A stretch of DNA of 63,124 nt from Acidimicrobiales bacterium (GCA_038256565.1 JBBSKG010000001.1:1-63124), one strand, 5' to 3'. Numbered from the stretch's first letter, positions 1-63,124 are shown. Notes: generated from the letters alone by a model not told the origin. A program made the numbers and translations.

Positions 1-371
1 CCGGACAGGATCTCGGTCGAGGGTCCGATCACGAGCGTCGGGTCGATGCCTTCCATCGTGTCTGGGTTGCCGGCTTTCCCGATGCCAACGATCCGACCGT
101 CGCGGACGCCGATGTCGGCCTTCACGATGCCCCAATGATCGAGGATGATCGCGCCCGTGATCACGAGGTCGGGCGCGCCGTCGACGCGTGAACGGGTCGA
201 CTGGCCCATCGATTCCCGGATGACCTTGCCACCGCCGAACACGACCTCGTCGCCGCCGACACAAAAGTCGTCGGTCACCTCGATCCAAAGATCGGTGTCG
301 GCCAGGCGAACCCGATCGCCAGCGGTCGGCCCGAACAATGCCCGATAACGGTTGCGATCGATGAAGCTCAC
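1..371 (-). CDS. ureC: urease alpha subunit, N-terminal part only (gene runs off the window start)
   Basis: Reverse translation from GTG at 371 gives [57 protein letters not shown]...[16 protein letters not shown], a canonical UreC N-terminus. GTGA overlap with the ureAB stop at 368. Confidence 0.85.
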
Positions 372-1039
372 GAGCCCCTTCCCGTCGTCGGCGCGGCCGG
401 TCGATCGAGCGGGCCGCCAACGGCACCGCGCAAACCGGGGATCAGCCGGGCACCGACGAAGGGAACGAGATCGATGTCCATGGCGATGCCCGGCTCGAAC
501 CGCACAGCGGTACCGGCCGGGATGTCGAGACGGTGACCGTGAGCCTTGTCGCGGTCGAACACGAGCGATGCGTTGGCCTCTGCAAAGTGATAATGCGAAC
601 CTACCTGGATGGGCCGGTCGCCGCCGTTCTCGACGCGCAGCATGAGCACAGGTCGTCCGGCGTTAATCTCGATCGGCTCGTCGGGCCCGACGACCTCTCC
701 GGGAATCAACCGCGGCCCGGTGCTCGAAGCTCCGCCCCCGCTGATCGGATCGTGCAGCGTCACGAGCTTCGTTCCGTCGGGGAAGGTTGCTTCGACCTGC
801 ACCTCGGCCAGCATCTCGGCCACACCCTCCATTACATCGTCACGTGTCAGCACATGTCGGCCGTCCTCCATCAAATCGGCGACCCGGCATCCGTCGCGCG
901 CAGACTCCATCACCCACGATGCGAGCACGGCGACCGCCTCGGGGTAGTTGAGGAGCAAGCCCCGGTCACGACGATCGCGAGCGACGCTGGCCGCGGTGTA
1001 GAGGAGCAGTCGCTCCTGCTCATGAGGTGAGAGTCGCAT
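368..1039 (-). CDS. ureAB: urease gamma-beta fusion subunit
   Basis: The ORF-track protein starts [17 protein letters not shown]...[16 protein letters not shown] (UreA-like). It continues through a Gly/Ser linker into IPGEV...INAGRP...[21 protein letters not shown] (UreB-like). Confidence 0.9.
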
Positions 1040-1044
1040 CGAGG

Positions 1045-1737
1045 TCAGACCGCCATGGCGGCTCGGACCTCGTCGAGCGAGTCCTCGCCGGCCTCGCCGG
1101 AGCCGGTAATGCGACCCGACTCCAACGTGTAGTACTTGTCGGTCAAGCGAATCGCGAAACCGACATGTTGCTCGACCAGTAGCACGGTGAAGTCGCCGCG
1201 CTCAGTGAGTTCGACGATAACCGCCTCGATTTCCTCGACCACGTTGGGCTGGATGCCCTCGGTCGGCTCGTCAAGAATCAACATTCGCGGCTTGCCGAGC
1301 AGGGTCCGTGCGATGGCAAGCTGTTGGCGCTGACCACCCGACAACAGGCCCGCTGGCCGACTCAGCAGACCGGTGAGGGCTGGGAAAGTATCGAGCACCT
1401 CGTCGATCTCGGACCTCACGTTCGAGACCAGCTGGAGGTTCTCCATCGTGGTCATCTGCGGGAAGCAGAGCTGACCCTGTGGGACATAGCCGAGTCCCTT
1501 CCGCACCCTGCGGTTAGGAGGTATCCTCGTGATGTCCTCGCCGTCGAGCATTACCGTTCCCGACTTCACCGGGACTAGGCCGACAGCAACACGCAGCAGC
1601 GTCGTCTTCCCAGCACCGTTGTGCCCCAGAACCGCAGCGGCACCACCCTTTGGCACCGAGACATCTACGTCGAACAGAACCATCGAGCGCCCGTAGCCCG
1701 CAGTCACACCCACCAGCTCAAGCATTGGTTCAACCAT
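1045..1737 (-). CDS. urtE: urea ABC transporter ATP-binding protein (LivF-like)
   Basis: Walker [10 protein letters not shown], signature LSGGQRQ, Walker B LILDEP. Start trimmed to [10 protein letters not shown] (ATG 1737), which overlaps the urtD stop by 8 nt. Lies in the urt-ure operon. Confidence 0.85.
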
Positions 1738-2497
1738 GTGTCGCCGCCTCCGTCGTCTTTCCCAGGTATACCTCTTGTACCCGTTGGTCGGCTTGTACTT
1801 CCGCGACCGTCCCCTCGGCAAGCACCATTCCGGAATGCATAACGGTCACGAAGTCAGCGTACCGGCGCATGAATTCCATGTCGTGCTCGATGACGACGAT
1901 GGTCCGGGTGCCAGCGATCCGCTTCAGGAGCTCACCCGTCTCCTCACGCTCGCGGCCGCTCATACCCGCAACCGTCTCGTCGAGGAACATCACCTTTGCA
2001 TCCTGCACCAGCAGCATGCCGACCTCGAGCCACTGCTTCTGCCCATGAGCGAGGATCCCAGCCGGACGGTGCGCTAACGAAGCCAAGCCGATCGTTTCCA
2101 ACGCCTCCTCGACACTCTCGGGAACCCTGCTACGGGCGAGAACCGACTGGAGCGCCTTGCGGTGTACACCAGCGGCGATGTCCAGATTCTGAAGCACGCT
2201 CAGCTGTTCGAATACCGATGCAGTCTGGAACGTCCGACCGATCCCGAGTCGCACGATCATGTGCGACCTCATCGTGAGGAGGTCGTGGTTTCGGAACATC
2301 GCCTCCCCGCTGCCACGCACGAGTCCAGTCAGGGCATCGACCATGGTGGTCTTCCCGGCTCCGTTCGGGCCGATGAGGAAGTGCAGCCTTCCCTGGAGGA
2401 ACGTGAGGTCGACTCCGTCGACCGCTTTGAAGCCATCGAAGTCGACAGTCAGGTTGCGGATCTCCAGGTAGTCCTCACCGACGAGCGAGACGGTCAT
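1730..2497 (-). CDS. urtD: urea ABC transporter ATP-binding protein (LivG-like)
   Basis: GPNGAGKTT, HGQKQWLE, MFLDE motifs. Position between urtC and urtE. Confidence 0.85.
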   Translation of the reverse strand: MTVSLVGEDYLEIRNLTVDFDGFKAVDGVDLTFLQGRLHFLIGPNGAGKTTMVDALTGLVRGSGEAMFRNHDLLTMRSHMIVRLGIGRTFQTASVFEQLSVLQNLDIAAGVHRKALQSVLARSRVPESVEEALETIGLASLAHRPAGILAHGQKQWLEVGMLLVQDAKVMFLDETVAGMSGREREETGELLKRIAGTRTIVVIEHDMEFMRRYADFVTVMHSGMVLAEGTVAEVQADQRVQEVYLGKTTEAATHG

Positions 2498-3693
2498 GCC
2501 ATCACCGCTGGATCGGCCTGGTCATTGTCGAGGTCAAGGTCGACACTCGACGGCTTCGGTTTGGCCGAGGAAGGCCACCGTGACTTGACCTTCGGGAACA
2601 GCGAGGCGACGCCACCCGGAAGGAACAGAATGACCGCTATGAAGAGTGCGCCCAAGAAGTAGGTCCATTGCGTCGGGAAAGTCTCCGAGAGTATGGACCG
2701 GCCATAGCCGACAGCGATCGCGCCGAGCATAGGACCAAACAGCGAGTCACGGCCGCCCAAGGCGACACCAGCGATCAACAAAATGGAAGCCGTCGCATCC
2801 ACGTTCGACGGCGAGACGATGCCGACGATCGGCACGAACACGGCACCACCGATGCTCGCCATGACAGCGGCCACCATGAAGGCGACCAGCTTGATGTTGG
2901 CAGGGTCGTAGCCAAGGAATCGGATCCGCTCCTCGGCGTCTCGCGTAGCAACCAGCAACTCGCCGTACCGGCTCCGGTACAGCTGCCAGAGGATCAACAG
3001 GAACAGGATCACCAACACGGCTGCGAGCCGGTAAAGGTTATTCTGGACCTCAGGGTCATAGAGATTGTGACCGAATACGGTAGAGAACGTGTTCAGGCCG
3101 TTGAAACCACCGGTCTGTTTGACCGTCGCGATCAGCAACGTCGCAAACGCGACCGCCATCGCCTGGGTGAGGATCGCGAAATAGGCACCCTTCACCCGGC
3201 GCTTCAAGATCGCGTACCCGAGTATGAACGACAGCACCAAGGGCAGAGCCACGATTGCGAACACGGTGAACGGCCCGCTGCGGAACGGTTCCCACCAGCT
3301 CGGCATACTGCCGTCGCTATACAGCTTCATGAAGTCGGGAACCCCGCCCGGGCCGGCGGCCTCGAGCTTCATGTGCATGGCCACCGCATAGGCACCAAGA
3401 CCGAAGAACACACCCTGACCCATGACGAGCATGCCTCCACGACCCCATGCAAGGCCGATGCCCATAGAGGCAAGAGCCAACGCGCAGTACCTCCCAAGGT
3501 TGCCGAGCCGGAACGTACTGAGCGAACTGGGAGCCCACACCAGCAGCACGAATGCCAGAACGCCGATGACGATCAACGAACCATAGTTGTTGAGTAGCTT
3601 TTGCAACGACAACGAGGGCCGAGCCGCTGGAGGATGTCCTGCCCCTTCCCCCGCATCGGACCCCTCTGACAATTTGCTGGCGATCATCGTCAT
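2494..3693 (-). CDS. urtC: urea ABC transporter permease (LivM-like)
   Basis: Multi-pass hydrophobic branched-chain-type permease. The ORF-track entry is over-extended. ATG at 3693 (MTMIASKL...) forms an ATGA overlap with the urtB stop. Confidence 0.8.
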   Translation of the reverse strand: MTMIASKLSEGSDAGEGAGHPPAARPSLSLQKLLNNYGSLIVIGVLAFVLLVWAPSSLSTFRLGNLGRYCALALASMGIGLAWGRGGMLVMGQGVFFGLGAYAVAMHMKLEAAGPGGVPDFMKLYSDGSMPSWWEPFRSGPFTVFAIVALPLVLSFILGYAILKRRVKGAYFAILTQAMAVAFATLLIATVKQTGGFNGLNTFSTVFGHNLYDPEVQNNLYRLAAVLVILFLLILWQLYRSRYGELLVATRDAEERIRFLGYDPANIKLVAFMVAAVMASIGGAVFVPIVGIVSPSNVDATASILLIAGVALGGRDSLFGPMLGAIAVGYGRSILSETFPTQWTYFLGALFIAVILFLPGGVASLFPKVKSRWPSSAKPKPSSVDLDLDNDQADPAVMA

Positions 3694-4574
3694 GCCAGTG
3701 ACCTCGTCCGAACGGTGAAGAGGCCCTGGGGCCGGGCCATGAGGAAGATCACCACAATCGCGAAGGTGATGACCTGCGCCATGCTTCCGCTGATCCAGTC
3801 GGTCAGGAACGCTGTGCCCACGCCGACGACCCATGCAGCGATCAAGGTGCCCTTTAGCTGCCCAACGCCTCCGACGACGACGACAAGAAAAGCCGGAATG
3901 ATGTACGCCGTGCCAAGCGTCGGGTTGGTGCCAGAGATCAGCGCAATAGCGACCCCGCCGACACCAGCGAGGCCCGAACCCAAGAAGAAGGTAAGACGGT
4001 CGACATTTCGGGTCGACACGCCGAGCGTCTCGGCGAGTTGTCGATTCTGCACGGTCGCTCGGATCTGCCGACCGAACGAGCTGTACTTGAGCACCGCACT
4101 GAGCGCACCGAGCGCGCTGAGCGCCAGCACGATAGTGAAGAGCTGGCGATGAGACCACTCATAGCCGAACACCGAGATGCGCCCGCCCAACCAACTCGGC
4201 GCAGCGACCGGGTCGCCCTGTGCTCCGAAGACATCTTGAGCGAGCTGCTGGAGAACCAGAGCGACACCGACCGTCGTCAACAATGTGTCTAGCGGCCGCC
4301 CGTACATCCGCTGGATGACGGTGACCTCAAGGAGTAGTCCCAGAAGTCCCGCAACCAGGAAAGCCATCGGCAGCGCGATCAAGATGGACAGCCCGGCAGC
4401 GCCGACCACTTGCTGGGTGAGGTACGCCACGTACGCACCCATCATGAGAAACTCACCGTTCGCCATGTTGATAACACCCATCTGGCCGAAGGTCAGCGTG
4501 AGTCCGAGCGCAGCCAGCAACAAGATGGCACCGGTCGCTGTACCTGTCAGAAAGGGGGTGGTGAGTGACTCCAT
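3690..4574 (-). CDS. urtB: urea ABC transporter permease (LivH-like)
   Basis: 294-aa polytopic LivH-type permease (GQMGVINMANGEF...). Operon context. Confidence 0.85.
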   Translation of the reverse strand: MESLTTPFLTGTATGAILLLAALGLTLTFGQMGVINMANGEFLMMGAYVAYLTQQVVGAAGLSILIALPMAFLVAGLLGLLLEVTVIQRMYGRPLDTLLTTVGVALVLQQLAQDVFGAQGDPVAAPSWLGGRISVFGYEWSHRQLFTIVLALSALGALSAVLKYSSFGRQIRATVQNRQLAETLGVSTRNVDRLTFFLGSGLAGVGGVAIALISGTNPTLGTAYIIPAFLVVVVGGVGQLKGTLIAAWVVGVGTAFLTDWISGSMAQVITFAIVVIFLMARPQGLFTVRTRSLA

Positions 4575-4675
4575 CGTCTGCTTTCAGATCGTCATCGAAC
4601 AGCGAACAAGCGTTGGGGGTGCCGCACTGATGTACGGCCACCCCCAACGAACACACTGATGTGCAAAGCCGGGAC

Positions 4676-5917
4676 TCAGTTCTTGCTGGGGTCCCACCAG
4701 GTGTAGCCCTTCAGGAACGGATCGGGCTCGATCGGACCCTCGGAACTCCATACGATGTCGAACTGATTGTCGGAGTTGATCTGACCGATCAAGCCGGTCT
4801 TGGCGATGTGGTGGTTATCACCATTGACCGTGACCGAACCTTCTGGTGATGCGAAGGTCACGCCGTCCGACGCTGCGTTCACTGCGTCGACGCAGAACGA
4901 TTTCGCCTTCTCAACCATGTTCTTGTAAAGGTAGAGCGAGGTGTAGGCCGCTTCCATTGGGTCCGAGGTGGGTCGGTCAGTTCCGTACTTGGATTGGAAC
5001 GCCTTGATGAATGTCGCATTCTCTGGGCTATCGACGCTCTGGAAGTAGTTCCAGGAGGCGTACTGACCCGTGAGGTCGACACCCATCGCCGGTGCCTCTT
5101 CTTCGGCGATCGACACCGAGATGATCGGTGAGTTGTTAGCGCCTAGGCCAGCCTCGGCGTACGCCTTGATGAAGCCGACGTTCGACGAGCCGTTGATGGT
5201 GTTGAACACGAAGTCGGGCTTCGCTGCGGCAATCTTGGCGACCTGCGTCGTCCAGTCATCGCTGTCGAGCGGCACGTATTCCTCGCCGACGATCTCGATG
5301 CCGAGTTCTGCTGCGTACTGCTTGATGATCTTGTTGGCGGTACGGGGGAACACGTAGTCAGAACCAGCGAGGAACAACTTCTTGACGCCCTTCGATGCCA
5401 GGAAGTCCATCGCCGGAATGATCTGCTGATTGGTGGTAGCACCCGTGTAGTAAATGTTCGGCGACGCTTCGAGACCCTCGTACTGCACGGGGTAGAACAG
5501 CAGTCCGTTCGCTCCTTCGACCACCGGCAACATCGCCTTGCGAGAGGCCGAAGTCCAGCCACCGAACACGGCAGCAACCTTGTCCTCGGTGAGCAGCTTC
5601 TTGATCTTTTCGGCGAAAATAGTTGGCTCGCTCTGGCCGTCCTCTTCGACGAATTCGATCTGCTTTCCAAAGATTCCGTCGTCGGCGTTAATCTCCTCCG
5701 AAGCAAGGATGAGCGAATCACGCACCGTCTGCTCGCTGATCGCCATCGCACCTGACGTCGAATTCAAGAATCCGAGTTGGACAGTGTCACCTTCGACGCA
5801 GATGCCGCTGGACGCTGCTTTGTCGCTGGAACTCTCGTCGTCGCTGCAAGCGCTTACCCCCAAGGCGAAAGCTGCGAGCAGGGGCACGGCAATTCGTAGG
5901 GCACTTCGGTTACGCAT
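4676..5917 (-). CDS. urtA: urea ABC transporter substrate-binding lipoprotein
   Basis: Type-I periplasmic binding fold similar to UrtA/amide binders. Start trimmed to MRNRSALRIAVPLLAAFALGVSAC (lipobox) at 5917. Confidence 0.85.
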   Translation of the reverse strand: MRNRSALRIAVPLLAAFALGVSACSDDESSSDKAASSGICVEGDTVQLGFLNSTSGAMAISEQTVRDSLILASEEINADDGIFGKQIEFVEEDGQSEPTIFAEKIKKLLTEDKVAAVFGGWTSASRKAMLPVVEGANGLLFYPVQYEGLEASPNIYYTGATTNQQIIPAMDFLASKGVKKLFLAGSDYVFPRTANKIIKQYAAELGIEIVGEEYVPLDSDDWTTQVAKIAAAKPDFVFNTINGSSNVGFIKAYAEAGLGANNSPIISVSIAEEEAPAMGVDLTGQYASWNYFQSVDSPENATFIKAFQSKYGTDRPTSDPMEAAYTSLYLYKNMVEKAKSFCVDAVNAASDGVTFASPEGSVTVNGDNHHIAKTGLIGQINSDNQFDIVWSSEGPIEPDPFLKGYTWWDPSKN

Positions 5918-6010
5918 GGGGCTCCTTGAGGTTTGGTTGATCTCACGACCGTCCGCCGCTCGTCCAAAGCGTTCTCCCGGCGGCACAGAGCGACAAATTA
6001 CGAGGACCGC

Positions 6011-6040
6011 GTTTCCGGAATGTGTCCGGAATGTGAAAAC
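6011..6040 (-). promoter_or_regulatory. GlnR-box-like triple half-site upstream of urtA
   Basis: On the urtA-sense strand the sequence is GTTTTCAC-ATTCCG-GACAC-ATTCCG-GAAAC. That is three GTnAC/GaAAC-like pentamers separated by identical 6-nt spacers, about 94 nt upstream of the urtA start. Confidence 0.3.
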
Positions 6041-6266
6041 AAATACCCATGTGCCCACCAACACAGGGCTGTCCGGTCCAAGCACATTTCATCTGCCAGG
6101 CATGGGTGCCGCAGCCGCCAAGAGGGTGAAGGCGAGTAGAGCGGCGAGCAATCGGAGCGTTCCAGATTTCACGAGGGCGATCCAAGGTCATTGAATCTCT
6201 GGGCGGTTATGTCGGTGTTACGGATAACGGGGCGTCCTGTAGATGCAGGGTCAGAACAACTTCCCT

Positions 6267-7616
6267 TCACACGGCTCGTAGGGCGAGCCCGTCAGGTCGC
6301 CAATGGGGACCAGCGAACACGATCTGGTTGACAGTGCAGTGACGCTCGGAAAAACCGGCCTCGCAGTAGGCGAGGTAGAAGCGCCAGAGACGACAGAAAC
6401 GCTCGTCGAGGCCGAGAGCCTTGGCCTCGTCGATGCGCTCATCGAACCGTTCGCTCCACCTGCGCAGGGTCTCGACATAGTGGGCCGAGAGATCCTCGAC
6501 GTCGACGATCTGCAACTTGGTGGCCCTGCTCGTCGATCTAGAGATGGCCCCGATCGAGGGAAGGAAGCCGCCAGGGAACACGAAACGACGGATGAAATCC
6601 TCGGTGTTCTTGGTTCTTTCGTAGCGTCGGTCGGGCACACAGATCGCCTGGATAACGGCGAGACCATCGGGCTTCATACAGCGTTCGATGGTAGCGAAGT
6701 ACTGGTCGTAGTCGCGCCAATCGACGGCCTCGATCATCTCGATCGAGGCAATCCGGTCGAAGCGCCCAGCCAGATCGCGCCAGTCGACGTCGAGCACCTC
6801 GACTCCCGCCGAACGACCGGCTTCTTGGACCCTGCGGACTACTTCGCTGTGCTGTTCCTTAGAGATGGTGGTAGTTGTGACCTTGCAACCAATCGTGTCG
6901 ACGGCACGGAGGGCGAACCCGCCCCACCCAGAACCGATCTCGAGGACTGAATGCTCGGGTGTAACTGCCAGCTTGGACAGAATCCGGTCGTACTTGTGGT
7001 GGCTCGCTTCGGCCAGGGCAACCTCAGCCGAGGGAAATATCGCCGAGGAGTAAGTCATCGTCTCGTCGAGGAATACCTGGAAGAACTCGTTACCAAGGTC
7101 GTAGTGGCTGGCGATATCCTCCTTGTTCCGCAACCGACCGGGACGCGGAAGGCTGGCACGAATGCGATTGGTTGCCCAGCCGGTGCTGCTGGCAAGCCGA
7201 TTGCGAAGGTCGTCGACCCACTCGATGTTGCGGATGATGATCCGCACCACCATGACAGGATCGTCGCTGTCCCACCACCCCTCGATGTAGCCCCGGCCCA
7301 GCCCAATAGACCCCTCGACCACGAGCGCGGTCCACGCTCTTCCGTCGTGCACCTCAAGGGTTGCGTGAAGAGAGGATTCATCGTCGCTCCCGGCTGAACC
7401 AAAAGTTGTCGAGGCAACCGCACGACTGGTGTTGTCCACGACCGTCAGCTGGTCGCTGCTCATTCTCCGGAGCAGGTTCAGGACAATAGCCCGGGCTGTC
7501 CGGACCCCGAGCCCGTCAGTTCGACGGAGGTGGTGGTCGGCCCGGGCTAGCAGCCGGTCAGGTCGAACGGCGGTGTCAGGCGTGAAGCCCGAACGCCCTG
7601 TGATGGTCGTGGTCAT
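6267..7616 (-). CDS. cyclopropane-fatty-acyl-phospholipid synthase family SAM-dependent methyltransferase
   Basis: SAM motif VLEIGSGWGGFA and a CMAS-family C-terminus (YLAYCEAGF). ATG 7616 makes an ATGA overlap with the upstream gene's stop. Confidence 0.85.
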   Translation of the reverse strand: MTTTITGRSGFTPDTAVRPDRLLARADHHLRRTDGLGVRTARAIVLNLLRRMSSDQLTVVDNTSRAVASTTFGSAGSDDESSLHATLEVHDGRAWTALVVEGSIGLGRGYIEGWWDSDDPVMVVRIIIRNIEWVDDLRNRLASSTGWATNRIRASLPRPGRLRNKEDIASHYDLGNEFFQVFLDETMTYSSAIFPSAEVALAEASHHKYDRILSKLAVTPEHSVLEIGSGWGGFALRAVDTIGCKVTTTTISKEQHSEVVRRVQEAGRSAGVEVLDVDWRDLAGRFDRIASIEMIEAVDWRDYDQYFATIERCMKPDGLAVIQAICVPDRRYERTKNTEDFIRRFVFPGGFLPSIGAISRSTSRATKLQIVDVEDLSAHYVETLRRWSERFDERIDEAKALGLDERFCRLWRFYLAYCEAGFSERHCTVNQIVFAGPHWRPDGLALRAV

Positions 7617-8431
7617 GGAGCTTCCTCTTGGAAGGGTAGGTGACAATTAGATGTGGGGAACTGATCTAGTCGCGGATGGGCGACGAAGGGGACGCCCTTC
7701 GCCTTAAGCCGGGCCGCTTGGGCATGAATCCCGGCGCTTACCCTGTAGGTAGCCAAGGGGACCGAACGAAGGGATCGACCGAGGCCGCCTCGGGTGGCCG
7801 TCTGGCGCCGAAGACGCAGCGCCGTGTGGAGCACTAGTTGGCACTCGGGGTCTACGACATCGATGTCGAGTGCGATCCGGTCGTCCCGGTCTTGAATCGA
7901 CAGCTGGTAACGATAATCCATGCCGAGAAACGGCGAAACATGCATCACTTTCTCGAACTCGGAGCTCAAGGTTTCGCCGCGGTCGGTCAAGGCGAGGGGG
8001 TACCGGATCCGTTCCTTCCACGGGGTATTAGTCACCTCTAGGACAACGCCCACAGGCCGCGTCACCTGCGATATCGACTCTTCAGGGCCATCCCAGACGA
8101 AATAGAAGGTGACGGGGTTAAACAGCCATCCCCATCGGCGAAGTTGCGAGAGCATCCGGACCGGCCCAACCGGCTCGTATCCGAGTGTAGGAATGAGGTC
8201 CCGACGAGCTTCGACGGACAACGAACCGATGGGCTCGCCGCCGTAGTCACCCCTTCGAAATCGGACCGGTGCCGGTCGATCGGCCGACCATGCCGGGTGG
8301 AGATCACACAGCTGCCCTGGATCGTCGGGATCAAGCCAGACGAGACTGCTGGGGTAAACGAACTCGTGAGCGGGCACCGTGCGTCGATGGGCAACCGTGC
8401 CCTCGCACAAAGCCGGGAAGCCGGGGGTCAC
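7613..8431 (-). CDS. DUF1365 family protein
   Basis: ALCEGTVAHRRTVPAHEFVYPSSLVWLDPDD is the typical DUF1365 N-terminus. GTG 8431 gives a GTGA overlap with the oxidoreductase stop. Confidence 0.8.
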   Translation of the reverse strand: MTPGFPALCEGTVAHRRTVPAHEFVYPSSLVWLDPDDPGQLCDLHPAWSADRPAPVRFRRGDYGGEPIGSLSVEARRDLIPTLGYEPVGPVRMLSQLRRWGWLFNPVTFYFVWDGPEESISQVTRPVGVVLEVTNTPWKERIRYPLALTDRGETLSSEFEKVMHVSPFLGMDYRYQLSIQDRDDRIALDIDVVDPECQLVLHTALRLRRQTATRGGLGRSLRSVPLATYRVSAGIHAQAARLKAKGVPFVAHPRLDQFPTSNCHLPFQEEAP

Positions 8432-9717
8432 CAGTCGACGCCCAGCCGTCGGCAAACTCGGACGGCAGAGGTAATGCCATCCTCGTGGAAGCCGTAGCCC
8501 CAGTAGGCACCACAGAAGTGAGTCGAGCCCAGTCCGTCGATCTCGTCGAACCGGCCCTGGGCCTCGATCGCCGGCCCATCGAAAACCGGATGGGCGTAGG
8601 TGAACGATGTGAGCACACAACTGGGGTCAATGCGGTAATCACTGTTGAGACTCACCAGATACCGCCGGGCACCGGGCAGGTTCTGGAGGGTCGTCATGTC
8701 ATAGGTCAGGGTGACTCCGCCGCCGTTGCCCGAACCGGCGGGCGGGCACTCGTAGTTCCATGCCGCCCAAGCCGCCCTATTGGGCGAAAGCATCAAAGTG
8801 TCGGTGTGTAAGGTCGCCACGTTGGGTTGATACGAAATGGCCCCCAGGACCTCCTTCTCGGCCACGGTCGCATCATCGAGTAGAGCGAGTGCCTGGTCCG
8901 AATGACAAGCAAGGATCACCCGGTCGAAACGTTCGGCTCCCGCTCTTGTCCGGACGGTGGCTCCGGCAGCGTCTCGAGTGATACCAACAACTGGGGTGTC
9001 GGTCCGGATGGTCCCCGTAAAGCGCTTGGCGATGGCGTCGACGTAAATCCGACTGCCTCCGATGATGGTCCGCCATTGGGGACGGTCACCCATGCTCAGA
9101 AGCCCGTGATTGCGCAGGAACCGGAACAGACTGACGGCTGGGAAGGCACCGAAGGTCCTAGGGTCAGCCGACCAAACCGACGCTCCCAGGGGAAGCAGGT
9201 ACCCCTCGATGAAGACGGTTGAGTAGCGGCCCGCTGAGAGGAAGTCGCTGAGCGTCGCTTGCTCCCCGATCGCGTGCTGGTCTGCCTCGTGTTCGGCGAG
9301 CAGGCGTTGGGCCGCCCCGTGGAACCGGACGATGTCGCACAGCATCCGCCACAGCTCGGGACGGATCGTGTTGCCGCGGTCGGCAAACAGGGTCCGGAGA
9401 TTCGTGGCCCGGTAGGTGAATAAGCGGCCGGAGCGGCCGAACCCCCGGTCAGTGACAGCGAAGCTCATCTCCGTGTCCTGCACAGGAATCGATAGCTCCT
9501 CGAAGAGTCGGGTCAGATTTGGGTAGTTGCGATCGTTGTGCACGATGAACCCGGTGTCGACCGGAATCAGCCCCGCATCGGGATCGTCGACCACGACGGT
9601 GTTGGCGTGCCCCCCGAGACGACCTTCAGCCTCGAAGAGGGTCACATCATGTCGGGGCCCGAGGATGTGTGCACAGCCGAGACCGGCAATGCCAGAACCA
9701 ATGATCGCAAACCGCAT
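8428..9717 (-). CDS. NAD(P)/FAD-dependent (amine-oxidase-like) oxidoreductase
   Basis: Start trimmed to MRFAIIGSGIAGLGCAHIL...LFEAEGRLGGHANT (Rossmann GxGxxG dinucleotide fold). Conserved partner of DUF1365 and cfa-like genes. Confidence 0.8.
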   Translation of the reverse strand: MRFAIIGSGIAGLGCAHILGPRHDVTLFEAEGRLGGHANTVVVDDPDAGLIPVDTGFIVHNDRNYPNLTRLFEELSIPVQDTEMSFAVTDRGFGRSGRLFTYRATNLRTLFADRGNTIRPELWRMLCDIVRFHGAAQRLLAEHEADQHAIGEQATLSDFLSAGRYSTVFIEGYLLPLGASVWSADPRTFGAFPAVSLFRFLRNHGLLSMGDRPQWRTIIGGSRIYVDAIAKRFTGTIRTDTPVVGITRDAAGATVRTRAGAERFDRVILACHSDQALALLDDATVAEKEVLGAISYQPNVATLHTDTLMLSPNRAAWAAWNYECPPAGSGNGGGVTLTYDMTTLQNLPGARRYLVSLNSDYRIDPSCVLTSFTYAHPVFDGPAIEAQGRFDEIDGLGSTHFCGAYWGYGFHEDGITSAVRVCRRLGVDW

Positions 9718-9854
9718 GATCGTTATACGTCCCGACCGGTTGGATTGGATGCATCCATTTGAACCGGTCGATCCGTAAGGTCCTGTAATGGAATAGAGCC
9801 AAGCCAACCCCTCAGAACTCCCGAAGAATCGGGCTTCAGGATCGGAGACCTTAA

Positions 9855-10316
9855 ATGGTCCGCTACGTCGTTCATATCCGCTCACCGAAATCGCCGGACG
9901 AATCGTTCGCCTATATGGCGGATCTGTCCAACTTCTCCGAGTGGGACCCTGGCGTGATCAAGGTCGAACAAACAGCAGGTGCCGGTGCCGGGCCGGACGC
10001 AGTATTCGATGTGACCGTCAAGGGTTTGCGTGGCCCGCTCACCCTTCGATATCACACGACGACCTACGACCCTCCTGCCTCCATCACGGCGCGGGCCGAG
10101 AGTAAACTCTTGACCTCGCTCGACACGATCACCGTACGTGCTGATGGCACTAGCACGGGCTCCGTAGTGACCTATGACGCCGAGCTCAGACTGAACGGTC
10201 TACTTGGCCTGGTCGACCCACTCCTCGGCCGGAGCTTCAACAAGATCGGCGACAAGGCCGCTGCCGGACTGATCCGAGCCCTCGATGGGGAGCGGGCCAT
10301 GGAGCCGACCTCGTGA
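9855..10316 (+). CDS. SRPBCC (polyketide cyclase/dehydrase-like) family protein
   Basis: 153 aa with composition and length typical of SRPBCC ligand-binding proteins. Overlaps the next gene by 4 nt (GTGA). Confidence 0.6.
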   Translation: MVRYVVHIRSPKSPDESFAYMADLSNFSEWDPGVIKVEQTAGAGAGPDAVFDVTVKGLRGPLTLRYHTTTYDPPASITARAESKLLTSLDTITVRADGTSTGSVVTYDAELRLNGLLGLVDPLLGRSFNKIGDKAAAGLIRALDGERAMEPTS

Positions 10317-11311
10317 GTCTGCGTGATGTGCTCGACTCGGTCATCGAGGCACCGGTCTTCACGAGTTTCACCCGGATCGGGTACATGTCTCGTAGGTGCC
10401 TCGACCGCTGGACACCACTCGATAGCTACAACCTGAGCGGTCGGGTGATCTTGCTGACCGGAGCCACATCGGGTCTCGGCCGAGCCGCTGCCACCCAACT
10501 GGCCCGCTGCGGGGCCACTCTCGTGCTGGTTGGACGCAAACCCGACCGCAACGACACCGTGGTCACCGAGATGATCGAAGCGACTGGCAACAAGGCCATC
10601 ACCCATGTGGCTGCTGACATGGGTGACTACTCCCAGGTACGAGACTTGGCTAAGCGGGTGCTCAGTGAACACGGTCGCCTCGATGTGCTAATTCACAATG
10701 CCGGGGCGCTGACGAACGAACGCCGGGACGCACCAGATGGCACCGAGGCCACGATCGCTAGCCAGGTTGTCGGACCGTTCCTGCTCACCGGACTTTTGCT
10801 TGAACGCCTGGCGCTGTCGGCACCTGCACGAGTCCTCACCATGGCGTCGGGGGGCATGTACGCCGCGCTCCTTAGTGTTTCCGGTCTCCAGATGCTGGCT
10901 GCGGGATACAAAGGAGCCGAGCAGTACGCCCGGGCCAAACGAGCCCAAGTCATCCTCAATGAGTTGTGGGCCGAACGGTTCGGGCACCTCGGGATCCATT
11001 TCCACGCCCTGCATCCGGGTTGGGCCGACACCCCGGGGGTCGATGCTGCACTCCCGACGTTCTCCAAGGCGATGGGCCCGCTCCTACGCACAGCAAACCA
11101 AGGAGCCGACACCCTGGTGTGGCTCGCTGCCGACGACTCGGCGCTGGAATCCAACGGTCGCTTCTGGCTCGATCGCCGGCCCCGTAGTACGCACAGGTTA
11201 CGCTCTACCAAGAGGTCCGATACACCCGAGCGACGAGATCGACTCTGGGCCTGGGTCACCGAAACCGCAGGAAACCAGCCCCTACCGCCCGGTCCCCCGG
11301 TGGGAATCTGA
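10313..11311 (+). CDS. SDR family oxidoreductase
   Basis: TGATSGLG cofactor motif, NAG, and a YxxxK-like YARAK catalytic motif. Confidence 0.8.
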   Translation: MSLRDVLDSVIEAPVFTSFTRIGYMSRRCLDRWTPLDSYNLSGRVILLTGATSGLGRAAATQLARCGATLVLVGRKPDRNDTVVTEMIEATGNKAITHVAADMGDYSQVRDLAKRVLSEHGRLDVLIHNAGALTNERRDAPDGTEATIASQVVGPFLLTGLLLERLALSAPARVLTMASGGMYAALLSVSGLQMLAAGYKGAEQYARAKRAQVILNELWAERFGHLGIHFHALHPGWADTPGVDAALPTFSKAMGPLLRTANQGADTLVWLAADDSALESNGRFWLDRRPRSTHRLRSTKRSDTPERRDRLWAWVTETAGNQPLPPGPPVGI

Positions 11312-11492
11312 ACCTTCCCTCATCAATCTTCGGGGCTCCAGTTCAGTCCACTCCCCACGAAGCAGCAATTGAACTACAGGGTTTGGCAAAATATGGAAAA
11401 TGGTAAGTCTGGGTCACTTCTCGATGCATATGCGACCGATTCGCTCGCCCACGGGGCTACGATTGTAATTTAAATACTCCCCACGCAGGAAC

Positions 11493-12665
11493 GTGCTGCC
11501 CGTGCGACAACGATTAATAAGTATCTTGTTGACACTGACAATCTTGGCGGTTGCACCGCCCGTTTCGGCCGCGCAACCAAAGGCCGACCCCCGGAAAGAG
11601 CGCGAGGCTATTCGGAAGCGTAAAGCAGAGGTTGCAGCGCAAGTTGACGTGATGCGCGCCGAGGACGCAAAGGTAGGAAAGGCCCTCGTTGCCCTAAACG
11701 CTGACCTTGCCTCACAAGAGGCATTGCTTCAAAGCGCTGAACAGGCCGTGACTCAAGCCGTTGGTGAATTGGCAAAAGCTAAAACCGACGAAGAGCGAAT
11801 CGTTGCACAAGTAGACCGCCTAGAAGCCAACCTCATGGATATGGCAATCCGTGCCTATATAGATGGCGACCAGCCTCTTGAGTTCGGTTCCCTTGCAACG
11901 TCACGCAACCTTTCCGAAGCAGTTCGCCAAGCCGCACTTGCACAAGTGGTTTTTGGTTCTGCCCAAGACACGAGGAACCAACTCCGAGCCGCCCGAGAAG
12001 ACCTCAAGGTGGTTCGTGAACAAGCACAAACTGCTGCAGAGACCGCTAAGACTCGGAAAACAGAAGTAGTGCAGCGCCTTGAACAAGTTGCTGACGCTCG
12101 CAATCGCCAAGAAGCATTCTCTGACCAACTTGAGACTCGAATCGAGGCTCGCCTTGCCGAAGCGGCATCACTAGCCCAACTTGACCAACAACTCAGTGCC
12201 GAAATCGCTCGTCGACAAGAAGCTCTTTCTCGCCAAAATCGCGGAGGACGGACCGCTCCAGGTGCTTCATCTGCGCCCATGGGAGGCGTTCCCGTTCGCA
12301 ACGTCGGGGGCATTTGGGTACATGAATCGATTGCCGAAGATGTTGCCGCTTTATTAGAGGCTGCTGCTGGCGATGGCATAATCCTCGGAGGCGGTGGATA
12401 TAGAAACTCTGCCGATCAGCAACGCTTGCGTGAAGCCCACTGCAGTGACCCAGTGAACTCCCCTGCTTCGTCTTGTCGCCCACCAACTGCCAGACCCGGC
12501 ATGTCACAACATGAACGAGGCTTGGCCATCGACTTCACCTACGAGGGCGGAGTAATGACATCTAGATCCAGCCCTGGATATCGGTGGTTAGCCGAAAATG
12601 CAAGCCGATTTGGGTTAAAGAACCTTCCTTCTGAACCTTGGCACTGGTCAACAACCGGTGAATAG
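11493..12665 (+). CDS. secreted coiled-coil protein with C-terminal M15B (VanY-like) D,D-carboxypeptidase domain
   Basis: Signal peptide, about 250 aa of heptad-like Ala/Glu/Gln/Arg-rich sequence, then GGGYRNSADQQRL...SQHERGLAIDF...WLAENASRFGL...EPWHWS (M15 zinc ligands). Confidence 0.75.
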   Translation: MLPVRQRLISILLTLTILAVAPPVSAAQPKADPRKEREAIRKRKAEVAAQVDVMRAEDAKVGKALVALNADLASQEALLQSAEQAVTQAVGELAKAKTDEERIVAQVDRLEANLMDMAIRAYIDGDQPLEFGSLATSRNLSEAVRQAALAQVVFGSAQDTRNQLRAAREDLKVVREQAQTAAETAKTRKTEVVQRLEQVADARNRQEAFSDQLETRIEARLAEAASLAQLDQQLSAEIARRQEALSRQNRGGRTAPGASSAPMGGVPVRNVGGIWVHESIAEDVAALLEAAAGDGIILGGGGYRNSADQQRLREAHCSDPVNSPASSCRPPTARPGMSQHERGLAIDFTYEGGVMTSRSSPGYRWLAENASRFGLKNLPSEPWHWSTTGE

Positions 12666-12686
12666 CTGGTCCCTGGGACCCGATAC

Positions 12687-13922
12687 ATGAACCGAACGTT
12701 TGGATCACTGCGTAACAGAAACTTCCGGGTCTTCTTTATTGGCCAAGCCGTGAGTCAAATTGGCACCTGGCTACAGCTCATCGCCCAGGCGCTACTTGTG
12801 CTTGACCTCACCGATTCAGGCATCTCCCTCGGACTCGTAACCGCTTGTCAGTTCGCTCCAATTCTCGTGCTGGGTTCATGGGCAGGAGTAGTGGTTGATC
12901 GAGTCGACAAACGCCGGCTCATGCTCATTACGCAAACCTCAATGATGCTGAGTGCGTTGGCCCTCGGGGTTCTCGTAATAACCGACAATGCCACGGTTGA
13001 ACTGATTTATCTTCTTGCTGCGCTTACGGGTCTTGGTAACACTTTTGATAATCCGGCGAGGCGGGTATTGGTCACCGAACTAGTGCCCGAAGCAGACATG
13101 GCAAACGCAATGAGTCTGACCAGCTCACTAATGACTGGCGCTCGTGTCATCGCTCCATCCATTGCCGCTCTTCTCATCGGAACTGTAGGCATTGGGTGGT
13201 GTTTTATCGCCAACAGTGTCTCGTTCATGGCCGTGTTGATAGGACTGAACCAAATTGACCTAAGCCAGCTACGACCCGTTGAAAGGGCAGTAAGGGCCAA
13301 AGGCCAAGTGCGGGAAGGCTGGCGATACGTCTGGGCTGACCCAGACCTCCGACTCGTCATTGTGATGATGGCAGTGGTCGCCACGTTCTCTTATAACTGG
13401 AACGTGCTCTTGCCTCTAATGGCAGAGCGAACCTTCAGCGGCAACGAGAGCACCTATGCCCTCATAACCACAGTCTTTGGTATTGGTTCGCTATTCGGAT
13501 CGCTAGCTGTAGCTAGGCGTGGGCCAGTCGACCCTGAGTTTCTGGCCCGTTGCTCATTGTCATTTGGTGTTGCGAGCATGTTGATTGCCCTCGCACCAAA
13601 CCCCCTCGTCGCCGCACTGACTGGAGCGGTAGCTGGTGGGTTTGGTCTCGCCTTTCTAGTGGGCACTACAACCTGCCTGCAGCTCCGTGCCCAACCCATC
13701 ATGCGAGGTCGGGTCATGGCGCTCTACACCGTCTTGTTATTCGGTTCGACACCATTTGGTGGGCCCCTTATGGGCTGGCTCGCCGAATTAGTTGGCGTAC
13801 GTCAAACCATCGGCATTGGTGCCTCTGCAGCCCTGCTAAGTGGACTTATAGGACTAATTGTCTTTAGACGACGCCCTGAACCAGAGTCATCGAGCTTGAG
13901 ATCGTCGCCACTAGCTAGTTGA
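12687..13922 (+). CDS. MFS transporter (EntS/DUF894-like)
   Basis: 411 aa with about 12 predicted TM helices. N-terminus MNRTFGSLRNRNFRVFFIGQAVSQIGTW is typical of this MFS subgroup. Confidence 0.8.
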   Translation: MNRTFGSLRNRNFRVFFIGQAVSQIGTWLQLIAQALLVLDLTDSGISLGLVTACQFAPILVLGSWAGVVVDRVDKRRLMLITQTSMMLSALALGVLVITDNATVELIYLLAALTGLGNTFDNPARRVLVTELVPEADMANAMSLTSSLMTGARVIAPSIAALLIGTVGIGWCFIANSVSFMAVLIGLNQIDLSQLRPVERAVRAKGQVREGWRYVWADPDLRLVIVMMAVVATFSYNWNVLLPLMAERTFSGNESTYALITTVFGIGSLFGSLAVARRGPVDPEFLARCSLSFGVASMLIALAPNPLVAALTGAVAGGFGLAFLVGTTTCLQLRAQPIMRGRVMALYTVLLFGSTPFGGPLMGWLAELVGVRQTIGIGASAALLSGLIGLIVFRRRPEPESSSLRSSPLAS

Positions 13923-13985
13923 ATGGCGGCGAGTTGAATGGTCGGCGAATGAAATGCCGTCAATATTGGCCACTAGGGGGATCTT

Positions 13986-15143
13986 GTGCGTACTGCTGTA
14001 ACAGATATGTTGGGAATCGAGTTTCCGATCTTGGCATTCAGCCATTGTCGAGATGTCGTTGCGGCAGTTACTAACGCTGGCGGTTGCGGGGTGCTTGGAG
14101 CGGTGGCTCACTCCCCCGAACACCTTGAGATCGACCTCAAATGGATCGAAGAAGAAGTGAAGGGAAAGCCCTATGGCGTTGACCTGCTTATCCCCACGCA
14201 CTACGTAGGCGAAGAGCAAGGTGGCCTCGACCCATCGAGCCTGAAGGGCCTCGTTTCTGAAGATCACCGGAACTGGCTAAATGAACTGCTCGATCGCTAT
14301 GGCGTGCCTCCTATGCCCGATGAAGACCGCAGCGATCATGAATCTGCCGGAGGGTTTGCTGGCATGCGCATTGACCCTAAGAGCATGGCACCGCTGCTCG
14401 ATGTGGCCTTCAATCACAAGATCTCCTTGATCGCCAGCGCACTCGGGCCACCCCCGCCGCATCTTGTTGAGCGTTCTCGCAAAGCTGGTGTGCCAGTAGC
14501 AGCGCTTGCCGGAGCGACCGAACATGCCATTCGTCATGCCGAAGCTGGCGCTGATCTCATCATTGCGCAAGGAACCGAAGCTGGCGGCCACACCGGACAG
14601 GTAGCAACGATGGTGCTCGTCCCCGAAGTCGTCGACGCCGTGGCCCCCGTTCCGGTCTTGGCAGCAGGCGGCATAGGCCGTGGACGTCAACTTGCAGCTT
14701 CGTTGGCTCTTGGCGCTGAAGGTGTTTGGTGCGGCTCGGTCTGGTTAACCACTGAAGAAGCAGAAACCCCACCTGTCGTAAAGAACAAATACGTCGCAGC
14801 GGGTTCAAGCGACACCGTTCGATCACGCTCAATCACCGGCAAACCAGCTCGCATGTTGCGCACTGCCTGGACAGACGAGTGGGAATCAGCGACTTCCCCA
14901 GGAACACTGCCAATGCCATTGCAACCCATGTTGGTTGGCGAGGCAATGCAACGGATCAACCGAGTAGCCCATCATGAAGGCACCGGGGCTCACGACCTAG
15001 TCACCTATTTCGTGGGTCAGATCGTTGGGAACATGAATGGCATCAAGCCCACTCGAACCGTCGTGCTCGACATGGTTGAAGAGTTCATCGACGCTTCGCA
15101 ACGCCTAGACCGTCTCATGAATGAAGAACCAGCACCTCGCTAG
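13986..15143 (+). CDS. nitronate monooxygenase (NMO/2-nitropropane dioxygenase family)
   Basis: MLGIEFPILAFSH...IIAQGTEAGGHTG...AAGGIGRG motifs of FMN-dependent NMO. Confidence 0.8.
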   Translation: MRTAVTDMLGIEFPILAFSHCRDVVAAVTNAGGCGVLGAVAHSPEHLEIDLKWIEEEVKGKPYGVDLLIPTHYVGEEQGGLDPSSLKGLVSEDHRNWLNELLDRYGVPPMPDEDRSDHESAGGFAGMRIDPKSMAPLLDVAFNHKISLIASALGPPPPHLVERSRKAGVPVAALAGATEHAIRHAEAGADLIIAQGTEAGGHTGQVATMVLVPEVVDAVAPVPVLAAGGIGRGRQLAASLALGAEGVWCGSVWLTTEEAETPPVVKNKYVAAGSSDTVRSRSITGKPARMLRTAWTDEWESATSPGTLPMPLQPMLVGEAMQRINRVAHHEGTGAHDLVTYFVGQIVGNMNGIKPTRTVVLDMVEEFIDASQRLDRLMNEEPAPR

Positions 15144-16408
15144 CTCTTTTGAAAGACCGCCACGGTTTCTACGTGTGAGGTTTGTGGAAACAGGTCGATT
15201 ACCGTGACGCGTTCGAGTGCATAGCCTGAGGTCTTAAGTAGAGCTGCGTCGCGGGCTAAGGCGGCCGGGTCACAGCTCACCAGCACCACACGAGCGGCAC
15301 CCGTTGCGACAATCGCTTTGACTCCTGGGGCTTTTAACCCCGTACGTGGTGGGTCGGCGATCACTACATCGGCAGGCGAAGGTCGCCAGCTTGTGACGTT
15401 GAGCCTATGAATGCGCACGTTGCGATCTGCCAGATTGACCCGAGCATCGGCTACCGATGAAGCGCTCCACTCCACCAGTTCACATTGCCAACCTTCATCG
15501 ACCGTGCCTGCGAAAAGTCCGACTCCACCGAAGAGATCTACCAACCGAGCGCCGCCTTTATCGGGAACACCAACTCCCGCTCGTACTGCCTCTATCAAAG
15601 CCTCGGCCCCATCTGGGCGGTCTTGAAAAAATGATCTAGCTGAGAATCTCCAGCGTTTCCCCGCAAGCTCTTCGTGAATCCAAACACGGCGTCCGGCCTT
15701 CAACTCCTTTAGGCCAACCACAACAACGTCGGGTGGAATCTGAAGGCCTTCGGTCGTGGGGTTGGCCACGATGAGGCGCTCGCCCGTGTTTGCACCACAG
15801 CGCAGCGTTATCTCTTTTGCCAACCCGAAATCGGCCTCATGAATCAACTCGTCGAGCAGCGGGTGCGCCACCAAACAATGATCAACCGGGACAAGGTCAT
15901 GGCTGTGCGCCCGTCGATAGCCAGGTCTTCCTTCACCTGCGCCAGCAAGGCGGACCGTGGTGCGATATCCCATGGCGTCGAGCACTGGGCCCTCAACTAT
16001 TACTGCGTCATCAATACCGCCAAGTCGTCGTAGGGCATCGGCAACGATGGCGACCTTGAAACTCGGCTGAGCACTTGGCTCAACATGTTGCCAGTCGCAA
16101 CCCCCGCAACCTTGTTCTACGTGTGGGCAAGGAGGCTTAACCCGTTCCTTTGCTGCGTCTAGCACCTTGAGCACTTCCCCCCGAGCGAAGTCACGGCGAG
16201 TCTCGGTCAGCTCGGCCAATATCCGTTCACCAGGCAGCACCCCTGAGACAAAGACCACTTTGCCATCGTCGCCCCGAGCCAAGCCGTCTCCTCCTGCGGC
16301 AAAGGCGAAAACCTGCAACTCGACCGCGTTCAGTTCAGAGGTAGGCAATTCAGAGACAGGCAATTCAGAGACAGGCAATTCAGAGAAAGGCACTTCAGGA
16401 GATGTCAC
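15140..16408 (-). CDS. 23S rRNA (uracil-5-)-methyltransferase RumA/TrmA family
   Basis: TRAM-like N-terminus, Cys cluster CPHVEQGCGGCDWQH, and C-terminal SAM-MTase (DPPRTG, VSCDPA). Its stop and the NMO stop share the palindrome CTAG at 15140-15143. Confidence 0.8.
   Translation of the reverse strand: MTSPEVPFSELPVSELPVSELPTSELNAVELQVFAFAAGGDGLARGDDGKVVFVSGVLPGERILAELTETRRDFARGEVLKVLDAAKERVKPPCPHVEQGCGGCDWQHVEPSAQPSFKVAIVADALRRLGGIDDAVIVEGPVLDAMGYRTTVRLAGAGEGRPGYRRAHSHDLVPVDHCLVAHPLLDELIHEADFGLAKEITLRCGANTGERLIVANPTTEGLQIPPDVVVVGLKELKAGRRVWIHEELAGKRWRFSARSFFQDRPDGAEALIEAVRAGVGVPDKGGARLVDLFGGVGLFAGTVDEGWQCELVEWSASSVADARVNLADRNVRIHRLNVTSWRPSPADVVIADPPRTGLKAPGVKAIVATGAARVVLVSCDPAALARDAALLKTSGYALERVTVIDLFPQTSHVETVAVFQKS
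16331..16405. repeat. 15-bp tandem repeat (about 5 units, 3 near-perfect) inside the methyltransferase 5' end
   Basis: cagttcagaggtagg / caattcagagacagg / caattcagagacagg / caattcagagaaagg / cacttcaggagatgt. Encodes FSELPVSELPVSELPTSEL. Confidence 0.9.
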
Positions 16409-16447
16409 CTAGTGAGGATAGGGCTGGAAGGCGTATCGTCTGTGTTC

Positions 16448-17125
16448 ATGGCACGACCACTACAAATTGTCCCCTCGGTCTTACCCGCTAACTTCGCACG
16501 TCTTGGCGAGGAAGTTATTGCTCTCGAAAAGGCAGGGGTCGACTGCATTCAATGGGACATCATGGACGGTCGCTTTGTTCCGAACCTCACTTTTGGACCC
16601 GATGTAGTGGCCTCGGTCCGCCCGCTCGTGACCATTCCCTTCGAGGCTCACCTGATGATCGAAGAGCCCGACACGCTCATCAAACAATTCGTAGATGCCG
16701 GATGCGAACTCATCATCGTCCACGCTGAGACGACCCATCACCTGCACCGAACACTTGGTCTAATTAACGAACTGGGTGCACGGACGGGCGTTGCTCTCAA
16801 CCCCGGCACTCCAGCCGAGGTTGTACGTCGTCTGCTCGACCTCATCGACATGGTGTTGGTAATGACGGTTAACCCGGGCTTTGGTGGGCAGAGTTACATT
16901 GCCTCGATGGAGCCCAAAATTGCTGAAGTCGCCGCCATGATTGCAGCCAGCGGTGAAGAAATCGATCTCGAAGTAGATGGAGGAATCGGGCCATCTACCA
17001 TCGCTGGAGCCGCTGCAGCCGGGGCCAACGTGTTGGTCGCAGGAACTGCTCTTTATAAAGACCCCAAAGGATTGGCTCACGCTGTAACCGACCTGCGAAC
17101 CCGAGCTGAGGCCGCCCGCTCCTAA
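16448..17125 (+). CDS. rpe: ribulose-phosphate 3-epimerase
   Basis: IVPSVLPANFARLGEE...DIMDGRFVPNLTFG...VMTVNPGFGGQ. Start trimmed to MARPLQ. Confidence 0.9.
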   Translation: MARPLQIVPSVLPANFARLGEEVIALEKAGVDCIQWDIMDGRFVPNLTFGPDVVASVRPLVTIPFEAHLMIEEPDTLIKQFVDAGCELIIVHAETTHHLHRTLGLINELGARTGVALNPGTPAEVVRRLLDLIDMVLVMTVNPGFGGQSYIASMEPKIAEVAAMIAASGEEIDLEVDGGIGPSTIAGAAAAGANVLVAGTALYKDPKGLAHAVTDLRTRAEAARS

Positions 17126-20100
17126 AGGCCAACGATTAGGTTCGCCTGTTCGACGAAACGACAAAGAGCATTTACTAGGCCAAGTTGTTCGGGCCTACGG
17201 CAACGAGTGCGTAACAAAGTCGGGCACCCCACCACAATGGCGAGTGCTTGTGCACGTGAAATAGCCACGTTGAAACGGTTGGGACTAAATAGGAAATCAA
17301 GACCACGGGGTACCTCATCAGCAGACGAGGCTGCCAACGAATAGATAACCACGGGGGCCTCCTGGCCTTGGAAACGATCAACCGTTCCCACTCGCACGCC
17401 CGCAGGCAGCACCTCGCTCAACAACGCCACCTGGGCGTTATAAGGCGCTATTACCATGATGTCTTCGAGGCCCAATGGCCTCGTATCGCCTTCCTGGTTC
17501 GTAAATGAACAGTGAAGCAATTGGCTAACAAGGACTGCTATTGCCTCGGCCTCTTCGACTGAACGAGTGCGGTTGCCTTCATGGATTATGGGCATCCAGC
17601 CAAGTCCCGCACTTGGCAGCGGCAATCTGGATGAGTTAGCCAGGCTTTCCGAGTTAGCCAGGCCCGAAATAGCAGGTTCAATACATTGGATGGCGCAAGC
17701 CTCATTGGCCTGAAGGCGACCGTCATAGGCCAGTCGTGAAACAAAATCACATATCTCTGGATGCATGCGGAAACTGCGTTCAAGAAACAAACCGCTCTCA
17801 GGGGCGATCGTGGCCGCACCGTCCAAAATGTGTTCTAAGGCCGATACATCAGCACCAACCGGATGAATTGCTTGTATCGGCGATGAAAGCTGTTGGGGGT
17901 CACCAAGCAACACAAGATTGTTTGCCGCTGCACCCACAGCGACCATGTTGGCCAAAGAAAACTGACCCGCCTCATCAATTACCAACGTATGCAAAGCACC
18001 AACCATTGGCTCACGAGACATAAGCCAAGCCGTGCCCGCCACCACATCGACCTGTCCATCTGCCACCAACTGCTCGACCAACTTGTTGTCATCGACAAGT
18101 TGGACACAAGGGTCGCTTGACCCTGACGCGGAATCGCTAGAGGCCGACTCACCAACTTTGCGTACTGCTCGTAAATCAACTCCTTCAGCTTTGGCCCGAG
18201 CGCACACGGCATCTAACAAGTTGTCAATTGCCTTGTGGCTATGTGCCGTGATGCCCACTCGGTGACCAGCTTGTACGAGCGCAACTATTAGTCGGGCACC
18301 CGTGAAGGTCTTCCCCGACCCTGGTGGCCCTTGAACAGCTAGGTAACTGGAATCTAAAAGTTGAGCAAGACGAACCGCCGCGTCACTGCCAGATTCGTCG
18401 CTACCAGCAAGCTGGGTTCCGGCTTCTATGCCACTAAATCGAGATGGAACTTTTGCCACTACATCGCTCACGGCACGAAATGGAGTCTGGTCACCATCTA
18501 GACCATGCCCCAGGGCTGCCTCAGCCACTCGTACAACCCCCATGCGTAGTGCCTGATCACCAAATGGACGCGCTGGAATGAGAGAACGCGGGTGAGGAGT
18601 CTTTGAGTTTTTTCCTCGTTTGAAATCAATTAAGCCCTTCTGTTGATCGAGGTCGTGAACCTCACCTGCCCCTTTTTGAGTCAGTGGGTCGGTGGGGTTA
18701 TCTCCAGTCTTAATCTTGTGTTCTTGCACTGGATCAAACGCATAACGATGAATGATTGATTGCTTAACCGCTCCAAGCTCACCCATATAGGTCAACTCGC
18801 CAATTGACTCGGTGTCGGTGACCAGCTCTTCATCAGTACGAGCGAGGCGATCAAACCATGCCCACCATTTCGGTTTTGCCTCTCGTCTGTGCCATCCAAC
18901 AAGTTGAGCCAACAACCACATCGCCTGTTGCTTTCCAGTTCTGGCTTCAGGCTCAGCAGGTACGCCGACCAACAAACTCATCACTAGTTCACTAGCTTCT
19001 TGTTCTGATCTAGAAAGGTCTTCGGCTTGTGCCTCAGCCTTGGCCGCTGCTTCGGGCGACTCGTAGTTGTTTGGGTCAAACCGAGGAATCGCTCCGCCCT
19101 GAACTGTTTCCAACTCGCTGCGAAGAGTTTCGAGCCAATCTCGAAGGGCCAAGGTAGAACGACAATCAAGCTCGTTGTAGTCCTGCAACTCTTGAAGTGT
19201 CTCGTCATCTTGTATTTCGCGCCAGATCTCATAGGCAGTAACGCTCGCTGCTCCATCAGAAATCGCACCCTCGCGCTGTGGCCAATAGAAAGGCTCTAAT
19301 TTCTTTAAGCCGTAGCTCTCTAACGAAACCCGAACCCCTTGGCTCACCACTCGGTAAAGGTCGACCATCACCTCAGCTCGCAAGAGATGATCGACTTGAG
19401 CTTCGCGAGTGGCATAGCGGCTCATCAGCTTCTTCATGGCCTGCACTTCATAGGGCGCATAGTGATACACATGCATTTTCGGGTCGGCGTCTAAACGCTC
19501 AATGATCAAGTCGACAAACGCTTCAAAAGCCGCCTTCTCACCAACAAAATCATGGGCCCACAGCGCTTGATAAGCGGGTGCCTTATATGCAGGCGCTTGA
19601 TGGACAGACTCCTTTCTCACTACGTCACTGCTTGCATCGGGACTTTCGAGAACGCCAAACAGATACTCCAACCCATGCTCCCCAACCCAAGGGTCACCCT
19701 CGAAATCGACAAACAAATCACCATGCGAAGGAAGCGGCAAGCCCGCCAAGCCCTGTCGATCTCCTTGGGTCTCAAGTAGCTCATAACGCAATACGCCATC
19801 ATCTCGATGTGCCACCTGAAGTCGAGCTTGATTATAAAGACGCTCAACGGTGGGTGCACCCATGCCTCGAACGCTCTTTGCAGGCTCCAATCGCGCTAGC
19901 TGGCCCATCGTTGAAACCCCTGCTCGCTGTAGCTTGACCACCCCATCACCTCGCATGCGCGCCACAAGCGATAGATGATCATCTTCACGACGTCGTTCAT
20001 CACAAACCTCGTCCCACGGACAAAGGCGACAATGGTTCACCGGTGTGGGATAAGTGGCTGGAACCTCATCATCTATCACCGCATCTATAAGTCGTTGCTT

Positions 20101-20682
20101 TGCAAAGCGGACATACGAAGTGACTTCACTTACCAAGAAGCGGTGACGGACACCATCGCCGCTTATCACGGTCATTTCTTCAGGCCACACGCCTTGTAGG
20201 CGAGCAATCTGTTCGCTGTAGCAAGCCATCTGCACTAACGCAGACGGCTTTGCTCGACGGGCAAGTTTCGTATCGGCCACTTCATAGCTCCACGAACCAA
20301 GATCGCTCGGTGCATCAACCCGAAACAAAAAATCGGCTTGGCCTCGCCACATCCCATCGAAAAAGCTGGCCTGATAAATAACCGAGACCCCCTCCCGCAT
20401 GGCCGCCAATGTCGCCGCCTCAGCGGCCCTCAAATCATCAGGCATGTGACCCAAGACCTCGATGCGAGCCACACTCATTCCACTGGCTTCGAGACGCTCC
20501 AGCTCTTCATGCTCGTGCTCATCGCCATACCTAGACAACAATTCACCCTCGGGGTCATCTCGAACGGGCTTTTCTATTTCACCCATAGAAACAAGACGCT
20601 CAAGCTGGGTCAGGTGCTCACATTCCAGAAAGGCTGTGAGATCGCTTGGACTGAAGATGAAAGATTCGCCGACTCGATACAT
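17122..20682 (-). CDS. RecB-family (PD-(D/E)xK, Cas4-like Cys cluster) nuclease fused to SF1 (Upf1/DNA2-like AAA_11/AAA_12) helicase
   Basis: N-terminus SPSDLTAFLECEHLT...D..K..CRLCPWDEVC, resembling TM0106-type RecB-like nucleases. The C-terminal half has Walker A QGPPGSGKTF, DEAGQ, and helicase motifs V/VI (VDRFQGQE, NVAISRAQ). Confidence 0.8.
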   Translation of the reverse strand: MYRVGESFIFSPSDLTAFLECEHLTQLERLVSMGEIEKPVRDDPEGELLSRYGDEHEHEELERLEASGMSVARIEVLGHMPDDLRAAEAATLAAMREGVSVIYQASFFDGMWRGQADFLFRVDAPSDLGSWSYEVADTKLARRAKPSALVQMACYSEQIARLQGVWPEEMTVISGDGVRHRFLVSEVTSYVRFAKQRLIDAVIDDEVPATYPTPVNHCRLCPWDEVCDERRREDDHLSLVARMRGDGVVKLQRAGVSTMGQLARLEPAKSVRGMGAPTVERLYNQARLQVAHRDDGVLRYELLETQGDRQGLAGLPLPSHGDLFVDFEGDPWVGEHGLEYLFGVLESPDASSDVVRKESVHQAPAYKAPAYQALWAHDFVGEKAAFEAFVDLIIERLDADPKMHVYHYAPYEVQAMKKLMSRYATREAQVDHLLRAEVMVDLYRVVSQGVRVSLESYGLKKLEPFYWPQREGAISDGAASVTAYEIWREIQDDETLQELQDYNELDCRSTLALRDWLETLRSELETVQGGAIPRFDPNNYESPEAAAKAEAQAEDLSRSEQEASELVMSLLVGVPAEPEARTGKQQAMWLLAQLVGWHRREAKPKWWAWFDRLARTDEELVTDTESIGELTYMGELGAVKQSIIHRYAFDPVQEHKIKTGDNPTDPLTQKGAGEVHDLDQQKGLIDFKRGKNSKTPHPRSLIPARPFGDQALRMGVVRVAEAALGHGLDGDQTPFRAVSDVVAKVPSRFSGIEAGTQLAGSDESGSDAAVRLAQLLDSSYLAVQGPPGSGKTFTGARLIVALVQAGHRVGITAHSHKAIDNLLDAVCARAKAEGVDLRAVRKVGESASSDSASGSSDPCVQLVDDNKLVEQLVADGQVDVVAGTAWLMSREPMVGALHTLVIDEAGQFSLANMVAVGAAANNLVLLGDPQQLSSPIQAIHPVGADVSALEHILDGAATIAPESGLFLERSFRMHPEICDFVSRLAYDGRLQANEACAIQCIEPAISGLANSESLANSSRLPLPSAGLGWMPIIHEGNRTRSVEEAEAIAVLVSQLLHCSFTNQEGDTRPLGLEDIMVIAPYNAQVALLSEVLPAGVRVGTVDRFQGQEAPVVIYSLAASSADEVPRGLDFLFSPNRFNVAISRAQALAIVVGCPTLLRTRCRRPEQLGLVNALCRFVEQANLIVGL

Positions 20683-20732
20683 GTCTCATCAGTCTGGCCG
20701 ACCCATACGACATCGAACATCTACAACCCCAA

Positions 20733-21044
20733 TCAACAAGCAGTAGCCGCATGCAGGGCTTCACACACAGCATCGAGCTTCTCATGCGAAAGTTGGGTAA
20801 TGCGTTGTGTGCAGAAGACGGGCCGGATCAACGAGATGTTATCGAGGGTGAGCACACATGCGCCTGGCATGCCATCGGATCGATCGAGTGACACTTCGGT
20901 TGGAATACCCCGAATCGTCCTGGTCACAGGAACGCCAATCACCTGGTTCAACACTGTGATGGCTTCAGTCCGAGTCAATATTAAAAACGGCCTCCGGCCT
21001 GAGTCTGGATGTTCGTACCACCAAATATCACCTCGCTCTACCAA
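20733..21044 (-). CDS. mazF: type II toxin, PemK/MazF family endoribonuclease
   Basis: MVERGDIWWYEHPDSGRRPFLILTR...VIGVPVTRTIRGIPTEV is a MazF/PemK signature. 7-nt overlap with the upstream RHH gene. Confidence 0.8.
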   Translation of the reverse strand: MVERGDIWWYEHPDSGRRPFLILTRTEAITVLNQVIGVPVTRTIRGIPTEVSLDRSDGMPGACVLTLDNISLIRPVFCTQRITQLSHEKLDAVCEALHAATAC

Positions 21045-21334
21045 GGATCTAGACCCGCTCTGCGCTCCTCAAGATCTAGCCGTTGTAGTAATTCCAAACT
21101 CGATTGCTTCGCCTGCGCATCAAGGTCACCCCATTCATCGGGAGTCCCAGGTGGAGTGCGTTGATAACCCTCAACAATCTGGTCCCCAATAGATTGCTCT
21201 TGGCTCTGGACAAAAAGGTTCGTGATCGCCTCTCGAATCAGTGCCGAACGAGAAAGATGACGTCGAGACGCCTCTGCGTCAAGCTGAGCGATCATTTCAT
21301 CAGTGAGCTGAACAATGGTCTGCGTTCGCGCCAT
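21038..21334 (-). CDS. ribbon-helix-helix (CopG-like) antitoxin
   Basis: RRHLSRSALIREAI is an RHH strand-helix motif. Positioned directly upstream of and overlapping mazF. Confidence 0.7.
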   Translation of the reverse strand: MARTQTIVQLTDEMIAQLDAEASRRHLSRSALIREAITNLFVQSQEQSIGDQIVEGYQRTPPGTPDEWGDLDAQAKQSSLELLQRLDLEERRAGLDPW

Positions 21335-21409
21335 CGGACCATGGTAGCAATATGATAACCATATGACTAGGGGTCAGCGGATAGGCGGTGATCAATCAGA
21401 TGCAAGCTC

Positions 21410-22039
21410 CTATGAGCCGGACTGACCTCGTTTTGAGATCACGTGGTCAATGATGCCGTAGGTTTGGGCGTCGTCGGGGGTGAACCAACGGTCACGTTCG
21501 GAGTCAATCTCGATCTGTTCTGCGGTCTGACCGGTATGGAAGGCAATGCGCTCGGCCATGACCTTCTTGATGTAGTGAATCTGCTCGGCCTGAATGGCGA
21601 TGTCTGAAACTTGACCACGCACGCCACCAGAGGGCTGATGCATCATGATGCGAGCGTGAGGCAGGGCATAACGCTTTCCCGCCGCGCCAGCACACAAGAG
21701 GAATTGACCCATAGATGCCGCCAAACCCATGCAGATTGTGGCGACATCGGGCTTGATGAATTGCATGGTGTCGTAAATGGCCATGCCAGAGGTGATAACG
21801 CCTCCGGGGCTGTTGATGTACAACCAAATATCCTTGCTGTCGTCTTGGCCCTCAAGATAGAGAAGTTGAGCGATGATCTGGTTTGCAGACACATCGTCAA
21901 CATCAGTGCCAAGCACCACGATGCGGTTTTGCAAGAGTCGGTTGAACACCTCGAATTGCGATGTATTGCCGTTGTCTTTGCTAACTGGTTCAAACGAGTT
22001 GGGAATCGGGTGCTCCATCGGGCGTCCTCCATGTGACAC
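21410..22039 (-). CDS. clpP: ATP-dependent Clp protease proteolytic subunit
   Basis: YINSPGG, GLAASMG (Ser), MMHQP (His) and SERDRWF (Asp). The alternative start MEHPIP at 22018 is also possible. Confidence 0.9.
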
Positions 22040-22090
22040 GTGCCTGCAAGGAAGGCTAGCGGCACAAACCCAAGATGCGAGACACCCTAA

Positions 22091-22190
22091 GGACCAGTGA
22101 CAAAACTACTTGCGCGGCGCTTACATCTTTAACCTTTGTGGTGTATTCACTTTCGGCCTTCGGCCGCGCAAGTAGTTTTGTCTCGGGTCC
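22091..22190 (+). repeat. copy 1 of 100-nt long-stem palindromic interspersed element
   Basis: GGACCAGTGACAAAACTACTTGCGCGGC-44 nt core-GCCGCGCAAGTAGTTTTGTCTCGGGTCC. Identical to copy 2. Flanked TAA|..|TAA. Lies between the clpP start and tRNA-Leu. Confidence 0.9.
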
Positions 22191-22244
22191 TAAAGGTTCG
22201 AGTTCGCTACATCACGCAATAGGCTGTGAGAACCACACCATTCT

Positions 22245-22328
22245 GCGGGCGTGGCGGAATTGGCAGACGCGCCGGGTTTAGGTCCCGGTGGGCTCAGGCC
22301 CTTGGAGGTTCAAGTCCTCTCGCCCGCA
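22245..22328 (+). tRNA. tRNA-Leu (anticodon UAG), class II with long variable arm
   Basis: Acceptor GCGGGCG/CGCCCGC+A, anticodon stem CCGGG/CCCGG with loop TTTAGGT, variable arm TGGGCTCAGGCCCTT, T-arm GGAGG-TTCAAGT-CCTCT. CCA is not encoded. Confidence 0.85.
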
Positions 22329-22398
22329 CTCATTATCAAGAGTTAGAATTGCCATCACGCCAAAAACGCCTAGGCAGTAGAAAGGTGGGGGGGAATAA

Positions 22399-24798
22399 AT
22401 GACCTTTACCCCAGCCATGGCCAGTGTGATGATGGCTATTAGCAGCCTGATCTGCCTGGGATTCGCAATCTACGTTCAAGGTCACCGACGAGCAGTAGCG
22501 AGCCGAAGCCTGACAGCCGTGCTCGTATGTTCCGCACTTTGGGGAGCTTTCTACGGCCTAGAACTCTTCTCCAAAGACCCGGCCACCAAGGAACTCTTTG
22601 GTGACTTTAAATACGTTGGCGTCGTCTTATTGCCAATGAGTTGGCTGGTATTCACATTGCAATTTACCGGGCGCAGTCAACTGGTAACCCGAAAGATGCT
22701 TGGATTATTGGCAATAGAGCCAATCATTGTACTTGGGCTCCTGGCATTTCCCCAAACGCACGACCTCGTCCGGTTCTATCCCCCGCCTCCACTTGATTCA
22801 TTCCCGATCATCGAAGTCGGTCCCTTATTTTGGGTCAACGTCGTTTATTTAAACACTCAATCTTTTGTGGCCACCTTATTATTCCTCATAACTCTTGCCC
22901 GCCACGCCCCTCAATACCGCCGCCAAAGACTATGGCTCGCCACCGGATACCTACTGCCATGGGTCCCTAACGTCCTGCACAACTTCAGCATTTATCCAGC
23001 AACTTATTTAGACCTGACACCTGTTGCTCTCAGCATCACTGGCCCAATTCTCGTTTGGGGATTTTTCCGCTCGCGCTTACTTGATATCGCCCCCGTTGCA
23101 CGCAAGCGACTAGTAGACAACATGCCCGATGGTGTGATCGTCGTCGACACCTACCTGCGAATCGTCGATCACAACCCTGCCGCTTCTCAACTTCTTGAGC
23201 TTGGTTCCAAAGATCTAATCGGCGTGAATCTTTCTCTTAGCATTCCGCCGCTCGCCCAAAAGCTCAAACACGGCCAAGGAGTAGGCACACATCAGATCTT
23301 AAAACCAGACAGACCCAGAGCAGGCGATCGCAATACAACAAACAGCGTTCAGGCACTTGAAATAGAAATAACAACCATTGAAGGTTTTGCCACAAGCACC
23401 GATAGATCTGCTGGCTATTTACTCATATTACGTGACATAACAAAACGGCTTGCGAACGAAGAGCGCCTGCAAGCACTGGCTCATTCCGACCCACTAACAG
23501 GGTTAGCAAACAGGACACTCTTTAATGATCGGCTAAACCAAACCCTCGCCCAAGCGAGGCGAAATAACCAATCGTTTGGACTGTTGTTTCTCGATCTCGA
23601 TCGTTTCAAAGTCGTCAACGACACTTTGGGCCATGAGATCGGTGACGGCCTCTTGCAAAAAGTTGGCACCCGCCTACAACAATCCTTGAGAGAAGAAGAC
23701 ACCATCGCACGCATTGGTGGCGATGAGTTCACAGTGCTCATGCCTGAACTCAGTGATGCAATCGATGCGAGCATTGTCGCGAGTAAGCTCATCAAAGCCC
23801 TTGAACAACCATTTGTGGTTCAAGGGCATGAATTATTTATAACAGCGAGCATTGGCGTGGCTAGCTATCCATTAAATGGTGCAAGTGCACACGACCTAAC
23901 GAGTTGCGCTGACAGTGCAATGTATTTAGCCAAGTCGCAAGGGAAAAACCGGTATCACCTAGCGGGCAACTGCTCCGCACGTAGTGGGGACCATCTTCGT
24001 TTTGAAAGCGACCTACGTCATGCTCTCGACAATGGCGATCTGGAACTCCACTTCCAGCCCTGCATTACCATCGGTAACAACTCAATAGACCAACCCGACG
24101 CCATAGACTCGCTCGAAACCCTAGCCAGATGGCACCATCCAAGACGTGGGCAGATCGCTCCCTCTGTCTTCATTCCAATGGCTGAAGAAGCTGGCTTAAT
24201 GCCTGCCCTCGGCCTTTGGGTACTCGAAAAAGCCTGTCAACAGGCCAGTGAATGGCGTAGCGAACACGGTCTTCGTGTGAATATTTCAGTGAATATTTCA
24301 GCGTTTCAGCTTGACCATCATCTACTTGCTCGCCATGTTTTAGAAGCAATCGAACACTCGGGTTTGGCACCTGGCCAACTCATACTGGAACTGAGCGAAC
24401 GCACGGTAGTGGTCGAGTGTGACCCCGTCATTGCTGAACTTGAGACCCTACGTGCCAGTGGTGCCAGGCTAGCTCTTGACGACTTTGGCACCGGCCACAC
24501 GTCGCTTGGCCAACTCAAACGCCTGCGTTTTGACCAATTGAAGATTGACCAAGAGTTCGTCAGAGACATCACCACCGACCCAGACAACGCTGTCATCGTT
24601 GCGGCCATGATCAATCTTGGCCACTCGCTTGGCATGAACGTCGTTGCCGAAGGCGTCGAGAACTCTGACGAACTAGAAGCGCTGCGCTTGTTGGGTTGCG
24701 ACGCCGTACAGGGCTACATGCTTGGAAGGCCTATTCCACATGATGAAATGACCACCTTGTTGGTAGAACGAGCCGCTAGTAGCGATCCTGCCAACTAA
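22399..24798 (+). CDS. membrane sensor with PAS-GGDEF-EAL domains (c-di-GMP turnover)
   Basis: About 7 N-terminal TM helices and a PAS-like segment. GGDEF intact (RIGGDEF). The EAL domain has ETL in place of EAL (LETLARWHHP) and also carries DDFGTG and QGY. Confidence 0.85.
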   Translation: MTFTPAMASVMMAISSLICLGFAIYVQGHRRAVASRSLTAVLVCSALWGAFYGLELFSKDPATKELFGDFKYVGVVLLPMSWLVFTLQFTGRSQLVTRKMLGLLAIEPIIVLGLLAFPQTHDLVRFYPPPPLDSFPIIEVGPLFWVNVVYLNTQSFVATLLFLITLARHAPQYRRQRLWLATGYLLPWVPNVLHNFSIYPATYLDLTPVALSITGPILVWGFFRSRLLDIAPVARKRLVDNMPDGVIVVDTYLRIVDHNPAASQLLELGSKDLIGVNLSLSIPPLAQKLKHGQGVGTHQILKPDRPRAGDRNTTNSVQALEIEITTIEGFATSTDRSAGYLLILRDITKRLANEERLQALAHSDPLTGLANRTLFNDRLNQTLAQARRNNQSFGLLFLDLDRFKVVNDTLGHEIGDGLLQKVGTRLQQSLREEDTIARIGGDEFTVLMPELSDAIDASIVASKLIKALEQPFVVQGHELFITASIGVASYPLNGASAHDLTSCADSAMYLAKSQGKNRYHLAGNCSARSGDHLRFESDLRHALDNGDLELHFQPCITIGNNSIDQPDAIDSLETLARWHHPRRGQIAPSVFIPMAEEAGLMPALGLWVLEKACQQASEWRSEHGLRVNISVNISAFQLDHHLLARHVLEAIEHSGLAPGQLILELSERTVVVECDPVIAELETLRASGARLALDDFGTGHTSLGQLKRLRFDQLKIDQEFVRDITTDPDNAVIVAAMINLGHSLGMNVVAEGVENSDELEALRLLGCDAVQGYMLGRPIPHDEMTTLLVERAASSDPAN

Positions 24799-25379
24799 CG
24801 GTCTAGGTCTAGTTCTCTAGCTAAAATCCGAAAGGCCTGGCCGCGATGCGAAAGATCATGTTTCTCATCGGCGCTCATCTCACCAAACGTTCGTCCGTCT
24901 CCTTCGTCGGGTATGAAAATTGGGTCGTATCCAAAACCGTTAATGCCCCAGGCCTCAAGTGCTATGGAACCCTCACAGACACCTTCTGCCCATAGTTCGG
25001 GGCCGTCTGGGTAAGCGATCAGCGCAATAGTGCGCCACCGAGCACTGCGATCTTCGACACCTTCCATTGCTTCTAACAACTTGGCCATATTGTCTTCGGC
25101 CGTTGCATTAGGTCCCGCATAGCGAGCCGTGTGGACTCCAGGTTTTCCTTCGAGGACAGTTACTTCTAAACCAGTGTCGTCGGCAGCAGTCGCCAAACCC
25201 GTGGCCATCAAAACTGCATGTGCCTTGATGCGAGCGTTGTCGAGGAAAGTTTTTCCATCTTCAATCGGCTCGGGAATATCGGGGGGTCGACTGATCAACT
25301 CGATATCGTCAACCAGGTCAAGCAACTCCATGATCTCGGCGGCTTTTCCAGGATTGGCCGAAGCCACAATTAACTTCAT
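24795..25379 (-). CDS. rdgB: non-canonical purine NTP pyrophosphatase (RdgB/HAM1)
   Basis: MKLIVASANPGKAAEI...DDTGLEV...GFGYDPIF...SHRGQA. Start trimmed to ATG 25379. Confidence 0.85.
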   Translation of the reverse strand: MKLIVASANPGKAAEIMELLDLVDDIELISRPPDIPEPIEDGKTFLDNARIKAHAVLMATGLATAADDTGLEVTVLEGKPGVHTARYAGPNATAEDNMAKLLEAMEGVEDRSARWRTIALIAYPDGPELWAEGVCEGSIALEAWGINGFGYDPIFIPDEGDGRTFGEMSADEKHDLSHRGQAFRILARELDLDR

Positions 25380-25389
25380 ATGCACGCTT

Positions 25390-26127
25390 TCATATACGCG
25401 GCGCTGGAGGCTTAGCCAATATTTCTGCCTGCATGGCAAGAATGTCTTTGATGCCACCAGCTGCGAGATCAGCTAACGCGTCAAGCTCGCCACGGGTGAA
25501 GGGCTTGCCCTCGGCTGTTCCCTGCAACTCAAGAAATGCACCGCTACCGTTCATGACGACATTCATGTCGACCTCGGCTCCGGAATCTTCTATGTAAGCG
25601 AGGTCAAGCATCGGAGCACCGTCAACCATGCCCACAGAGATAGCGGCACAAGCCTCTGTCAATGGGTGACCCTTGAGGCGTCCCGTCTGCATCATGCGGC
25701 TCAATGCATCGTGCAGCGCAACGTAGCCCCCACAAATGGCAGCTGTACGAGTGCCGCCATCGGCTTGGATCACATCGCAGTCAACAATGATCTGCACTTC
25801 AGCCATTGCACTCAGATCAGTAACCGCCCTAAGCGAGCGCCCGATCAGGCGCTGAATCTCTTGGGTACGCCCACTCTGGCGACCCTTTGCTGCCTCTCTC
25901 GCTACCCGCTCACCAGTGGAGCCGGGTAGCAGTGAATACTCCGCCGTAACCCATCCCTTGCCTGTGCCCTTGAGCCACCTCGGTATCTGTTCATCAACAG
26001 ACGCCGTGCACAACACTTTCGTCTTGCCGAAACTCACGAGCACCGAACCGGCGGCCAACTCAGTGAAATCACGCTCAAAACTGACTGGGCGCAGTTGGTT
26101 ATCAGCTCGGCCGTCATTGCGGGTCAT
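25390..26127 (-). CDS. rph: ribonuclease PH
   Basis: [13 protein letters not shown]...[16 protein letters not shown]...[16 protein letters not shown]. Confidence 0.9.
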
Positions 26128-26864
26128 ACAGAAACCTCATACCTCTCGTCGATGGCAGCGACCTCGACCGGTGCCCCAAAAGCAGCAGTTGCCTGTGATT
26201 GAGACTCGGCGATATCGATACCGGGTTGAATGTGGGTAATCACCAATCGTGTTACACCAGCTGCCTTAGCCGAAATGCCAGCCTGACGAGCGGACAGGTG
26301 TTGCACGGTACGTTCTTGGTCCACAGGAATGGAAGCCTCGCACAAAGCCAGATCAATGCTTGCACCCAGCTCAGATAACGACCACCCAGCACCCGTGTCT
26401 GACGAGTAACCAAGTGATGCACCTTCTTCGCTGTCTATGCGTACAGCAAGAGTCTCGGGCCCGTGGTCTGTGCGAAAGAATCGCAAAGTCAGTTGCCCAA
26501 TTCGGACTGTGTCGCCGCTTTTCACGACCGTCCAATCAAAGGCGGGTTCGAGCTTGCCGTTTACCTCTTGAGCAAGGCGACGAACCTCGGCAGGCGAATA
26601 GACGGCCACCCCTATACGCTTTCGAATGTAACGCACAACGTTGTGATAGGTGAGCGCATCAACCCAGTGGTCGGGGTGAGCGTGGGTCAACACGACTGCA
26701 TCGAGTGTGTCGAGGTCAATATGGCGTTGCAGGTTGGCGAGTGTTCCTGGGCCAGCGTCTAGCCAAATAGACACGCCTCCTCCCTCAACCAAATAACCAC
26801 TGCACGCTCCGCCTGGCCCTGCATAGGAACCGGAACAGCCAAGCACGGTAACGATCAAGCTCAT
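26124..26864 (-). CDS. MBL-fold metallo-hydrolase
   Basis: THAHPDH metal motif. Conserved murI-MBL-rph-rdgB arrangement. Confidence 0.75.
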
Positions 26865-26898
26865 AAAGTCACCCTGTCATTCGTAACCCTGTCATTCG

Positions 26899-27723
26899 TC
26901 ACCATTGAATGGCCTCGACGGCATCAAGCTCGGGACCAAGTAGACGTTGGCCCAGATGGCGAAACCATTCACTGTCACCTGACGATAAAAAGCGATGACG
27001 GCCAGGGCCCGTTGTGGAGCTACGCGTTGAATCACGTGCAAGCGAAGATGTCATCAACAGATTCCTTATCTCAAAAGCAGTCTCGTCAGCCGACGACACC
27101 AGCACCACGTCGCGACCAACCACGTCGCTGATTGTTCGAGCTAAAAACGGATAATGCGTGCAACCGAGCAACAACGTGTCAACCTTCGCCTCACGTACCG
27201 GTGCAAGCAGGCGCTCGGCCAGTACGTGCACCTGATCACTCGCCGTCTCATCTCGTTCAACAAACTCAACGAAACCTGGACACGCCGCACACACCAGCTC
27301 GGTATCACTTGCCTGATTAATTCCTTCAAATGCTCTTTGATATGCACCTGAAGCAACCGTCCCCACTGTGGCGATGAGTCCAATTCGTTTATTGCGAGTA
27401 GCTGAAAATGCCGCCCGTACGCCTGGCCCAATCACACCAACAACGGGAATGGGCAGTGCTGCTTGAAGTTCATCGAGCGCAGCTGCCGATGCGGTGTTAC
27501 AAGCAACCACTAGCATCTTCACATCAAAGCGTTCCACCAGATAGCTGGCGATCTCGTGAGCAAAATCTCGCACCTCACCAAGTGGCCTCGGCCCATACGG
27601 GTAACGAGCTGTATCTCCTAAATAAACGAGATGTTCGGCAGGCAACAAGTCAATAAGAGCGCGGGCAACGGTCAGTCCTCCAAAACCACTATCGAACATG
27701 CCAATCGGACGTTCGTCCACCAA
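26899..27723 (-). CDS. murI: glutamate racemase
   Basis: GMFDSGFGGLTV...VVACNTAS...LGCTHYP catalytic Cys motifs. Confidence 0.9.
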   Translation of the reverse strand: MVDERPIGMFDSGFGGLTVARALIDLLPAEHLVYLGDTARYPYGPRPLGEVRDFAHEIASYLVERFDVKMLVVACNTASAAALDELQAALPIPVVGVIGPGVRAAFSATRNKRIGLIATVGTVASGAYQRAFEGINQASDTELVCAACPGFVEFVERDETASDQVHVLAERLLAPVREAKVDTLLLGCTHYPFLARTISDVVGRDVVLVSSADETAFEIRNLLMTSSLARDSTRSSTTGPGRHRFLSSGDSEWFRHLGQRLLGPELDAVEAIQW

Positions 27724-27799
27724 GACAGGCTACGCCGTTGAAATCACCCCCAGGTGATCTCACAGGTGATCTCAACGGCGTAAAGCCCCAGCGACATAA

Positions 27800-29560
27800 C
27801 TAATTCAGGTCAAGCACCCAAACATCTTGCGGAGAGTTGAAGGCGGCAAAGCCAACATGCTCAAATCCACCAAACACATATATACGATTTCCCGCAGCCA
27901 CTATGTTGTCAATGGAACGAGCCTTAAATGGTGTAGGTGCGGTCTGGTGCCATTGGGCGTCCGTGCCAAGGACCTGCAACATCGGCGGCCTATCTTTAGG
28001 CCCACCCATGTCTTTAGGCCCACCCATGAAGTCAGTCGAGACCCAAGTGTCACCCACCCATTTCAAACTGCTCGCACCAGAAGGACCTTCGCGCCATGTC
28101 CATGTTGAACGATCGAGATAGCGCAAACGATCAAGGTTCAAAGTTCTTTTAGTCTCTTGGCCAATTGATCCGCTATACCCAATGCTTCCACCCAATTTCG
28201 CAGCTTCTTCATCCGTAAGACTCGCATCAATTGGTACGCCTTCGGTCGAATAGATCTGGCCCGACATCCGGCCTTCCATTATTCCTATACTCCAGTCACC
28301 AGAAACTGATGGCAGCTCCCGCCACTCGTTTTGGGAAATATCAAAGAACGCGAAGTGAGTTTCAGCATTAGGAAGGCCACTGAATGTGAATGTGCGTACC
28401 TCATCATTGATGTCTGTCTCATCTGATGGGATTAATGAAACACTTCTAACGAGGACGCCCTCATCGAAAGACCTAACGCCCAAAGGGTAGCCCTGACCCC
28501 ACCAATAGCCCTCGCTCGTCTTTGTGCTTTTCGCTAACAATGGGCTGTCTGGAAGTACTTCCCAACTATCTTCACCAACGTCATAGATCGCACCATCAAG
28601 TAATATCGCCGACCCTCCCTTGTCCAAGACCATGTTTTCGGTCTCGAGAGGAATACCTCCCCATGCCACAAGTTCCCCGTCTACAACAACCACCTCCGTG
28701 ATCAAACGTGGACTCAAGGGTGGACCCTCCACTTCACGCCAGTCAGGTTCACCCCTCGACCATATGAAGCCTTTGGATTGTTTTGACTTAATTGTCATAG
28801 GCATCAGAACGAGCGAATCGTCCACCCAGGAAATCGTCATGTCTAGCCATGTATCGGTTACCTCACCAACGCCATTCTCATCACCCGACTGAGTGACCAC
28901 GTTACGTAAAGCTTGCTCGTATGGCCCAAACTTTTCAGTTGTAAACCAAGACAGTCTTTGTACATCAAAGATAGAAAACTGCAATATCTTCCCCGTGAGG
29001 CTTGGGACCACAAGTGGATATCTCTCATCTCCCGTAACCACCTCAAGAATGTTGACTGCAGAACTCGACAGCTCTGATTTTTCCAAAGTCTCCCAACCAT
29101 TAGATGCGGGGTCATATACCGCTGCGTCGTGATAGACGTCTCCCTCAGCATCTGGCGCTCGTCGGGTTAATACGAGAATCCGACCATCATCGAGTGCTTG
29201 ATCGACCACAATCGTTTGATAAGTGAATGGAAGATTAGGCAATTGACTCCAAGTGCCTTTGGGGGCGTCGGGGCTGGCGACGAGTTTTGCCAACTCACCA
29301 TTAACTGGAGCGCCTGCGTTTCCAGTGACCTTTAGGCCAGGTGATTGGTCGTTGTTCACGACATTGACGACCATCACAAGGGCGACAGCAACCGCTACTG
29401 GAATTACCCAGCGAATGTTTCTTGAAGTAAACCCACGGCCTGAACCATTGCTCCCGCTTGAAGTGCGTAGCGGCGAGACTTCAGGAACGGGTAGCAGTGC
29501 CTCATCGACAAGGGCTTTGGCGACAGCGCGCATTTTTAAATCGAGATCGATATCAGACAT
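27800..29560 (-). CDS. putative anti-sigma factor: short cytoplasmic N-terminus, one TM helix, large extracytoplasmic beta-propeller/Kelch-like domain
   Basis: 8-nt overlap with the upstream ECF sigma gene. TM segment WVIPVAVAVALVMVVNVV. Repeated W/G-rich blade-like segments. Assigned from architecture and context only. Confidence 0.5.
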   Translation of the reverse strand: MSDIDLDLKMRAVAKALVDEALLPVPEVSPLRTSSGSNGSGRGFTSRNIRWVIPVAVAVALVMVVNVVNNDQSPGLKVTGNAGAPVNGELAKLVASPDAPKGTWSQLPNLPFTYQTIVVDQALDDGRILVLTRRAPDAEGDVYHDAAVYDPASNGWETLEKSELSSSAVNILEVVTGDERYPLVVPSLTGKILQFSIFDVQRLSWFTTEKFGPYEQALRNVVTQSGDENGVGEVTDTWLDMTISWVDDSLVLMPMTIKSKQSKGFIWSRGEPDWREVEGPPLSPRLITEVVVVDGELVAWGGIPLETENMVLDKGGSAILLDGAIYDVGEDSWEVLPDSPLLAKSTKTSEGYWWGQGYPLGVRSFDEGVLVRSVSLIPSDETDINDEVRTFTFSGLPNAETHFAFFDISQNEWRELPSVSGDWSIGIMEGRMSGQIYSTEGVPIDASLTDEEAAKLGGSIGYSGSIGQETKRTLNLDRLRYLDRSTWTWREGPSGASSLKWVGDTWVSTDFMGGPKDMGGPKDRPPMLQVLGTDAQWHQTAPTPFKARSIDNIVAAGNRIYVFGGFEHVGFAAFNSPQDVWVLDLN

Positions 29561-30101
29561 CTTTAACCTCCAGATTTGAACCCTCCACAGCGAGAGTTTT
29601 TCTTAAGTGAGCACGTGCACGAGCAAGATGACGGCGAACTGACCCCTCGCCTATTCCCAAGTGCTCGGCAACCTGAGATGGCGTGAGATCGTCCCAATAG
29701 GTCAAAACAATTACGCCGCGCTGGCGGGCGCTGAGGCTGGTAACCGCCGTGCGAACGTCTGGGTCAAGATCGGGCAACTCAAAACGCTCTGACTTAGCCG
29801 CGCGTGATTCACGATCTATACGTAATGTCATACGCCTGCGCCACCGACAAGCCTCGTTGAAGACCGCTCGGTATAGATAGGCCCGTTGATTATCAACAAA
29901 GGGCCACTTTGGTGACGCAAGGACACGCACCATGGCCGCCGACAACACATCGGGGGCGTGCACACGACCGACCATTGACGTCGCAAAGCCCAGTAGTTCT
30001 GGAGCGAAAGCCTCGTAAGCATCTGAGCTGGTAAGAATCGCTGGACGTTTAACCAGTGGTTCACCACCCTCGAACTCTTGACGTTCCATTATTTGTTTCA
30101 T
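29553..30101 (-). CDS. ECF-type RNA polymerase sigma-70 family factor
   Basis: Region 2 (RAYLYRAVFNEA) and region 4 (LSARQRGVIVLTYWDDLTPSQVAEHLGIGEGSVRRHLARARAHLR). Confidence 0.8.
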   Translation of the reverse strand: MKQIMERQEFEGGEPLVKRPAILTSSDAYEAFAPELLGFATSMVGRVHAPDVLSAAMVRVLASPKWPFVDNQRAYLYRAVFNEACRWRRRMTLRIDRESRAAKSERFELPDLDPDVRTAVTSLSARQRGVIVLTYWDDLTPSQVAEHLGIGEGSVRRHLARARAHLRKTLAVEGSNLEVKDV

Positions 30102-30175
30102 CGCCGGTATAACCCACCAAACACGCCTAATGGGTGACAGGCAATAGAAAAAACTTAGGAGGAGAAGCCAGCCTC

Positions 30176-31123
30176 TTAGAAGTAGATGATGTGACGGGCG
30201 CGCTCGGTGACCTCGTCAATGTCGCCAGTCCACGCACCGGTAGACAGATACTTCCAACCACCATCACAAACAATCGTCACGATGACGCCCTCGTCAATGC
30301 GCTCGGCGCACTTCACGGCTGCGGCCATGATCGCCCCTGACGATATGCCCGAGAAAATACCTACCTCCGTGAGACGTCGAGTCCACTCAATCGACTCTCG
30401 AGGGCGCACAATCATCTTGTTGTCGAGCAAATCAAAACCGTGGTTATCAACAAACACAGGCGGAATGAAGCCCTCATCGAGATTCTTCAAACCATCGACC
30501 ATCTCGCCAGCCGGTGGTTCAACTGCCCAAATCTGAATCGCCGGGCTTTGCTCCTTTAAATATCGACCAACTCCCATAAGCGTGCCTGCGGTACCGAGGC
30601 CAGCAATGAAGTGTGTGATCTCCGGAACGTCGCGCCAGATCTCAGGACCAGTCCCCTCATAGTGCGCACGAGGGTTGGCCGGGTTTCCGTATTGATAGGG
30701 AAAGAACCAATCTGGGTGCTCGGCGGCTATCTCATGTGCTCGAACCATGGCCCCATTCGAGCCCTCGCTGCCAGGAGAAGAGATGATCTCGGCTCCCCAA
30801 ATTTCAAGCAATTGGCGACGCTCGATCGAGACGTTCTCAGGAAGCACAACCTTGAACGGATAGCCCCGCATCTTACAGATCATGGCCAGTGCAATGCCAG
30901 TGTTGCCCGACGAAGATTCGAGCACTGTTACCCCAGTGCCCAGGCGACCATCTTTCTCGGCTTCTTCAATCATGTACTTAGCGGCACGGTCTTTTACCGA
31001 ACCACCAGGGTTTTGGCCCTCCAGCTTGGCCAAAATACGTACACGGGGGTTCGGACTTAGCGAAGAGACTTCAACGATGGGCGTGTTGCCGATCAGATCA
31101 AGAATCGAGTCATACACAGCCAT
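30176..31123 (-). CDS. cysM: cysteine synthase, CysM-type (PLP-dependent; likely O-phosphoserine/CysO-thiocarboxylate dependent)
   Basis: NPGGSVKDR PLP-lysine motif and SSGNTG. Sits directly downstream of cysO and mec. Confidence 0.85.
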   Translation of the reverse strand: MAVYDSILDLIGNTPIVEVSSLSPNPRVRILAKLEGQNPGGSVKDRAAKYMIEEAEKDGRLGTGVTVLESSSGNTGIALAMICKMRGYPFKVVLPENVSIERRQLLEIWGAEIISSPGSEGSNGAMVRAHEIAAEHPDWFFPYQYGNPANPRAHYEGTGPEIWRDVPEITHFIAGLGTAGTLMGVGRYLKEQSPAIQIWAVEPPAGEMVDGLKNLDEGFIPPVFVDNHGFDLLDNKMIVRPRESIEWTRRLTEVGIFSGISSGAIMAAAVKCAERIDEGVIVTIVCDGGWKYLSTGAWTGDIDEVTERARHIIYF

Positions 31124-31146
31124 TAGAAGCCTCCTCTCTTATGTGT

Positions 31147-31428
31147 CTAAACCGCTCCGCCAGCAACCGCTGGCAAGATGGCAATCTGGTCGGTGTCGCT
31201 CACCTTGGTGTCGAGCTTGTCGAGATAACGAATGTCTTCATCGTTGACATAGAGGTTCACAAACTTGTGAATGCCGCCATCGGGTGACTTGAGATTGGCA
31301 GCAATGCCAGGAAACTGACGAATCAAATCTTCAACGACCTCGCCCACCGTCGAGCCAGTAGCCGTTACTTCAGAACTGCCACCAGCATGTGTGCGCATAA
31401 TGGTTGGAAGACGAACACTGACCGGCAC
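31147..31428 (-). CDS. cysO: MoaD/ThiS-family sulfur carrier protein CysO
   Basis: MPVSVRLPTIMRTHAGG...FVNLYVNDEDIRYL...ILPAVAGGAV. CysO-like throughout. The Gly-Gly is followed by two extra residues. Confidence 0.8.
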   Translation of the reverse strand: MPVSVRLPTIMRTHAGGSSEVTATGSTVGEVVEDLIRQFPGIAANLKSPDGGIHKFVNLYVNDEDIRYLDKLDTKVSDTDQIAILPAVAGGAV

Positions 31429-31490
31429 TTAAGACCTCCATGGCCTGCCCAGCCGCATGGCCGGGAAAGTTGACTGAACAAGTCATAATT

Positions 31491-31895
31491 CTACAGGTCC
31501 AGCGGCTCTATCGCTTCTTCGCTCACTACTCCGTCAACAATGCGAAATGAACGAACTGCTGGCTCGGGGTGGCGCAACGAAACAATCAAGTAGTGCCACT
31601 CGGGGTCGGGCACCTGGTTTACATCGGTTGGCGATGGATAAGCGTCGGTATGAGTATGGCTATGCATAACGCCAATTACCGCCAACCCTGCGTCATCAGC
31701 GGCTCGATCAATACGCAGGTGATCATGTGGGTCAAGGGTGTAAACCTTCGACGACTCAGCGGTGTTTTTACACGGATGGAAACTCATCACCCGTCCATCA
31801 AGATGACCAACTAGCAGTCCACATGCCTCGTTGGGCAACTCGACCATGCTGTGCGCAACCATTTCATGCCAGATGTCCCACGAGAGCTTTAACAC
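31491..31895 (-). CDS. mec: JAMM/MPN+ metalloprotease (Mec-like)
   Basis: EACGLL plus the JAMM motif HSHTHTDAYPSPTD. The ORF-track start would overlap smpB, so the start is trimmed to GTG 31895 (MLKLSWDIWHEMVAH...). Confidence 0.75.
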   Translation of the reverse strand: MLKLSWDIWHEMVAHSMVELPNEACGLLVGHLDGRVMSFHPCKNTAESSKVYTLDPHDHLRIDRAADDAGLAVIGVMHSHTHTDAYPSPTDVNQVPDPEWHYLIVSLRHPEPAVRSFRIVDGVVSEEAIEPLDL

Positions 31896-31953
31896 GAGGG
31901 TGAGACTACCCGCTGAGCACTGAGAGCATCCGCCCTCAGCTACCCTCGAAGCT

Positions 31954-32427
31954 ATGAGCGCGCGAGATGAGCAGGTGGTTGCCTCCAACAGAAAGGCGCG
32001 CCATGACTACGAGATCATCGACACCATTGAGTGCGGCATTGCCCTGCAAGGCAGCGAGGTGAAGTCATTGCGGGCAGCCAAGATGCAACTCAAAGACAGC
32101 TATGCATATATAAAGAACGGCGAGGTCTGGTTGCACGGTGCTCACATTGCTCCTTACAGCTTCAGCCACGGCCTCGATGGACACGACCCCGAGCGTGAAC
32201 GCAAGCTCTTATTGCACCACCACGAGATTGAAGACCTACGTCAACAAGTCGAACGCGGGCAACTGACCCTCGTGCCGCTCTCTGTGTATTTCAAAAAATC
32301 ACGAGCAAAGGTAGAACTTGCCTTGGCACGGGGGCGTAAGCGTCATGACAAACGCCAAGCCATAGGTGAACGAGATGCCAACCGTGACATCGCTCGGGCA
32401 ATGGCCGATGAACGTCGAGGGCGCTAA
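31954..32427 (+). CDS. smpB: SsrA-binding protein
   Basis: NRKARHDYEI...IALQGSEVKSLR...LLLHHHEI...G.TLVPL. Lies immediately upstream of tmRNA. Confidence 0.9.
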   Translation: MSARDEQVVASNRKARHDYEIIDTIECGIALQGSEVKSLRAAKMQLKDSYAYIKNGEVWLHGAHIAPYSFSHGLDGHDPERERKLLLHHHEIEDLRQQVERGQLTLVPLSVYFKKSRAKVELALARGRKRHDKRQAIGERDANRDIARAMADERRGR

Positions 32428-32516
32428 AAATCCCAGCCCCTAGACAAGAAGCCCTAAACAAACCGGTACCATGGAGGGTTCATCGGCTTTTGCAGCGATG
32501 AAATGTACCTTGACAT

Positions 32517-32867
32517 GGGGGTGATCGGTTTCGACTCTGGTTGTCGAGACGAGTGAAGCGAGCCGTGGTCTCCGGATCCACGTTAAAGAGTCGGAAAAAA
32601 ACAAACAAATGCCGACGACAACGTCGCACTCGCTGCCTAAACAGTAGCGACGTTCTCCTGTTCCCAGCCCTGCGGAGCAGATGAGAACGCCATCTAGCGG
32701 GGCTTACCTACACGGCTACGCCAACCGGCTGAGTAGGGAAATTTTCGTTGGTAACGGCGGTCGTGCAGTGCCGATGGTGAGCGACCGCCGTACCTTCCAT
32801 CGGCTGCGCTCGGAGAAGAATCGTCAAAGCGCTCGAGGACGCGGGTTCGATTCCCGCCACCTCCACC
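32517..32867 (+). ncRNA. ssrA: transfer-messenger RNA
   Basis: 5' GGGGGTGATCGGTTTCGAC and 3' GGACGCGGGTTCGATTCCCGCCACCTCCACC. Acceptor stem has G3:U. Tag reading frame is 32611-32640, GCC GAC GAC AAC GTC GCA CTC GCT GCC TAA = ADDNVALAA*. Confidence 0.9.
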
Positions 32868-32874
32868 TTTTACC

Positions 32875-32909
32875 AAAATCCCAACTCTTATCGTGGGATT
32901 TTTATTTTT
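32875..32909. terminator. bidirectional intrinsic terminator between ssrA and rhuM-like gene
   Basis: AAAATCCCA-10 nt loop-TGGGATTTT followed by TATTTTT on plus. An A-run precedes it, which gives a U-run for the minus strand. Confidence 0.6.
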
Positions 32910-32945
32910 GCCCTGTTGCTCCTGCAATCAAGTCATCAAACCGGC

Positions 32946-33947
32946 TCATGGCTTTTTCGTTCCTTCAATCTTGCGTTGCAGCGTTTTCACGGTTTCCAGG
33001 TAAGCCGCTTCCACCTCGGAGGGCACAGCTGCAAGCTGGGCGCGGTATTTTGTATACTCGGCTTGCGCTTTGGTAATGGCCTGCTGGTGGCTGACGCTGC
33101 CGAAATCGTCCAGCGTTTTGGCTTCCATCGCCACGATCAGCCGGTCTAAATGCGCTAGCCAGTCCTTCATGTAAGTCGGTTCATGATTCTGCGCGCGAAA
33201 TTCAGCGGCTTCGAAATAGGCCGAGACCAGCGTGTTCAGGCGTTTTAACTCACCCGCATTCAGGTAATTTTTCGCGACGGTGATGTCGGTTTTAGTCGGC
33301 TGTTCACCGCTGAATGACAGCAGGCCCATGAAGGGTTTCCCTGCATCGGCACGGGTGGCGATGATTTCGGCGGCTGTATGGCCATGCGCAGCGTAGTGCA
33401 GCTTGTTTTGCACGGTTTTGAAGAAAGTGGTGCTTTCCTCGCTTTTGGGGTGGTAATCCACGCTGGTGGCATATAGGTCCAGCACTTGTCGATAGAGCAC
33501 TTTTTCGCTTGAGCGAATGTCGCGGATACGCTCGAGCAGTTCTTTCCAGTAATTGCCGCCGCCGAGGTTTTTCAGGCGGGTATCGTCCATGGTGAAGCCC
33601 TTGATCAGATATTCTCGCAGGCGCTCGGTAGCCCATATGCGGAACTGGGTGCCACTCTGCGATTTGACGCGATAACCAACCGAGATGATCACATCCAGTC
33701 CGTAAAACTTAACTGGTTTGTCGGAACGAGCAATGTGCAAATTTTGCACATTGCTCTCTTCCTGTAATTCACCCTCTGCAAACACATTGCCAATGTGCTT
33801 GGTAATGACAGAACGTTCACGCTCAAACAACCGAGCTATTTGTTCCTGTGTCAACCACACCATTCCACCTTCTAGTCGCACTTCAAGCGCAGGAACACCA
33901 TCGTTGCTTTGGTACAGGATGATCTCGCCGGAAGGCAGTTCGCTCAT
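32946..33947 (-). CDS. RhuM/DinD-like family protein
   Basis: IILYQSNDG...LEVRLEGGMVWLTQEQIARLFERERSVITKHI...VISVGYRVKS..GTQFRIWATERLREYL is characteristic of the Virulence_RhuM family. 4-nt overlap with fic. Confidence 0.8.
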   Translation of the reverse strand: MSELPSGEIILYQSNDGVPALEVRLEGGMVWLTQEQIARLFERERSVITKHIGNVFAEGELQEESNVQNLHIARSDKPVKFYGLDVIISVGYRVKSQSGTQFRIWATERLREYLIKGFTMDDTRLKNLGGGNYWKELLERIRDIRSSEKVLYRQVLDLYATSVDYHPKSEESTTFFKTVQNKLHYAAHGHTAAEIIATRADAGKPFMGLLSFSGEQPTKTDITVAKNYLNAGELKRLNTLVSAYFEAAEFRAQNHEPTYMKDWLAHLDRLIVAMEAKTLDDFGSVSHQQAITKAQAEYTKYRAQLAAVPSEVEAAYLETVKTLQRKIEGTKKP

Positions 33948-35092
33948 GCAGTTTCCCCTTCCATATCAGCCACGATGACATCGTTTAGCTCATAGCTGGT
34001 ACTGCGCCCGCCTGCCTTCGATTTCCACAACACTCCATGTGTCACCAACTCGCTGATGTCGCGCAGCGCCGTGTCGGGTGAACACTTGGCGATAACTGCC
34101 CACTTGCTACTAGTGAGCTTCCCTTCAAAACCGTCTAGCAACAGGTTGAGTAATTTTACCTGTCGCTCGTTCATCGGCATTGCAGCCCAGAGCTGCCACA
34201 ACCTGGCCTTAATCAGGACAGCATCGAATGTGTCGTGTGCCTGATCAATAGCGCTGTGCAAAGTATTGAGAAACCAAATCAGCCATTCGGTGACATCAAC
34301 CGATCGCTTTTGAACGCTCTCCAAGATTTCGTAATAGGCCTTGCGTTCACGCTGTATCTGTGCGGAAAGGCTGTAGAAACGCTGAGGGCCGCCATCTAAA
34401 CGAGCTAAAAATAGGTCTCCAACTGCGCGAGCAATACGGCCGTTTCCATCGTCGAACGGGTGCAGGGTGACGAACCACAGATGGGCCAGCCCTGCCTTGA
34501 TAATTACCGATTCGTTCGACGAGCTGTTAGCCCATTCAAAAAAACGATCCGTCTCAGGCCCAAGCCGATCTGCTGGCGGTGCTTCAAAATGCACACGCTG
34601 GCGACCAAGCGGGCCTGACACCACCTGCATCGGTCCGCTGGCATCGTCACGCCAAGCACCGACTTTGATTCGGGCAAGGTCAGAATATCCACTGGGAAAG
34701 AGTGCTGCATGCCAAGCGAACAGCCGATCTCGCGTAACCGGCGCGTTGCAATTTGTCGTAGCGTCGAGGACCATTTCAACCACACCTTCTACGTGACGGT
34801 CCACCGGAGCTAGTGCACCAATGTCGACCCCCAGACGGCGGGCAATAGACGAGCGCACAGACTCGACATTGAGTTGTTCGCCTTCAATTTCACTGGTCTT
34901 GATGACATCATCTGTGAGTGACGACAGGCTGGCCTGGTCACGCAAACCCATGCCAACATCTGCCAAACGCCCCATCAGCAATCCTTGTGCACGACTGACA
35001 TCGGCCAATGGCTGTACCAATAGCCCAAGGTCGTAGTGCCAGTTCGGCCAATCACCGCTCTGCCAAATATAGGCATATTCACCGCTATCCAT
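33944..35092 (-). CDS. Fic family protein (class II, N-terminal inhibitory helix)
   Basis: Canonical Fic motif HPFDDGNGRIAR. Upstream (S/T)xxxE(G/N) motif TSEIEG. DUF4172-like N-terminus and a C-terminal winged-helix-like tail. Confidence 0.85.
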   Translation of the reverse strand: MDSGEYAYIWQSGDWPNWHYDLGLLVQPLADVSRAQGLLMGRLADVGMGLRDQASLSSLTDDVIKTSEIEGEQLNVESVRSSIARRLGVDIGALAPVDRHVEGVVEMVLDATTNCNAPVTRDRLFAWHAALFPSGYSDLARIKVGAWRDDASGPMQVVSGPLGRQRVHFEAPPADRLGPETDRFFEWANSSSNESVIIKAGLAHLWFVTLHPFDDGNGRIARAVGDLFLARLDGGPQRFYSLSAQIQRERKAYYEILESVQKRSVDVTEWLIWFLNTLHSAIDQAHDTFDAVLIKARLWQLWAAMPMNERQVKLLNLLLDGFEGKLTSSKWAVIAKCSPDTALRDISELVTHGVLWKSKAGGRSTSYELNDVIVADMEGETA

Positions 35093-35098
35093 GCGGAG

Positions 35099-35138
35099 AT
35101 TATACTCTTATTCTCCGCAAATAGTACGGAGAATAAGA
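35099..35138 (-). promoter_or_regulatory. perfect TATAAT -10 box 6 nt upstream of the fic ATG (leaderless-type) overlapped by a 12-bp inverted repeat
   Basis: The minus strand reads CTTCTTATTCTCCG-tactatttg-CGGAGAATAAGAG-TATAAT-ctccgc-ATG. The IR arms are at 35106-35117 and 35127-35138. Confidence 0.35.
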
Positions 35139-35181
35139 AGGTATTCACCGCACATTGCCGACATTTACAGGAAAATCACTC

Positions 35182-36444
35182 CTATAGGTAGCGCATGGGG
35201 TCGACAGGGGCACCGTTGACCCGGACTTCAAAGTGAAGATGAGGGCCTGTCGAAAAACCCGTAGAGCCTACGTAACCAATAATTTGGCCACGCCTCACAG
35301 TGTCTCCGACTGAAACCGCCATCGAAGATTGATGCGCATAAAGCGTCGACAGGGAGCCTCCGTGATCGATGACCACGGTCTTGCCATAACCACCACGCTC
35401 TCCGGCTGCCACCACTACCCCTTCGGAGCCAGCAAAGATTGAGGTGCCCATAGTGGCTCCGAAATCGAGTCCGTTGTGCATGCGCTCGGTTCCATAAATC
35501 GGATGAATCCGCGGACCAAACTCTGATGTAACTCGCACCGTACTCAATGGCCAACCAAGCAGGCCGTTTCCAGGCTGGGCGACAACTTGTCCAGCTTGGC
35601 GGCGACGCAACAGTTCGCCAATAGCATCGGACTCTCGTTTGAGACTAGCCATCCTCGTCTCAAAAGCGCTCTGACGGTCTCGAAGGACACCGATAAGGCG
35701 GCGCTCTTCTTCAATCTCACCGGCAGCTGCACGAGTGGCCCGAGCCTGTTCGTTGCGCACCGACTCGATCGCGTTCTTCTTACCTGCTACGTCATCACGT
35801 AAAGCCCGAGCGGCATCTCTCTGCAACTCCTCAGCCTCTTCGGCCTTTTGGGCCTGATCACGCAAGCGTCGGTAATTATCAATCACCTTGTCTTGTTCCT
35901 CGGCAATAACATCGAGGAACGCGGAAACTTCGTGGAGCTCTTGCCAGCTTGAACTCTCTGCAAAACGCTGGAGCTGTTGGTTGGAGTCTGTCCCGTAGTG
36001 AATAAACGCACTAACTGCTTGGTCCTCAAGAACTGATTTGGCCTGGAGCATCCGCGACTTCATCTGGGCGGTAAGTCGAGCTGTCGCTTGATAACGAGCA
36101 TCAACCTCATCGAAAGCTGCCTGAGCAAGATCCAAATCAACACGAGCGGCCAGCACTCGAGAATCAAGCGCTGCCATGACAACATCGAGCTTTTGTTTGC
36201 GAGCGGTCGCAACTCTTAGCTCTGCAAGCAGCTGGGCCTCTTCTGCATCAGCTTCATGAAGTTGGCGTTGCAGCATTTCGAGTTCTCGCTCAACCTCCAA
36301 CCGACGTTCATCTTGATCTTTAGAAGATGGAGTAGCGGCGGTCGCAGTAATAAGCGGCAACATGACAAATAGCGCCATCACCGTGGCGCCAAAAACTAGA
36401 GCTGCTCGACGCAACCCACGCGCGCCAGAACCCACACAAAACAT
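35182..36444 (-). CDS. coiled-coil M23 family metallopeptidase (EnvC-like, catalytic residues intact)
   Basis: Signal/TM segment, about 250 aa of coiled coil, then an M23 domain with HNGLD (HxxxD) and HLH (HxH). Directly downstream of ftsEX. Confidence 0.8.
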   Translation of the reverse strand: MFCVGSGARGLRRAALVFGATVMALFVMLPLITATAATPSSKDQDERRLEVERELEMLQRQLHEADAEEAQLLAELRVATARKQKLDVVMAALDSRVLAARVDLDLAQAAFDEVDARYQATARLTAQMKSRMLQAKSVLEDQAVSAFIHYGTDSNQQLQRFAESSSWQELHEVSAFLDVIAEEQDKVIDNYRRLRDQAQKAEEAEELQRDAARALRDDVAGKKNAIESVRNEQARATRAAAGEIEEERRLIGVLRDRQSAFETRMASLKRESDAIGELLRRRQAGQVVAQPGNGLLGWPLSTVRVTSEFGPRIHPIYGTERMHNGLDFGATMGTSIFAGSEGVVVAAGERGGYGKTVVIDHGGSLSTLYAHQSSMAVSVGDTVRRGQIIGYVGSTGFSTGPHLHFEVRVNGAPVDPMRYL

Positions 36445-36491
36445 GGTGCTCCAGTCGGCACAACCTACCTAAGTGTTAAAGGAGCACCGGT

Positions 36492-37379
36492 TTAGATATC
36501 TAGGAACTTGCTGGCGGCTACGCCTGCGCCTACGGCACCTAGCAGGGAGCCGATTAAGACCATGAACAGGCCAGTGCTGAACACTTGCGAATCAAAAATG
36601 GCGAACTGCTCAAACAGACGGGCATCGCGAATGAAACGCTGTGCTGGCTCTTGTGCAATAAACAAAACAGCAAATGCGCTGAGCGTTCCGGCGAGTCCCT
36701 GGAAAAGACCCTCCAACATGAAAGGCACGCGAATGAACCAGTTCGTGGCCCCTACCAACTTCATGACCTCTATCTCTCGACGTCGGGCAAAGATCGCCAT
36801 ACGGATGGTGTTAAAGATCAACAACGAGGCCGACATCAACAAAACCAAAGCCAGGCCGAGAATGACTGCCTGAATCACTCGCGAAACCTTAAGCAAATCG
36901 CGCACAGCCTCTTCGGCAAAAACGACCTCTCGCACACCTGGTTCCTTACTAAAACGAGCACCAATGGTCTTGATGATGTCGGGGTCTGCTTCTCTCGGCA
37001 CAACACGATAAGAAGGCGGAAGCTTATCTGACGTCACGTTTTCTAGGTACTCAGGCTGATCGGCGAAGTAGAGCTTGAATTGTTTGTACTGCTCCTCTTG
37101 GGAGATGTACACCACCCGCTTTACGTCCTTGCTGCTCTGCAATTCATTACCAATTCGCTCAGACTGATCTGCGGAGGCATCGCTATTAAGAAACACCTCA
37201 AACTCGACACCATTTTGCCAACGATCGGTGACGTTATTGACGCCATAGCGCAATAGGACCGCTCCACCGACCAGCGACAGAGACACCGCTACGGTCAAAA
37301 CCGAAGCCAAGGTAAGAGAGAGATTCCGACGGACATTTTGTGCCGTCTCACGAACGCTATAACCGAATTTGGTACTCAT
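36492..37379 (-). CDS. ftsX: cell division ABC transporter permease FtsX
   Basis: 295 aa with 4 TM helices and a large extracytoplasmic loop. 2-nt gap after ftsE. Confidence 0.85.
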   Translation of the reverse strand: MSTKFGYSVRETAQNVRRNLSLTLASVLTVAVSLSLVGGAVLLRYGVNNVTDRWQNGVEFEVFLNSDASADQSERIGNELQSSKDVKRVVYISQEEQYKQFKLYFADQPEYLENVTSDKLPPSYRVVPREADPDIIKTIGARFSKEPGVREVVFAEEAVRDLLKVSRVIQAVILGLALVLLMSASLLIFNTIRMAIFARRREIEVMKLVGATNWFIRVPFMLEGLFQGLAGTLSAFAVLFIAQEPAQRFIRDARLFEQFAIFDSQVFSTGLFMVLIGSLLGAVGAGVAASKFLDI

Positions 37380-37381
37380 GA

Positions 37382-38059
37382 TCAGGAGTAAACCCCTCGG
37401 TCTTGGTCACGCACAATTGACCCATGAGCCAGTTCGATAACACGACGCCGCATTGCATCGACAATGCCTTGGTCATGAGTGGCCATTACCACGGTTGTCC
37501 CGGTGCGATTGATACGGTCGAGTAAACGCATAATTCCATCAGAGGTAGCAGGGTCAAGGTTTCCTGTTGGCTCATCAGCTAGAAGAATCAAGGGCCTGTT
37601 AACGAATGCCCGAGCGATCGACACACGTTGTTGTTCGCCACCAGACAATTCGTGAGGAAAACGCTCACTCTTCTCTGCCAAACCGACCAAATCTAGAATC
37701 GCAGGCACCTGCGATTGCACAACATGACGAGGACGATTGATGACCTCTAAAGCAAATGCAACGTTCTCGTAAACGGTCTTCGTTGGTAACAGCTTGAAGT
37801 CTTGAAAAACGCAGCCGATGTTACGCCGCAGGAATGGCACCTTCCACTTGCTTAGGTGCGCAATGTCTTTGCCAGCAACCCAGATTCGTCCAATATCGGG
37901 CGACTCTGACTTGTTTAACAAACGAATGAAAGTCGATTTTCCAGACCCCGAAGGTCCAACCAAAAAGAGAAACTCGCCTTTTTGTATGTCGACCGACGCG
38001 TCACGAAGAGCGACGACCTCTTTACTGTATTTCTTAGTAACATTCTCGAGCTTGATCAC
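37382..38059 (-). CDS. ftsE: cell division ATP-binding protein FtsE
   Basis: [34 protein letters not shown]. Confidence 0.9.
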
Positions 38060-38106
38060 CAGGATCCATTCCCTGAGACAATGGGGGGTTGGATCATATT
38101 AACCCG

Positions 38107-40503
38107 TCAAGAAACCAACCGTTGCAGCAATGAACTCATCGCCAATGGAGCCAGTGGACGGTGCAGATAGAAACCCTGACCTTCATCGCAACCTAACCGA
38201 AGCAGTTCTTCCAATTGGCTACTGTTCTCAATGCCCTCTGCTACAACAACTAGACCGAGCTCATGAGCAAGTTGCACAACCGAGGCCACGATTGCTCGGT
38301 CTGCTGGCCTGTTGGCCACACCATCAATGAAAGAGCTGTCAATCTTCAACTCTGAAAGTGGATAACGAGCCAAATAGGCGAGCGATGACCACCCCTTGCC
38401 AAAATCATCAACTGCAAGACGGAGACCAAGATCAGATAAGGCCGTGACGTTAGCCAACACCTCTGGTGAATCGTTCATAACTACGCCTTCGGTGATCTCA
38501 AGGACCAAGCTCGACGCCGCCAAACCAGTCTCTTGAAGCACCGATTCGACCATTCCGACACAGGCTGGGTTATCAAGCTGTACCGCCGAAAGGTTCACTC
38601 CAACGCGAGGTGCTGCATCACCCATGAACTGCTGCCAGCCTCGGGCCTCGTGACAAGCCTGCGCCAGCACGCTACGGCCCAGCTCCCAGATAAGGCCGGT
38701 TTCTTCTGCCATCGGGATGAACTCATCAGGGTGAATAGCGCCGTGCACGGGGTGCTGCCACCGAGCGAGAGCTTCTACTGAAACAATCACTCCGGTCGCA
38801 AGCGATACCACCGGTTGATAGGCCACTGTGAGGCCTCCCGCTCTCAAGGCATGCCGTAGTTGGGTCTCGGTTTCCATGCGTCGACGAGCCCGCGCTCGAA
38901 GATCTAGATCAAACAATTCATAGCGTGAACGACCAGCCCGCTTCGCTCGATACATCGCCAGGTCAGCATCACGCAACAGGGTGGTTGCTTCTATGGACAA
39001 CACTTCTTCGCTGCTCGCCACCCCAATGCTGCACGAAACGACGAGTTCCTGACTTCCCAACAAAATCGGTTTAGTGAAACCATCCAAAATGGTGCCAGCC
39101 ATATCCATTGCCCTATTGCTTGTGGACCCATGCAATTGAATCGCAAACTCATCAGCACCGATACGGGCAACCATCCCCCCTGAACCAACCAATGCGACCA
39201 AACGCGCTGCTACCGCATCGAGTAATAAATCACCAAGCTTGTGACCTAAACTGTCGTTGATAGTCTTAAAGCGATCAAGATCGCATACCAAGACAGAGGC
39301 AATGCCTTCGTTCAGTGCCCCATCTAGACGCTCAAGAAACCACGCTCGATTAGGAAGCCCAGTGAGGTGATCATGAGACACCTCATAAGCAAGACGATCT
39401 TCTAGGCCCTGGGTCTCTTCCATATGGAGCGACGCCTCAAGCGCAGAGCCAGCCTGTGCCGCCAGAAGTTCAAGGCACTCAACCTCGGCAGGCACAACCT
39501 GACGGACGGCAGTTGTTCCCACCCCGATGACTCCTATCACTTCACCGGTTCTCCAAATTGGAACCCCTATCACAACATGAAAACCCTCGGCACGTAACTC
39601 TTCTGATGCTGGCTCCCAGTCTTGATAATGATCTACCACCACGGTGTGGCCTCTGGTGCGAACCTCACCGACTACCCCAAGATCAGCAATGCGAGAATCA
39701 GATACGTAAGCACTCGGCATTCCAACGTGACGGACAAGGGACCACTCTCCGAGCGGGTCAACCATAAATAAATCGACCGCTTCAAAACCAAGTTTCATTG
39801 CACCCTCAAGTGCAATATCCAGTACTTCTCCGCTCTCTAAGGTTGTCATCGAACGGCTTGTCTCAGCAGTTAGCCTCAACAACTCAGAACGTTTCTCAGC
39901 ATGTAAGGCTTGACGTTTAGCACGTTTCAGCTGACGGTTCGTAAGGTCCCCGAGCAGACCCGTCATGAGTACTACCAGAAAAATCGCCGTAAGTTGGTAA
40001 GTCAAAATGCCAGGTTCAGCACCACGATTTGCCATGTCATTTACACCCATGGAGATCGCGACGTAGGCCGCTCCTGTCGTTAACCACGTGAACATTCCTG
40101 CGCGCAAACCAAAGCGCGCTGAAGCCTCATAAATAGGAATCATCAATAATGCATAACCCGGATGACGTCCCTCATAAATCACCGCACCCAGCATTAGAAG
40201 CGTTGTCATGGCGTCAAGAACGATTTCGACCCTTGCACTGCGAATCAAAGCAACGCGATCTCTGACGCTTCCCATGCGAGAAATAAAATTGGTCAGCAAT
40301 AAAATGATTGCCAGCACAACGCCGATCCAAAACGGACTGAATGGATATTCTTTGCCTTCGGGCGGTATGTAGATGGCAAAGCGAAAGACCACCAGCACCA
40401 CTGCAACGTTGCGTACGGGACGCAACAGGCGTGCTACCTCATCGAGACGTTCTTCGTCCGCCTTTAATTCGGCACCTGATAACCGTGAGTACTCAGTAGT
40501 CAT
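38107..40503 (-). CDS. membrane GAF-GGDEF-EAL protein (degenerate GADEF, canonical EAL; likely c-di-GMP phosphodiesterase)
   Basis: About 6 N-terminal TM helices and a GAF-like segment. RIGADEF replaces GGDEF. VEALARWQHP, DDFGKG and QGF are present. Confidence 0.85.
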   Translation of the reverse strand: MTTEYSRLSGAELKADEERLDEVARLLRPVRNVAVVLVVFRFAIYIPPEGKEYPFSPFWIGVVLAIILLLTNFISRMGSVRDRVALIRSARVEIVLDAMTTLLMLGAVIYEGRHPGYALLMIPIYEASARFGLRAGMFTWLTTGAAYVAISMGVNDMANRGAEPGILTYQLTAIFLVVLMTGLLGDLTNRQLKRAKRQALHAEKRSELLRLTAETSRSMTTLESGEVLDIALEGAMKLGFEAVDLFMVDPLGEWSLVRHVGMPSAYVSDSRIADLGVVGEVRTRGHTVVVDHYQDWEPASEELRAEGFHVVIGVPIWRTGEVIGVIGVGTTAVRQVVPAEVECLELLAAQAGSALEASLHMEETQGLEDRLAYEVSHDHLTGLPNRAWFLERLDGALNEGIASVLVCDLDRFKTINDSLGHKLGDLLLDAVAARLVALVGSGGMVARIGADEFAIQLHGSTSNRAMDMAGTILDGFTKPILLGSQELVVSCSIGVASSEEVLSIEATTLLRDADLAMYRAKRAGRSRYELFDLDLRARARRRMETETQLRHALRAGGLTVAYQPVVSLATGVIVSVEALARWQHPVHGAIHPDEFIPMAEETGLIWELGRSVLAQACHEARGWQQFMGDAAPRVGVNLSAVQLDNPACVGMVESVLQETGLAASSLVLEITEGVVMNDSPEVLANVTALSDLGLRLAVDDFGKGWSSLAYLARYPLSELKIDSSFIDGVANRPADRAIVASVVQLAHELGLVVVAEGIENSSQLEELLRLGCDEGQGFYLHRPLAPLAMSSLLQRLVS

Positions 40504-40596
40504 CGCTTCTAAACAGTGCGATCAGTGTCAATATCAGTGATGAGTGGAAATGCAACTTTGACACATTGAAGAGGCTACAAGATATGCGCTCACTAA

Positions 40597-40696
40597 GGAC
40601 CAGTGACAAAACTACTTGCGCGGCGCTTACATCTTTAACCTTTGTGGTGTATTCACTTTCGGCCTTCGGCCGCGCAAGTAGTTTTGTCTCGGGTCC
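40597..40696 (+). repeat. copy 2 of 100-nt palindromic element
   Basis: Identical to copy 1. Flanked TAA|..|TAG. Lies between the prfB stop (40726) and the start of the GAF-GGDEF-EAL gene (40503). Confidence 0.9.
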
Positions 40697-40725
40697 TAGG
40701 AACGTCCTGGGCTCGACTGACTCTT

Positions 40726-41829
40726 TCATCCGTTCCCACGCTCCCAGCGTAAAAAAGCTTCCATGAAAGAATCAATCTGTCCGTCCAACACTCCGTCGAC
40801 ACTGCCAGTCTCATGATTGGTGCGTAAATCTTTCACCAATTGATACGGCGCTTGTACATAAGATCTGATCTGGTTGCCCATTGCTGCTTGCGATGCTGTT
40901 CCTGAGATCGCTTCCATATCGGCCCTGCGCTGTGCCCTCTGACGATCGACCAGTTTGGCAGCAAGAATCTGCATAGCCCTCGCCTTGTTCTGATGTTGGC
41001 TGCGTTCGTTCTGACAAGAAACCACGATGCCCGAAGGATTATGCGTGATGCGAACTGCCGAGTCGGTCACGTTTACGTGTTGTCCTCCAGCGCCCGACGA
41101 ACGATAAGTGTCGATTCGAAGATCTTTCTCGTCAATCTCAACCTCATCAGAAGCATCTTCAATAAATGGGGTTATATCAATCGAAGCAAAACTCGTTTGG
41201 CGACGCGACGCTGCGTCGAAAGGCGAGATGCGTACTAAGCGATGAACGCCTTGCTCTCCACGCATCCACCCATATGCAAAGCGGCCCTTGACCATAAACG
41301 TTGCCGACAACAGGCCAGCTTCCTTCCCAGCTGAAACCTCGTCGATCTCGGTTGCAAAACCCTTTGTCTCTGCCCAACGCAGATACATACGCAGCATCAT
41401 CTCGGCCCAGTCCTGAGCGTCAGTGCCTCCCTCGCCTGCATGAATTTCACAAATGGCATCGGACTCATCATGTTCGCCAGCAAAAAGCGAACGGAGTTCC
41501 AACTCGTCAAGACGCGTCACAAGCATGGCAACACCTTGTGAAATCTCAGATTCAAGCGTCTCATCACCCTCTTCTCGAGCTAGCTCGTAAAGGGTTTCAA
41601 CGTCTCCAAGCTCGCCGAGCATTTCATCTATCAAAGCAACATCATCACGAACATTCGAAAGTGCCGAGGTCACTCGACGAGCTTCATCTTGGTCGTCCCA
41701 AAGATCTGGACGAGATGCAGCCTCTTCCAATTCCATCAGTCGGACGCGTTGATCAGCAATACGCAAATATTGTTCTGCCTCGCCAATACGTTTTTGGAGT
41801 CCCGCTATTTCGTCAGTGAAGTCCTTCAC
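40726..41829 (-). CDS. prfB: peptide chain release factor 2
   Basis: SPF and GGQHVN motifs. Continuous ORF with no frameshift site. Start trimmed to GTG 41829, 1 nt after the secA stop ([15 protein letters not shown]...). Confidence 0.9.
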
Positions 41830-41830
41830 A

Positions 41831-44551
41831 TTAATTTCCGTGGCAGAGCTTGAATTTTTTGCCACTCCCGCACCAGCATGGATCGTTGCGGCCAACTTTT
41901 TCTTCGGCTGACTTCACAAGAGGCGTATTTACCGATTCTTCCTCAATTTGTTGGAGAATATTCAACGGCTCTCCTGTTGCCTCTGCCTCGGCAACAGCGG
42001 TAGCCAGCATGGAATCTGAGCCCTGAACTGGGTCTTCAGGGGCGCTATAAGTCAGGTTCGTAACCTCTTCGTCTGCTTCCTCGGCTGGAATAACTTCGAG
42101 ATGCATGACGTACTTGACGTAAGAATCGGTCACCACGCCCATCATGGAAGAGAACATGGCAAAGCCTTCATGCTGCCACTCGACCAGTGGGTCTTTCTGG
42201 CCCATCGCCCGAAGATGGATGCCTTCTTGTAAATAGTCCATGTCATAAAGATGCTCACGCCAGTTTGCATCTATCACTCGAAGCATCACTTGGCGCTCTA
42301 TGTCTCTCATGGTCTCAGCGCCAATCGTTGCTTCACGTTGTTCAAATTGCTCAATGGCCTCTGAGGTAAAGGCTTCAACGACAGCGTCAACATCGCCAGT
42401 ATGAGCAAAGTCTTCAACACTAAAACGCGTCGGAAAATACTCGTTGGCCTCGGTTATAAGTCCCTCAAGATCCCAGTCCTCAGGCAGATCAGACACGCAG
42501 GCATTGCGGACGACCCCTTCGAGAGTTTCCTTCAGGCTCGAAACGGTTGCCTCGCGCAAGTCGTCACCTTCAAGCACCTGGTTGCGTCGCCGGTAGATGA
42601 CCTTTCGTTGCTCGTTCATCACCTCGTCATATTTAAGAACGTTCTTTCGAATCTCCGCGTTACGAGCCTCGACCGTGCTTTGAGCACGCTCAATGGCACG
42701 GTTAACCATCTTTGCCTCAATAGGCACATCATCAGGAAGGGTCTTGCCCATAACCCAACTCATGGCACCTGTAGCAAACAATCGCATGAGTTCATCTTCA
42801 AGAGACAAATAGAAACGGCTTTCGCCAGGGTCACCTTGGCGCCCTGATCGGCCTCGAAGCTGGTTGTCAATGCGACGACTCTCGTGGCGCTCAGTGCCAA
42901 GCACATAGAGACCACCAAGTTCACGAACCTTGTCGCCCTCGGAGCGACATTCCTGTTGGAACCTATCTAGCAACTTGGCGTAGAGCACTTGGCCTTCTTC
43001 TGTTTCAAACTCAACGCTCTGAGCAGCAACTTCACGAGCTGCCAGACCTTCCGGGTTACCACCAAGAAGAATGTCGACACCTCGACCTGCCATGTTCGTA
43101 GCGACCGTAACGCCCTTGAGTCGTCCTGCTTGGGTTACGATCTCGGCTTCGCGCGTGTGTTGTTTAGCGTTGAGCACTTCATGAATAATGCCCCGACGAG
43201 TTAGAAACTGAGAGAGTCGCTCAGACTTCTCGACCGAGACAGTACCAACCAATACTGGCTGGCCCCGATCGTTATGTTCAGCAATGTCTTCAACCACTGC
43301 ATTGAACTTGGCGTCTTCAGTCATATAAATAAGGTCGCCGTTGTCAACACGAGCAGGTGCCCTATTTGTAGGAATCGGCACAACCGCAAGGTTGTATGTG
43401 CTTGAGAACTCAGCAGCTTCAGTCTGGGCCGTACCAGTCATGCCAGAGAGCTTGCCGTAAAGACGGAAGTAATTTTGAAGGGTGATTGTGGCCAGCGTCT
43501 GGTTTTCTTCCTTGATCTTGACGCCTTCTTTTGCCTCAACTGCCTGGTGAAGACCCTCAGACCAACGCCGACCATCAAGAATACGCCCAGTGAACTCATC
43601 GACGATCTTTACTTCGCCGTCTGCGATCAAATAGTCACGATCACGTTTATAAAGTTCCTTAGCTCGCAGGGCTGCTTGCAATTGGTGCACAAGGTTTTGC
43701 GAAAGCTCGTCATAGAGGTTCTCTACCCCAAGAGCTTGTTCGACCTTGGCAATACCCGAGTCAAGAGGGGCAACATGGCGTTTCTCTTCATCGACGTCAT
43801 AGTCAACATCGCGTTCAAGACCTCGAACCAGACCAGCAAACTTGTAATAAAGCTGAGCCGCATCTGCCAAGCGTCCGCTGATAATCAACGGCGTACGGGC
43901 CTCGTCGATGAGGATGGAGTCGACCTCATCAACGATGGCAAACCCGTGACCACGTTGAACTTTGGCTTCAAGGCTCAAAGCCATGTTGTCGCGGAGGTAG
44001 TCAAAGCCAAACTCGTTATTTATTCCATAGGTCACGTCGCACGCATAAGCAGCACGCTTTTCATCTGAAGTGGTGATCTCAGGAATCACAAGTCCTACGC
44101 TTATTCCCAGCCAGCGATGTATTTGACCCATCCAAGCAGCGTCACGCTTGGCTAAATAGTCGTTGACGGTGATGAGATGAACACCCTTGCCAGCAAGACC
44201 GTTTAGATAGGCCGGAAGCGTTGAAACCAGCGTCTTTCCCTCACCGGTCTTCATCTCGGCAATCCAACCAAAATGAAGAGCAGCCCCACCCATGAGCTGT
44301 ACGTCATAGTGACGCTGTCCAATGGTGCGTTGTGCCGCCTCGCGGGTTACAGCGAAGGCTTCTAGTAACAAGTCGTCGAGGTCTTCGCCGTTGTCGAGAC
44401 GCTGGCGGAACTCGCCCGTCTTGGCTCGCAGCGCCTCATCAGACAAGGTACTCATCTCGGCCTCAAGAGCGTTGATATCTGGGACAAGGCTCGCAACGGC
44501 CTTGACCCGACGGCCTTCACCAATACGCAAGATTCGATCTAGTGGTCCCAC
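41831..44551 (-). CDS. secA: preprotein translocase ATPase SecA
   Basis: [11 protein letters not shown]-terminus, MKTGEGKTL Walker [20 protein letters not shown], and a C-terminal zinc finger [14 protein letters not shown]. Start trimmed to GTG 44551. Confidence 0.9.
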
Positions 44552-44623
44552 GAAAAGAAGTCTACTGGTGAAGAGCCCCAGCCTTGGACGCAACAACTGG
44601 TCTAGGCCAGACGAGCGCGTTAA

Positions 44624-44722
44624 GGACCAGTGACAAAACTACTTGCGCGGCGCTTACATGTTTAACCTTTGTGGTGTATTCACTTCGGCCTCCGGCCGCG
44701 CAAGTAGTTTTGTCTCGGGTTC
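44624..44722 (+). repeat. copy 3 of the palindromic element (99 nt, 1-nt deletion in core)
   Basis: Has the same 28-nt arms. The last arm ends GGGTTC. Flanked TAA|..|TAG. Its last base is shared with the response-regulator stop codon (44722-44724). Confidence 0.9.
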
Positions 44723-45405
44723 TAGGCGTCGGTGTCGAGCAATTTCTCCCGCATGGCAAACATAACGGCTTCAGTGCGAGAGTGCAGATGGAGCTTCTCC
44801 AAAATATTTCGCACATGATTCTTGGCCGTGTTTTGCGTGATTCCCAATTTCTCGCCGATCTCGCGATTAGTACAACCTCGCGCCACGAGTTTTAAAACCT
44901 CGAGCTCACGCTCAGTCAGATGCGGTCGTTCAGGTGACCAACCGTCAGACTCACGAGAAAGACTGGCAAACTCAACTATCAGCTTGGACGCCATAGAAGG
45001 AGTGATAAGTGTTTGTCCGTCCATAAGCGCATGTACTGCCTCGGCAACCTCGCCGATTGATATTTCTTTTAGCAAATAACCGTGAGCCCCAGCCTTAATA
45101 GCCTTGAACAGGTCGTCTTCTTCATCGCTAACGGTCAGCATAATTACCCGAGTCGTAGGTGCCGATGCGCCAATCAGACGGGTCGCTTCGATGCCATTCA
45201 TCTTTGGCATGCGAACATCCATAAGCACGACGTCGGGCATTAACTCCTGAGTCAAACTCACGGCAGCCTCGCCGTCACCGGCTTCACCTACAACCTCTAT
45301 ATCGTCCTCGCTCTCAAGAACGAGGACGAGTCCACGGCGAAACAACTCATGGTCGTCCACAATGAGCACCCTGATTGGTTCAGTTGGCTCTCGGTTATCA
45401 GCCAT
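44722..45405 (-). CDS. NarL/FixJ (LuxR-type HTH) response regulator
   Basis: Receiver domain (VLIVDDH...DVVLMDVRMP...K) plus a C-terminal LuxR HTH (LTERELEVLKLVARGCTNREIGEKLGITQNTAKNHV). Confidence 0.85.
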   Translation of the reverse strand: MADNREPTEPIRVLIVDDHELFRRGLVLVLESEDDIEVVGEAGDGEAAVSLTQELMPDVVLMDVRMPKMNGIEATRLIGASAPTTRVIMLTVSDEEDDLFKAIKAGAHGYLLKEISIGEVAEAVHALMDGQTLITPSMASKLIVEFASLSRESDGWSPERPHLTERELEVLKLVARGCTNREIGEKLGITQNTAKNHVRNILEKLHLHSRTEAVMFAMREKLLDTDA

Positions 45406-45413
45406 TATTTTGT

Positions 45414-46043
45414 TTAACCCGCTTCGTCGATAAGCCCTACATTGCCATCGTGACGGACATAAATCACGGCAGCTCGGTCAGTTGCGGAATTCGAAAAGAA
45501 GTAAAAACCGTGTCCTAACAGTTCCATCTTTTCAGCAGCCTCATCTGGTGTCATCGGCTCCATAGCAAAGGACTTGACCTTTACGATGACCGAACCCTGA
45601 GAACTGACCGTTGATTGATGCGTATTCGCAGTATCTCGTTCATCCTCAGTCACGTCAGATAAGTGATTTGTATTCGCTAGGGCAAAATCAAGGAAGTCAG
45701 GCTCGCCAGCAAGCACGGCCTCGCGGGGACGAGAATGAGAACGTGTGACGAGCTTTGTTTTTACCTTGTGAAGCTGGTGTTCGAGCTTTGCAACAACACC
45801 ATCGACCGCCGCATATGGGTCGCCAGCGGCAACCTTTGCCCGAAGATGGTGACCATGGCCCTCAACTGTCACCTCGCAGATGTCTTTCTCTGCAATGCGG
45901 GGGTTTTTCTCTTCGAAGAAATGAACCTCAGCTCGTTCGATTCCCTCCAAAACACGACTAAGTCGCCCAATCTTTTCCTCGGTTGTAGAACGTAAAGCCT
46001 CAGTCAGCTCAATGTTGCGGCTGCTCACGGTGATGTCCATCAC
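45414..46043 (-). CDS. hpf: ribosome hibernation promoting factor, long form
   Basis: N-terminal S30AE/YfiA domain (ITVSSRNIELTEALR...) and a C-terminal dimerisation domain (PMTPDEAAEKMELLGHGFYFFSN). Confidence 0.85.
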   Translation of the reverse strand: MMDITVSSRNIELTEALRSTTEEKIGRLSRVLEGIERAEVHFFEEKNPRIAEKDICEVTVEGHGHHLRAKVAAGDPYAAVDGVVAKLEHQLHKVKTKLVTRSHSRPREAVLAGEPDFLDFALANTNHLSDVTEDERDTANTHQSTVSSQGSVIVKVKSFAMEPMTPDEAAEKMELLGHGFYFFSNSATDRAAVIYVRHDGNVGLIDEAG

Positions 46044-46380
46044 GTCCTCCTAATGGTTGGTTTCAATTAACAAATTCGTTGCGTACGGCTGACCTGGTCT
46101 TTGACCCCACACTCGCCCGCTGAGGAAATAGCACAAGACAGTGTTGGCGGTTATCGAAGACAACCCAGCAACGCTGTGACCTCGCACGTTTTCCTTCTCG
46201 CACCCAAACCGCCAATCGGCTTGTGGCACGGCAGGACTTACATCTAAGCCGCACCATGCTCGGCGACCACAGGTCGCCTTACGTGGGTCGTTTCGCCTGC
46301 GACTGGCATCGACTTTCAACCACAGACCCGTACGCAACATGACCAATGATAAGCCATTTCGTTCGACAATTGTCGGGGAA

Positions 46381-46480
46381 GGACCCGAGACAAAACTACT
46401 TGTGCGGCCGAAAGCCAAAAAAGAATACACCACAAAGGTTAAACATGTAAGCGCCGCGCAAGTAGTTTTGTCACTGGTCC
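46381..46480 (-). repeat. copy 4 of the palindromic element (inverted orientation)
   Basis: Its reverse complement matches the consensus, except for the variable core hairpin (TTTTTTGGCTTTCGGCC) and one arm mismatch. Flanked TTA|..|TTC in element orientation. Confidence 0.9.
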
Positions 46481-46550
46481 TAATCACTCTGCTCTTTGTG
46501 CATCGACTCTTTGAGCATCGACACACCTGCCTGGTCCCTTGAGCCAGTTG

Positions 46551-47159
46551 TTACTTGTACTGAATAACTCGTGGCGTTCGTGCGGCACTTAACAACGCCA
46601 CGAAGTGCGCTCCGCCATCTCGTAATGCACCAGCTGCTGCAGCTGCACTGGTCCCACTGGTCATGACGTCATCAACTAACAAGATGCGGCTGGGACAACG
46701 ACCCAAAGCCGTAATAGGCGGACCAATTCTTCTAGATGCCAGATTTCGCCCAGTTTGAGCAGGACCAGGGTGATGGGTAAGCAAGCCTTTACTTGGAAGT
46801 GACAACTCTTTGGCCACCGCCTTGGCCAACAACTCCGCTTGATCGAAACCCCGTTTCCGTCTACGTCTTGAGGTTGTTGGAACCCACGTAACGACCTGAA
46901 AGTTGCCTGCCGTCGATGACGCAACAAGATTGGCCATTGCACGGCCCAGTCCAGGCACGACCGCTCGATTGTTGCCGTACTTCATCGCAGTGATAAGTCG
47001 CCTTGTGTGCCCTTCGTAAGAAAAAAGCGACCAGGCTACGTCTACACCCCGAGGTGGTGGTGCCGGAGGGGCTGGTTTCAACAAGTGCAGGCAGCCCCCA
47101 CACGGCACCTGACCACGACTTCCACAAACAGGACATGTCAACGCCAAGAACATCTTCAC
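46551..47159 (-). CDS. comF: ComF family protein (phosphoribosyltransferase fold with N-terminal Cys4)
   Basis: CPVCGS...CGGC zinc-ribbon and a PRT motif ILLVDDVMTSGTS. Confidence 0.75.
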   Translation of the reverse strand: MKMFLALTCPVCGSRGQVPCGGCLHLLKPAPPAPPPRGVDVAWSLFSYEGHTRRLITAMKYGNNRAVVPGLGRAMANLVASSTAGNFQVVTWVPTTSRRRRKRGFDQAELLAKAVAKELSLPSKGLLTHHPGPAQTGRNLASRRIGPPITALGRCPSRILLVDDVMTSGTSAAAAAGALRDGGAHFVALLSAARTPRVIQYK

Positions 47160-47231
47160 AACCCTATTTACAGGCTATGACACCAGCCGTCTGGAACTCA
47201 ATCACTATCGAGTTCTGAAAGATGTTGCGTA

Positions 47232-47331
47232 GGACCCGAGACAAAACTACTTGCGCGGCCAAAGGCCGAAAGTGAATACACCACAAAGGTTAAACATGTA
47301 AGCGCCGCGCAAGTAGTTTTGTCACTGGTGC
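47232..47331 (-). repeat. copy 5 of the palindromic element (inverted orientation)
   Basis: Its reverse complement matches the consensus (first arm GCACC instead of GGACC). Flanked by the direct trinucleotide TAC|..|TAC. Confidence 0.9.
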
Positions 47332-47352
47332 GTAGCGAGATAGCGTGGCGAG

Positions 47353-47550
47353 ATGACAGCGCAAACCATTTCGCCTGAAACTTCCTCCCCCGCCTCATCT
47401 TCTTCTGACACTCGCCGAGCCTGGGTCACGTTCTTGGTGCTTGCGGCTCTACTGGCCCTCACGGTTTCCTTCTACGCTTTCACCACCACCAACACACCGG
47501 CAAGCGTCGACGGCACCTCCGTTACGTCAAGCAGCGCCACCCAGAAGTAA
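47353..47550 (+). CDS. hypothetical small Ser/Thr-rich single-pass membrane protein
   Basis: 65-aa ORF with one clear hydrophobic helix (AWVTFLVLAALLALTVSFYAF). No family recognised. Confidence 0.3.
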   Translation: MTAQTISPETSSPASSSSDTRRAWVTFLVLAALLALTVSFYAFTTTNTPASVDGTSVTSSSATQK

Positions 47551-47559
47551 GCCCAGGGG

Positions 47560-49008
47560 CTAGTAGCGGTACTGCTCGGCCTTAAATGGGCCTTCTAGCG
47601 GGATGTCTAGATAGTTGGCTTGATCTTCGGTTAGCTGAGAAAGGCGAACGCCCAGGTGACCAAGGTGAAGTCGGGCAACTTGTTCGTCAAGACGCTTGGG
47701 CAACACGTAGACCTTGTTCTCATAGGCCTTTGCATTTGTGAACAGCTCAATTTGTGCAAGCACCTGGTTGGTGAAGCTGCATGACATTACAAAGCTGGGG
47801 TGCCCAGTTGCACAACCGAGGTTAAGAAGCCGGCCTTCCGCAAGCACGATCACGGTATGGCCATCGGCGAAACGCCACTCATCTACTTGAGGCTTGATAA
47901 CGGTGCGAGTCACGCCTGGCATGCGAGCGAGACCAGCCATATCTATCTCATTGTCGAAGTGACCGATGTTGCCAACAATGGCTTGATGCTTCATACGCGC
48001 CATATCAGCAGCGGTGATGATGTCACGGTTGCCAGTTGCGGTAATGAAGATGTCGGCAGTCTCGACAATGTCATCGAGGGTAAGAACCTGGTAACCCTCC
48101 ATGGCAGCTTGGAGCGCACAGATAGGGTCGACTTCAGTGACGATCACCCGAGCACCTTGGCCACGCAATGACTGGGCACAGCCCTTGCCTACATCGCCGA
48201 AACCACAAATAACTGCAACCTTGCCCGCAACCATCACGTCAGTGGCGCGGAAGATGCCATCAATCAGTGAATGGCGGCATCCATAGAGGTTGTCGAACTT
48301 CGACTTCGTCACAGAGTCATTCACGTTTATAGCTGGGAAGAGCAACGTGCCAGCTTGCTCACGCTGATAAAGGCGATGCACACCAGTAGTTGTTTCTTCG
48401 GACACACCCTGAATATCAGCGCCGATCTTTCCCCACAAAGTCTTATTCTCATTGAAAGTCTTATTCAGAAGCTGACGGATAACACCCTCTTCTTCAGATG
48501 ACCCTTCCGTTGCGTCGGGAGCCGCACCTTCACGCTCGCATTCCGAACCCCAGTGCACAACCAGCGTGGCGTCGCCACCGTCGTCGAGCAAGAGGTTCGG
48601 TCCCTCACCGTCAGGCCAGCGCAATACTTGTTCAGTACACCACCAATACTCTTCGAGCGTTTCGCCCTTCCAGGCATAGACAGGCACGCCTGACGGTGCT
48701 TCTTGCGTGCCATTGGGGCCCACCACAATGGCGGCCGCAGCATGGTCTTGGGTAGAGAAAATGTTACAAGATGCCCAGCGCAACTCTGCCCCCAGGGCAA
48801 CCAAGGTTTCGATGAGAACCGCTGTTTGCACCGTCATGTGCAGTGAGCCAGTAATACGGGCACCAGCTAGCGGCTGAGACCCCTCATACTGACGGCGAAG
48901 CGCCATTAGGCCAGGCATCTCATGTTCAGCTAAGGAGATTTCCTTGCGGCCAAAGGGTGCTAGTGAAAGATCAGCGACTTTAAAGTCACCTGAAGCCAGG
49001 GTTGTCAT
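47560..49008 (-). CDS. ahcY: adenosylhomocysteinase
   Basis: [24 protein letters not shown]...GFGDVGKG...GHFDNEID...YRY terminus. Confidence 0.92.
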
Positions 49009-49053
49009 TTTGAAATTGCTCCGCTCAAGTGGGGTAACTAGACGGCGTTGATG

Positions 49054-50073
49054 TTACCGGGCAACTGCGGTTTTGACGTGATTGAGTACAGGCACTGGCC
49101 CCGGGTCAAGGCCTTCTTGTGCTGCCAGTTCGAGCGAAACGAAGTCACCAATCAGCACAAGATCAAGTAGTTGCGCCAAGGGCCCAGAGCCTTCTGCTCG
49201 TACCTCGACGATGCTCGAAACTACCTCGTCGAGCACCTCGTCAACCACGGTAGATCGCCGAGTGATCTGTGGGTGCTCGAAGTCGTGATGAAGTTCAACA
49301 AGGGTGAGGATTTGACGAGTCAGGTCACCATGTTGGCCCCAGCCTGCAAGCTCGTTGTGGCATAGCTCGGGGTAGGTGTTCCAAAAGGATGGAGACTTAG
49401 CGTTCTCGTTAATCTGGTTTTTCCAGCGGGCAGCTGCTGCTGCGCCCAAAGGCCCGCCTCCGTAAATCAAGGGGATAGTTCGACCGATACGCCGCGCCAA
49501 ACTCTTGGCCAAACTATCTGACGAATCAAATGAATCACGCCTACGACGTAGTTGATCGACGGCATCGCTCACCCATTGGCGTGCACCGGGCAGCAAGCCC
49601 ATGTCTTCGAGCACCACTAACGGTGGAATGGATACCGCTCCAATACCCGCTCTCGGCTGGGGAATCGTTGTTGGCACTTCAACAAGAGGAGCATTCCATT
49701 TCTGGGCTAGTTCACCTAAACGACCCCCTTGGGTCACCGCCACAATTGACGCTCCAGCCTGTGCTGCAGCCGTCGCCGCCTCAATGGTCTCTTCGGTGTT
49801 GCCAGAAAAAGACACAGCAAACACCAAGGTTGAGGAACCCACCGATGCTGGCACGGCATAGCCCTTGACGACCGTAACCGGAACACTCAATACCGGAGCA
49901 GCAACCGACTGCAAAATGTCGCCCGCTACCCCACTGCCACCCATGCCAAGCAACACCACCGACGTAATGGAGTCACTTGAAGGAAGACCTTTAAGACCAT
50001 CAGTAGCTAGGGCTGCCGCCGCGACTTGTTCTGGTAGCCCATGAGCCGCAGCAAACATACCCTCACTATCCAC
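49054..50073 (-). CDS. SIS-domain bifunctional phosphoglucose/phosphomannose isomerase
   Basis: SIS motifs (LLGMGGSG, VSFSGNTEET). Conserved position between manB/trm112 and ahcY. Confidence 0.75.
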   Translation of the reverse strand: MDSEGMFAAAHGLPEQVAAAALATDGLKGLPSSDSITSVVLLGMGGSGVAGDILQSVAAPVLSVPVTVVKGYAVPASVGSSTLVFAVSFSGNTEETIEAATAAAQAGASIVAVTQGGRLGELAQKWNAPLVEVPTTIPQPRAGIGAVSIPPLVVLEDMGLLPGARQWVSDAVDQLRRRRDSFDSSDSLAKSLARRIGRTIPLIYGGGPLGAAAAARWKNQINENAKSPSFWNTYPELCHNELAGWGQHGDLTRQILTLVELHHDFEHPQITRRSTVVDEVLDEVVSSIVEVRAEGSGPLAQLLDLVLIGDFVSLELAAQEGLDPGPVPVLNHVKTAVAR

Positions 50074-50080
50074 GTCGGCC

Positions 50081-50317
50081 CTACGCTTCGAACGTGGGCA
50101 CTATGCCCTCGGATTCAACCCGGGCCATGATGCGGGCGTGTTCGACCTCATCGACACTTACAGCTTCGTCGATCAGCATGACGGGGATGTCATCACGCAC
50201 TTCGTAGCGCCGCTTAAGTCGGGGGTTATAAAGGGTTGCTTCACTCTCTAGGTAATAGAGAGGCCCTTTGTCTTCAGGACAAGCCAAAATTTCCAAAAGT
50301 GCCGGGTCAAGAGCCAC
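50081..50317 (-). CDS. Trm112 family protein
   Basis: LLEILACPEDKGPL...IPVMLIDEA. Confidence 0.75.
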   Translation of the reverse strand: MALDPALLEILACPEDKGPLYYLESEATLYNPRLKRRYEVRDDIPVMLIDEAVSVDEVEHARIMARVESEGIVPTFEA

Positions 50318-50320
50318 GGG

Positions 50321-51700
50321 TCATCCCTTCTCAATAAGTGTTCGAATTGCCGCTACCCGATCGTCAAGCTCTTCGGGGCTAGAAGCTTCAAGGTTTAAAC
50401 GCAATAACGGCTCGGTGTTAGAAGCCCGAAGGTTGCACCACCATGAGCCAGCATCGACAGTTAAGCCGTCAAGACGATCTTGAGTGAACTCTGCATAAGA
50501 AGACGCCACGTTTTCTATTACTACTGCAGGGTCTTTGACCTTAGTGTTGATTTCGCCAGAAGCAACGTAGCGATCAAGTGGTGCCAGCAAGACCGAAAGA
50601 GGTTTTGCCTCAACCGAAAGTTGTTCAAGCACGATAAGTGCAGCAATCAGGCCAGAGTCGGCTCGATAATTGTCACGGAAGTAGTAATGGCCAGAGTGTT
50701 CGCCGCCGAAAATGGCACCGGTCTCTGCCATCATCTGCTTGATGAAACTGTGACCGACCCGAGTGCGCACGGCCTTTCCGCCGCCTTCACGAATCACCTC
50801 AGGAACCGCCTTGGAACAGATCAGATTATACAAGACGGTCGCACCAGGATGCTTAGCCAAAAGACCTTTAGCAACAAGTGCCGTCGTCAAAGACCCAGAA
50901 ACTGCATTCGCCTTCTCGTCAATTAAAAAAACGCGATCTGCATCACCGTCGAAGGCAAGCCCAATATCGGCACCGACTTCTAAAACCCTTTTCTGCAGAT
51001 CAACCAGATTTTCAGGCTGAATGGGGTCAGCCGGGTGATTAGGAAAGGTTCCATCAAGCTCGGCATAGAGATATTCAACATCAAAGCCCAGCGAGCCAAA
51101 CACGGCAGGTGCCACCAAGCCGCCCATGCCGTTGGCAGTATCGGCCACAATCTTTAAAGGTGCCAACAAAGAGGTGTCGACAAACGAACGAACGTGATCG
51201 GCAAAAGCGGAAAGTAGATCGACACTGCTCCTCGAACCCTGGGTTGGCGCTGGGTCAAGGCCACTAGCTGCCCACTGTTTGATTGCGCCCAAGCCAGTCT
51301 CCTCGCCCACCGGAGCCGCCCCCGCTAAGCACATCTTTATTCCGTTATAACCAGCAGGGTTATGAGACGCCGTGAAAATTGCGCCTGGTGCATTGAGGTG
51401 CCCAGATGCGAAATACATAAGGTCGGTAGAAGCCAACCCGAGTTCAATGACATCCACACCTTGACTAAGAACACCCTCGGCAAAGGCTGCGCTGAGCTCT
51501 ACTCCTGAGGGTCGCATGTCTCGGGCGAGGACCACTTGTAACAGGTCGCCGCTCACTTGACTACCAGTGCCTGATGCGTCAGATTCCAGGACGAATCGAG
51601 CAAATCCCGCACCTATGCGGCGGCAGAGTTCGGCATCGAGCTGATCGGGCACCGTGCCGCGAATGTCATAAGCCTTGAAAACCGCATCTATGGAAGCCAT
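50321..51700 (-). CDS. manB: phosphomannomutase/phosphoglucomutase
   Basis: FKAYDIRG, active-site TASHNPAGYNG, metal loop FDGDADR, GGEHSGHYYF. Confidence 0.88.
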   Translation of the reverse strand: MASIDAVFKAYDIRGTVPDQLDAELCRRIGAGFARFVLESDASGTGSQVSGDLLQVVLARDMRPSGVELSAAFAEGVLSQGVDVIELGLASTDLMYFASGHLNAPGAIFTASHNPAGYNGIKMCLAGAAPVGEETGLGAIKQWAASGLDPAPTQGSRSSVDLLSAFADHVRSFVDTSLLAPLKIVADTANGMGGLVAPAVFGSLGFDVEYLYAELDGTFPNHPADPIQPENLVDLQKRVLEVGADIGLAFDGDADRVFLIDEKANAVSGSLTTALVAKGLLAKHPGATVLYNLICSKAVPEVIREGGGKAVRTRVGHSFIKQMMAETGAIFGGEHSGHYYFRDNYRADSGLIAALIVLEQLSVEAKPLSVLLAPLDRYVASGEINTKVKDPAVVIENVASSYAEFTQDRLDGLTVDAGSWWCNLRASNTEPLLRLNLEASSPEELDDRVAAIRTLIEKG

Positions 51701-51785
51701 TAGCGAGCCAGCCTAGAGGATCAGCAAAGGTTCACCTTACGCATCCGCCGATAGGGATGCGCGCTTTGACGAATGCGGCGATGTA

Positions 51786-52544
51786 ATGATGGAATTGATG
51801 GCCACAACATCAGCGGTATCAATCTCTGTCGTCATGCCTGCTCACAATGAAGAGCACTACCTAGAAGAGGCTGTTCGTGAAGTAGCCACCGAACTTAATG
51901 ATCGGCGAACAAGTAATGCCTTCGCTGCTGTCGAATTGATTGTGATCGAAAATGGTTCGAGCGACCGCACAACTGAGATTGGCGAACGACTCGCCAACGA
52001 ACTTGACATGGTTTCGTTTATCTCGCTCGACCAAGCCAACTACGGAGCCGCACTACGTGCGGGTTTTCTAAAAGCAACCGGCGACATCGTGGTCAACTTC
52101 GATGTTGATTATTACGACCTTGGCTTTCTAGACATTGCTACTGCGCTCATTGCTGACCCAAATGGAGGTGCCGACCTGGTTGTGGGTTCCAAGCGCGGTG
52201 AAGGCGCTGAAGACACACGAGCTTGGCATCGCAGGTTAGTAACCGCAACATTTTCTACAATTCTGCGCTTGGGTTTTGGTCTGCATGTTTCTGATACGCA
52301 CGGCATGAAAGCAATGCGTCGAGCGACTTTGTTACCCCTTGTACATGAGTGCAAAGAGGGCACGGACTTGTTTGACTCTGAGTTGGTGATTCGAGCCGAA
52401 CGAGGTGGTCGCCAAGTGATTGAGACGCCAGTTCGTGTGGAAGAAAAACGGCCCTCACGCTCGCCAATTGCTAAACGTGTGGCACGTACTCTCGTGGGTC
52501 TAGCTCGGCTCCGCCTCAGTATCGGTCGCCCCGCCCGCCCATGA
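51786..52544 (+). CDS. family 2 glycosyltransferase (polyprenol-phosphate sugar transferase-like)
   Basis: SVVMPAHNEE...ENGSSD...FDVD (DxD) motifs. Confidence 0.8.
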   Translation: MMELMATTSAVSISVVMPAHNEEHYLEEAVREVATELNDRRTSNAFAAVELIVIENGSSDRTTEIGERLANELDMVSFISLDQANYGAALRAGFLKATGDIVVNFDVDYYDLGFLDIATALIADPNGGADLVVGSKRGEGAEDTRAWHRRLVTATFSTILRLGFGLHVSDTHGMKAMRRATLLPLVHECKEGTDLFDSELVIRAERGGRQVIETPVRVEEKRPSRSPIAKRVARTLVGLARLRLSIGRPARP

Positions 52545-55088
52545 CAACGTAAGAGCCTCGTCCGGCTTATCCGCCTCGTCCGGCTCGTTCCCGTCATCAC
52601 TTGGGTGTTTCTCGTTGAAATCTCTGTCATCAATTGCTGCGAGCGTTAGCGGTCGACGGCGAAGGGCCACAAGGCCGACGAGTCCGGCCAGAGTCAAAAC
52701 CCAGCCGAACCAATCGACCCCAGTATTGCCGTACGACAACTCAACGTGTTTCGAGGTTGGAACCACAACCATGAGACTTGGTGTCACTCGCCATGGGCCG
52801 TTTGCCCCAGATGCCTTCCAGTTGGGGAAATATGAAGCCTTCACGATCACGGGCGTTCCGGGGCGATCAACATCAAACGAAATACGATCAGTGTCAGCTT
52901 CGATATTTGTGACCTTGGCCGTGCGTACCTTATTTATCTCTGGGGTCTCTGGAGGTACCGCTGGCTTTCCTTTTACTGCTGGACTTCCTGATTCTGCTGG
53001 CTTTCCAGGCTTCCCGGGGTTAACTCTTTGCCAACTCTCAGGACCGTCACCTGCTAATGGCACTTGCCACGATTGAGGAGTTACATACCAAGTAACCGAT
53101 TGATAGAGCCAATCGTCGCCAGCGGCATCAATATCGTCAATGACAGCTGGCTCAACGCCTATGCCTTCAACCAGATCGGCATTCTCAACCTCATAAACAT
53201 GCCAATTGCCCGTAGTGGCCACGGGGGTCAATTCAGCGTTTTGATCAGCGGCTGCAACGGCTGAGGGAGAAAACGCCATGTAGTACTTCACGCCCAACAT
53301 CTGTAAATGATCTACCCCTTTGTCGACATCAAAAGTGCCGTAAGGAAGCTTGCGTTGTGGGTTTGAAGGTGCCTTCGACAACTCCGCCGCGTTTAGAAAA
53401 TGATAGGGAGTGGTTGAGGCTGACTCGAAATAGAGACCCTCCATAGAACCAATGCAGCCATCAGTCCAATAGGGAAGCAACATCAGCGCCATTGGGGTTC
53501 CGAAACGGTTTTGTTCAGACTCGTACTCCCACATGGCTCGACCGCAGCCCTCGTTCTCCCCTATCCATTTCATCGTGCCAATGACATCTCGATACTCCGG
53601 AAACGCCTCTTTACGTTCGTAACCCGAGTAGTTCCATTTGGCCCAGCCCCTCACGAAGTTCTGATCTTTACTCTCAATACCCATCCAGGAATAAGCCCCG
53701 GTTTTGGAAACTTTTCCAAATGGAAGCACGCGTAATGGAAAAGAAATGACCATCAGAGCAAGCACCAACGCCAAGACCGGACCAGCTAACAGCGCTGAAC
53801 GCTTGGGCTTGTTCGGGCCATCGGAAAGAAGAATCGCTACCGATTGGATTGCCTCTGAAACCGCAAGCGCTGCAAGTAAATAAAGGTTCAAATACCAAAA
53901 TGGCAACAACCTGGGGTTCCAGAGCCGTGCTTCTGGAAGAAGGACGTAAGCCAGCGCAAAGGCTATTGCGCTAATAGTTAGAAATATCCCAACACGATGG
54001 TAATAGAAAATAGAAATGCCAGCACCAACCAGAGCCAGCACGAACACGATCGTGACGTCACCCACAATGTCAGCATCGTGTCTACCCCCATTCCATACGG
54101 TCAACGTAGAACCAATACGTCCCGGCAGCAGACGTTCAATGTAATGGGTCATCTTTTCGTAGGCCATGCTGGTCATGTAGCCACTCCGAGCCAAGAACGG
54201 TACGGCCCAAAACCCCGTTAAAGCACTCCCAACAACCCCCATCGTCGCAATGAACCAAAATGACCTTCGTGCTCCATAGACAAGCAAAACTATAAACGTC
54301 GCAACGAGCGCGAAGACGGCTGGAATGACGTGACAAAGCACCACGAGTGCAAAAAGCCCGGCCGCCAAAGCACGATGTCTGCCAGTGTGTACCCCGCGAA
54401 TCAAAACGCCTAAATAGACCAAGGCGAAAGCCAACGAGATGGTGAAAGAAAACTCGCCCGCCATGGTAGAAGCGATGTTGCCGCCGTAGATCGTGAAGGA
54501 CTTATCAAACAGAAAAAACGTGACGGCAATCGACATCAATGCCGGACCAGGAAATGGGAGGCGAACCAAGCGGCCAAACACATAGGCAGCCAGGGGTAAT
54601 GCCACGATTCCCGACATGGTGATCAACTTGAAGGCAACGCCGTATGGAAGCAGGACATCGAGCGCAACGATGGCAAGAGCCGGAAGCACCATATAGAACT
54701 GATAAAGAGGGAAGCCCGCGTACCAATCAGGTGCCCAACCGCTCAGGCGACCCTGAGTTAATAGGTGGTCACGAAGAAATGCTGGGCCCCAAACATGAGC
54801 GCCCATGTCGCCACCGGTTGGCGTTGTATTTGCCACCACAAGTTCTGGGTGCAAGGTGAGCACGATGAACAACATCACCCCCACCACCACGAGAGCATTG
54901 ATCAGCGCCTCTGCACTTGAGAACGTTGACAACAGAGGCGAAAACATCCAAGACAACAAGCCTTTGTCTTGCAATCGTGATCGCTGTTCTTTCAATCGTG
55001 ATCGCTTTACCAGCTCTAGAGGCTGGGGCTCTTCTTCGTTCGATGTTTGAGGGTCACCCAATGATGGAGGTGGAGTAGAAGATTCCAT
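52500..55088 (-). CDS. large polytopic membrane protein with C-terminal extracytoplasmic domain (GT-C/glycosyltransferase-like, function unknown)
   Basis: 862 aa. At least 12 TM helices in the N-terminal 450 aa, then a soluble domain and a final TM helix. Adjacent to the GT2 gene. No specific family recognised by eye. Confidence 0.55.
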   Translation of the reverse strand: MESSTPPPSLGDPQTSNEEEPQPLELVKRSRLKEQRSRLQDKGLLSWMFSPLLSTFSSAEALINALVVVGVMLFIVLTLHPELVVANTTPTGGDMGAHVWGPAFLRDHLLTQGRLSGWAPDWYAGFPLYQFYMVLPALAIVALDVLLPYGVAFKLITMSGIVALPLAAYVFGRLVRLPFPGPALMSIAVTFFLFDKSFTIYGGNIASTMAGEFSFTISLAFALVYLGVLIRGVHTGRHRALAAGLFALVVLCHVIPAVFALVATFIVLLVYGARRSFWFIATMGVVGSALTGFWAVPFLARSGYMTSMAYEKMTHYIERLLPGRIGSTLTVWNGGRHDADIVGDVTIVFVLALVGAGISIFYYHRVGIFLTISAIAFALAYVLLPEARLWNPRLLPFWYLNLYLLAALAVSEAIQSVAILLSDGPNKPKRSALLAGPVLALVLALMVISFPLRVLPFGKVSKTGAYSWMGIESKDQNFVRGWAKWNYSGYERKEAFPEYRDVIGTMKWIGENEGCGRAMWEYESEQNRFGTPMALMLLPYWTDGCIGSMEGLYFESASTTPYHFLNAAELSKAPSNPQRKLPYGTFDVDKGVDHLQMLGVKYYMAFSPSAVAAADQNAELTPVATTGNWHVYEVENADLVEGIGVEPAVIDDIDAAGDDWLYQSVTWYVTPQSWQVPLAGDGPESWQRVNPGKPGKPAESGSPAVKGKPAVPPETPEINKVRTAKVTNIEADTDRISFDVDRPGTPVIVKASYFPNWKASGANGPWRVTPSLMVVVPTSKHVELSYGNTGVDWFGWVLTLAGLVGLVALRRRPLTLAAIDDRDFNEKHPSDDGNEPDEADKPDEALTLSWAGGATDTEAEPS

Positions 55089-55148
55089 GACGTTGCTTAT
55101 GTTTGCACGATCTTGGGCTTGCTTCTCGCCACGCTGCTAAGAACGGCT

Positions 55149-55415
55149 TCAGATCGAAGTTTTGGCACGACGTGACGGGTGCTCAACAATGTGTTTCACG
55201 GGACGATTTTTAAGATGCTTTGACGGAGGATGGTTATCTGTCATTGCCCTCAATACCCGACCAAAGGGCAACATCTCATTGCCCTCTTGCCACCAACGGG
55301 TATCGCACGCAGAGCAAGAGCGCATCACCACCTTTGCATCACCCAACGTCAGCGGGATCACCACCAACGCGTGTGCACATTTTGGACAAATACCTTCGAG
55401 TTCAACGGAAGCCAC
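55149..55415 (-). CDS. hypothetical zinc-ribbon protein
   Basis: CPKC...CSAC pair in an 88-aa ORF. Confidence 0.4.
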   Translation of the reverse strand: MASVELEGICPKCAHALVVIPLTLGDAKVVMRSCSACDTRWWQEGNEMLPFGRVLRAMTDNHPPSKHLKNRPVKHIVEHPSRRAKTSI

Positions 55416-55524
55416 GACCTATCCCTTCGGCGTCCCCACCCTGTTCTTGAGGTTCTAGGACTAAAAGGATCAACGGACAGGCGCACCTTGTGTGCCAAAG
55501 AATTCAATTAAAAAAATTTCATAG

Positions 55525-56271
55525 CTACAAAAGAATGGAAACGGCAGTCAGATTGAATGCAACGTGCATCCAAATAGCTGGACCTAAGCGACCAAATCGC
55601 ACGGTCAGCAAAGAAGCCAGAAGACCCACAGCCGCAAGGGCAGGGAAGTCATAAGGTTGAAAATGAATCGCACCAAACAGAACTGCTGAAAGCCCAACTG
55701 CCCACCCTGTGCCCCATTTGCGCTCAAGCGACTTGAGCCACAAGCCCCTATAGAACAACTCTTCGAGCACTGGAGCCGCCAGGACAACAACAATCAACAA
55801 CAACACAACCCCAACCGGATCGGTGGCTTGCTCGGTGAGGTCTTTAGCAGTCTGCCCAACCTTGTCAGCATCAACGTCTAGCGCTTTATAAAACCACTGA
55901 AGAACCGATCCAATAAAGAGTTGCGCACCAAGGCCGGTAGCTAATCCGATAGGGATATCTATCCACTGCATAGAAAGGCCAAAGTCACTTATGAGGCTAG
56001 ACCGACCCTTTTTATAGGTGGCCCAAAGCGGCGCACCCAACAGGCCAACCCAAAGCGGTATCTGCAAGAGTGCAACGGCCCAAAGCGCTAGTTGTCTGCC
56101 TTCCTCGACCCCCACTGCACCAAGCGCTATTGCACCAACTATCGCTGGCACAACGATCGTGAGAGCCAGCCCTAGCAGGGCATCACCTAAACCCCAGCCA
56201 ACGGGTGTGAGTTCGCCTGTAGAACTGCCTTCGTGATCGTCTCCTGCAGAAGGCTCAGACAGCGACGTCAT
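55525..56271 (-). CDS. CPBP (CAAX) family intramembrane metalloprotease
   Basis: EELFYRG and FGAIH motifs. Start trimmed to MTSLSEPS at 56271. Confidence 0.75.
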   Translation of the reverse strand: MTSLSEPSAGDDHEGSSTGELTPVGWGLGDALLGLALTIVVPAIVGAIALGAVGVEEGRQLALWAVALLQIPLWVGLLGAPLWATYKKGRSSLISDFGLSMQWIDIPIGLATGLGAQLFIGSVLQWFYKALDVDADKVGQTAKDLTEQATDPVGVVLLLIVVVLAAPVLEELFYRGLWLKSLERKWGTGWAVGLSAVLFGAIHFQPYDFPALAAVGLLASLLTVRFGRLGPAIWMHVAFNLTAVSILL

Positions 56272-56494
56272 CACCCATGTTTGTAAACGGCAAATGCAGG
56301 AGCGTCCGTCGATCAGTGAGTACCCACCCTTGCGGAACGGTGAGTTTGTCAGCGTGACGAGAGCACAAGTCGTAGCTCTCTGGGTAGGACTCAGGAATGA
56401 GGTCGTCGACCCAAACAGTGCGGACTGAATATCCATATGTCATGGTTGCTGCTGCTACTACGTCACACGTTGGTCGAGCACAAATACGTGGCAT
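56255..56494 (-). CDS. DUF3499 family protein
   Basis: RICARPTC...A.ATMTY.Y....VW..DL......SYDLC..HA..L..P.GW matches the actinobacterial DUF3499 pattern. Confidence 0.7.
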   Translation of the reverse strand: MPRICARPTCDVVAAATMTYGYSVRTVWVDDLIPESYPESYDLCSRHADKLTVPQGWVLTDRRTLLHLPFTNMGDDVAV

Positions 56495-56527
56495 GCACTA
56501 GAGCGTAGCGAAGCCGTTCTGACATAG

Positions 56528-58450
56528 GTGGCACCCACGAGTGATCTTTCCAGCCCTAGCATGGTGCTCATGCGTTCGCCTCAAACACCTCTGCCCCCTC
56601 CTGTAGAGAAGGAAACAGGGGGTAAATCTTCTTCCAACTCAGGTCAGCCTGATACATCTTGGACGCGCCGGGCCTTGTTAATTGGTCTAGGAGTGGTCCT
56701 TGTAACAATCCTCGTATCAGAACTTTTTTCAACCTCGACTGGCAAAGCAATCACTTACTCACAGTTCTTGAGCCAGGTCCGTTCCGGCCAGATTTCACAA
56801 GCAACGATCAACAATCAAAATTCAACCATTTCTGGAAAAACTAAAAGCGGTTCGGAATTTCGAACGACTGGACCTGTTGAACTCTCACCGGTAGATCGAC
56901 AACTGCTTGAAGAAAACAACGTAAAACTTGAGTTCAAGACTCCACAACCCAACCTATTCGCCAACATCTTTCCGCTGCTCTTGCCTGTTCTTTTGCTAAT
57001 CGGTTTCTTTGTATGGATGCAACGCCGTAGTCAAGGTCAAGTTGGAAGTGTCATGCAGATTGGCCGCTCAAAAGCCAAGGCATATTCAACAGAAAAACCT
57101 GGTACCACCTTTAGTGATGTTGCTGGATACCAAGGGGTAAAACAAGAGATCAACGAGGTCGTTGAGTTTCTTAAAACTCCAGCTCGTTATGCAGCGATTG
57201 GTGCCCGCATTCCCAAAGGCATCTTATTGGTAGGCCCTCCAGGAACGGGCAAAACTCTGCTAGCCCGAGCTGTCGCTGGCGAAGCGGGTGTGCCATTTCT
57301 CTCGGTCACCGGTTCAGACTTCATGGAAATGTTCGTAGGCGTTGGTGCAAGCAGAGTGCGTGATCTCTTTCAAACAGCCCGCAAGTCGGGGCGATCGATC
57401 ATCTTTATTGATGAAATTGATTCGATTGGCCGCAAACGTGGAGCCGGCCTCGGCGGTGGACACGACGAGCGTGAACAAACGCTAAACCAGCTGCTCTCTG
57501 AGATGGACGGCTTTGAGGCCACCGAAGGAATCGTGGTCATGGCGGCAACCAACCGGCCAGACATTCTCGACCCAGCCCTTTTGCGCCCTGGGCGCTTTGA
57601 CCGCCAAGTCATAGTGCCGCTTCCTGAAATTGAGGAACGCCTCTTGATTCTTGGGGTCCACTCCAAGCACAAACGCATGGGCGAAGATGTCGATCTCCGA
57701 ACCGTTGCAAAAGGAACGCCGGGGATGAGTGGGGCTGATTTGTCCAACCTGGTAAATGAAGCTGCTCTATTTGCGGTGCGTCGCAATTCTGAACAAATTG
57801 AAATGGTTGATTTCGAATCGGCCCGTGATCGAATTCTCATGGGAATGCGCCGTGATTCAATGGCGCTATCTGAGGCGGAAAAAGAAACCGTCGCCTATCA
57901 CGAAGGTGGCCATGCCGTTTGTGCTGCCGTACTCCCCCATGCTGACCCATTGCATAAGGTCACAATTCTGCCAACCGGAGCGGCGCTGGGAGTAACCCAA
58001 CAGCTTCCCGAAGAACGACATCTCTACCCCCAGCACTACATAGAAGATTCGTTGGTTGTGCGCCTGGGTGGGCGAATTGCTGAGGGATTGGTCTATAACG
58101 TGTTTTCTACTGGGGCCAATAACGACCTAGTAGGCGCAACCGAACTTGCCCGCAAGATGGTGCGTGAATGGGGCATGAGCGAACGCATTGGGCCGATGGC
58201 GTGGGGCTCACACAATCAGGTCTTTCTCGGCGAAGACATCATGTCGAGTCGTGAGTACAGCGACGTTACTGCCCACGTAATCGATGAAGAGGTCGAGCGA
58301 ATCTTGCGTAACCAAGAAGATCGCTGTCGCTCACTGCTCAAAGAACACCGAGCAGCACTCGACCTAGTGGCTCAAGCATTGCTCGAACACGAAACCATCG
58401 ACGGTGCAGAAGTACACCGACTCATCAAACAATCGAATGGCACGGCCTAG
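56528..58450 (+). CDS. ftsH: ATP-dependent zinc metalloprotease FtsH
   Basis: [33 protein letters not shown] region [19 protein letters not shown], zinc motif HEGGH. Confidence 0.92.
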
Positions 58451-58737
58451 TCAGCACCCAATTTCAGCAGCCCATAGTCTGAGTAAATCAACCAACGTTT
58501 TTCCCATTTCTCGGGGAAATTTGCACCTGTACGTCCCATATGATCACTTTTCGTGAATATTTACCCTCAAGTGAGAGGTAGGTCATGTCGCAACCAAACG
58601 CATGCTCAAACTAAAACTGCTGGGTTCGCTCGCAGGTATTGCTACTGGGGTTGTTTGCGCGGTGCTGGCGGTGTCTTTAGTTGCTCAGGTTTTGGTGCCA
58701 TCATCAACTGATTCAAGGGCTGGCAAGGTTGTGGGTA

Positions 58738-59022
58738 TCAGCTCCGAGGAACTGTGCGTCCATAGCGTTGGCGTGCGGCTTCTCCTGAAGTTCCAACCAT
58801 GGCACCAATAGCAGCCCATGAATGTCCTTCAGCTCGTGCTACCGAGACCGCATCAGATAGAAAACGCTCGCTATTGGCTCGCGTCTGGAATGCATGTCGA
58901 ACAGCTCGCAAAGCGCTGGCATCGCTGACATCGCTGGGGTCGGGATCATGCGTCTCGAAATGTGCAGCAAGTTCGTCGGCCTGGGTAAGGATTTCAGCAA
59001 TTGTGCGCGGCATGGACATCAC
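58738..59022 (-). CDS. small HTH-like protein, partner of the upstream degraded toxin-like gene (putative TA component)
   Basis: 94 aa. The C-terminal SWAAIGAMVGTSGEAARQRYG is HTH-like. Its start overlaps the stop of the upstream ORF (GTGA). Confidence 0.45.
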   Translation of the reverse strand: MMSMPRTIAEILTQADELAAHFETHDPDPSDVSDASALRAVRHAFQTRANSERFLSDAVSVARAEGHSWAAIGAMVGTSGEAARQRYGRTVPRS

Positions 59023-59249
59023 CTTTTGTATTTGGGTCGGGCAGACATTGCATGGACAATCACGGGGCCTTCGTTGGCAACCACGACACCTATCTAAAAA
59101 AGATTGCCAGCGTGGTCTGGTCCAACGATCATGACCATGCCTTCTTCAAGGTCTTCGGCACGTACGGGGTTATTGAACGCATGAAAAATAGTCACATCGC
59201 CCACTCCGTGCTTACGAGCGCTAGGGGCTATGACTGGCTCCACATACAC
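59019..59249 (-). pseudogene. small toxin-like ORF interrupted by an in-frame TAG
   Basis: The minus-strand frame reads VYVEPVIAPSARKHGVGDVTIFHAFNNPVRAEDLEEGMVMIVGPDHAGNLF*IGVVVANEGPVIVHAMSARPKYKR*. The internal TAG is at 59094-59096, and the same frame continues to the TGA at 59019. Confidence 0.5.
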
Positions 59250-59368
59250 AAGTTACCTTGTCTTTATTAATAATGCAAGTTAACTTGTGTCAACAACTTC
59301 TTATTCGGTGGCCCAATTCATCAAAGCTTGCAACAGCGATTACTAAACTCAGTCTGTATTATATGTGT

Positions 59369-59625
59369 ATGGCTCGTCGAAATATCAGTCTCCCAGATGA
59401 GCTTGATGATCTCGCTCGAAGAGCACACCTGAATGTTCCGCACTGACTCAGCGTGCCGTCGCTCAAAAACTTGACCGCCAGTCAAGAATGGTGCGACTCG
59501 ACATGTGGCTAGATGAACTCGATGCCAACGAGGGTGCCCCATCGGTAAAGGCCATGGCCGCCGCGCTGGACTGGTTCGCGTCTACCCGCGATGGGCTGAC
59601 CATTAAAGAGCATAAGAACCGATGA
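59369..59625 (+). pseudogene. frameshifted RHH/CcdA-like antitoxin gene
   Basis: MARRNISLPDELDDLARRAHLNV runs into a stop at 59444. The expected continuation SALTQRAVAQKLDRQSRMVRLDMWLDELDANEG...KNR* is in another frame and ends at 59625. Confidence 0.5.
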
Positions 59626-60137
59626 TGTCGGCTAGAAAAAACCTTCCACTGCTCATTGGTGTTGTCTTCATGCTCAGCTCACTCGGGTGCGTTGACGATC
59701 CAACGAACGTATCATTGCCTGACGATCGCAAGACAGCTTTGCCTGTTGTCGAAGCGTATTTACGGACTCTGTCACAGGGTGATCCAGATGCCTCGTTTGG
59801 GGCTGCTGGTGGAATATCGCCAGCCTCCGGCGACAAAGATGATCGCCTCATGGCAGATGCCATCAAGAAATACAGGAACATCGACTTCACTCGAGCAAAA
59901 ATCACCATCGTCGAAGGGACCACGCCCTGGATTCCAATCGCACTGGTCGAAGTTCAGAGCGATGAACAACCCCCCTCGGAATGGATGGTGAATCTCTATT
60001 GGGACGATGAGGGTAACAACTGGATTATAAGTGAGATGCGCGAGATGGGTAATTCGGGTCCTAGGCCGCCAGTGTCTGGTCCCACCTATACGGGCCCTGA
60101 TCCCACCGTGAAGGGCCCCAATTATCGAGACCCGTAG
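59622..60137 (+). CDS. hypothetical lipoprotein
   Basis: Signal peptide with lipobox LSSLGC. 171 aa. Confidence 0.6.
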   Translation: MMSARKNLPLLIGVVFMLSSLGCVDDPTNVSLPDDRKTALPVVEAYLRTLSQGDPDASFGAAGGISPASGDKDDRLMADAIKKYRNIDFTRAKITIVEGTTPWIPIALVEVQSDEQPPSEWMVNLYWDDEGNNWIISEMREMGNSGPRPPVSGPTYTGPDPTVKGPNYRDP

Positions 60138-60160
60138 TCGTGCGTATCCGCACGACTACG
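60133..60160 (+). terminator. perfect 12-bp stem hairpin overlapping the lipoprotein stop (no U-tract)
   Basis: CGTAGTCGTGCG-tatc-CGCACGACTACG. Confidence 0.3.
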
Positions 60161-60372
60161 GGTTCACCAACCAGCGCCGCGCTTTATCATCATCACGTTC
60201 CTTTCGGGACACACATCCGCCTACGGATCAGAAGATTAGGGGTTCGAATCCCGCCGAGCGCGCTAGTTCGCCCTGGTCATCAGGTTCATGACCTGAGCTT
60301 CGGCTCGCTGTGGACCCCTCTTGGTAATCCGTTGGCAATCCCGCGCAGCCTGCGAGCATCGTTACGCTTGAT

Positions 60373-60522
60373 ATGGCGTTCGACCGTGTTCTGAGCGTTC
60401 GGGGCATCGACCTCGGGCGGACTGAGTGGCTCAAGGCACTCGGCGAAGGGCTCTTTGAGTTTCGGGTCCGCCACGACAGCAACGGGAGATCAGGCTGTCG
60501 CTCCTGGGCGGTAGCCTATTGA
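60373..60522 (+). pseudogene. possible truncated Gp49/HigB-like toxin fragment
   Basis: The 49-codon ORF MAFDRVLSVRGIDLGRTEWLKALGEGLFEFRVRHDSN... resembles the central (L/K)xLGxGLxExR block of that family, but it lacks both ends. Confidence 0.2.
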
Positions 60523-60592
60523 CCAGGCATGAGATTGCCATGTGCTCAAGATCGACTGAGGAAAGACCGATGTGTATACTGAAGCCAATCCT

Positions 60593-60635
60593 CCCCGCCT
60601 TTCGGGCTCTGCCCGGAATGGCGGGGTTTATTTTT
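60593..60635 (+). terminator. strong intrinsic terminator with no obvious upstream gene
   Basis: CCCCGCC-tt-CGGGC-tct-GCCCG-gaat-GGCGGGG followed by TTTATTTTT. Confidence 0.55.
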
Positions 60636-60679
60636 CTCCAGACTACAAAGCCCAGGCCTCGCCACCTTGGGGAAGTCCG

Positions 60680-61003
60680 ATGACCCGGGTTGCGGTGTTC
60701 ATCGACTACCAGAACGCCTACATGCGTGCTCGCTAGTCATTCGGCAATCCACGGAGCAACCCGTACACCTTCGGACAGTTGCATCCCCTGCTCCTCGGGA
60801 CCCTCTTGAACACGAAGGGGCTGGGAGTCGACCCGGCTCGGGAGCTGGAGCAAGTGCGTGTCTACCGGGGCGAGCCCGATGCCAAGCGCAGTCGCTCCGG
60901 CCAGGCTGCATGTCAGCGGCAGGTGTCTCTCTGGGCAGCGCAGGACCGAGTGTTTCCATGCACCCGACCGCTGCATTACCGCCCGACCACATGGGACGAC
61001 TGA
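60680..61003 (+). pseudogene. NYN/LabA-like domain gene remnant with in-frame TAG and truncated C-terminus
   Basis: MTRVAVFIDYQNAYMRAR*SFGNP...VDPARELEQVRVYRGEPDAKRSRSGQAACQRQVSLWAAQDRV...RPLHYRP. TAG at 60734-60736. The downstream sequence no longer reads as NYN. Confidence 0.5.
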
Positions 61004-61401
61004 GGTTACGTTCAAGGGAGTGTACCCCGGCCGCTTCATACGGCAGGTGTTGTCAATGATGGCAACAGTCAGCGCCGGTTCGCAGCTCACGACGAAGTAC
61101 CCGGTGATCCGCGACCTCGTGCTCGGAGGTGCCCCACGGCCCCTGCCTGAACCGCTTCGGCTCGAGTTCTTGCTGTACGGGCACAATGTTTCTCGTATCG
61201 TTGGCGGGCCGGAGGGCCAGGTCTGGTACAAGGTCGCCGAGCGCACGCTTCGCCGGGTTCTCGCCATCGACTTCCAGCCGCTTGCCTTCGTGCTCACGGT
61301 TTACGGCCAGCTGCGAACGTCGGAGTCGACATCACCTCATTCGCCGAAGTGCCCATCGACGAGAAACAGAATGTCACCTTCGAGGATCTCGCCGTCGGCG
61401 A

Positions 61402-61854
61402 CTAGTTCTCTGATGACGAGTTCTCTGATGATGAGGATGAGCCTCGAAGGTCAGACATTGCTGACCAGAGTTCGCTTGCCACGGGGGGACCTACGAAAGA
61501 TGCGCGGACGACGCCTTGGGCGTCTGCGATGACCATTGTGGGCACCGCGTCAATGTCGTAGCGGCGATGTAGCTCAGGTTCTGTAGTCACTTCGAGTTCA
61601 ACTACCGCCACCTCGGCACAAGCCATAACTTCAGCCTTTGCGACTGTTCCAGAACACGCGTCACAAGTTTGTGAGGTGAAGATAGCGACCAACCATGGGG
61701 TTTCGGGTTGGGGGAAATCTGCCCGATCAATCTGTGAAGGTACCGACCATCGAGCCTGTGTGGGCGGGTCTGGTCGACGACGCTGAACCACGAATGACCC
61801 CGCAACCGCACCAGCAATCACAAGCACGACCACTACGAGGCGTTCAACCTCCAC
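61402..61854 (-). CDS. membrane-anchored thioredoxin-fold protein
   Basis: N-terminal TM helix, then LVAIFTSQTCDACS (CxxC) and VPTMVIA, typical of the thioredoxin fold. Confidence 0.55.
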   Translation of the reverse strand: MEVERLVVVVLVIAGAVAGSFVVQRRRPDPPTQARWSVPSQIDRADFPQPETPWLVAIFTSQTCDACSGTVAKAEVMACAEVAVVELEVTTEPELHRRYDIDAVPTMVIADAQGVVRASFVGPPVASELWSAMSDLRGSSSSSENSSSEN

Positions 61855-63124
61855 TACGTACCCCTGGGTTGGGAATGCCCATCACCCAAGTTGCGCCACC
61901 TGTGCCAGTCGAAGACATACCTCGCTCCACAACAACTGGCTGCGATGCCTCAACTATCAGTGGCACCTTATCCAGACGAGTCACCTCAAGAAGTCCGATG
62001 GTAAGCCGACCAGCTGGCTTCAACTCTTTGTTCTGCAGGGTGCCCAACTCTGATTTTACGCCATCGACGAGAGCAAACACAGAAAAACGAACAGTGCCTA
62101 TGCCAGGGTTTTGCACCACGATTCCCCCATGAACAGCGTCTGATGACTCAGTGACCGGAAATACCCACTTCGTCGCTGCCCGAGGTGACCCAAGCATCGA
62201 AGACCAACCACGCGGCGGGGTGGGAGAAAGTCCATTTACTTCACGCTCCACCACCACGCCCACTCCATTAAGCGATCGAACCTGGACCGAATAATTTGCC
62301 CCCACGGGCACACGAGCTTGCTCGGCAGAGTCAATGGTTGTCCGCGACTCTGGCGGTATCACAAGGTCTACAGGTTCGGGCAACAGGGCGGGGTCATCAG
62401 GGGTGATCTCAATGCTCACCTCAGCCTCACTGCCATTGGGGTTATATATATGCCAGCGCTCCGTTGTGGAGGCATCGTAATAACCCCTTGGGAACATCCA
62501 AAGTGTGGACACCACAGGAGAGGCAGAAATAAGCGATAGGCCCACCCGATTGGCAGTGCCGTCAAAGCTCTGTAAGCGCTCCACCACAACTTGTCCGGTG
62601 CGAGCCTTAACCGATGTAGATGTCAGATCTCTCCGTCGCTCACCCAGATCGATTGCCTTCATAGACACAGGCGGAATCGGCAAGCCCTGCAAAGAAGCGG
62701 GCGCGTCATTGCCTTCATTTGTTGCAAAGGTGATATCAACGACCGCATCTGCCGGGAAGGGATTGAAGACCATCAAAAACTGCGAAGCATCCCGAGCTGT
62801 TGAACCGTTAGCGAGATACCAGGTACTGGACGGTTCGGACGCACAAGGAGCAACGTTGGCACCCCTTGGCCCAGTAACAAGGTGCTCAACTGCAACGTCG
62901 CCGCCATCAAGTTCAACCATGGCTGACACGTAAGGACCGGCGACTTCAGGTGGAACTGGAGTAATAACGGATTGATAGCTCTTGATCTCAACGTTGGTTA
63001 CAACCGGCGTTCCCTCACTGGGATACCAAGTAATACTGCCTATTCGCACAAATTCGCCAACATTTGCCACAGCGACAGAAAGGTCCGCCACTCCACCATC
63101 GTTTGTTGTGCCGCCTACGCAATA
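61844..63124 (-). CDS. secreted beta-rich protein, DUF5719-like (possibly 5'-partial)
   Basis: The ORF is open to the window end. The track start at 63091 is a GTG. Repetitive beta-sandwich-like composition. The family call is tentative. Confidence 0.45.
   Translation of the reverse strand, partial: YCVGGTTNDGGVADLSVAVANVGEFVRIGSITWYPSEGTPVVTNVEIKSYQSVITPVPPEVAGPYVSAMVELDGGDVAVEHLVTGPRGANVAPCASEPSSTWYLANGSTARDASQFLMVFNPFPADAVVDITFATNEGNDAPASLQGLPIPPVSMKAIDLGERRRDLTSTSVKARTGQVVVERLQSFDGTANRVGLSLISASPVVSTLWMFPRGYYDASTTERWHIYNPNGSEAEVSIEITPDDPALLPEPVDLVIPPESRTTIDSAEQARVPVGANYSVQVRSLNGVGVVVEREVNGLSPTPPRGWSSMLGSPRAATKWVFPVTESSDAVHGGIVVQNPGIGTVRFSVFALVDGVKSELGTLQNKELKPAGRLTIGLLEVTRLDKVPLIVEASQPVVVERGMSSTGTGGATWVMGIPNPGVRSGG

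What the first reader, a model, noticed from the sequence alone, without database searches (positions are those of the whole stretch)
22091..47331. Five copies of a ~100-nt long-stem palindromic element (MITE/REP-like or structured RNA) that I cannot assign to a known family
The copies are at 22091-22190 (+), 40597-40696 (+), 44624-44722 (+), 46381-46480 (-) and 47232-47331 (-). Copies 1 and 2 are identical, and the others differ at only a handful of positions.

The architecture is GGACCAGTGACAAAACTACTTGCGCGGC - 44-nt core - GCCGCGCAAGTAGTTTTGTCTCGGGTCC. The two 28-nt arms are reverse complements at 26/28 positions. The first ~30 nt of the core (GCTTACAT[C/G]TTTAACCTTTGTGGTGTATTC) is invariant apart from one C/G position.

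The last ~14 nt of the core is the only variable part. It always keeps a small GGCC..GGCC or GGC..GCC hairpin with different loops: TTCGGCCTTCGGCC, TTCGGCCTCCGGCC, TTCGGCCTTTGGCC and TTGGCTTTCGGCC.

One reading frame is stop-free in every copy ([12 protein letters not shown][S/C]LTFVVYS...). The 1-nt deletion in copy 3 shifts that frame, so conservation is at the nucleotide/structure level, not the protein level.

All copies lie in intergenic DNA. No transposase, RAYT or TnpB gene is present in the window.
Basis: seen in the sequence. Interest (0 to 1): 0.8.

Follow-up and report, generated by a model that had tools for sequence, protein, structure and literature searches.

The report
Recently active miniature transposon (MITE) copies
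The five ~100-base hairpin repeats are copies of a small non-coding "hitch-hiker" transposon (a MITE) that has jumped very recently in an uncultured Acidimicrobiales bacterium: a real, mobile element of a well-known kind.

Summary
Five near-identical copies lie at the stated places, each with 28-nt arms pairing at 26 of 28 positions, and no Rfam family matches.

The element is a MITE, a non-autonomous DNA transposon.
- **Structure:** This is TA at four window copies and TT at one (c4).
- **Empty sites:** relatives with conserved synteny carry empty sites holding a single copy of that dinucleotide. A MAG 99.6-99.8% identical over this region lacks copies 3 and 4. A ~95.7% relative lacks copies 2, 3 and 4. 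A ~93.5% relative lacks copy 1. Copy 5 is shared by all three genomes that cover its site and has a mutated left end.
- **Other genomes:** five more copies, 91-97% identical, sit at non-orthologous sites in two 64-67% GC Actinomycetota MAGs.
- **RNA reading:** the stem shows no compensatory changes, and the three changes that exist are one-sided.
- **Transposase:** none is in the window or in the 378 kb of related DNA held. The driver is inferred, most likely an IS630/Tc1-mariner-type enzyme, with an IS5 (IS427/ISL2)-type enzyme as the alternative.

This is a new member of a known kind. The closest analogues are RUP, Correia and ERIC. Interest is low to moderate.

The parts
22088..22192 (+). 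MITE copy c1. TA duplication at 22088-22089, 101-nt element at 22090-22190, TA at 22191-22192. It lies between clpP (minus strand) and tRNA-Leu (22245-22329, plus strand).
   Evidence: Searches give the sequence and duplication. The copy is present and 100% identical in L027 (GCA_051306095.1). It is absent in L029 (GCA_947085905.1, about 93.5-95% identical flanks).
40594..40698 (+). MITE copy c2. TA, 101-nt element at 40596-40696, TA. It lies about 28 nt downstream of the prfB stop codon, before the GAF-GGDEF-EAL gene. Both genes are on the minus strand.
   Evidence: The site is empty in L018, which reads ...CGCTCC TA GTGGGC.... The copy is present in L030.
44621..44724 (+). MITE copy c3. TA, 100-nt element at 44623-44722, TA. 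It was inserted into the stop codon of the LuxR-type response-regulator gene, 68 nt (in L018, empty site) upstream of secA. The empty site reads TAA. The filled site reads TA plus the element's terminal G, giving TAG.
   Evidence: The empty site gacgccTAacgcgc is found in L018 (~95.7% identical) and in L030 (99.6-99.8% identical).
46379..46483 (-). MITE copy c4. TT, 101-nt element at 46381-46481, TT. It lies 42 nt upstream of the raiA RNA (46080-46336, minus strand), which precedes hpf.
   Evidence: The empty site gagtgaTTccccgac is found in L018 and L030.
47230..47334 (-). MITE copy c5. TA, 101-nt element at 47232-47332, TA. Its left terminus is mutated, CGCACC instead of AGGACC. It lies 72 nt upstream of a 202-aa gene of unknown function.
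   Evidence: The same copy with the same mutated end is in L030. It is also at the start of contig L018, where the assembly broke inside it.

Best explanation

**Anatomy.** The element is 100-101 bp and non-coding. Its two 28-bp terminal inverted repeats are AGGACCAGTGACAAAACTACTTGCGCGGC on the left and GCCGCGCAAGTAGTTTTGTCTCGGGTCC on the right. The 44-bp core is probably what remains of the two ends of a parent insertion sequence.

**Mechanism.** A transposase encoded elsewhere in the genome binds the two repeats. It moves the element into a T-N dinucleotide, usually TA, and makes a 2-bp staggered cut. Repair of that cut duplicates the dinucleotide on both sides.

**Shown here.**
- The terminal inverted repeats.
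- The 2-bp duplication.
- Filled and empty sites in close relatives.
- Dispersal to non-orthologous sites in other genomes.
- Very recent activity: two insertions separate genomes that are 99.6-99.8% identical over this region.

**Inferred.**
- The transposase family. An IS630/Tc1-mariner-type DDE enzyme is most likely. The IS427/ISL2 subgroups of IS5, or IS30, are alternatives.
- Whether movement is cut-and-paste or copy-out.
- Any effect on neighbouring genes. When transcribed, a copy adds a 28-bp RNA hairpin to the message.
For: **Repeats and copies**
- Five copies, where shuffles predict none.
- Arms pair at 26 of 28 positions.

**Target-site duplication**
- The flanking dinucleotides match at 8 of 10 copies: TA six times, TT once, TC once. 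The other two copies differ by one base.

**Exact empty sites**
- c2, c3 and c4 are empty in L018. Each empty site keeps one copy of the dinucleotide.
- c3 and c4 are also empty in L030, which is 99.6-99.8% identical to the window over about 18.6 kb of flanking DNA (99.6% and 99.8% blocks; a further 1.7-kb block is 98.1%).
- c1 is absent in L029.

**Nested occupancy**
- c5 is in all three genomes that cover it.
- c2 is in the window and L030. c1 is in the window and L027, which comes from the same MAG as L030.
- c3 and c4 are in the window only.
- No copy is present in the syntenic region of relatives with 86-87% SecA identity (L019-L026) or of the 64-65% GC relatives (L031-L034).
- The oldest copy, c5, has a damaged terminus.

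**Other genomes**
- Five more copies, 91-97% identical, lie in two other Actinomycetota MAGs. Their sites are unrelated: CysRS|ThrRS, next to an enoyl-CoA hydratase, and after a histidine kinase.
- Contig L018 breaks inside a copy, which is typical of a dispersed repeat.

**Definition**
- Bacterial MITEs are described as under 200 bp, non-coding, with terminal inverted repeats, TA at their termini and target-site duplications (PMC2229807; PMC11602168).
Against: **No partner transposase found.**
- There is none in the window.
- No further terminus-like sequence exists in the 378 kb held, allowing up to 5 mismatches in 24 nt.
- The exact 20-nt left arm occurs only in MITE copies across 185,579 representative genomes.

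**Target not strictly TA.** Two sites are TT and TC. IS630/Tc1-mariner elements are strict for TA, by my own knowledge.

**Newest copies are not the most canonical.** c3 and c4 differ most from the consensus among the window copies. Either they moved from already diverged donor copies, or the polymorphism is due to loss.

**The MITE is more conserved than the genome around it.** It is about 96% identical between the window and the CAVURO MAG, where alignable DNA is 75-92% identical, lowest in the protein-coding stretches. Simple vertical decay does not explain this.
Confidence: 0.9

Rival explanations
1. The element is a MITE that the host also uses. When co-transcribed, the 28-bp hairpin would act as an RNase III site, an mRNA stabiliser or a U-tail-less terminator. 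Alternatively, the conserved core would carry a promoter or a protein-binding site. This adds to the MITE reading and does not replace it.
For: - The fold is very stable in either orientation.
- Copies sit inside a co-directional run of tightly spaced genes, hpf-RR-secA-prfB-GGDEF, and just upstream of tRNA-Leu and the raiA RNA.
- The whole 101 nt, core included, is about 96% identical between genomes whose coding DNA is 75-82% identical.
- Correia elements are proposed RNase III targets, and some carry an IHF site (PMC2229807).
Against: - The same genes work without the element in genomes 99.7% identical.
- No sigma-70-like promoter and no terminator-like site was called inside any of the four copies scanned.
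- There is no U-tract after the stem.
- Orientation relative to the genes is mixed.
- One-sided stem mutations are not compensated.
Confidence: 0.15
2. The element is a multi-copy structured non-coding RNA gene or a cis-regulatory RNA.
For: Fold z-scores are -6 to -9. Two copies lie in the same orientation directly upstream of RNA genes, tRNA-Leu and raiA.
Against: - No Rfam match at gathering score, nor at E<=10.
- 0 of 26 stem pairs show a change on both sides. The three changes seen are one-sided, and two of them break a pair.
- Copies are present or absent between near-identical genomes, each with a 2-bp duplication.
- Copies 2 and 3 are antisense to the surrounding genes.
Confidence: 0.03
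3. The element is a REPIN/REP-type repeat moved by a RAYT, or an IS200/IS605-derived palindromic element (PATE) moved by a Y1 transposase or TnpB system.
For: The element is a ~100-nt hairpin, it is intergenic, and it is multi-copy.
Against: - Those elements insert without a target duplication, next to a fixed tetra- or pentanucleotide (established knowledge). Here a 2-bp duplication is seen, and its second base varies with the target.
- Each arm is a single 28-nt sequence, not itself a REP-like short palindrome.
- No RAYT, TnpA-Y1 or TnpB is in the window.
Confidence: 0.03
4. The repeats are old and immobile, and the polymorphism reflects precise deletions in the relatives.
For: c3 and c4, which are absent from the relatives, are the window copies most diverged from the consensus.
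Against: - Each 'loss' would have to restore the site exactly, leaving one copy of a 2-bp repeat.
- It would have to happen independently in at least two lineages for both c3 and c4.
- All more distant relatives also lack these copies.
- The nested pattern fits successive gains.
Confidence: 0.03

Closest known systems
RUP (repeat unit of pneumococcus), a Streptococcus pneumoniae MITE attributed to IS630-Spn1
   Same: RUP is 107 bp and non-coding. It has terminal inverted repeats, inserts at TA dinucleotides and has highly similar copies taken to mean recent mobility (PMC2229807). The element here matches in size, termini, 2-bp TA duplication and high copy identity.
   Different: - There is no sequence relationship, and the host phylum differs.
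- The arms here are much longer: 28 bp, against 9 contiguous pairs listed for RUP.
- A partner IS with matching ends is known for RUP but was not found here.
- Two of the ten insertions here are at TT or TC.
Correia / NEMIS elements of Neisseria
   Same: Correia elements are about 105-155 bp with 24-26-bp terminal inverted repeats and a TA duplication. They are intergenic, often co-transcribed, and form long RNA hairpins proposed as RNase III targets (PMC2229807).
   Different: There is no sequence similarity. No IHF site or promoter was detected here. The copy number seen so far is far lower. Any effect on transcripts is untested.
ERIC / IRU (MITEEc1) of enterobacteria
   Same: ERIC is a palindromic element of about 127 bp with TA at its termini and a target duplication. 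It is polymorphic between strains (PMC2229807).
   Different: ERIC has short terminal repeats (7 bp listed) and an imperfect internal palindrome. It is unrelated in sequence and host.
REPIN / REP elements with RAYT transposases
   Same: Both are hairpin-forming, intergenic, multi-copy repeats of about 100 nt.
   Different: REPINs are pairs of short REP palindromes and leave no target duplication. Here there are single 28-bp arms and a proven 2-bp duplication.

Membership tests
MITE (non-autonomous class II transposon of prokaryotes) | Small size (tens to a few hundred bp) with no coding capacity | tested here: met
   The element is 100-101 bp, or 108 bp in L004. The stop-free frames are the by-product of a palindrome, have no start context, and one is broken by the 1-nt deletion in c3.
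MITE (non-autonomous class II transposon of prokaryotes) | Terminal inverted repeats of at least 10-15 bp | tested here: met
   The 28-nt arms pair at 26 positions, and 98.7% of cells are paired across 10 copies.
MITE (non-autonomous class II transposon of prokaryotes) | Target-site duplication flanking each copy | tested here: met
   A 2-bp direct repeat matches at 8 of 10 copies. For c2, c3 and c4, empty sites in relatives carry the dinucleotide once.
MITE (non-autonomous class II transposon of prokaryotes) | Multiple dispersed copies with filled/empty polymorphism | tested here: met
   There are 5 copies in the window and 5 more at non-orthologous sites in two other MAGs. Four of the five window sites are empty in at least one close relative.
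MITE (non-autonomous class II transposon of prokaryotes) | A full-length IS in the same or a related genome with matching ends, supplying the transposase | tested here: inconclusive
   None was found in the window, in 378 kb of related loci, among representative genomes by exact 20-mer, or in the plasmid and phage collections. Whole assemblies of the host genomes could not be searched.
IS630/Tc1-mariner-derived MITE | 2-bp duplication of a TA target | tested here: inconclusive
   The 2-bp length is met. TA is the duplicated dinucleotide at 6 of the 8 copies with matching flanks. c4 is TT, confirmed by its empty site, and L002 is TC.
IS630/Tc1-mariner-derived MITE | Terminal repeats similar to those of an IS630-family element | not testable with these tools
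   ISfinder was not available and no parent IS was recovered. The IS5 (IS427/ISL2) and IS30 families also give 2-3-bp duplications, by my own knowledge.
REP/REPIN (RAYT-mobilised) or IS200/IS605-derived PATE | Insertion without target duplication, with a RAYT or Y1 transposase as partner | tested here: not met
   A duplication is present. No such gene is in the window.
Curated structured RNA family (Rfam 15) | A score at or above a family's gathering threshold, and covariation supporting the structure | tested here: not met
   There is no match on any copy at gathering score, nor at E<=10 on c4 and c5. No pair has a change on both sides.
Intrinsic terminator | GC-rich hairpin followed by a U-tract | tested here: not met
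   No terminator-like site was called within c2-c5 on either strand. The stem is followed by TA plus unrelated flank.

The most novel reading that the evidence does not exclude
The conservation may be more than a sign of youth. The whole 101 nt, including the 44-nt core, stays about 96% identical between lineages whose genomes differ by about 12 points of GC and whose coding DNA is only 75-82% identical. Insertions also occur at TT and TC as well as TA. Two readings follow. The element could be driven by a transposase outside the classical TA-strict IS630 group. Or the core, and not only the arms, could be needed for transposition or for a host-level RNA or DNA function that spreads horizontally within this Acidimicrobiales clade.
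Probability: 0.1. Interest if true: 0.5.

Novelty: new member of a known kind. Interest (0 to 1): 0.25.

Why it matters
- It resolves an 'unassignable structured element' into an ordinary class of mobile DNA.
- It shows that transposition is going on now in an uncultured Acidimicrobiales lineage. Two insertions separate genomes that are 99.6-99.8% identical over this region.
- The copies are usable strain-level markers, and they explain contig breaks in short-read assemblies of this group.
- New copies land next to core genes: in the stop codon of a response regulator just upstream of secA, after prfB, and 42 nt upstream of the raiA-hpf leader. Filled and empty strains are therefore natural test pairs for the effect of a 28-bp hairpin on expression.
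- The ends give a precise probe for finding the still-unknown partner transposase.

Tried and rejected
**Searches that found nothing**
- Rfam at gathering score on the whole window, and at E<=10 on 46000-47500. Only raiA, tmRNA and tRNA matched, nothing on the element.
- Exact-arm scans of JGI metagenome contigs and of viral contigs.
- The core pattern in the metagenome collection gave 12 hits, all chance matches with unrelated flanks.
- blastn of the element against the plasmid and phage collections.
- Full-text search for a 15-nt piece of the arm.
- Fuzzy search for solo or diverged termini in all 378 kb held found only the known copies.

**Look-ups and checks that gave nothing**
- Two exact-protein look-ups for window genes failed before a hit was found through a cluster.
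- Promoter and terminator consensus scan over c2-c5 found nothing inside the element.
- A 2.44-kb two-gene insertion beside the c3 site in L030 was considered as the possible autonomous partner. I rejected it. It has no matching termini and no transposase domain, and it is flanked by a ~20-bp direct repeat.

**Readings rejected**
- REP/REPIN and IS200/IS605 readings, because of the duplication.
- A zero-duplication parse, with insertion between T and A. It would make the element's first base co-vary with the target (A, T or C).
Full report
**1.

The 30-nt core pattern matches exactly five times in the window, at the strands and places given. Shuffled sequence gives no matches. Alignment shows copies 1 and 2 identical and the others 94-98% identical over about 105 nt. 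Similarity stops abruptly at both ends.

Each copy folds into one long hairpin, with dG -45 to -54 kcal/mol and z-scores of -6.1 to -8.9, on either strand. The 28-nt arms pair at 26 positions.

The window is a complete 63,124-nt contig of an NCBI MAG of an uncultured Acidimicrobiales bacterium.

All copies are intergenic among housekeeping genes:
- clpP | c1 | tRNA-Leu
- GAF-GGDEF-EAL | c2 | prfB
- secA | c3 | LuxR-type response regulator
- hpf with its raiA leader RNA | c4 | 202-aa gene | c5 | SAH hydrolase

None of the 29 ORFs I scanned against Pfam, which include nearly all of the largest, has a transposase, RAYT or TnpB domain.

**2.

Trimmed precisely, every copy is a dinucleotide, a 100-101-nt element beginning AGGACC and ending GGGTCC, and the same dinucleotide again. 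The dinucleotide is TA at c1, c2, c3 and c5, and TT at c4.

I used SecA and the GGDEF-EAL protein next to c1 to pull syntenic contigs of close relatives. These gave exact empty sites.

| Site | Window (filled) | Relative (empty) |
|---|---|---|
| c3 | GACGCC-TA-[element]-TA-ACGCGC | GACGCC-TA-ACGCGC in L018 and L030 |
| c2 | TCC-TA-[element]-TA-GTG | TCC-TA-GTG in L018 |
| c4 | GTGA-TT-[element]-TT-CCCC | GTGA-TT-CCCC in L018 and L030 |

L018 comes from Logan run SRR26787665 and is about 95.7% identical to the window. L030 comes from GCA_051306095.1 and is 99.6-99.8% identical to the window over about 18.6 kb of flanking DNA (a further 1.7-kb block is 98.1%).

- c1 is present and identical in L027, from the same MAG as L030. 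It is absent in L029 (GCA_947085905.1, about 93.5-95% identical), where the local sequence has also diverged.
- c5 is present in the window and in L030. It is also at the very start of contig L018, where the short-read assembly broke inside the repeat.
- Relatives with 86-87% SecA identity (L019-L026) and the 64-65% GC relatives (L031-L034) have no copy in the syntenic 17-23 kb.

Occupancy is therefore nested:
- c5 is the oldest copy, and its left terminus is mutated to CGCACC.
- c2 and c1 came next.
- c3 and c4 are the newest and are found in the window only.

This is the signature of successive transposon insertions.

**3. Other genomes**

An exact 20-nt left-arm scan of 185,579 representative genomes found five more copies, and nothing else. 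They lie in two Actinomycetota MAGs with 64-67% GC: CAVURO01 (MFD09730.bin.1.134) and JACOTK01.

- They are 91-97% identical to c1.
- They sit at sites unrelated to those in the window: between cysS and thrS, next to an enoyl-CoA hydratase, and after a hybrid histidine kinase.
- Their flanks are TA/TA twice, TC/TC once, and CA/TA and TT/TA once each.

The CAVURO MAG belongs to the same clade as the window. Its SecA is 90% identical and its synteny is the same. Its DNA is nevertheless 65% GC against 52-53% here, and its alignable DNA is only 75-92% identical, lowest in the protein-coding stretches.

The MITE is thus better conserved than the genome around it. That points to spread between lineages, or to selection among copies for transposition competence, and not to simple vertical decay.

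**4. Tests of the RNA reading**

- No Rfam family matches any copy, at gathering score or at E<=10.
- Over 10 copies, 23 of 26 stem pairs never vary and none has a change on both sides.
- The three changes that exist are one-sided, and two of them break a pair.
- Copies 2 and 3 are antisense to the surrounding genes, while copies 4 and 5 are in the sense orientation.
- No promoter-like or terminator-like site was called inside the four copies scanned.
- The 'small conserved hairpin' in the core is a TTCGGCC tandem repeat, present twice in most copies and three times in L004. It overlaps the top of the right arm, so its variability is best read as slippage and point mutation.

**5. Mechanism**

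The terminal inverted repeats, the 2-bp duplication, the polymorphism and the dispersal are shown directly by the sequences.

That a transposase acting in trans binds the arms and inserts the element at a T-N dinucleotide through a 2-bp staggered cut is inferred from the standard behaviour of DDE transposons. A TA-preferring 2-bp duplication is the hallmark of the IS630/Tc1-mariner superfamily. RUP, thought to be moved by IS630-Spn1, is the classic bacterial case (PMC2229807).

The IS427/ISL2 subgroups of IS5 and the IS30 family also make 2-3-bp duplications, by my own knowledge, which I did not test. The TT and TC sites show that the target is not strictly TA. I therefore give about 0.45 to IS630-type and leave the family open.

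The partner was not found:
- It is not in the window.
- It is not in the 378 kb of related DNA held, allowing up to 5 mismatches in 24 nt.
- It is not in the plasmid or phage collections.
- A 2.44-kb two-gene insertion lies about 30 nt from the c3 site in L030, but it has no matching ends and no transposase domain. It is a separate indel.

**6. A detail worth recording**

c3 landed inside the TAA stop codon of the response-regulator gene. The duplicated TA plus the element's terminal G rebuilds a TAG stop, so the protein is unchanged. In DNA with few TA dinucleotides, stop codons may be among the available TA targets; this is my inference and was not tested.

c4 landed 42 nt upstream of the raiA RNA that precedes hpf.

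The insertion sites of c2, c3 and c4 are ordinary short spacers in strains that lack the element. Any regulatory effect of the added 28-bp hairpin is possible but unshown.

**7. Comparison and verdict**

By every testable defining feature the element is a MITE. The features are those in the published definitions: small size, non-coding, terminal inverted repeats, target-site duplication, dispersed copies, and filled/empty polymorphism.

It works like RUP, Correia and ERIC but shares no sequence with them. I found no catalogued match, and ISfinder was not available.

It is a new member of a known kind. It is well documented here and currently active, but it is not a new type of system.

Noticed in passing
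L030:7503-9943 (GCA_051306095.1), corresponding to window ~44609, about 30 nt from the c3 site: A 2.44-kb insertion is present in the 99.6-99.8%-identical relative and absent from the window. It carries two ORFs: 436 aa with a weak AAA_16 match, and 335 aa with no Pfam hit. Neither has a PADLOC hit. It is flanked by a ~20-bp direct repeat, TGGCCTAGACCAGT(T)GTTGC. It is a separate strain-specific indel between the response regulator and secA, of unknown nature.
   Followed up: partly
window 44722-44724: MITE copy c3 sits inside the stop codon of the LuxR-type response-regulator gene. The empty site reads TAA. The filled site reads TAG, built from the duplicated TA plus the first base of the element, so the ORF length is unchanged.
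   Followed up: yes
L031-L034 compared with window 31.8-54 kb: Relatives whose SecA is 90% identical at the protein level, with the same gene order, have 64-65% GC DNA. The window and its nearest relatives have 52-53%. This is a large GC shift within one clade of Acidimicrobiales.
   Followed up: partly
window 1-12000 and 60000-63124 compared with 12000-60000: GC content is 0.59-0.64 at both ends of the contig and 0.50-0.58 in between. L029 joins sequence homologous to window 60533-60984 directly to the PemK/RHH region near window 20.7 kb. That suggests a rearrangement, or a differently placed segment, between relatives.
   Followed up: no
window 46080-46336 (-): A full-length raiA RNA motif (RF03072, 165 bits) lies directly upstream of hpf (45414-46043). 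It is conserved at 86-89% even in the relatives where most DNA is only 75-80% identical.
   Followed up: no
window 17122-21334 (-): There is a 1186-aa protein with an RNase_H_2-like domain plus a superfamily-1 helicase (AAA_11/AAA_12). Next to it is a PemK toxin / RHH antitoxin pair at 20733-21334. The helicase region is missing or different in L029.
   Followed up: no
window 40726-41895 (-), prfB: The longest prfB ORF (389 aa) overlaps the 3' end of secA. Gene calls in relatives vary between 367 and 385 aa. This may reflect the programmed +1 frameshift known in many prfB genes (my own knowledge) or differing start-codon calls.
   Followed up: no
L018:1-30: Short-read contig L018 from run SRR26787665 begins inside the right arm of a MITE copy (c5). 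The element therefore fragments short-read assemblies of this lineage, and copy numbers in MAGs are probably underestimates.
   Followed up: partly
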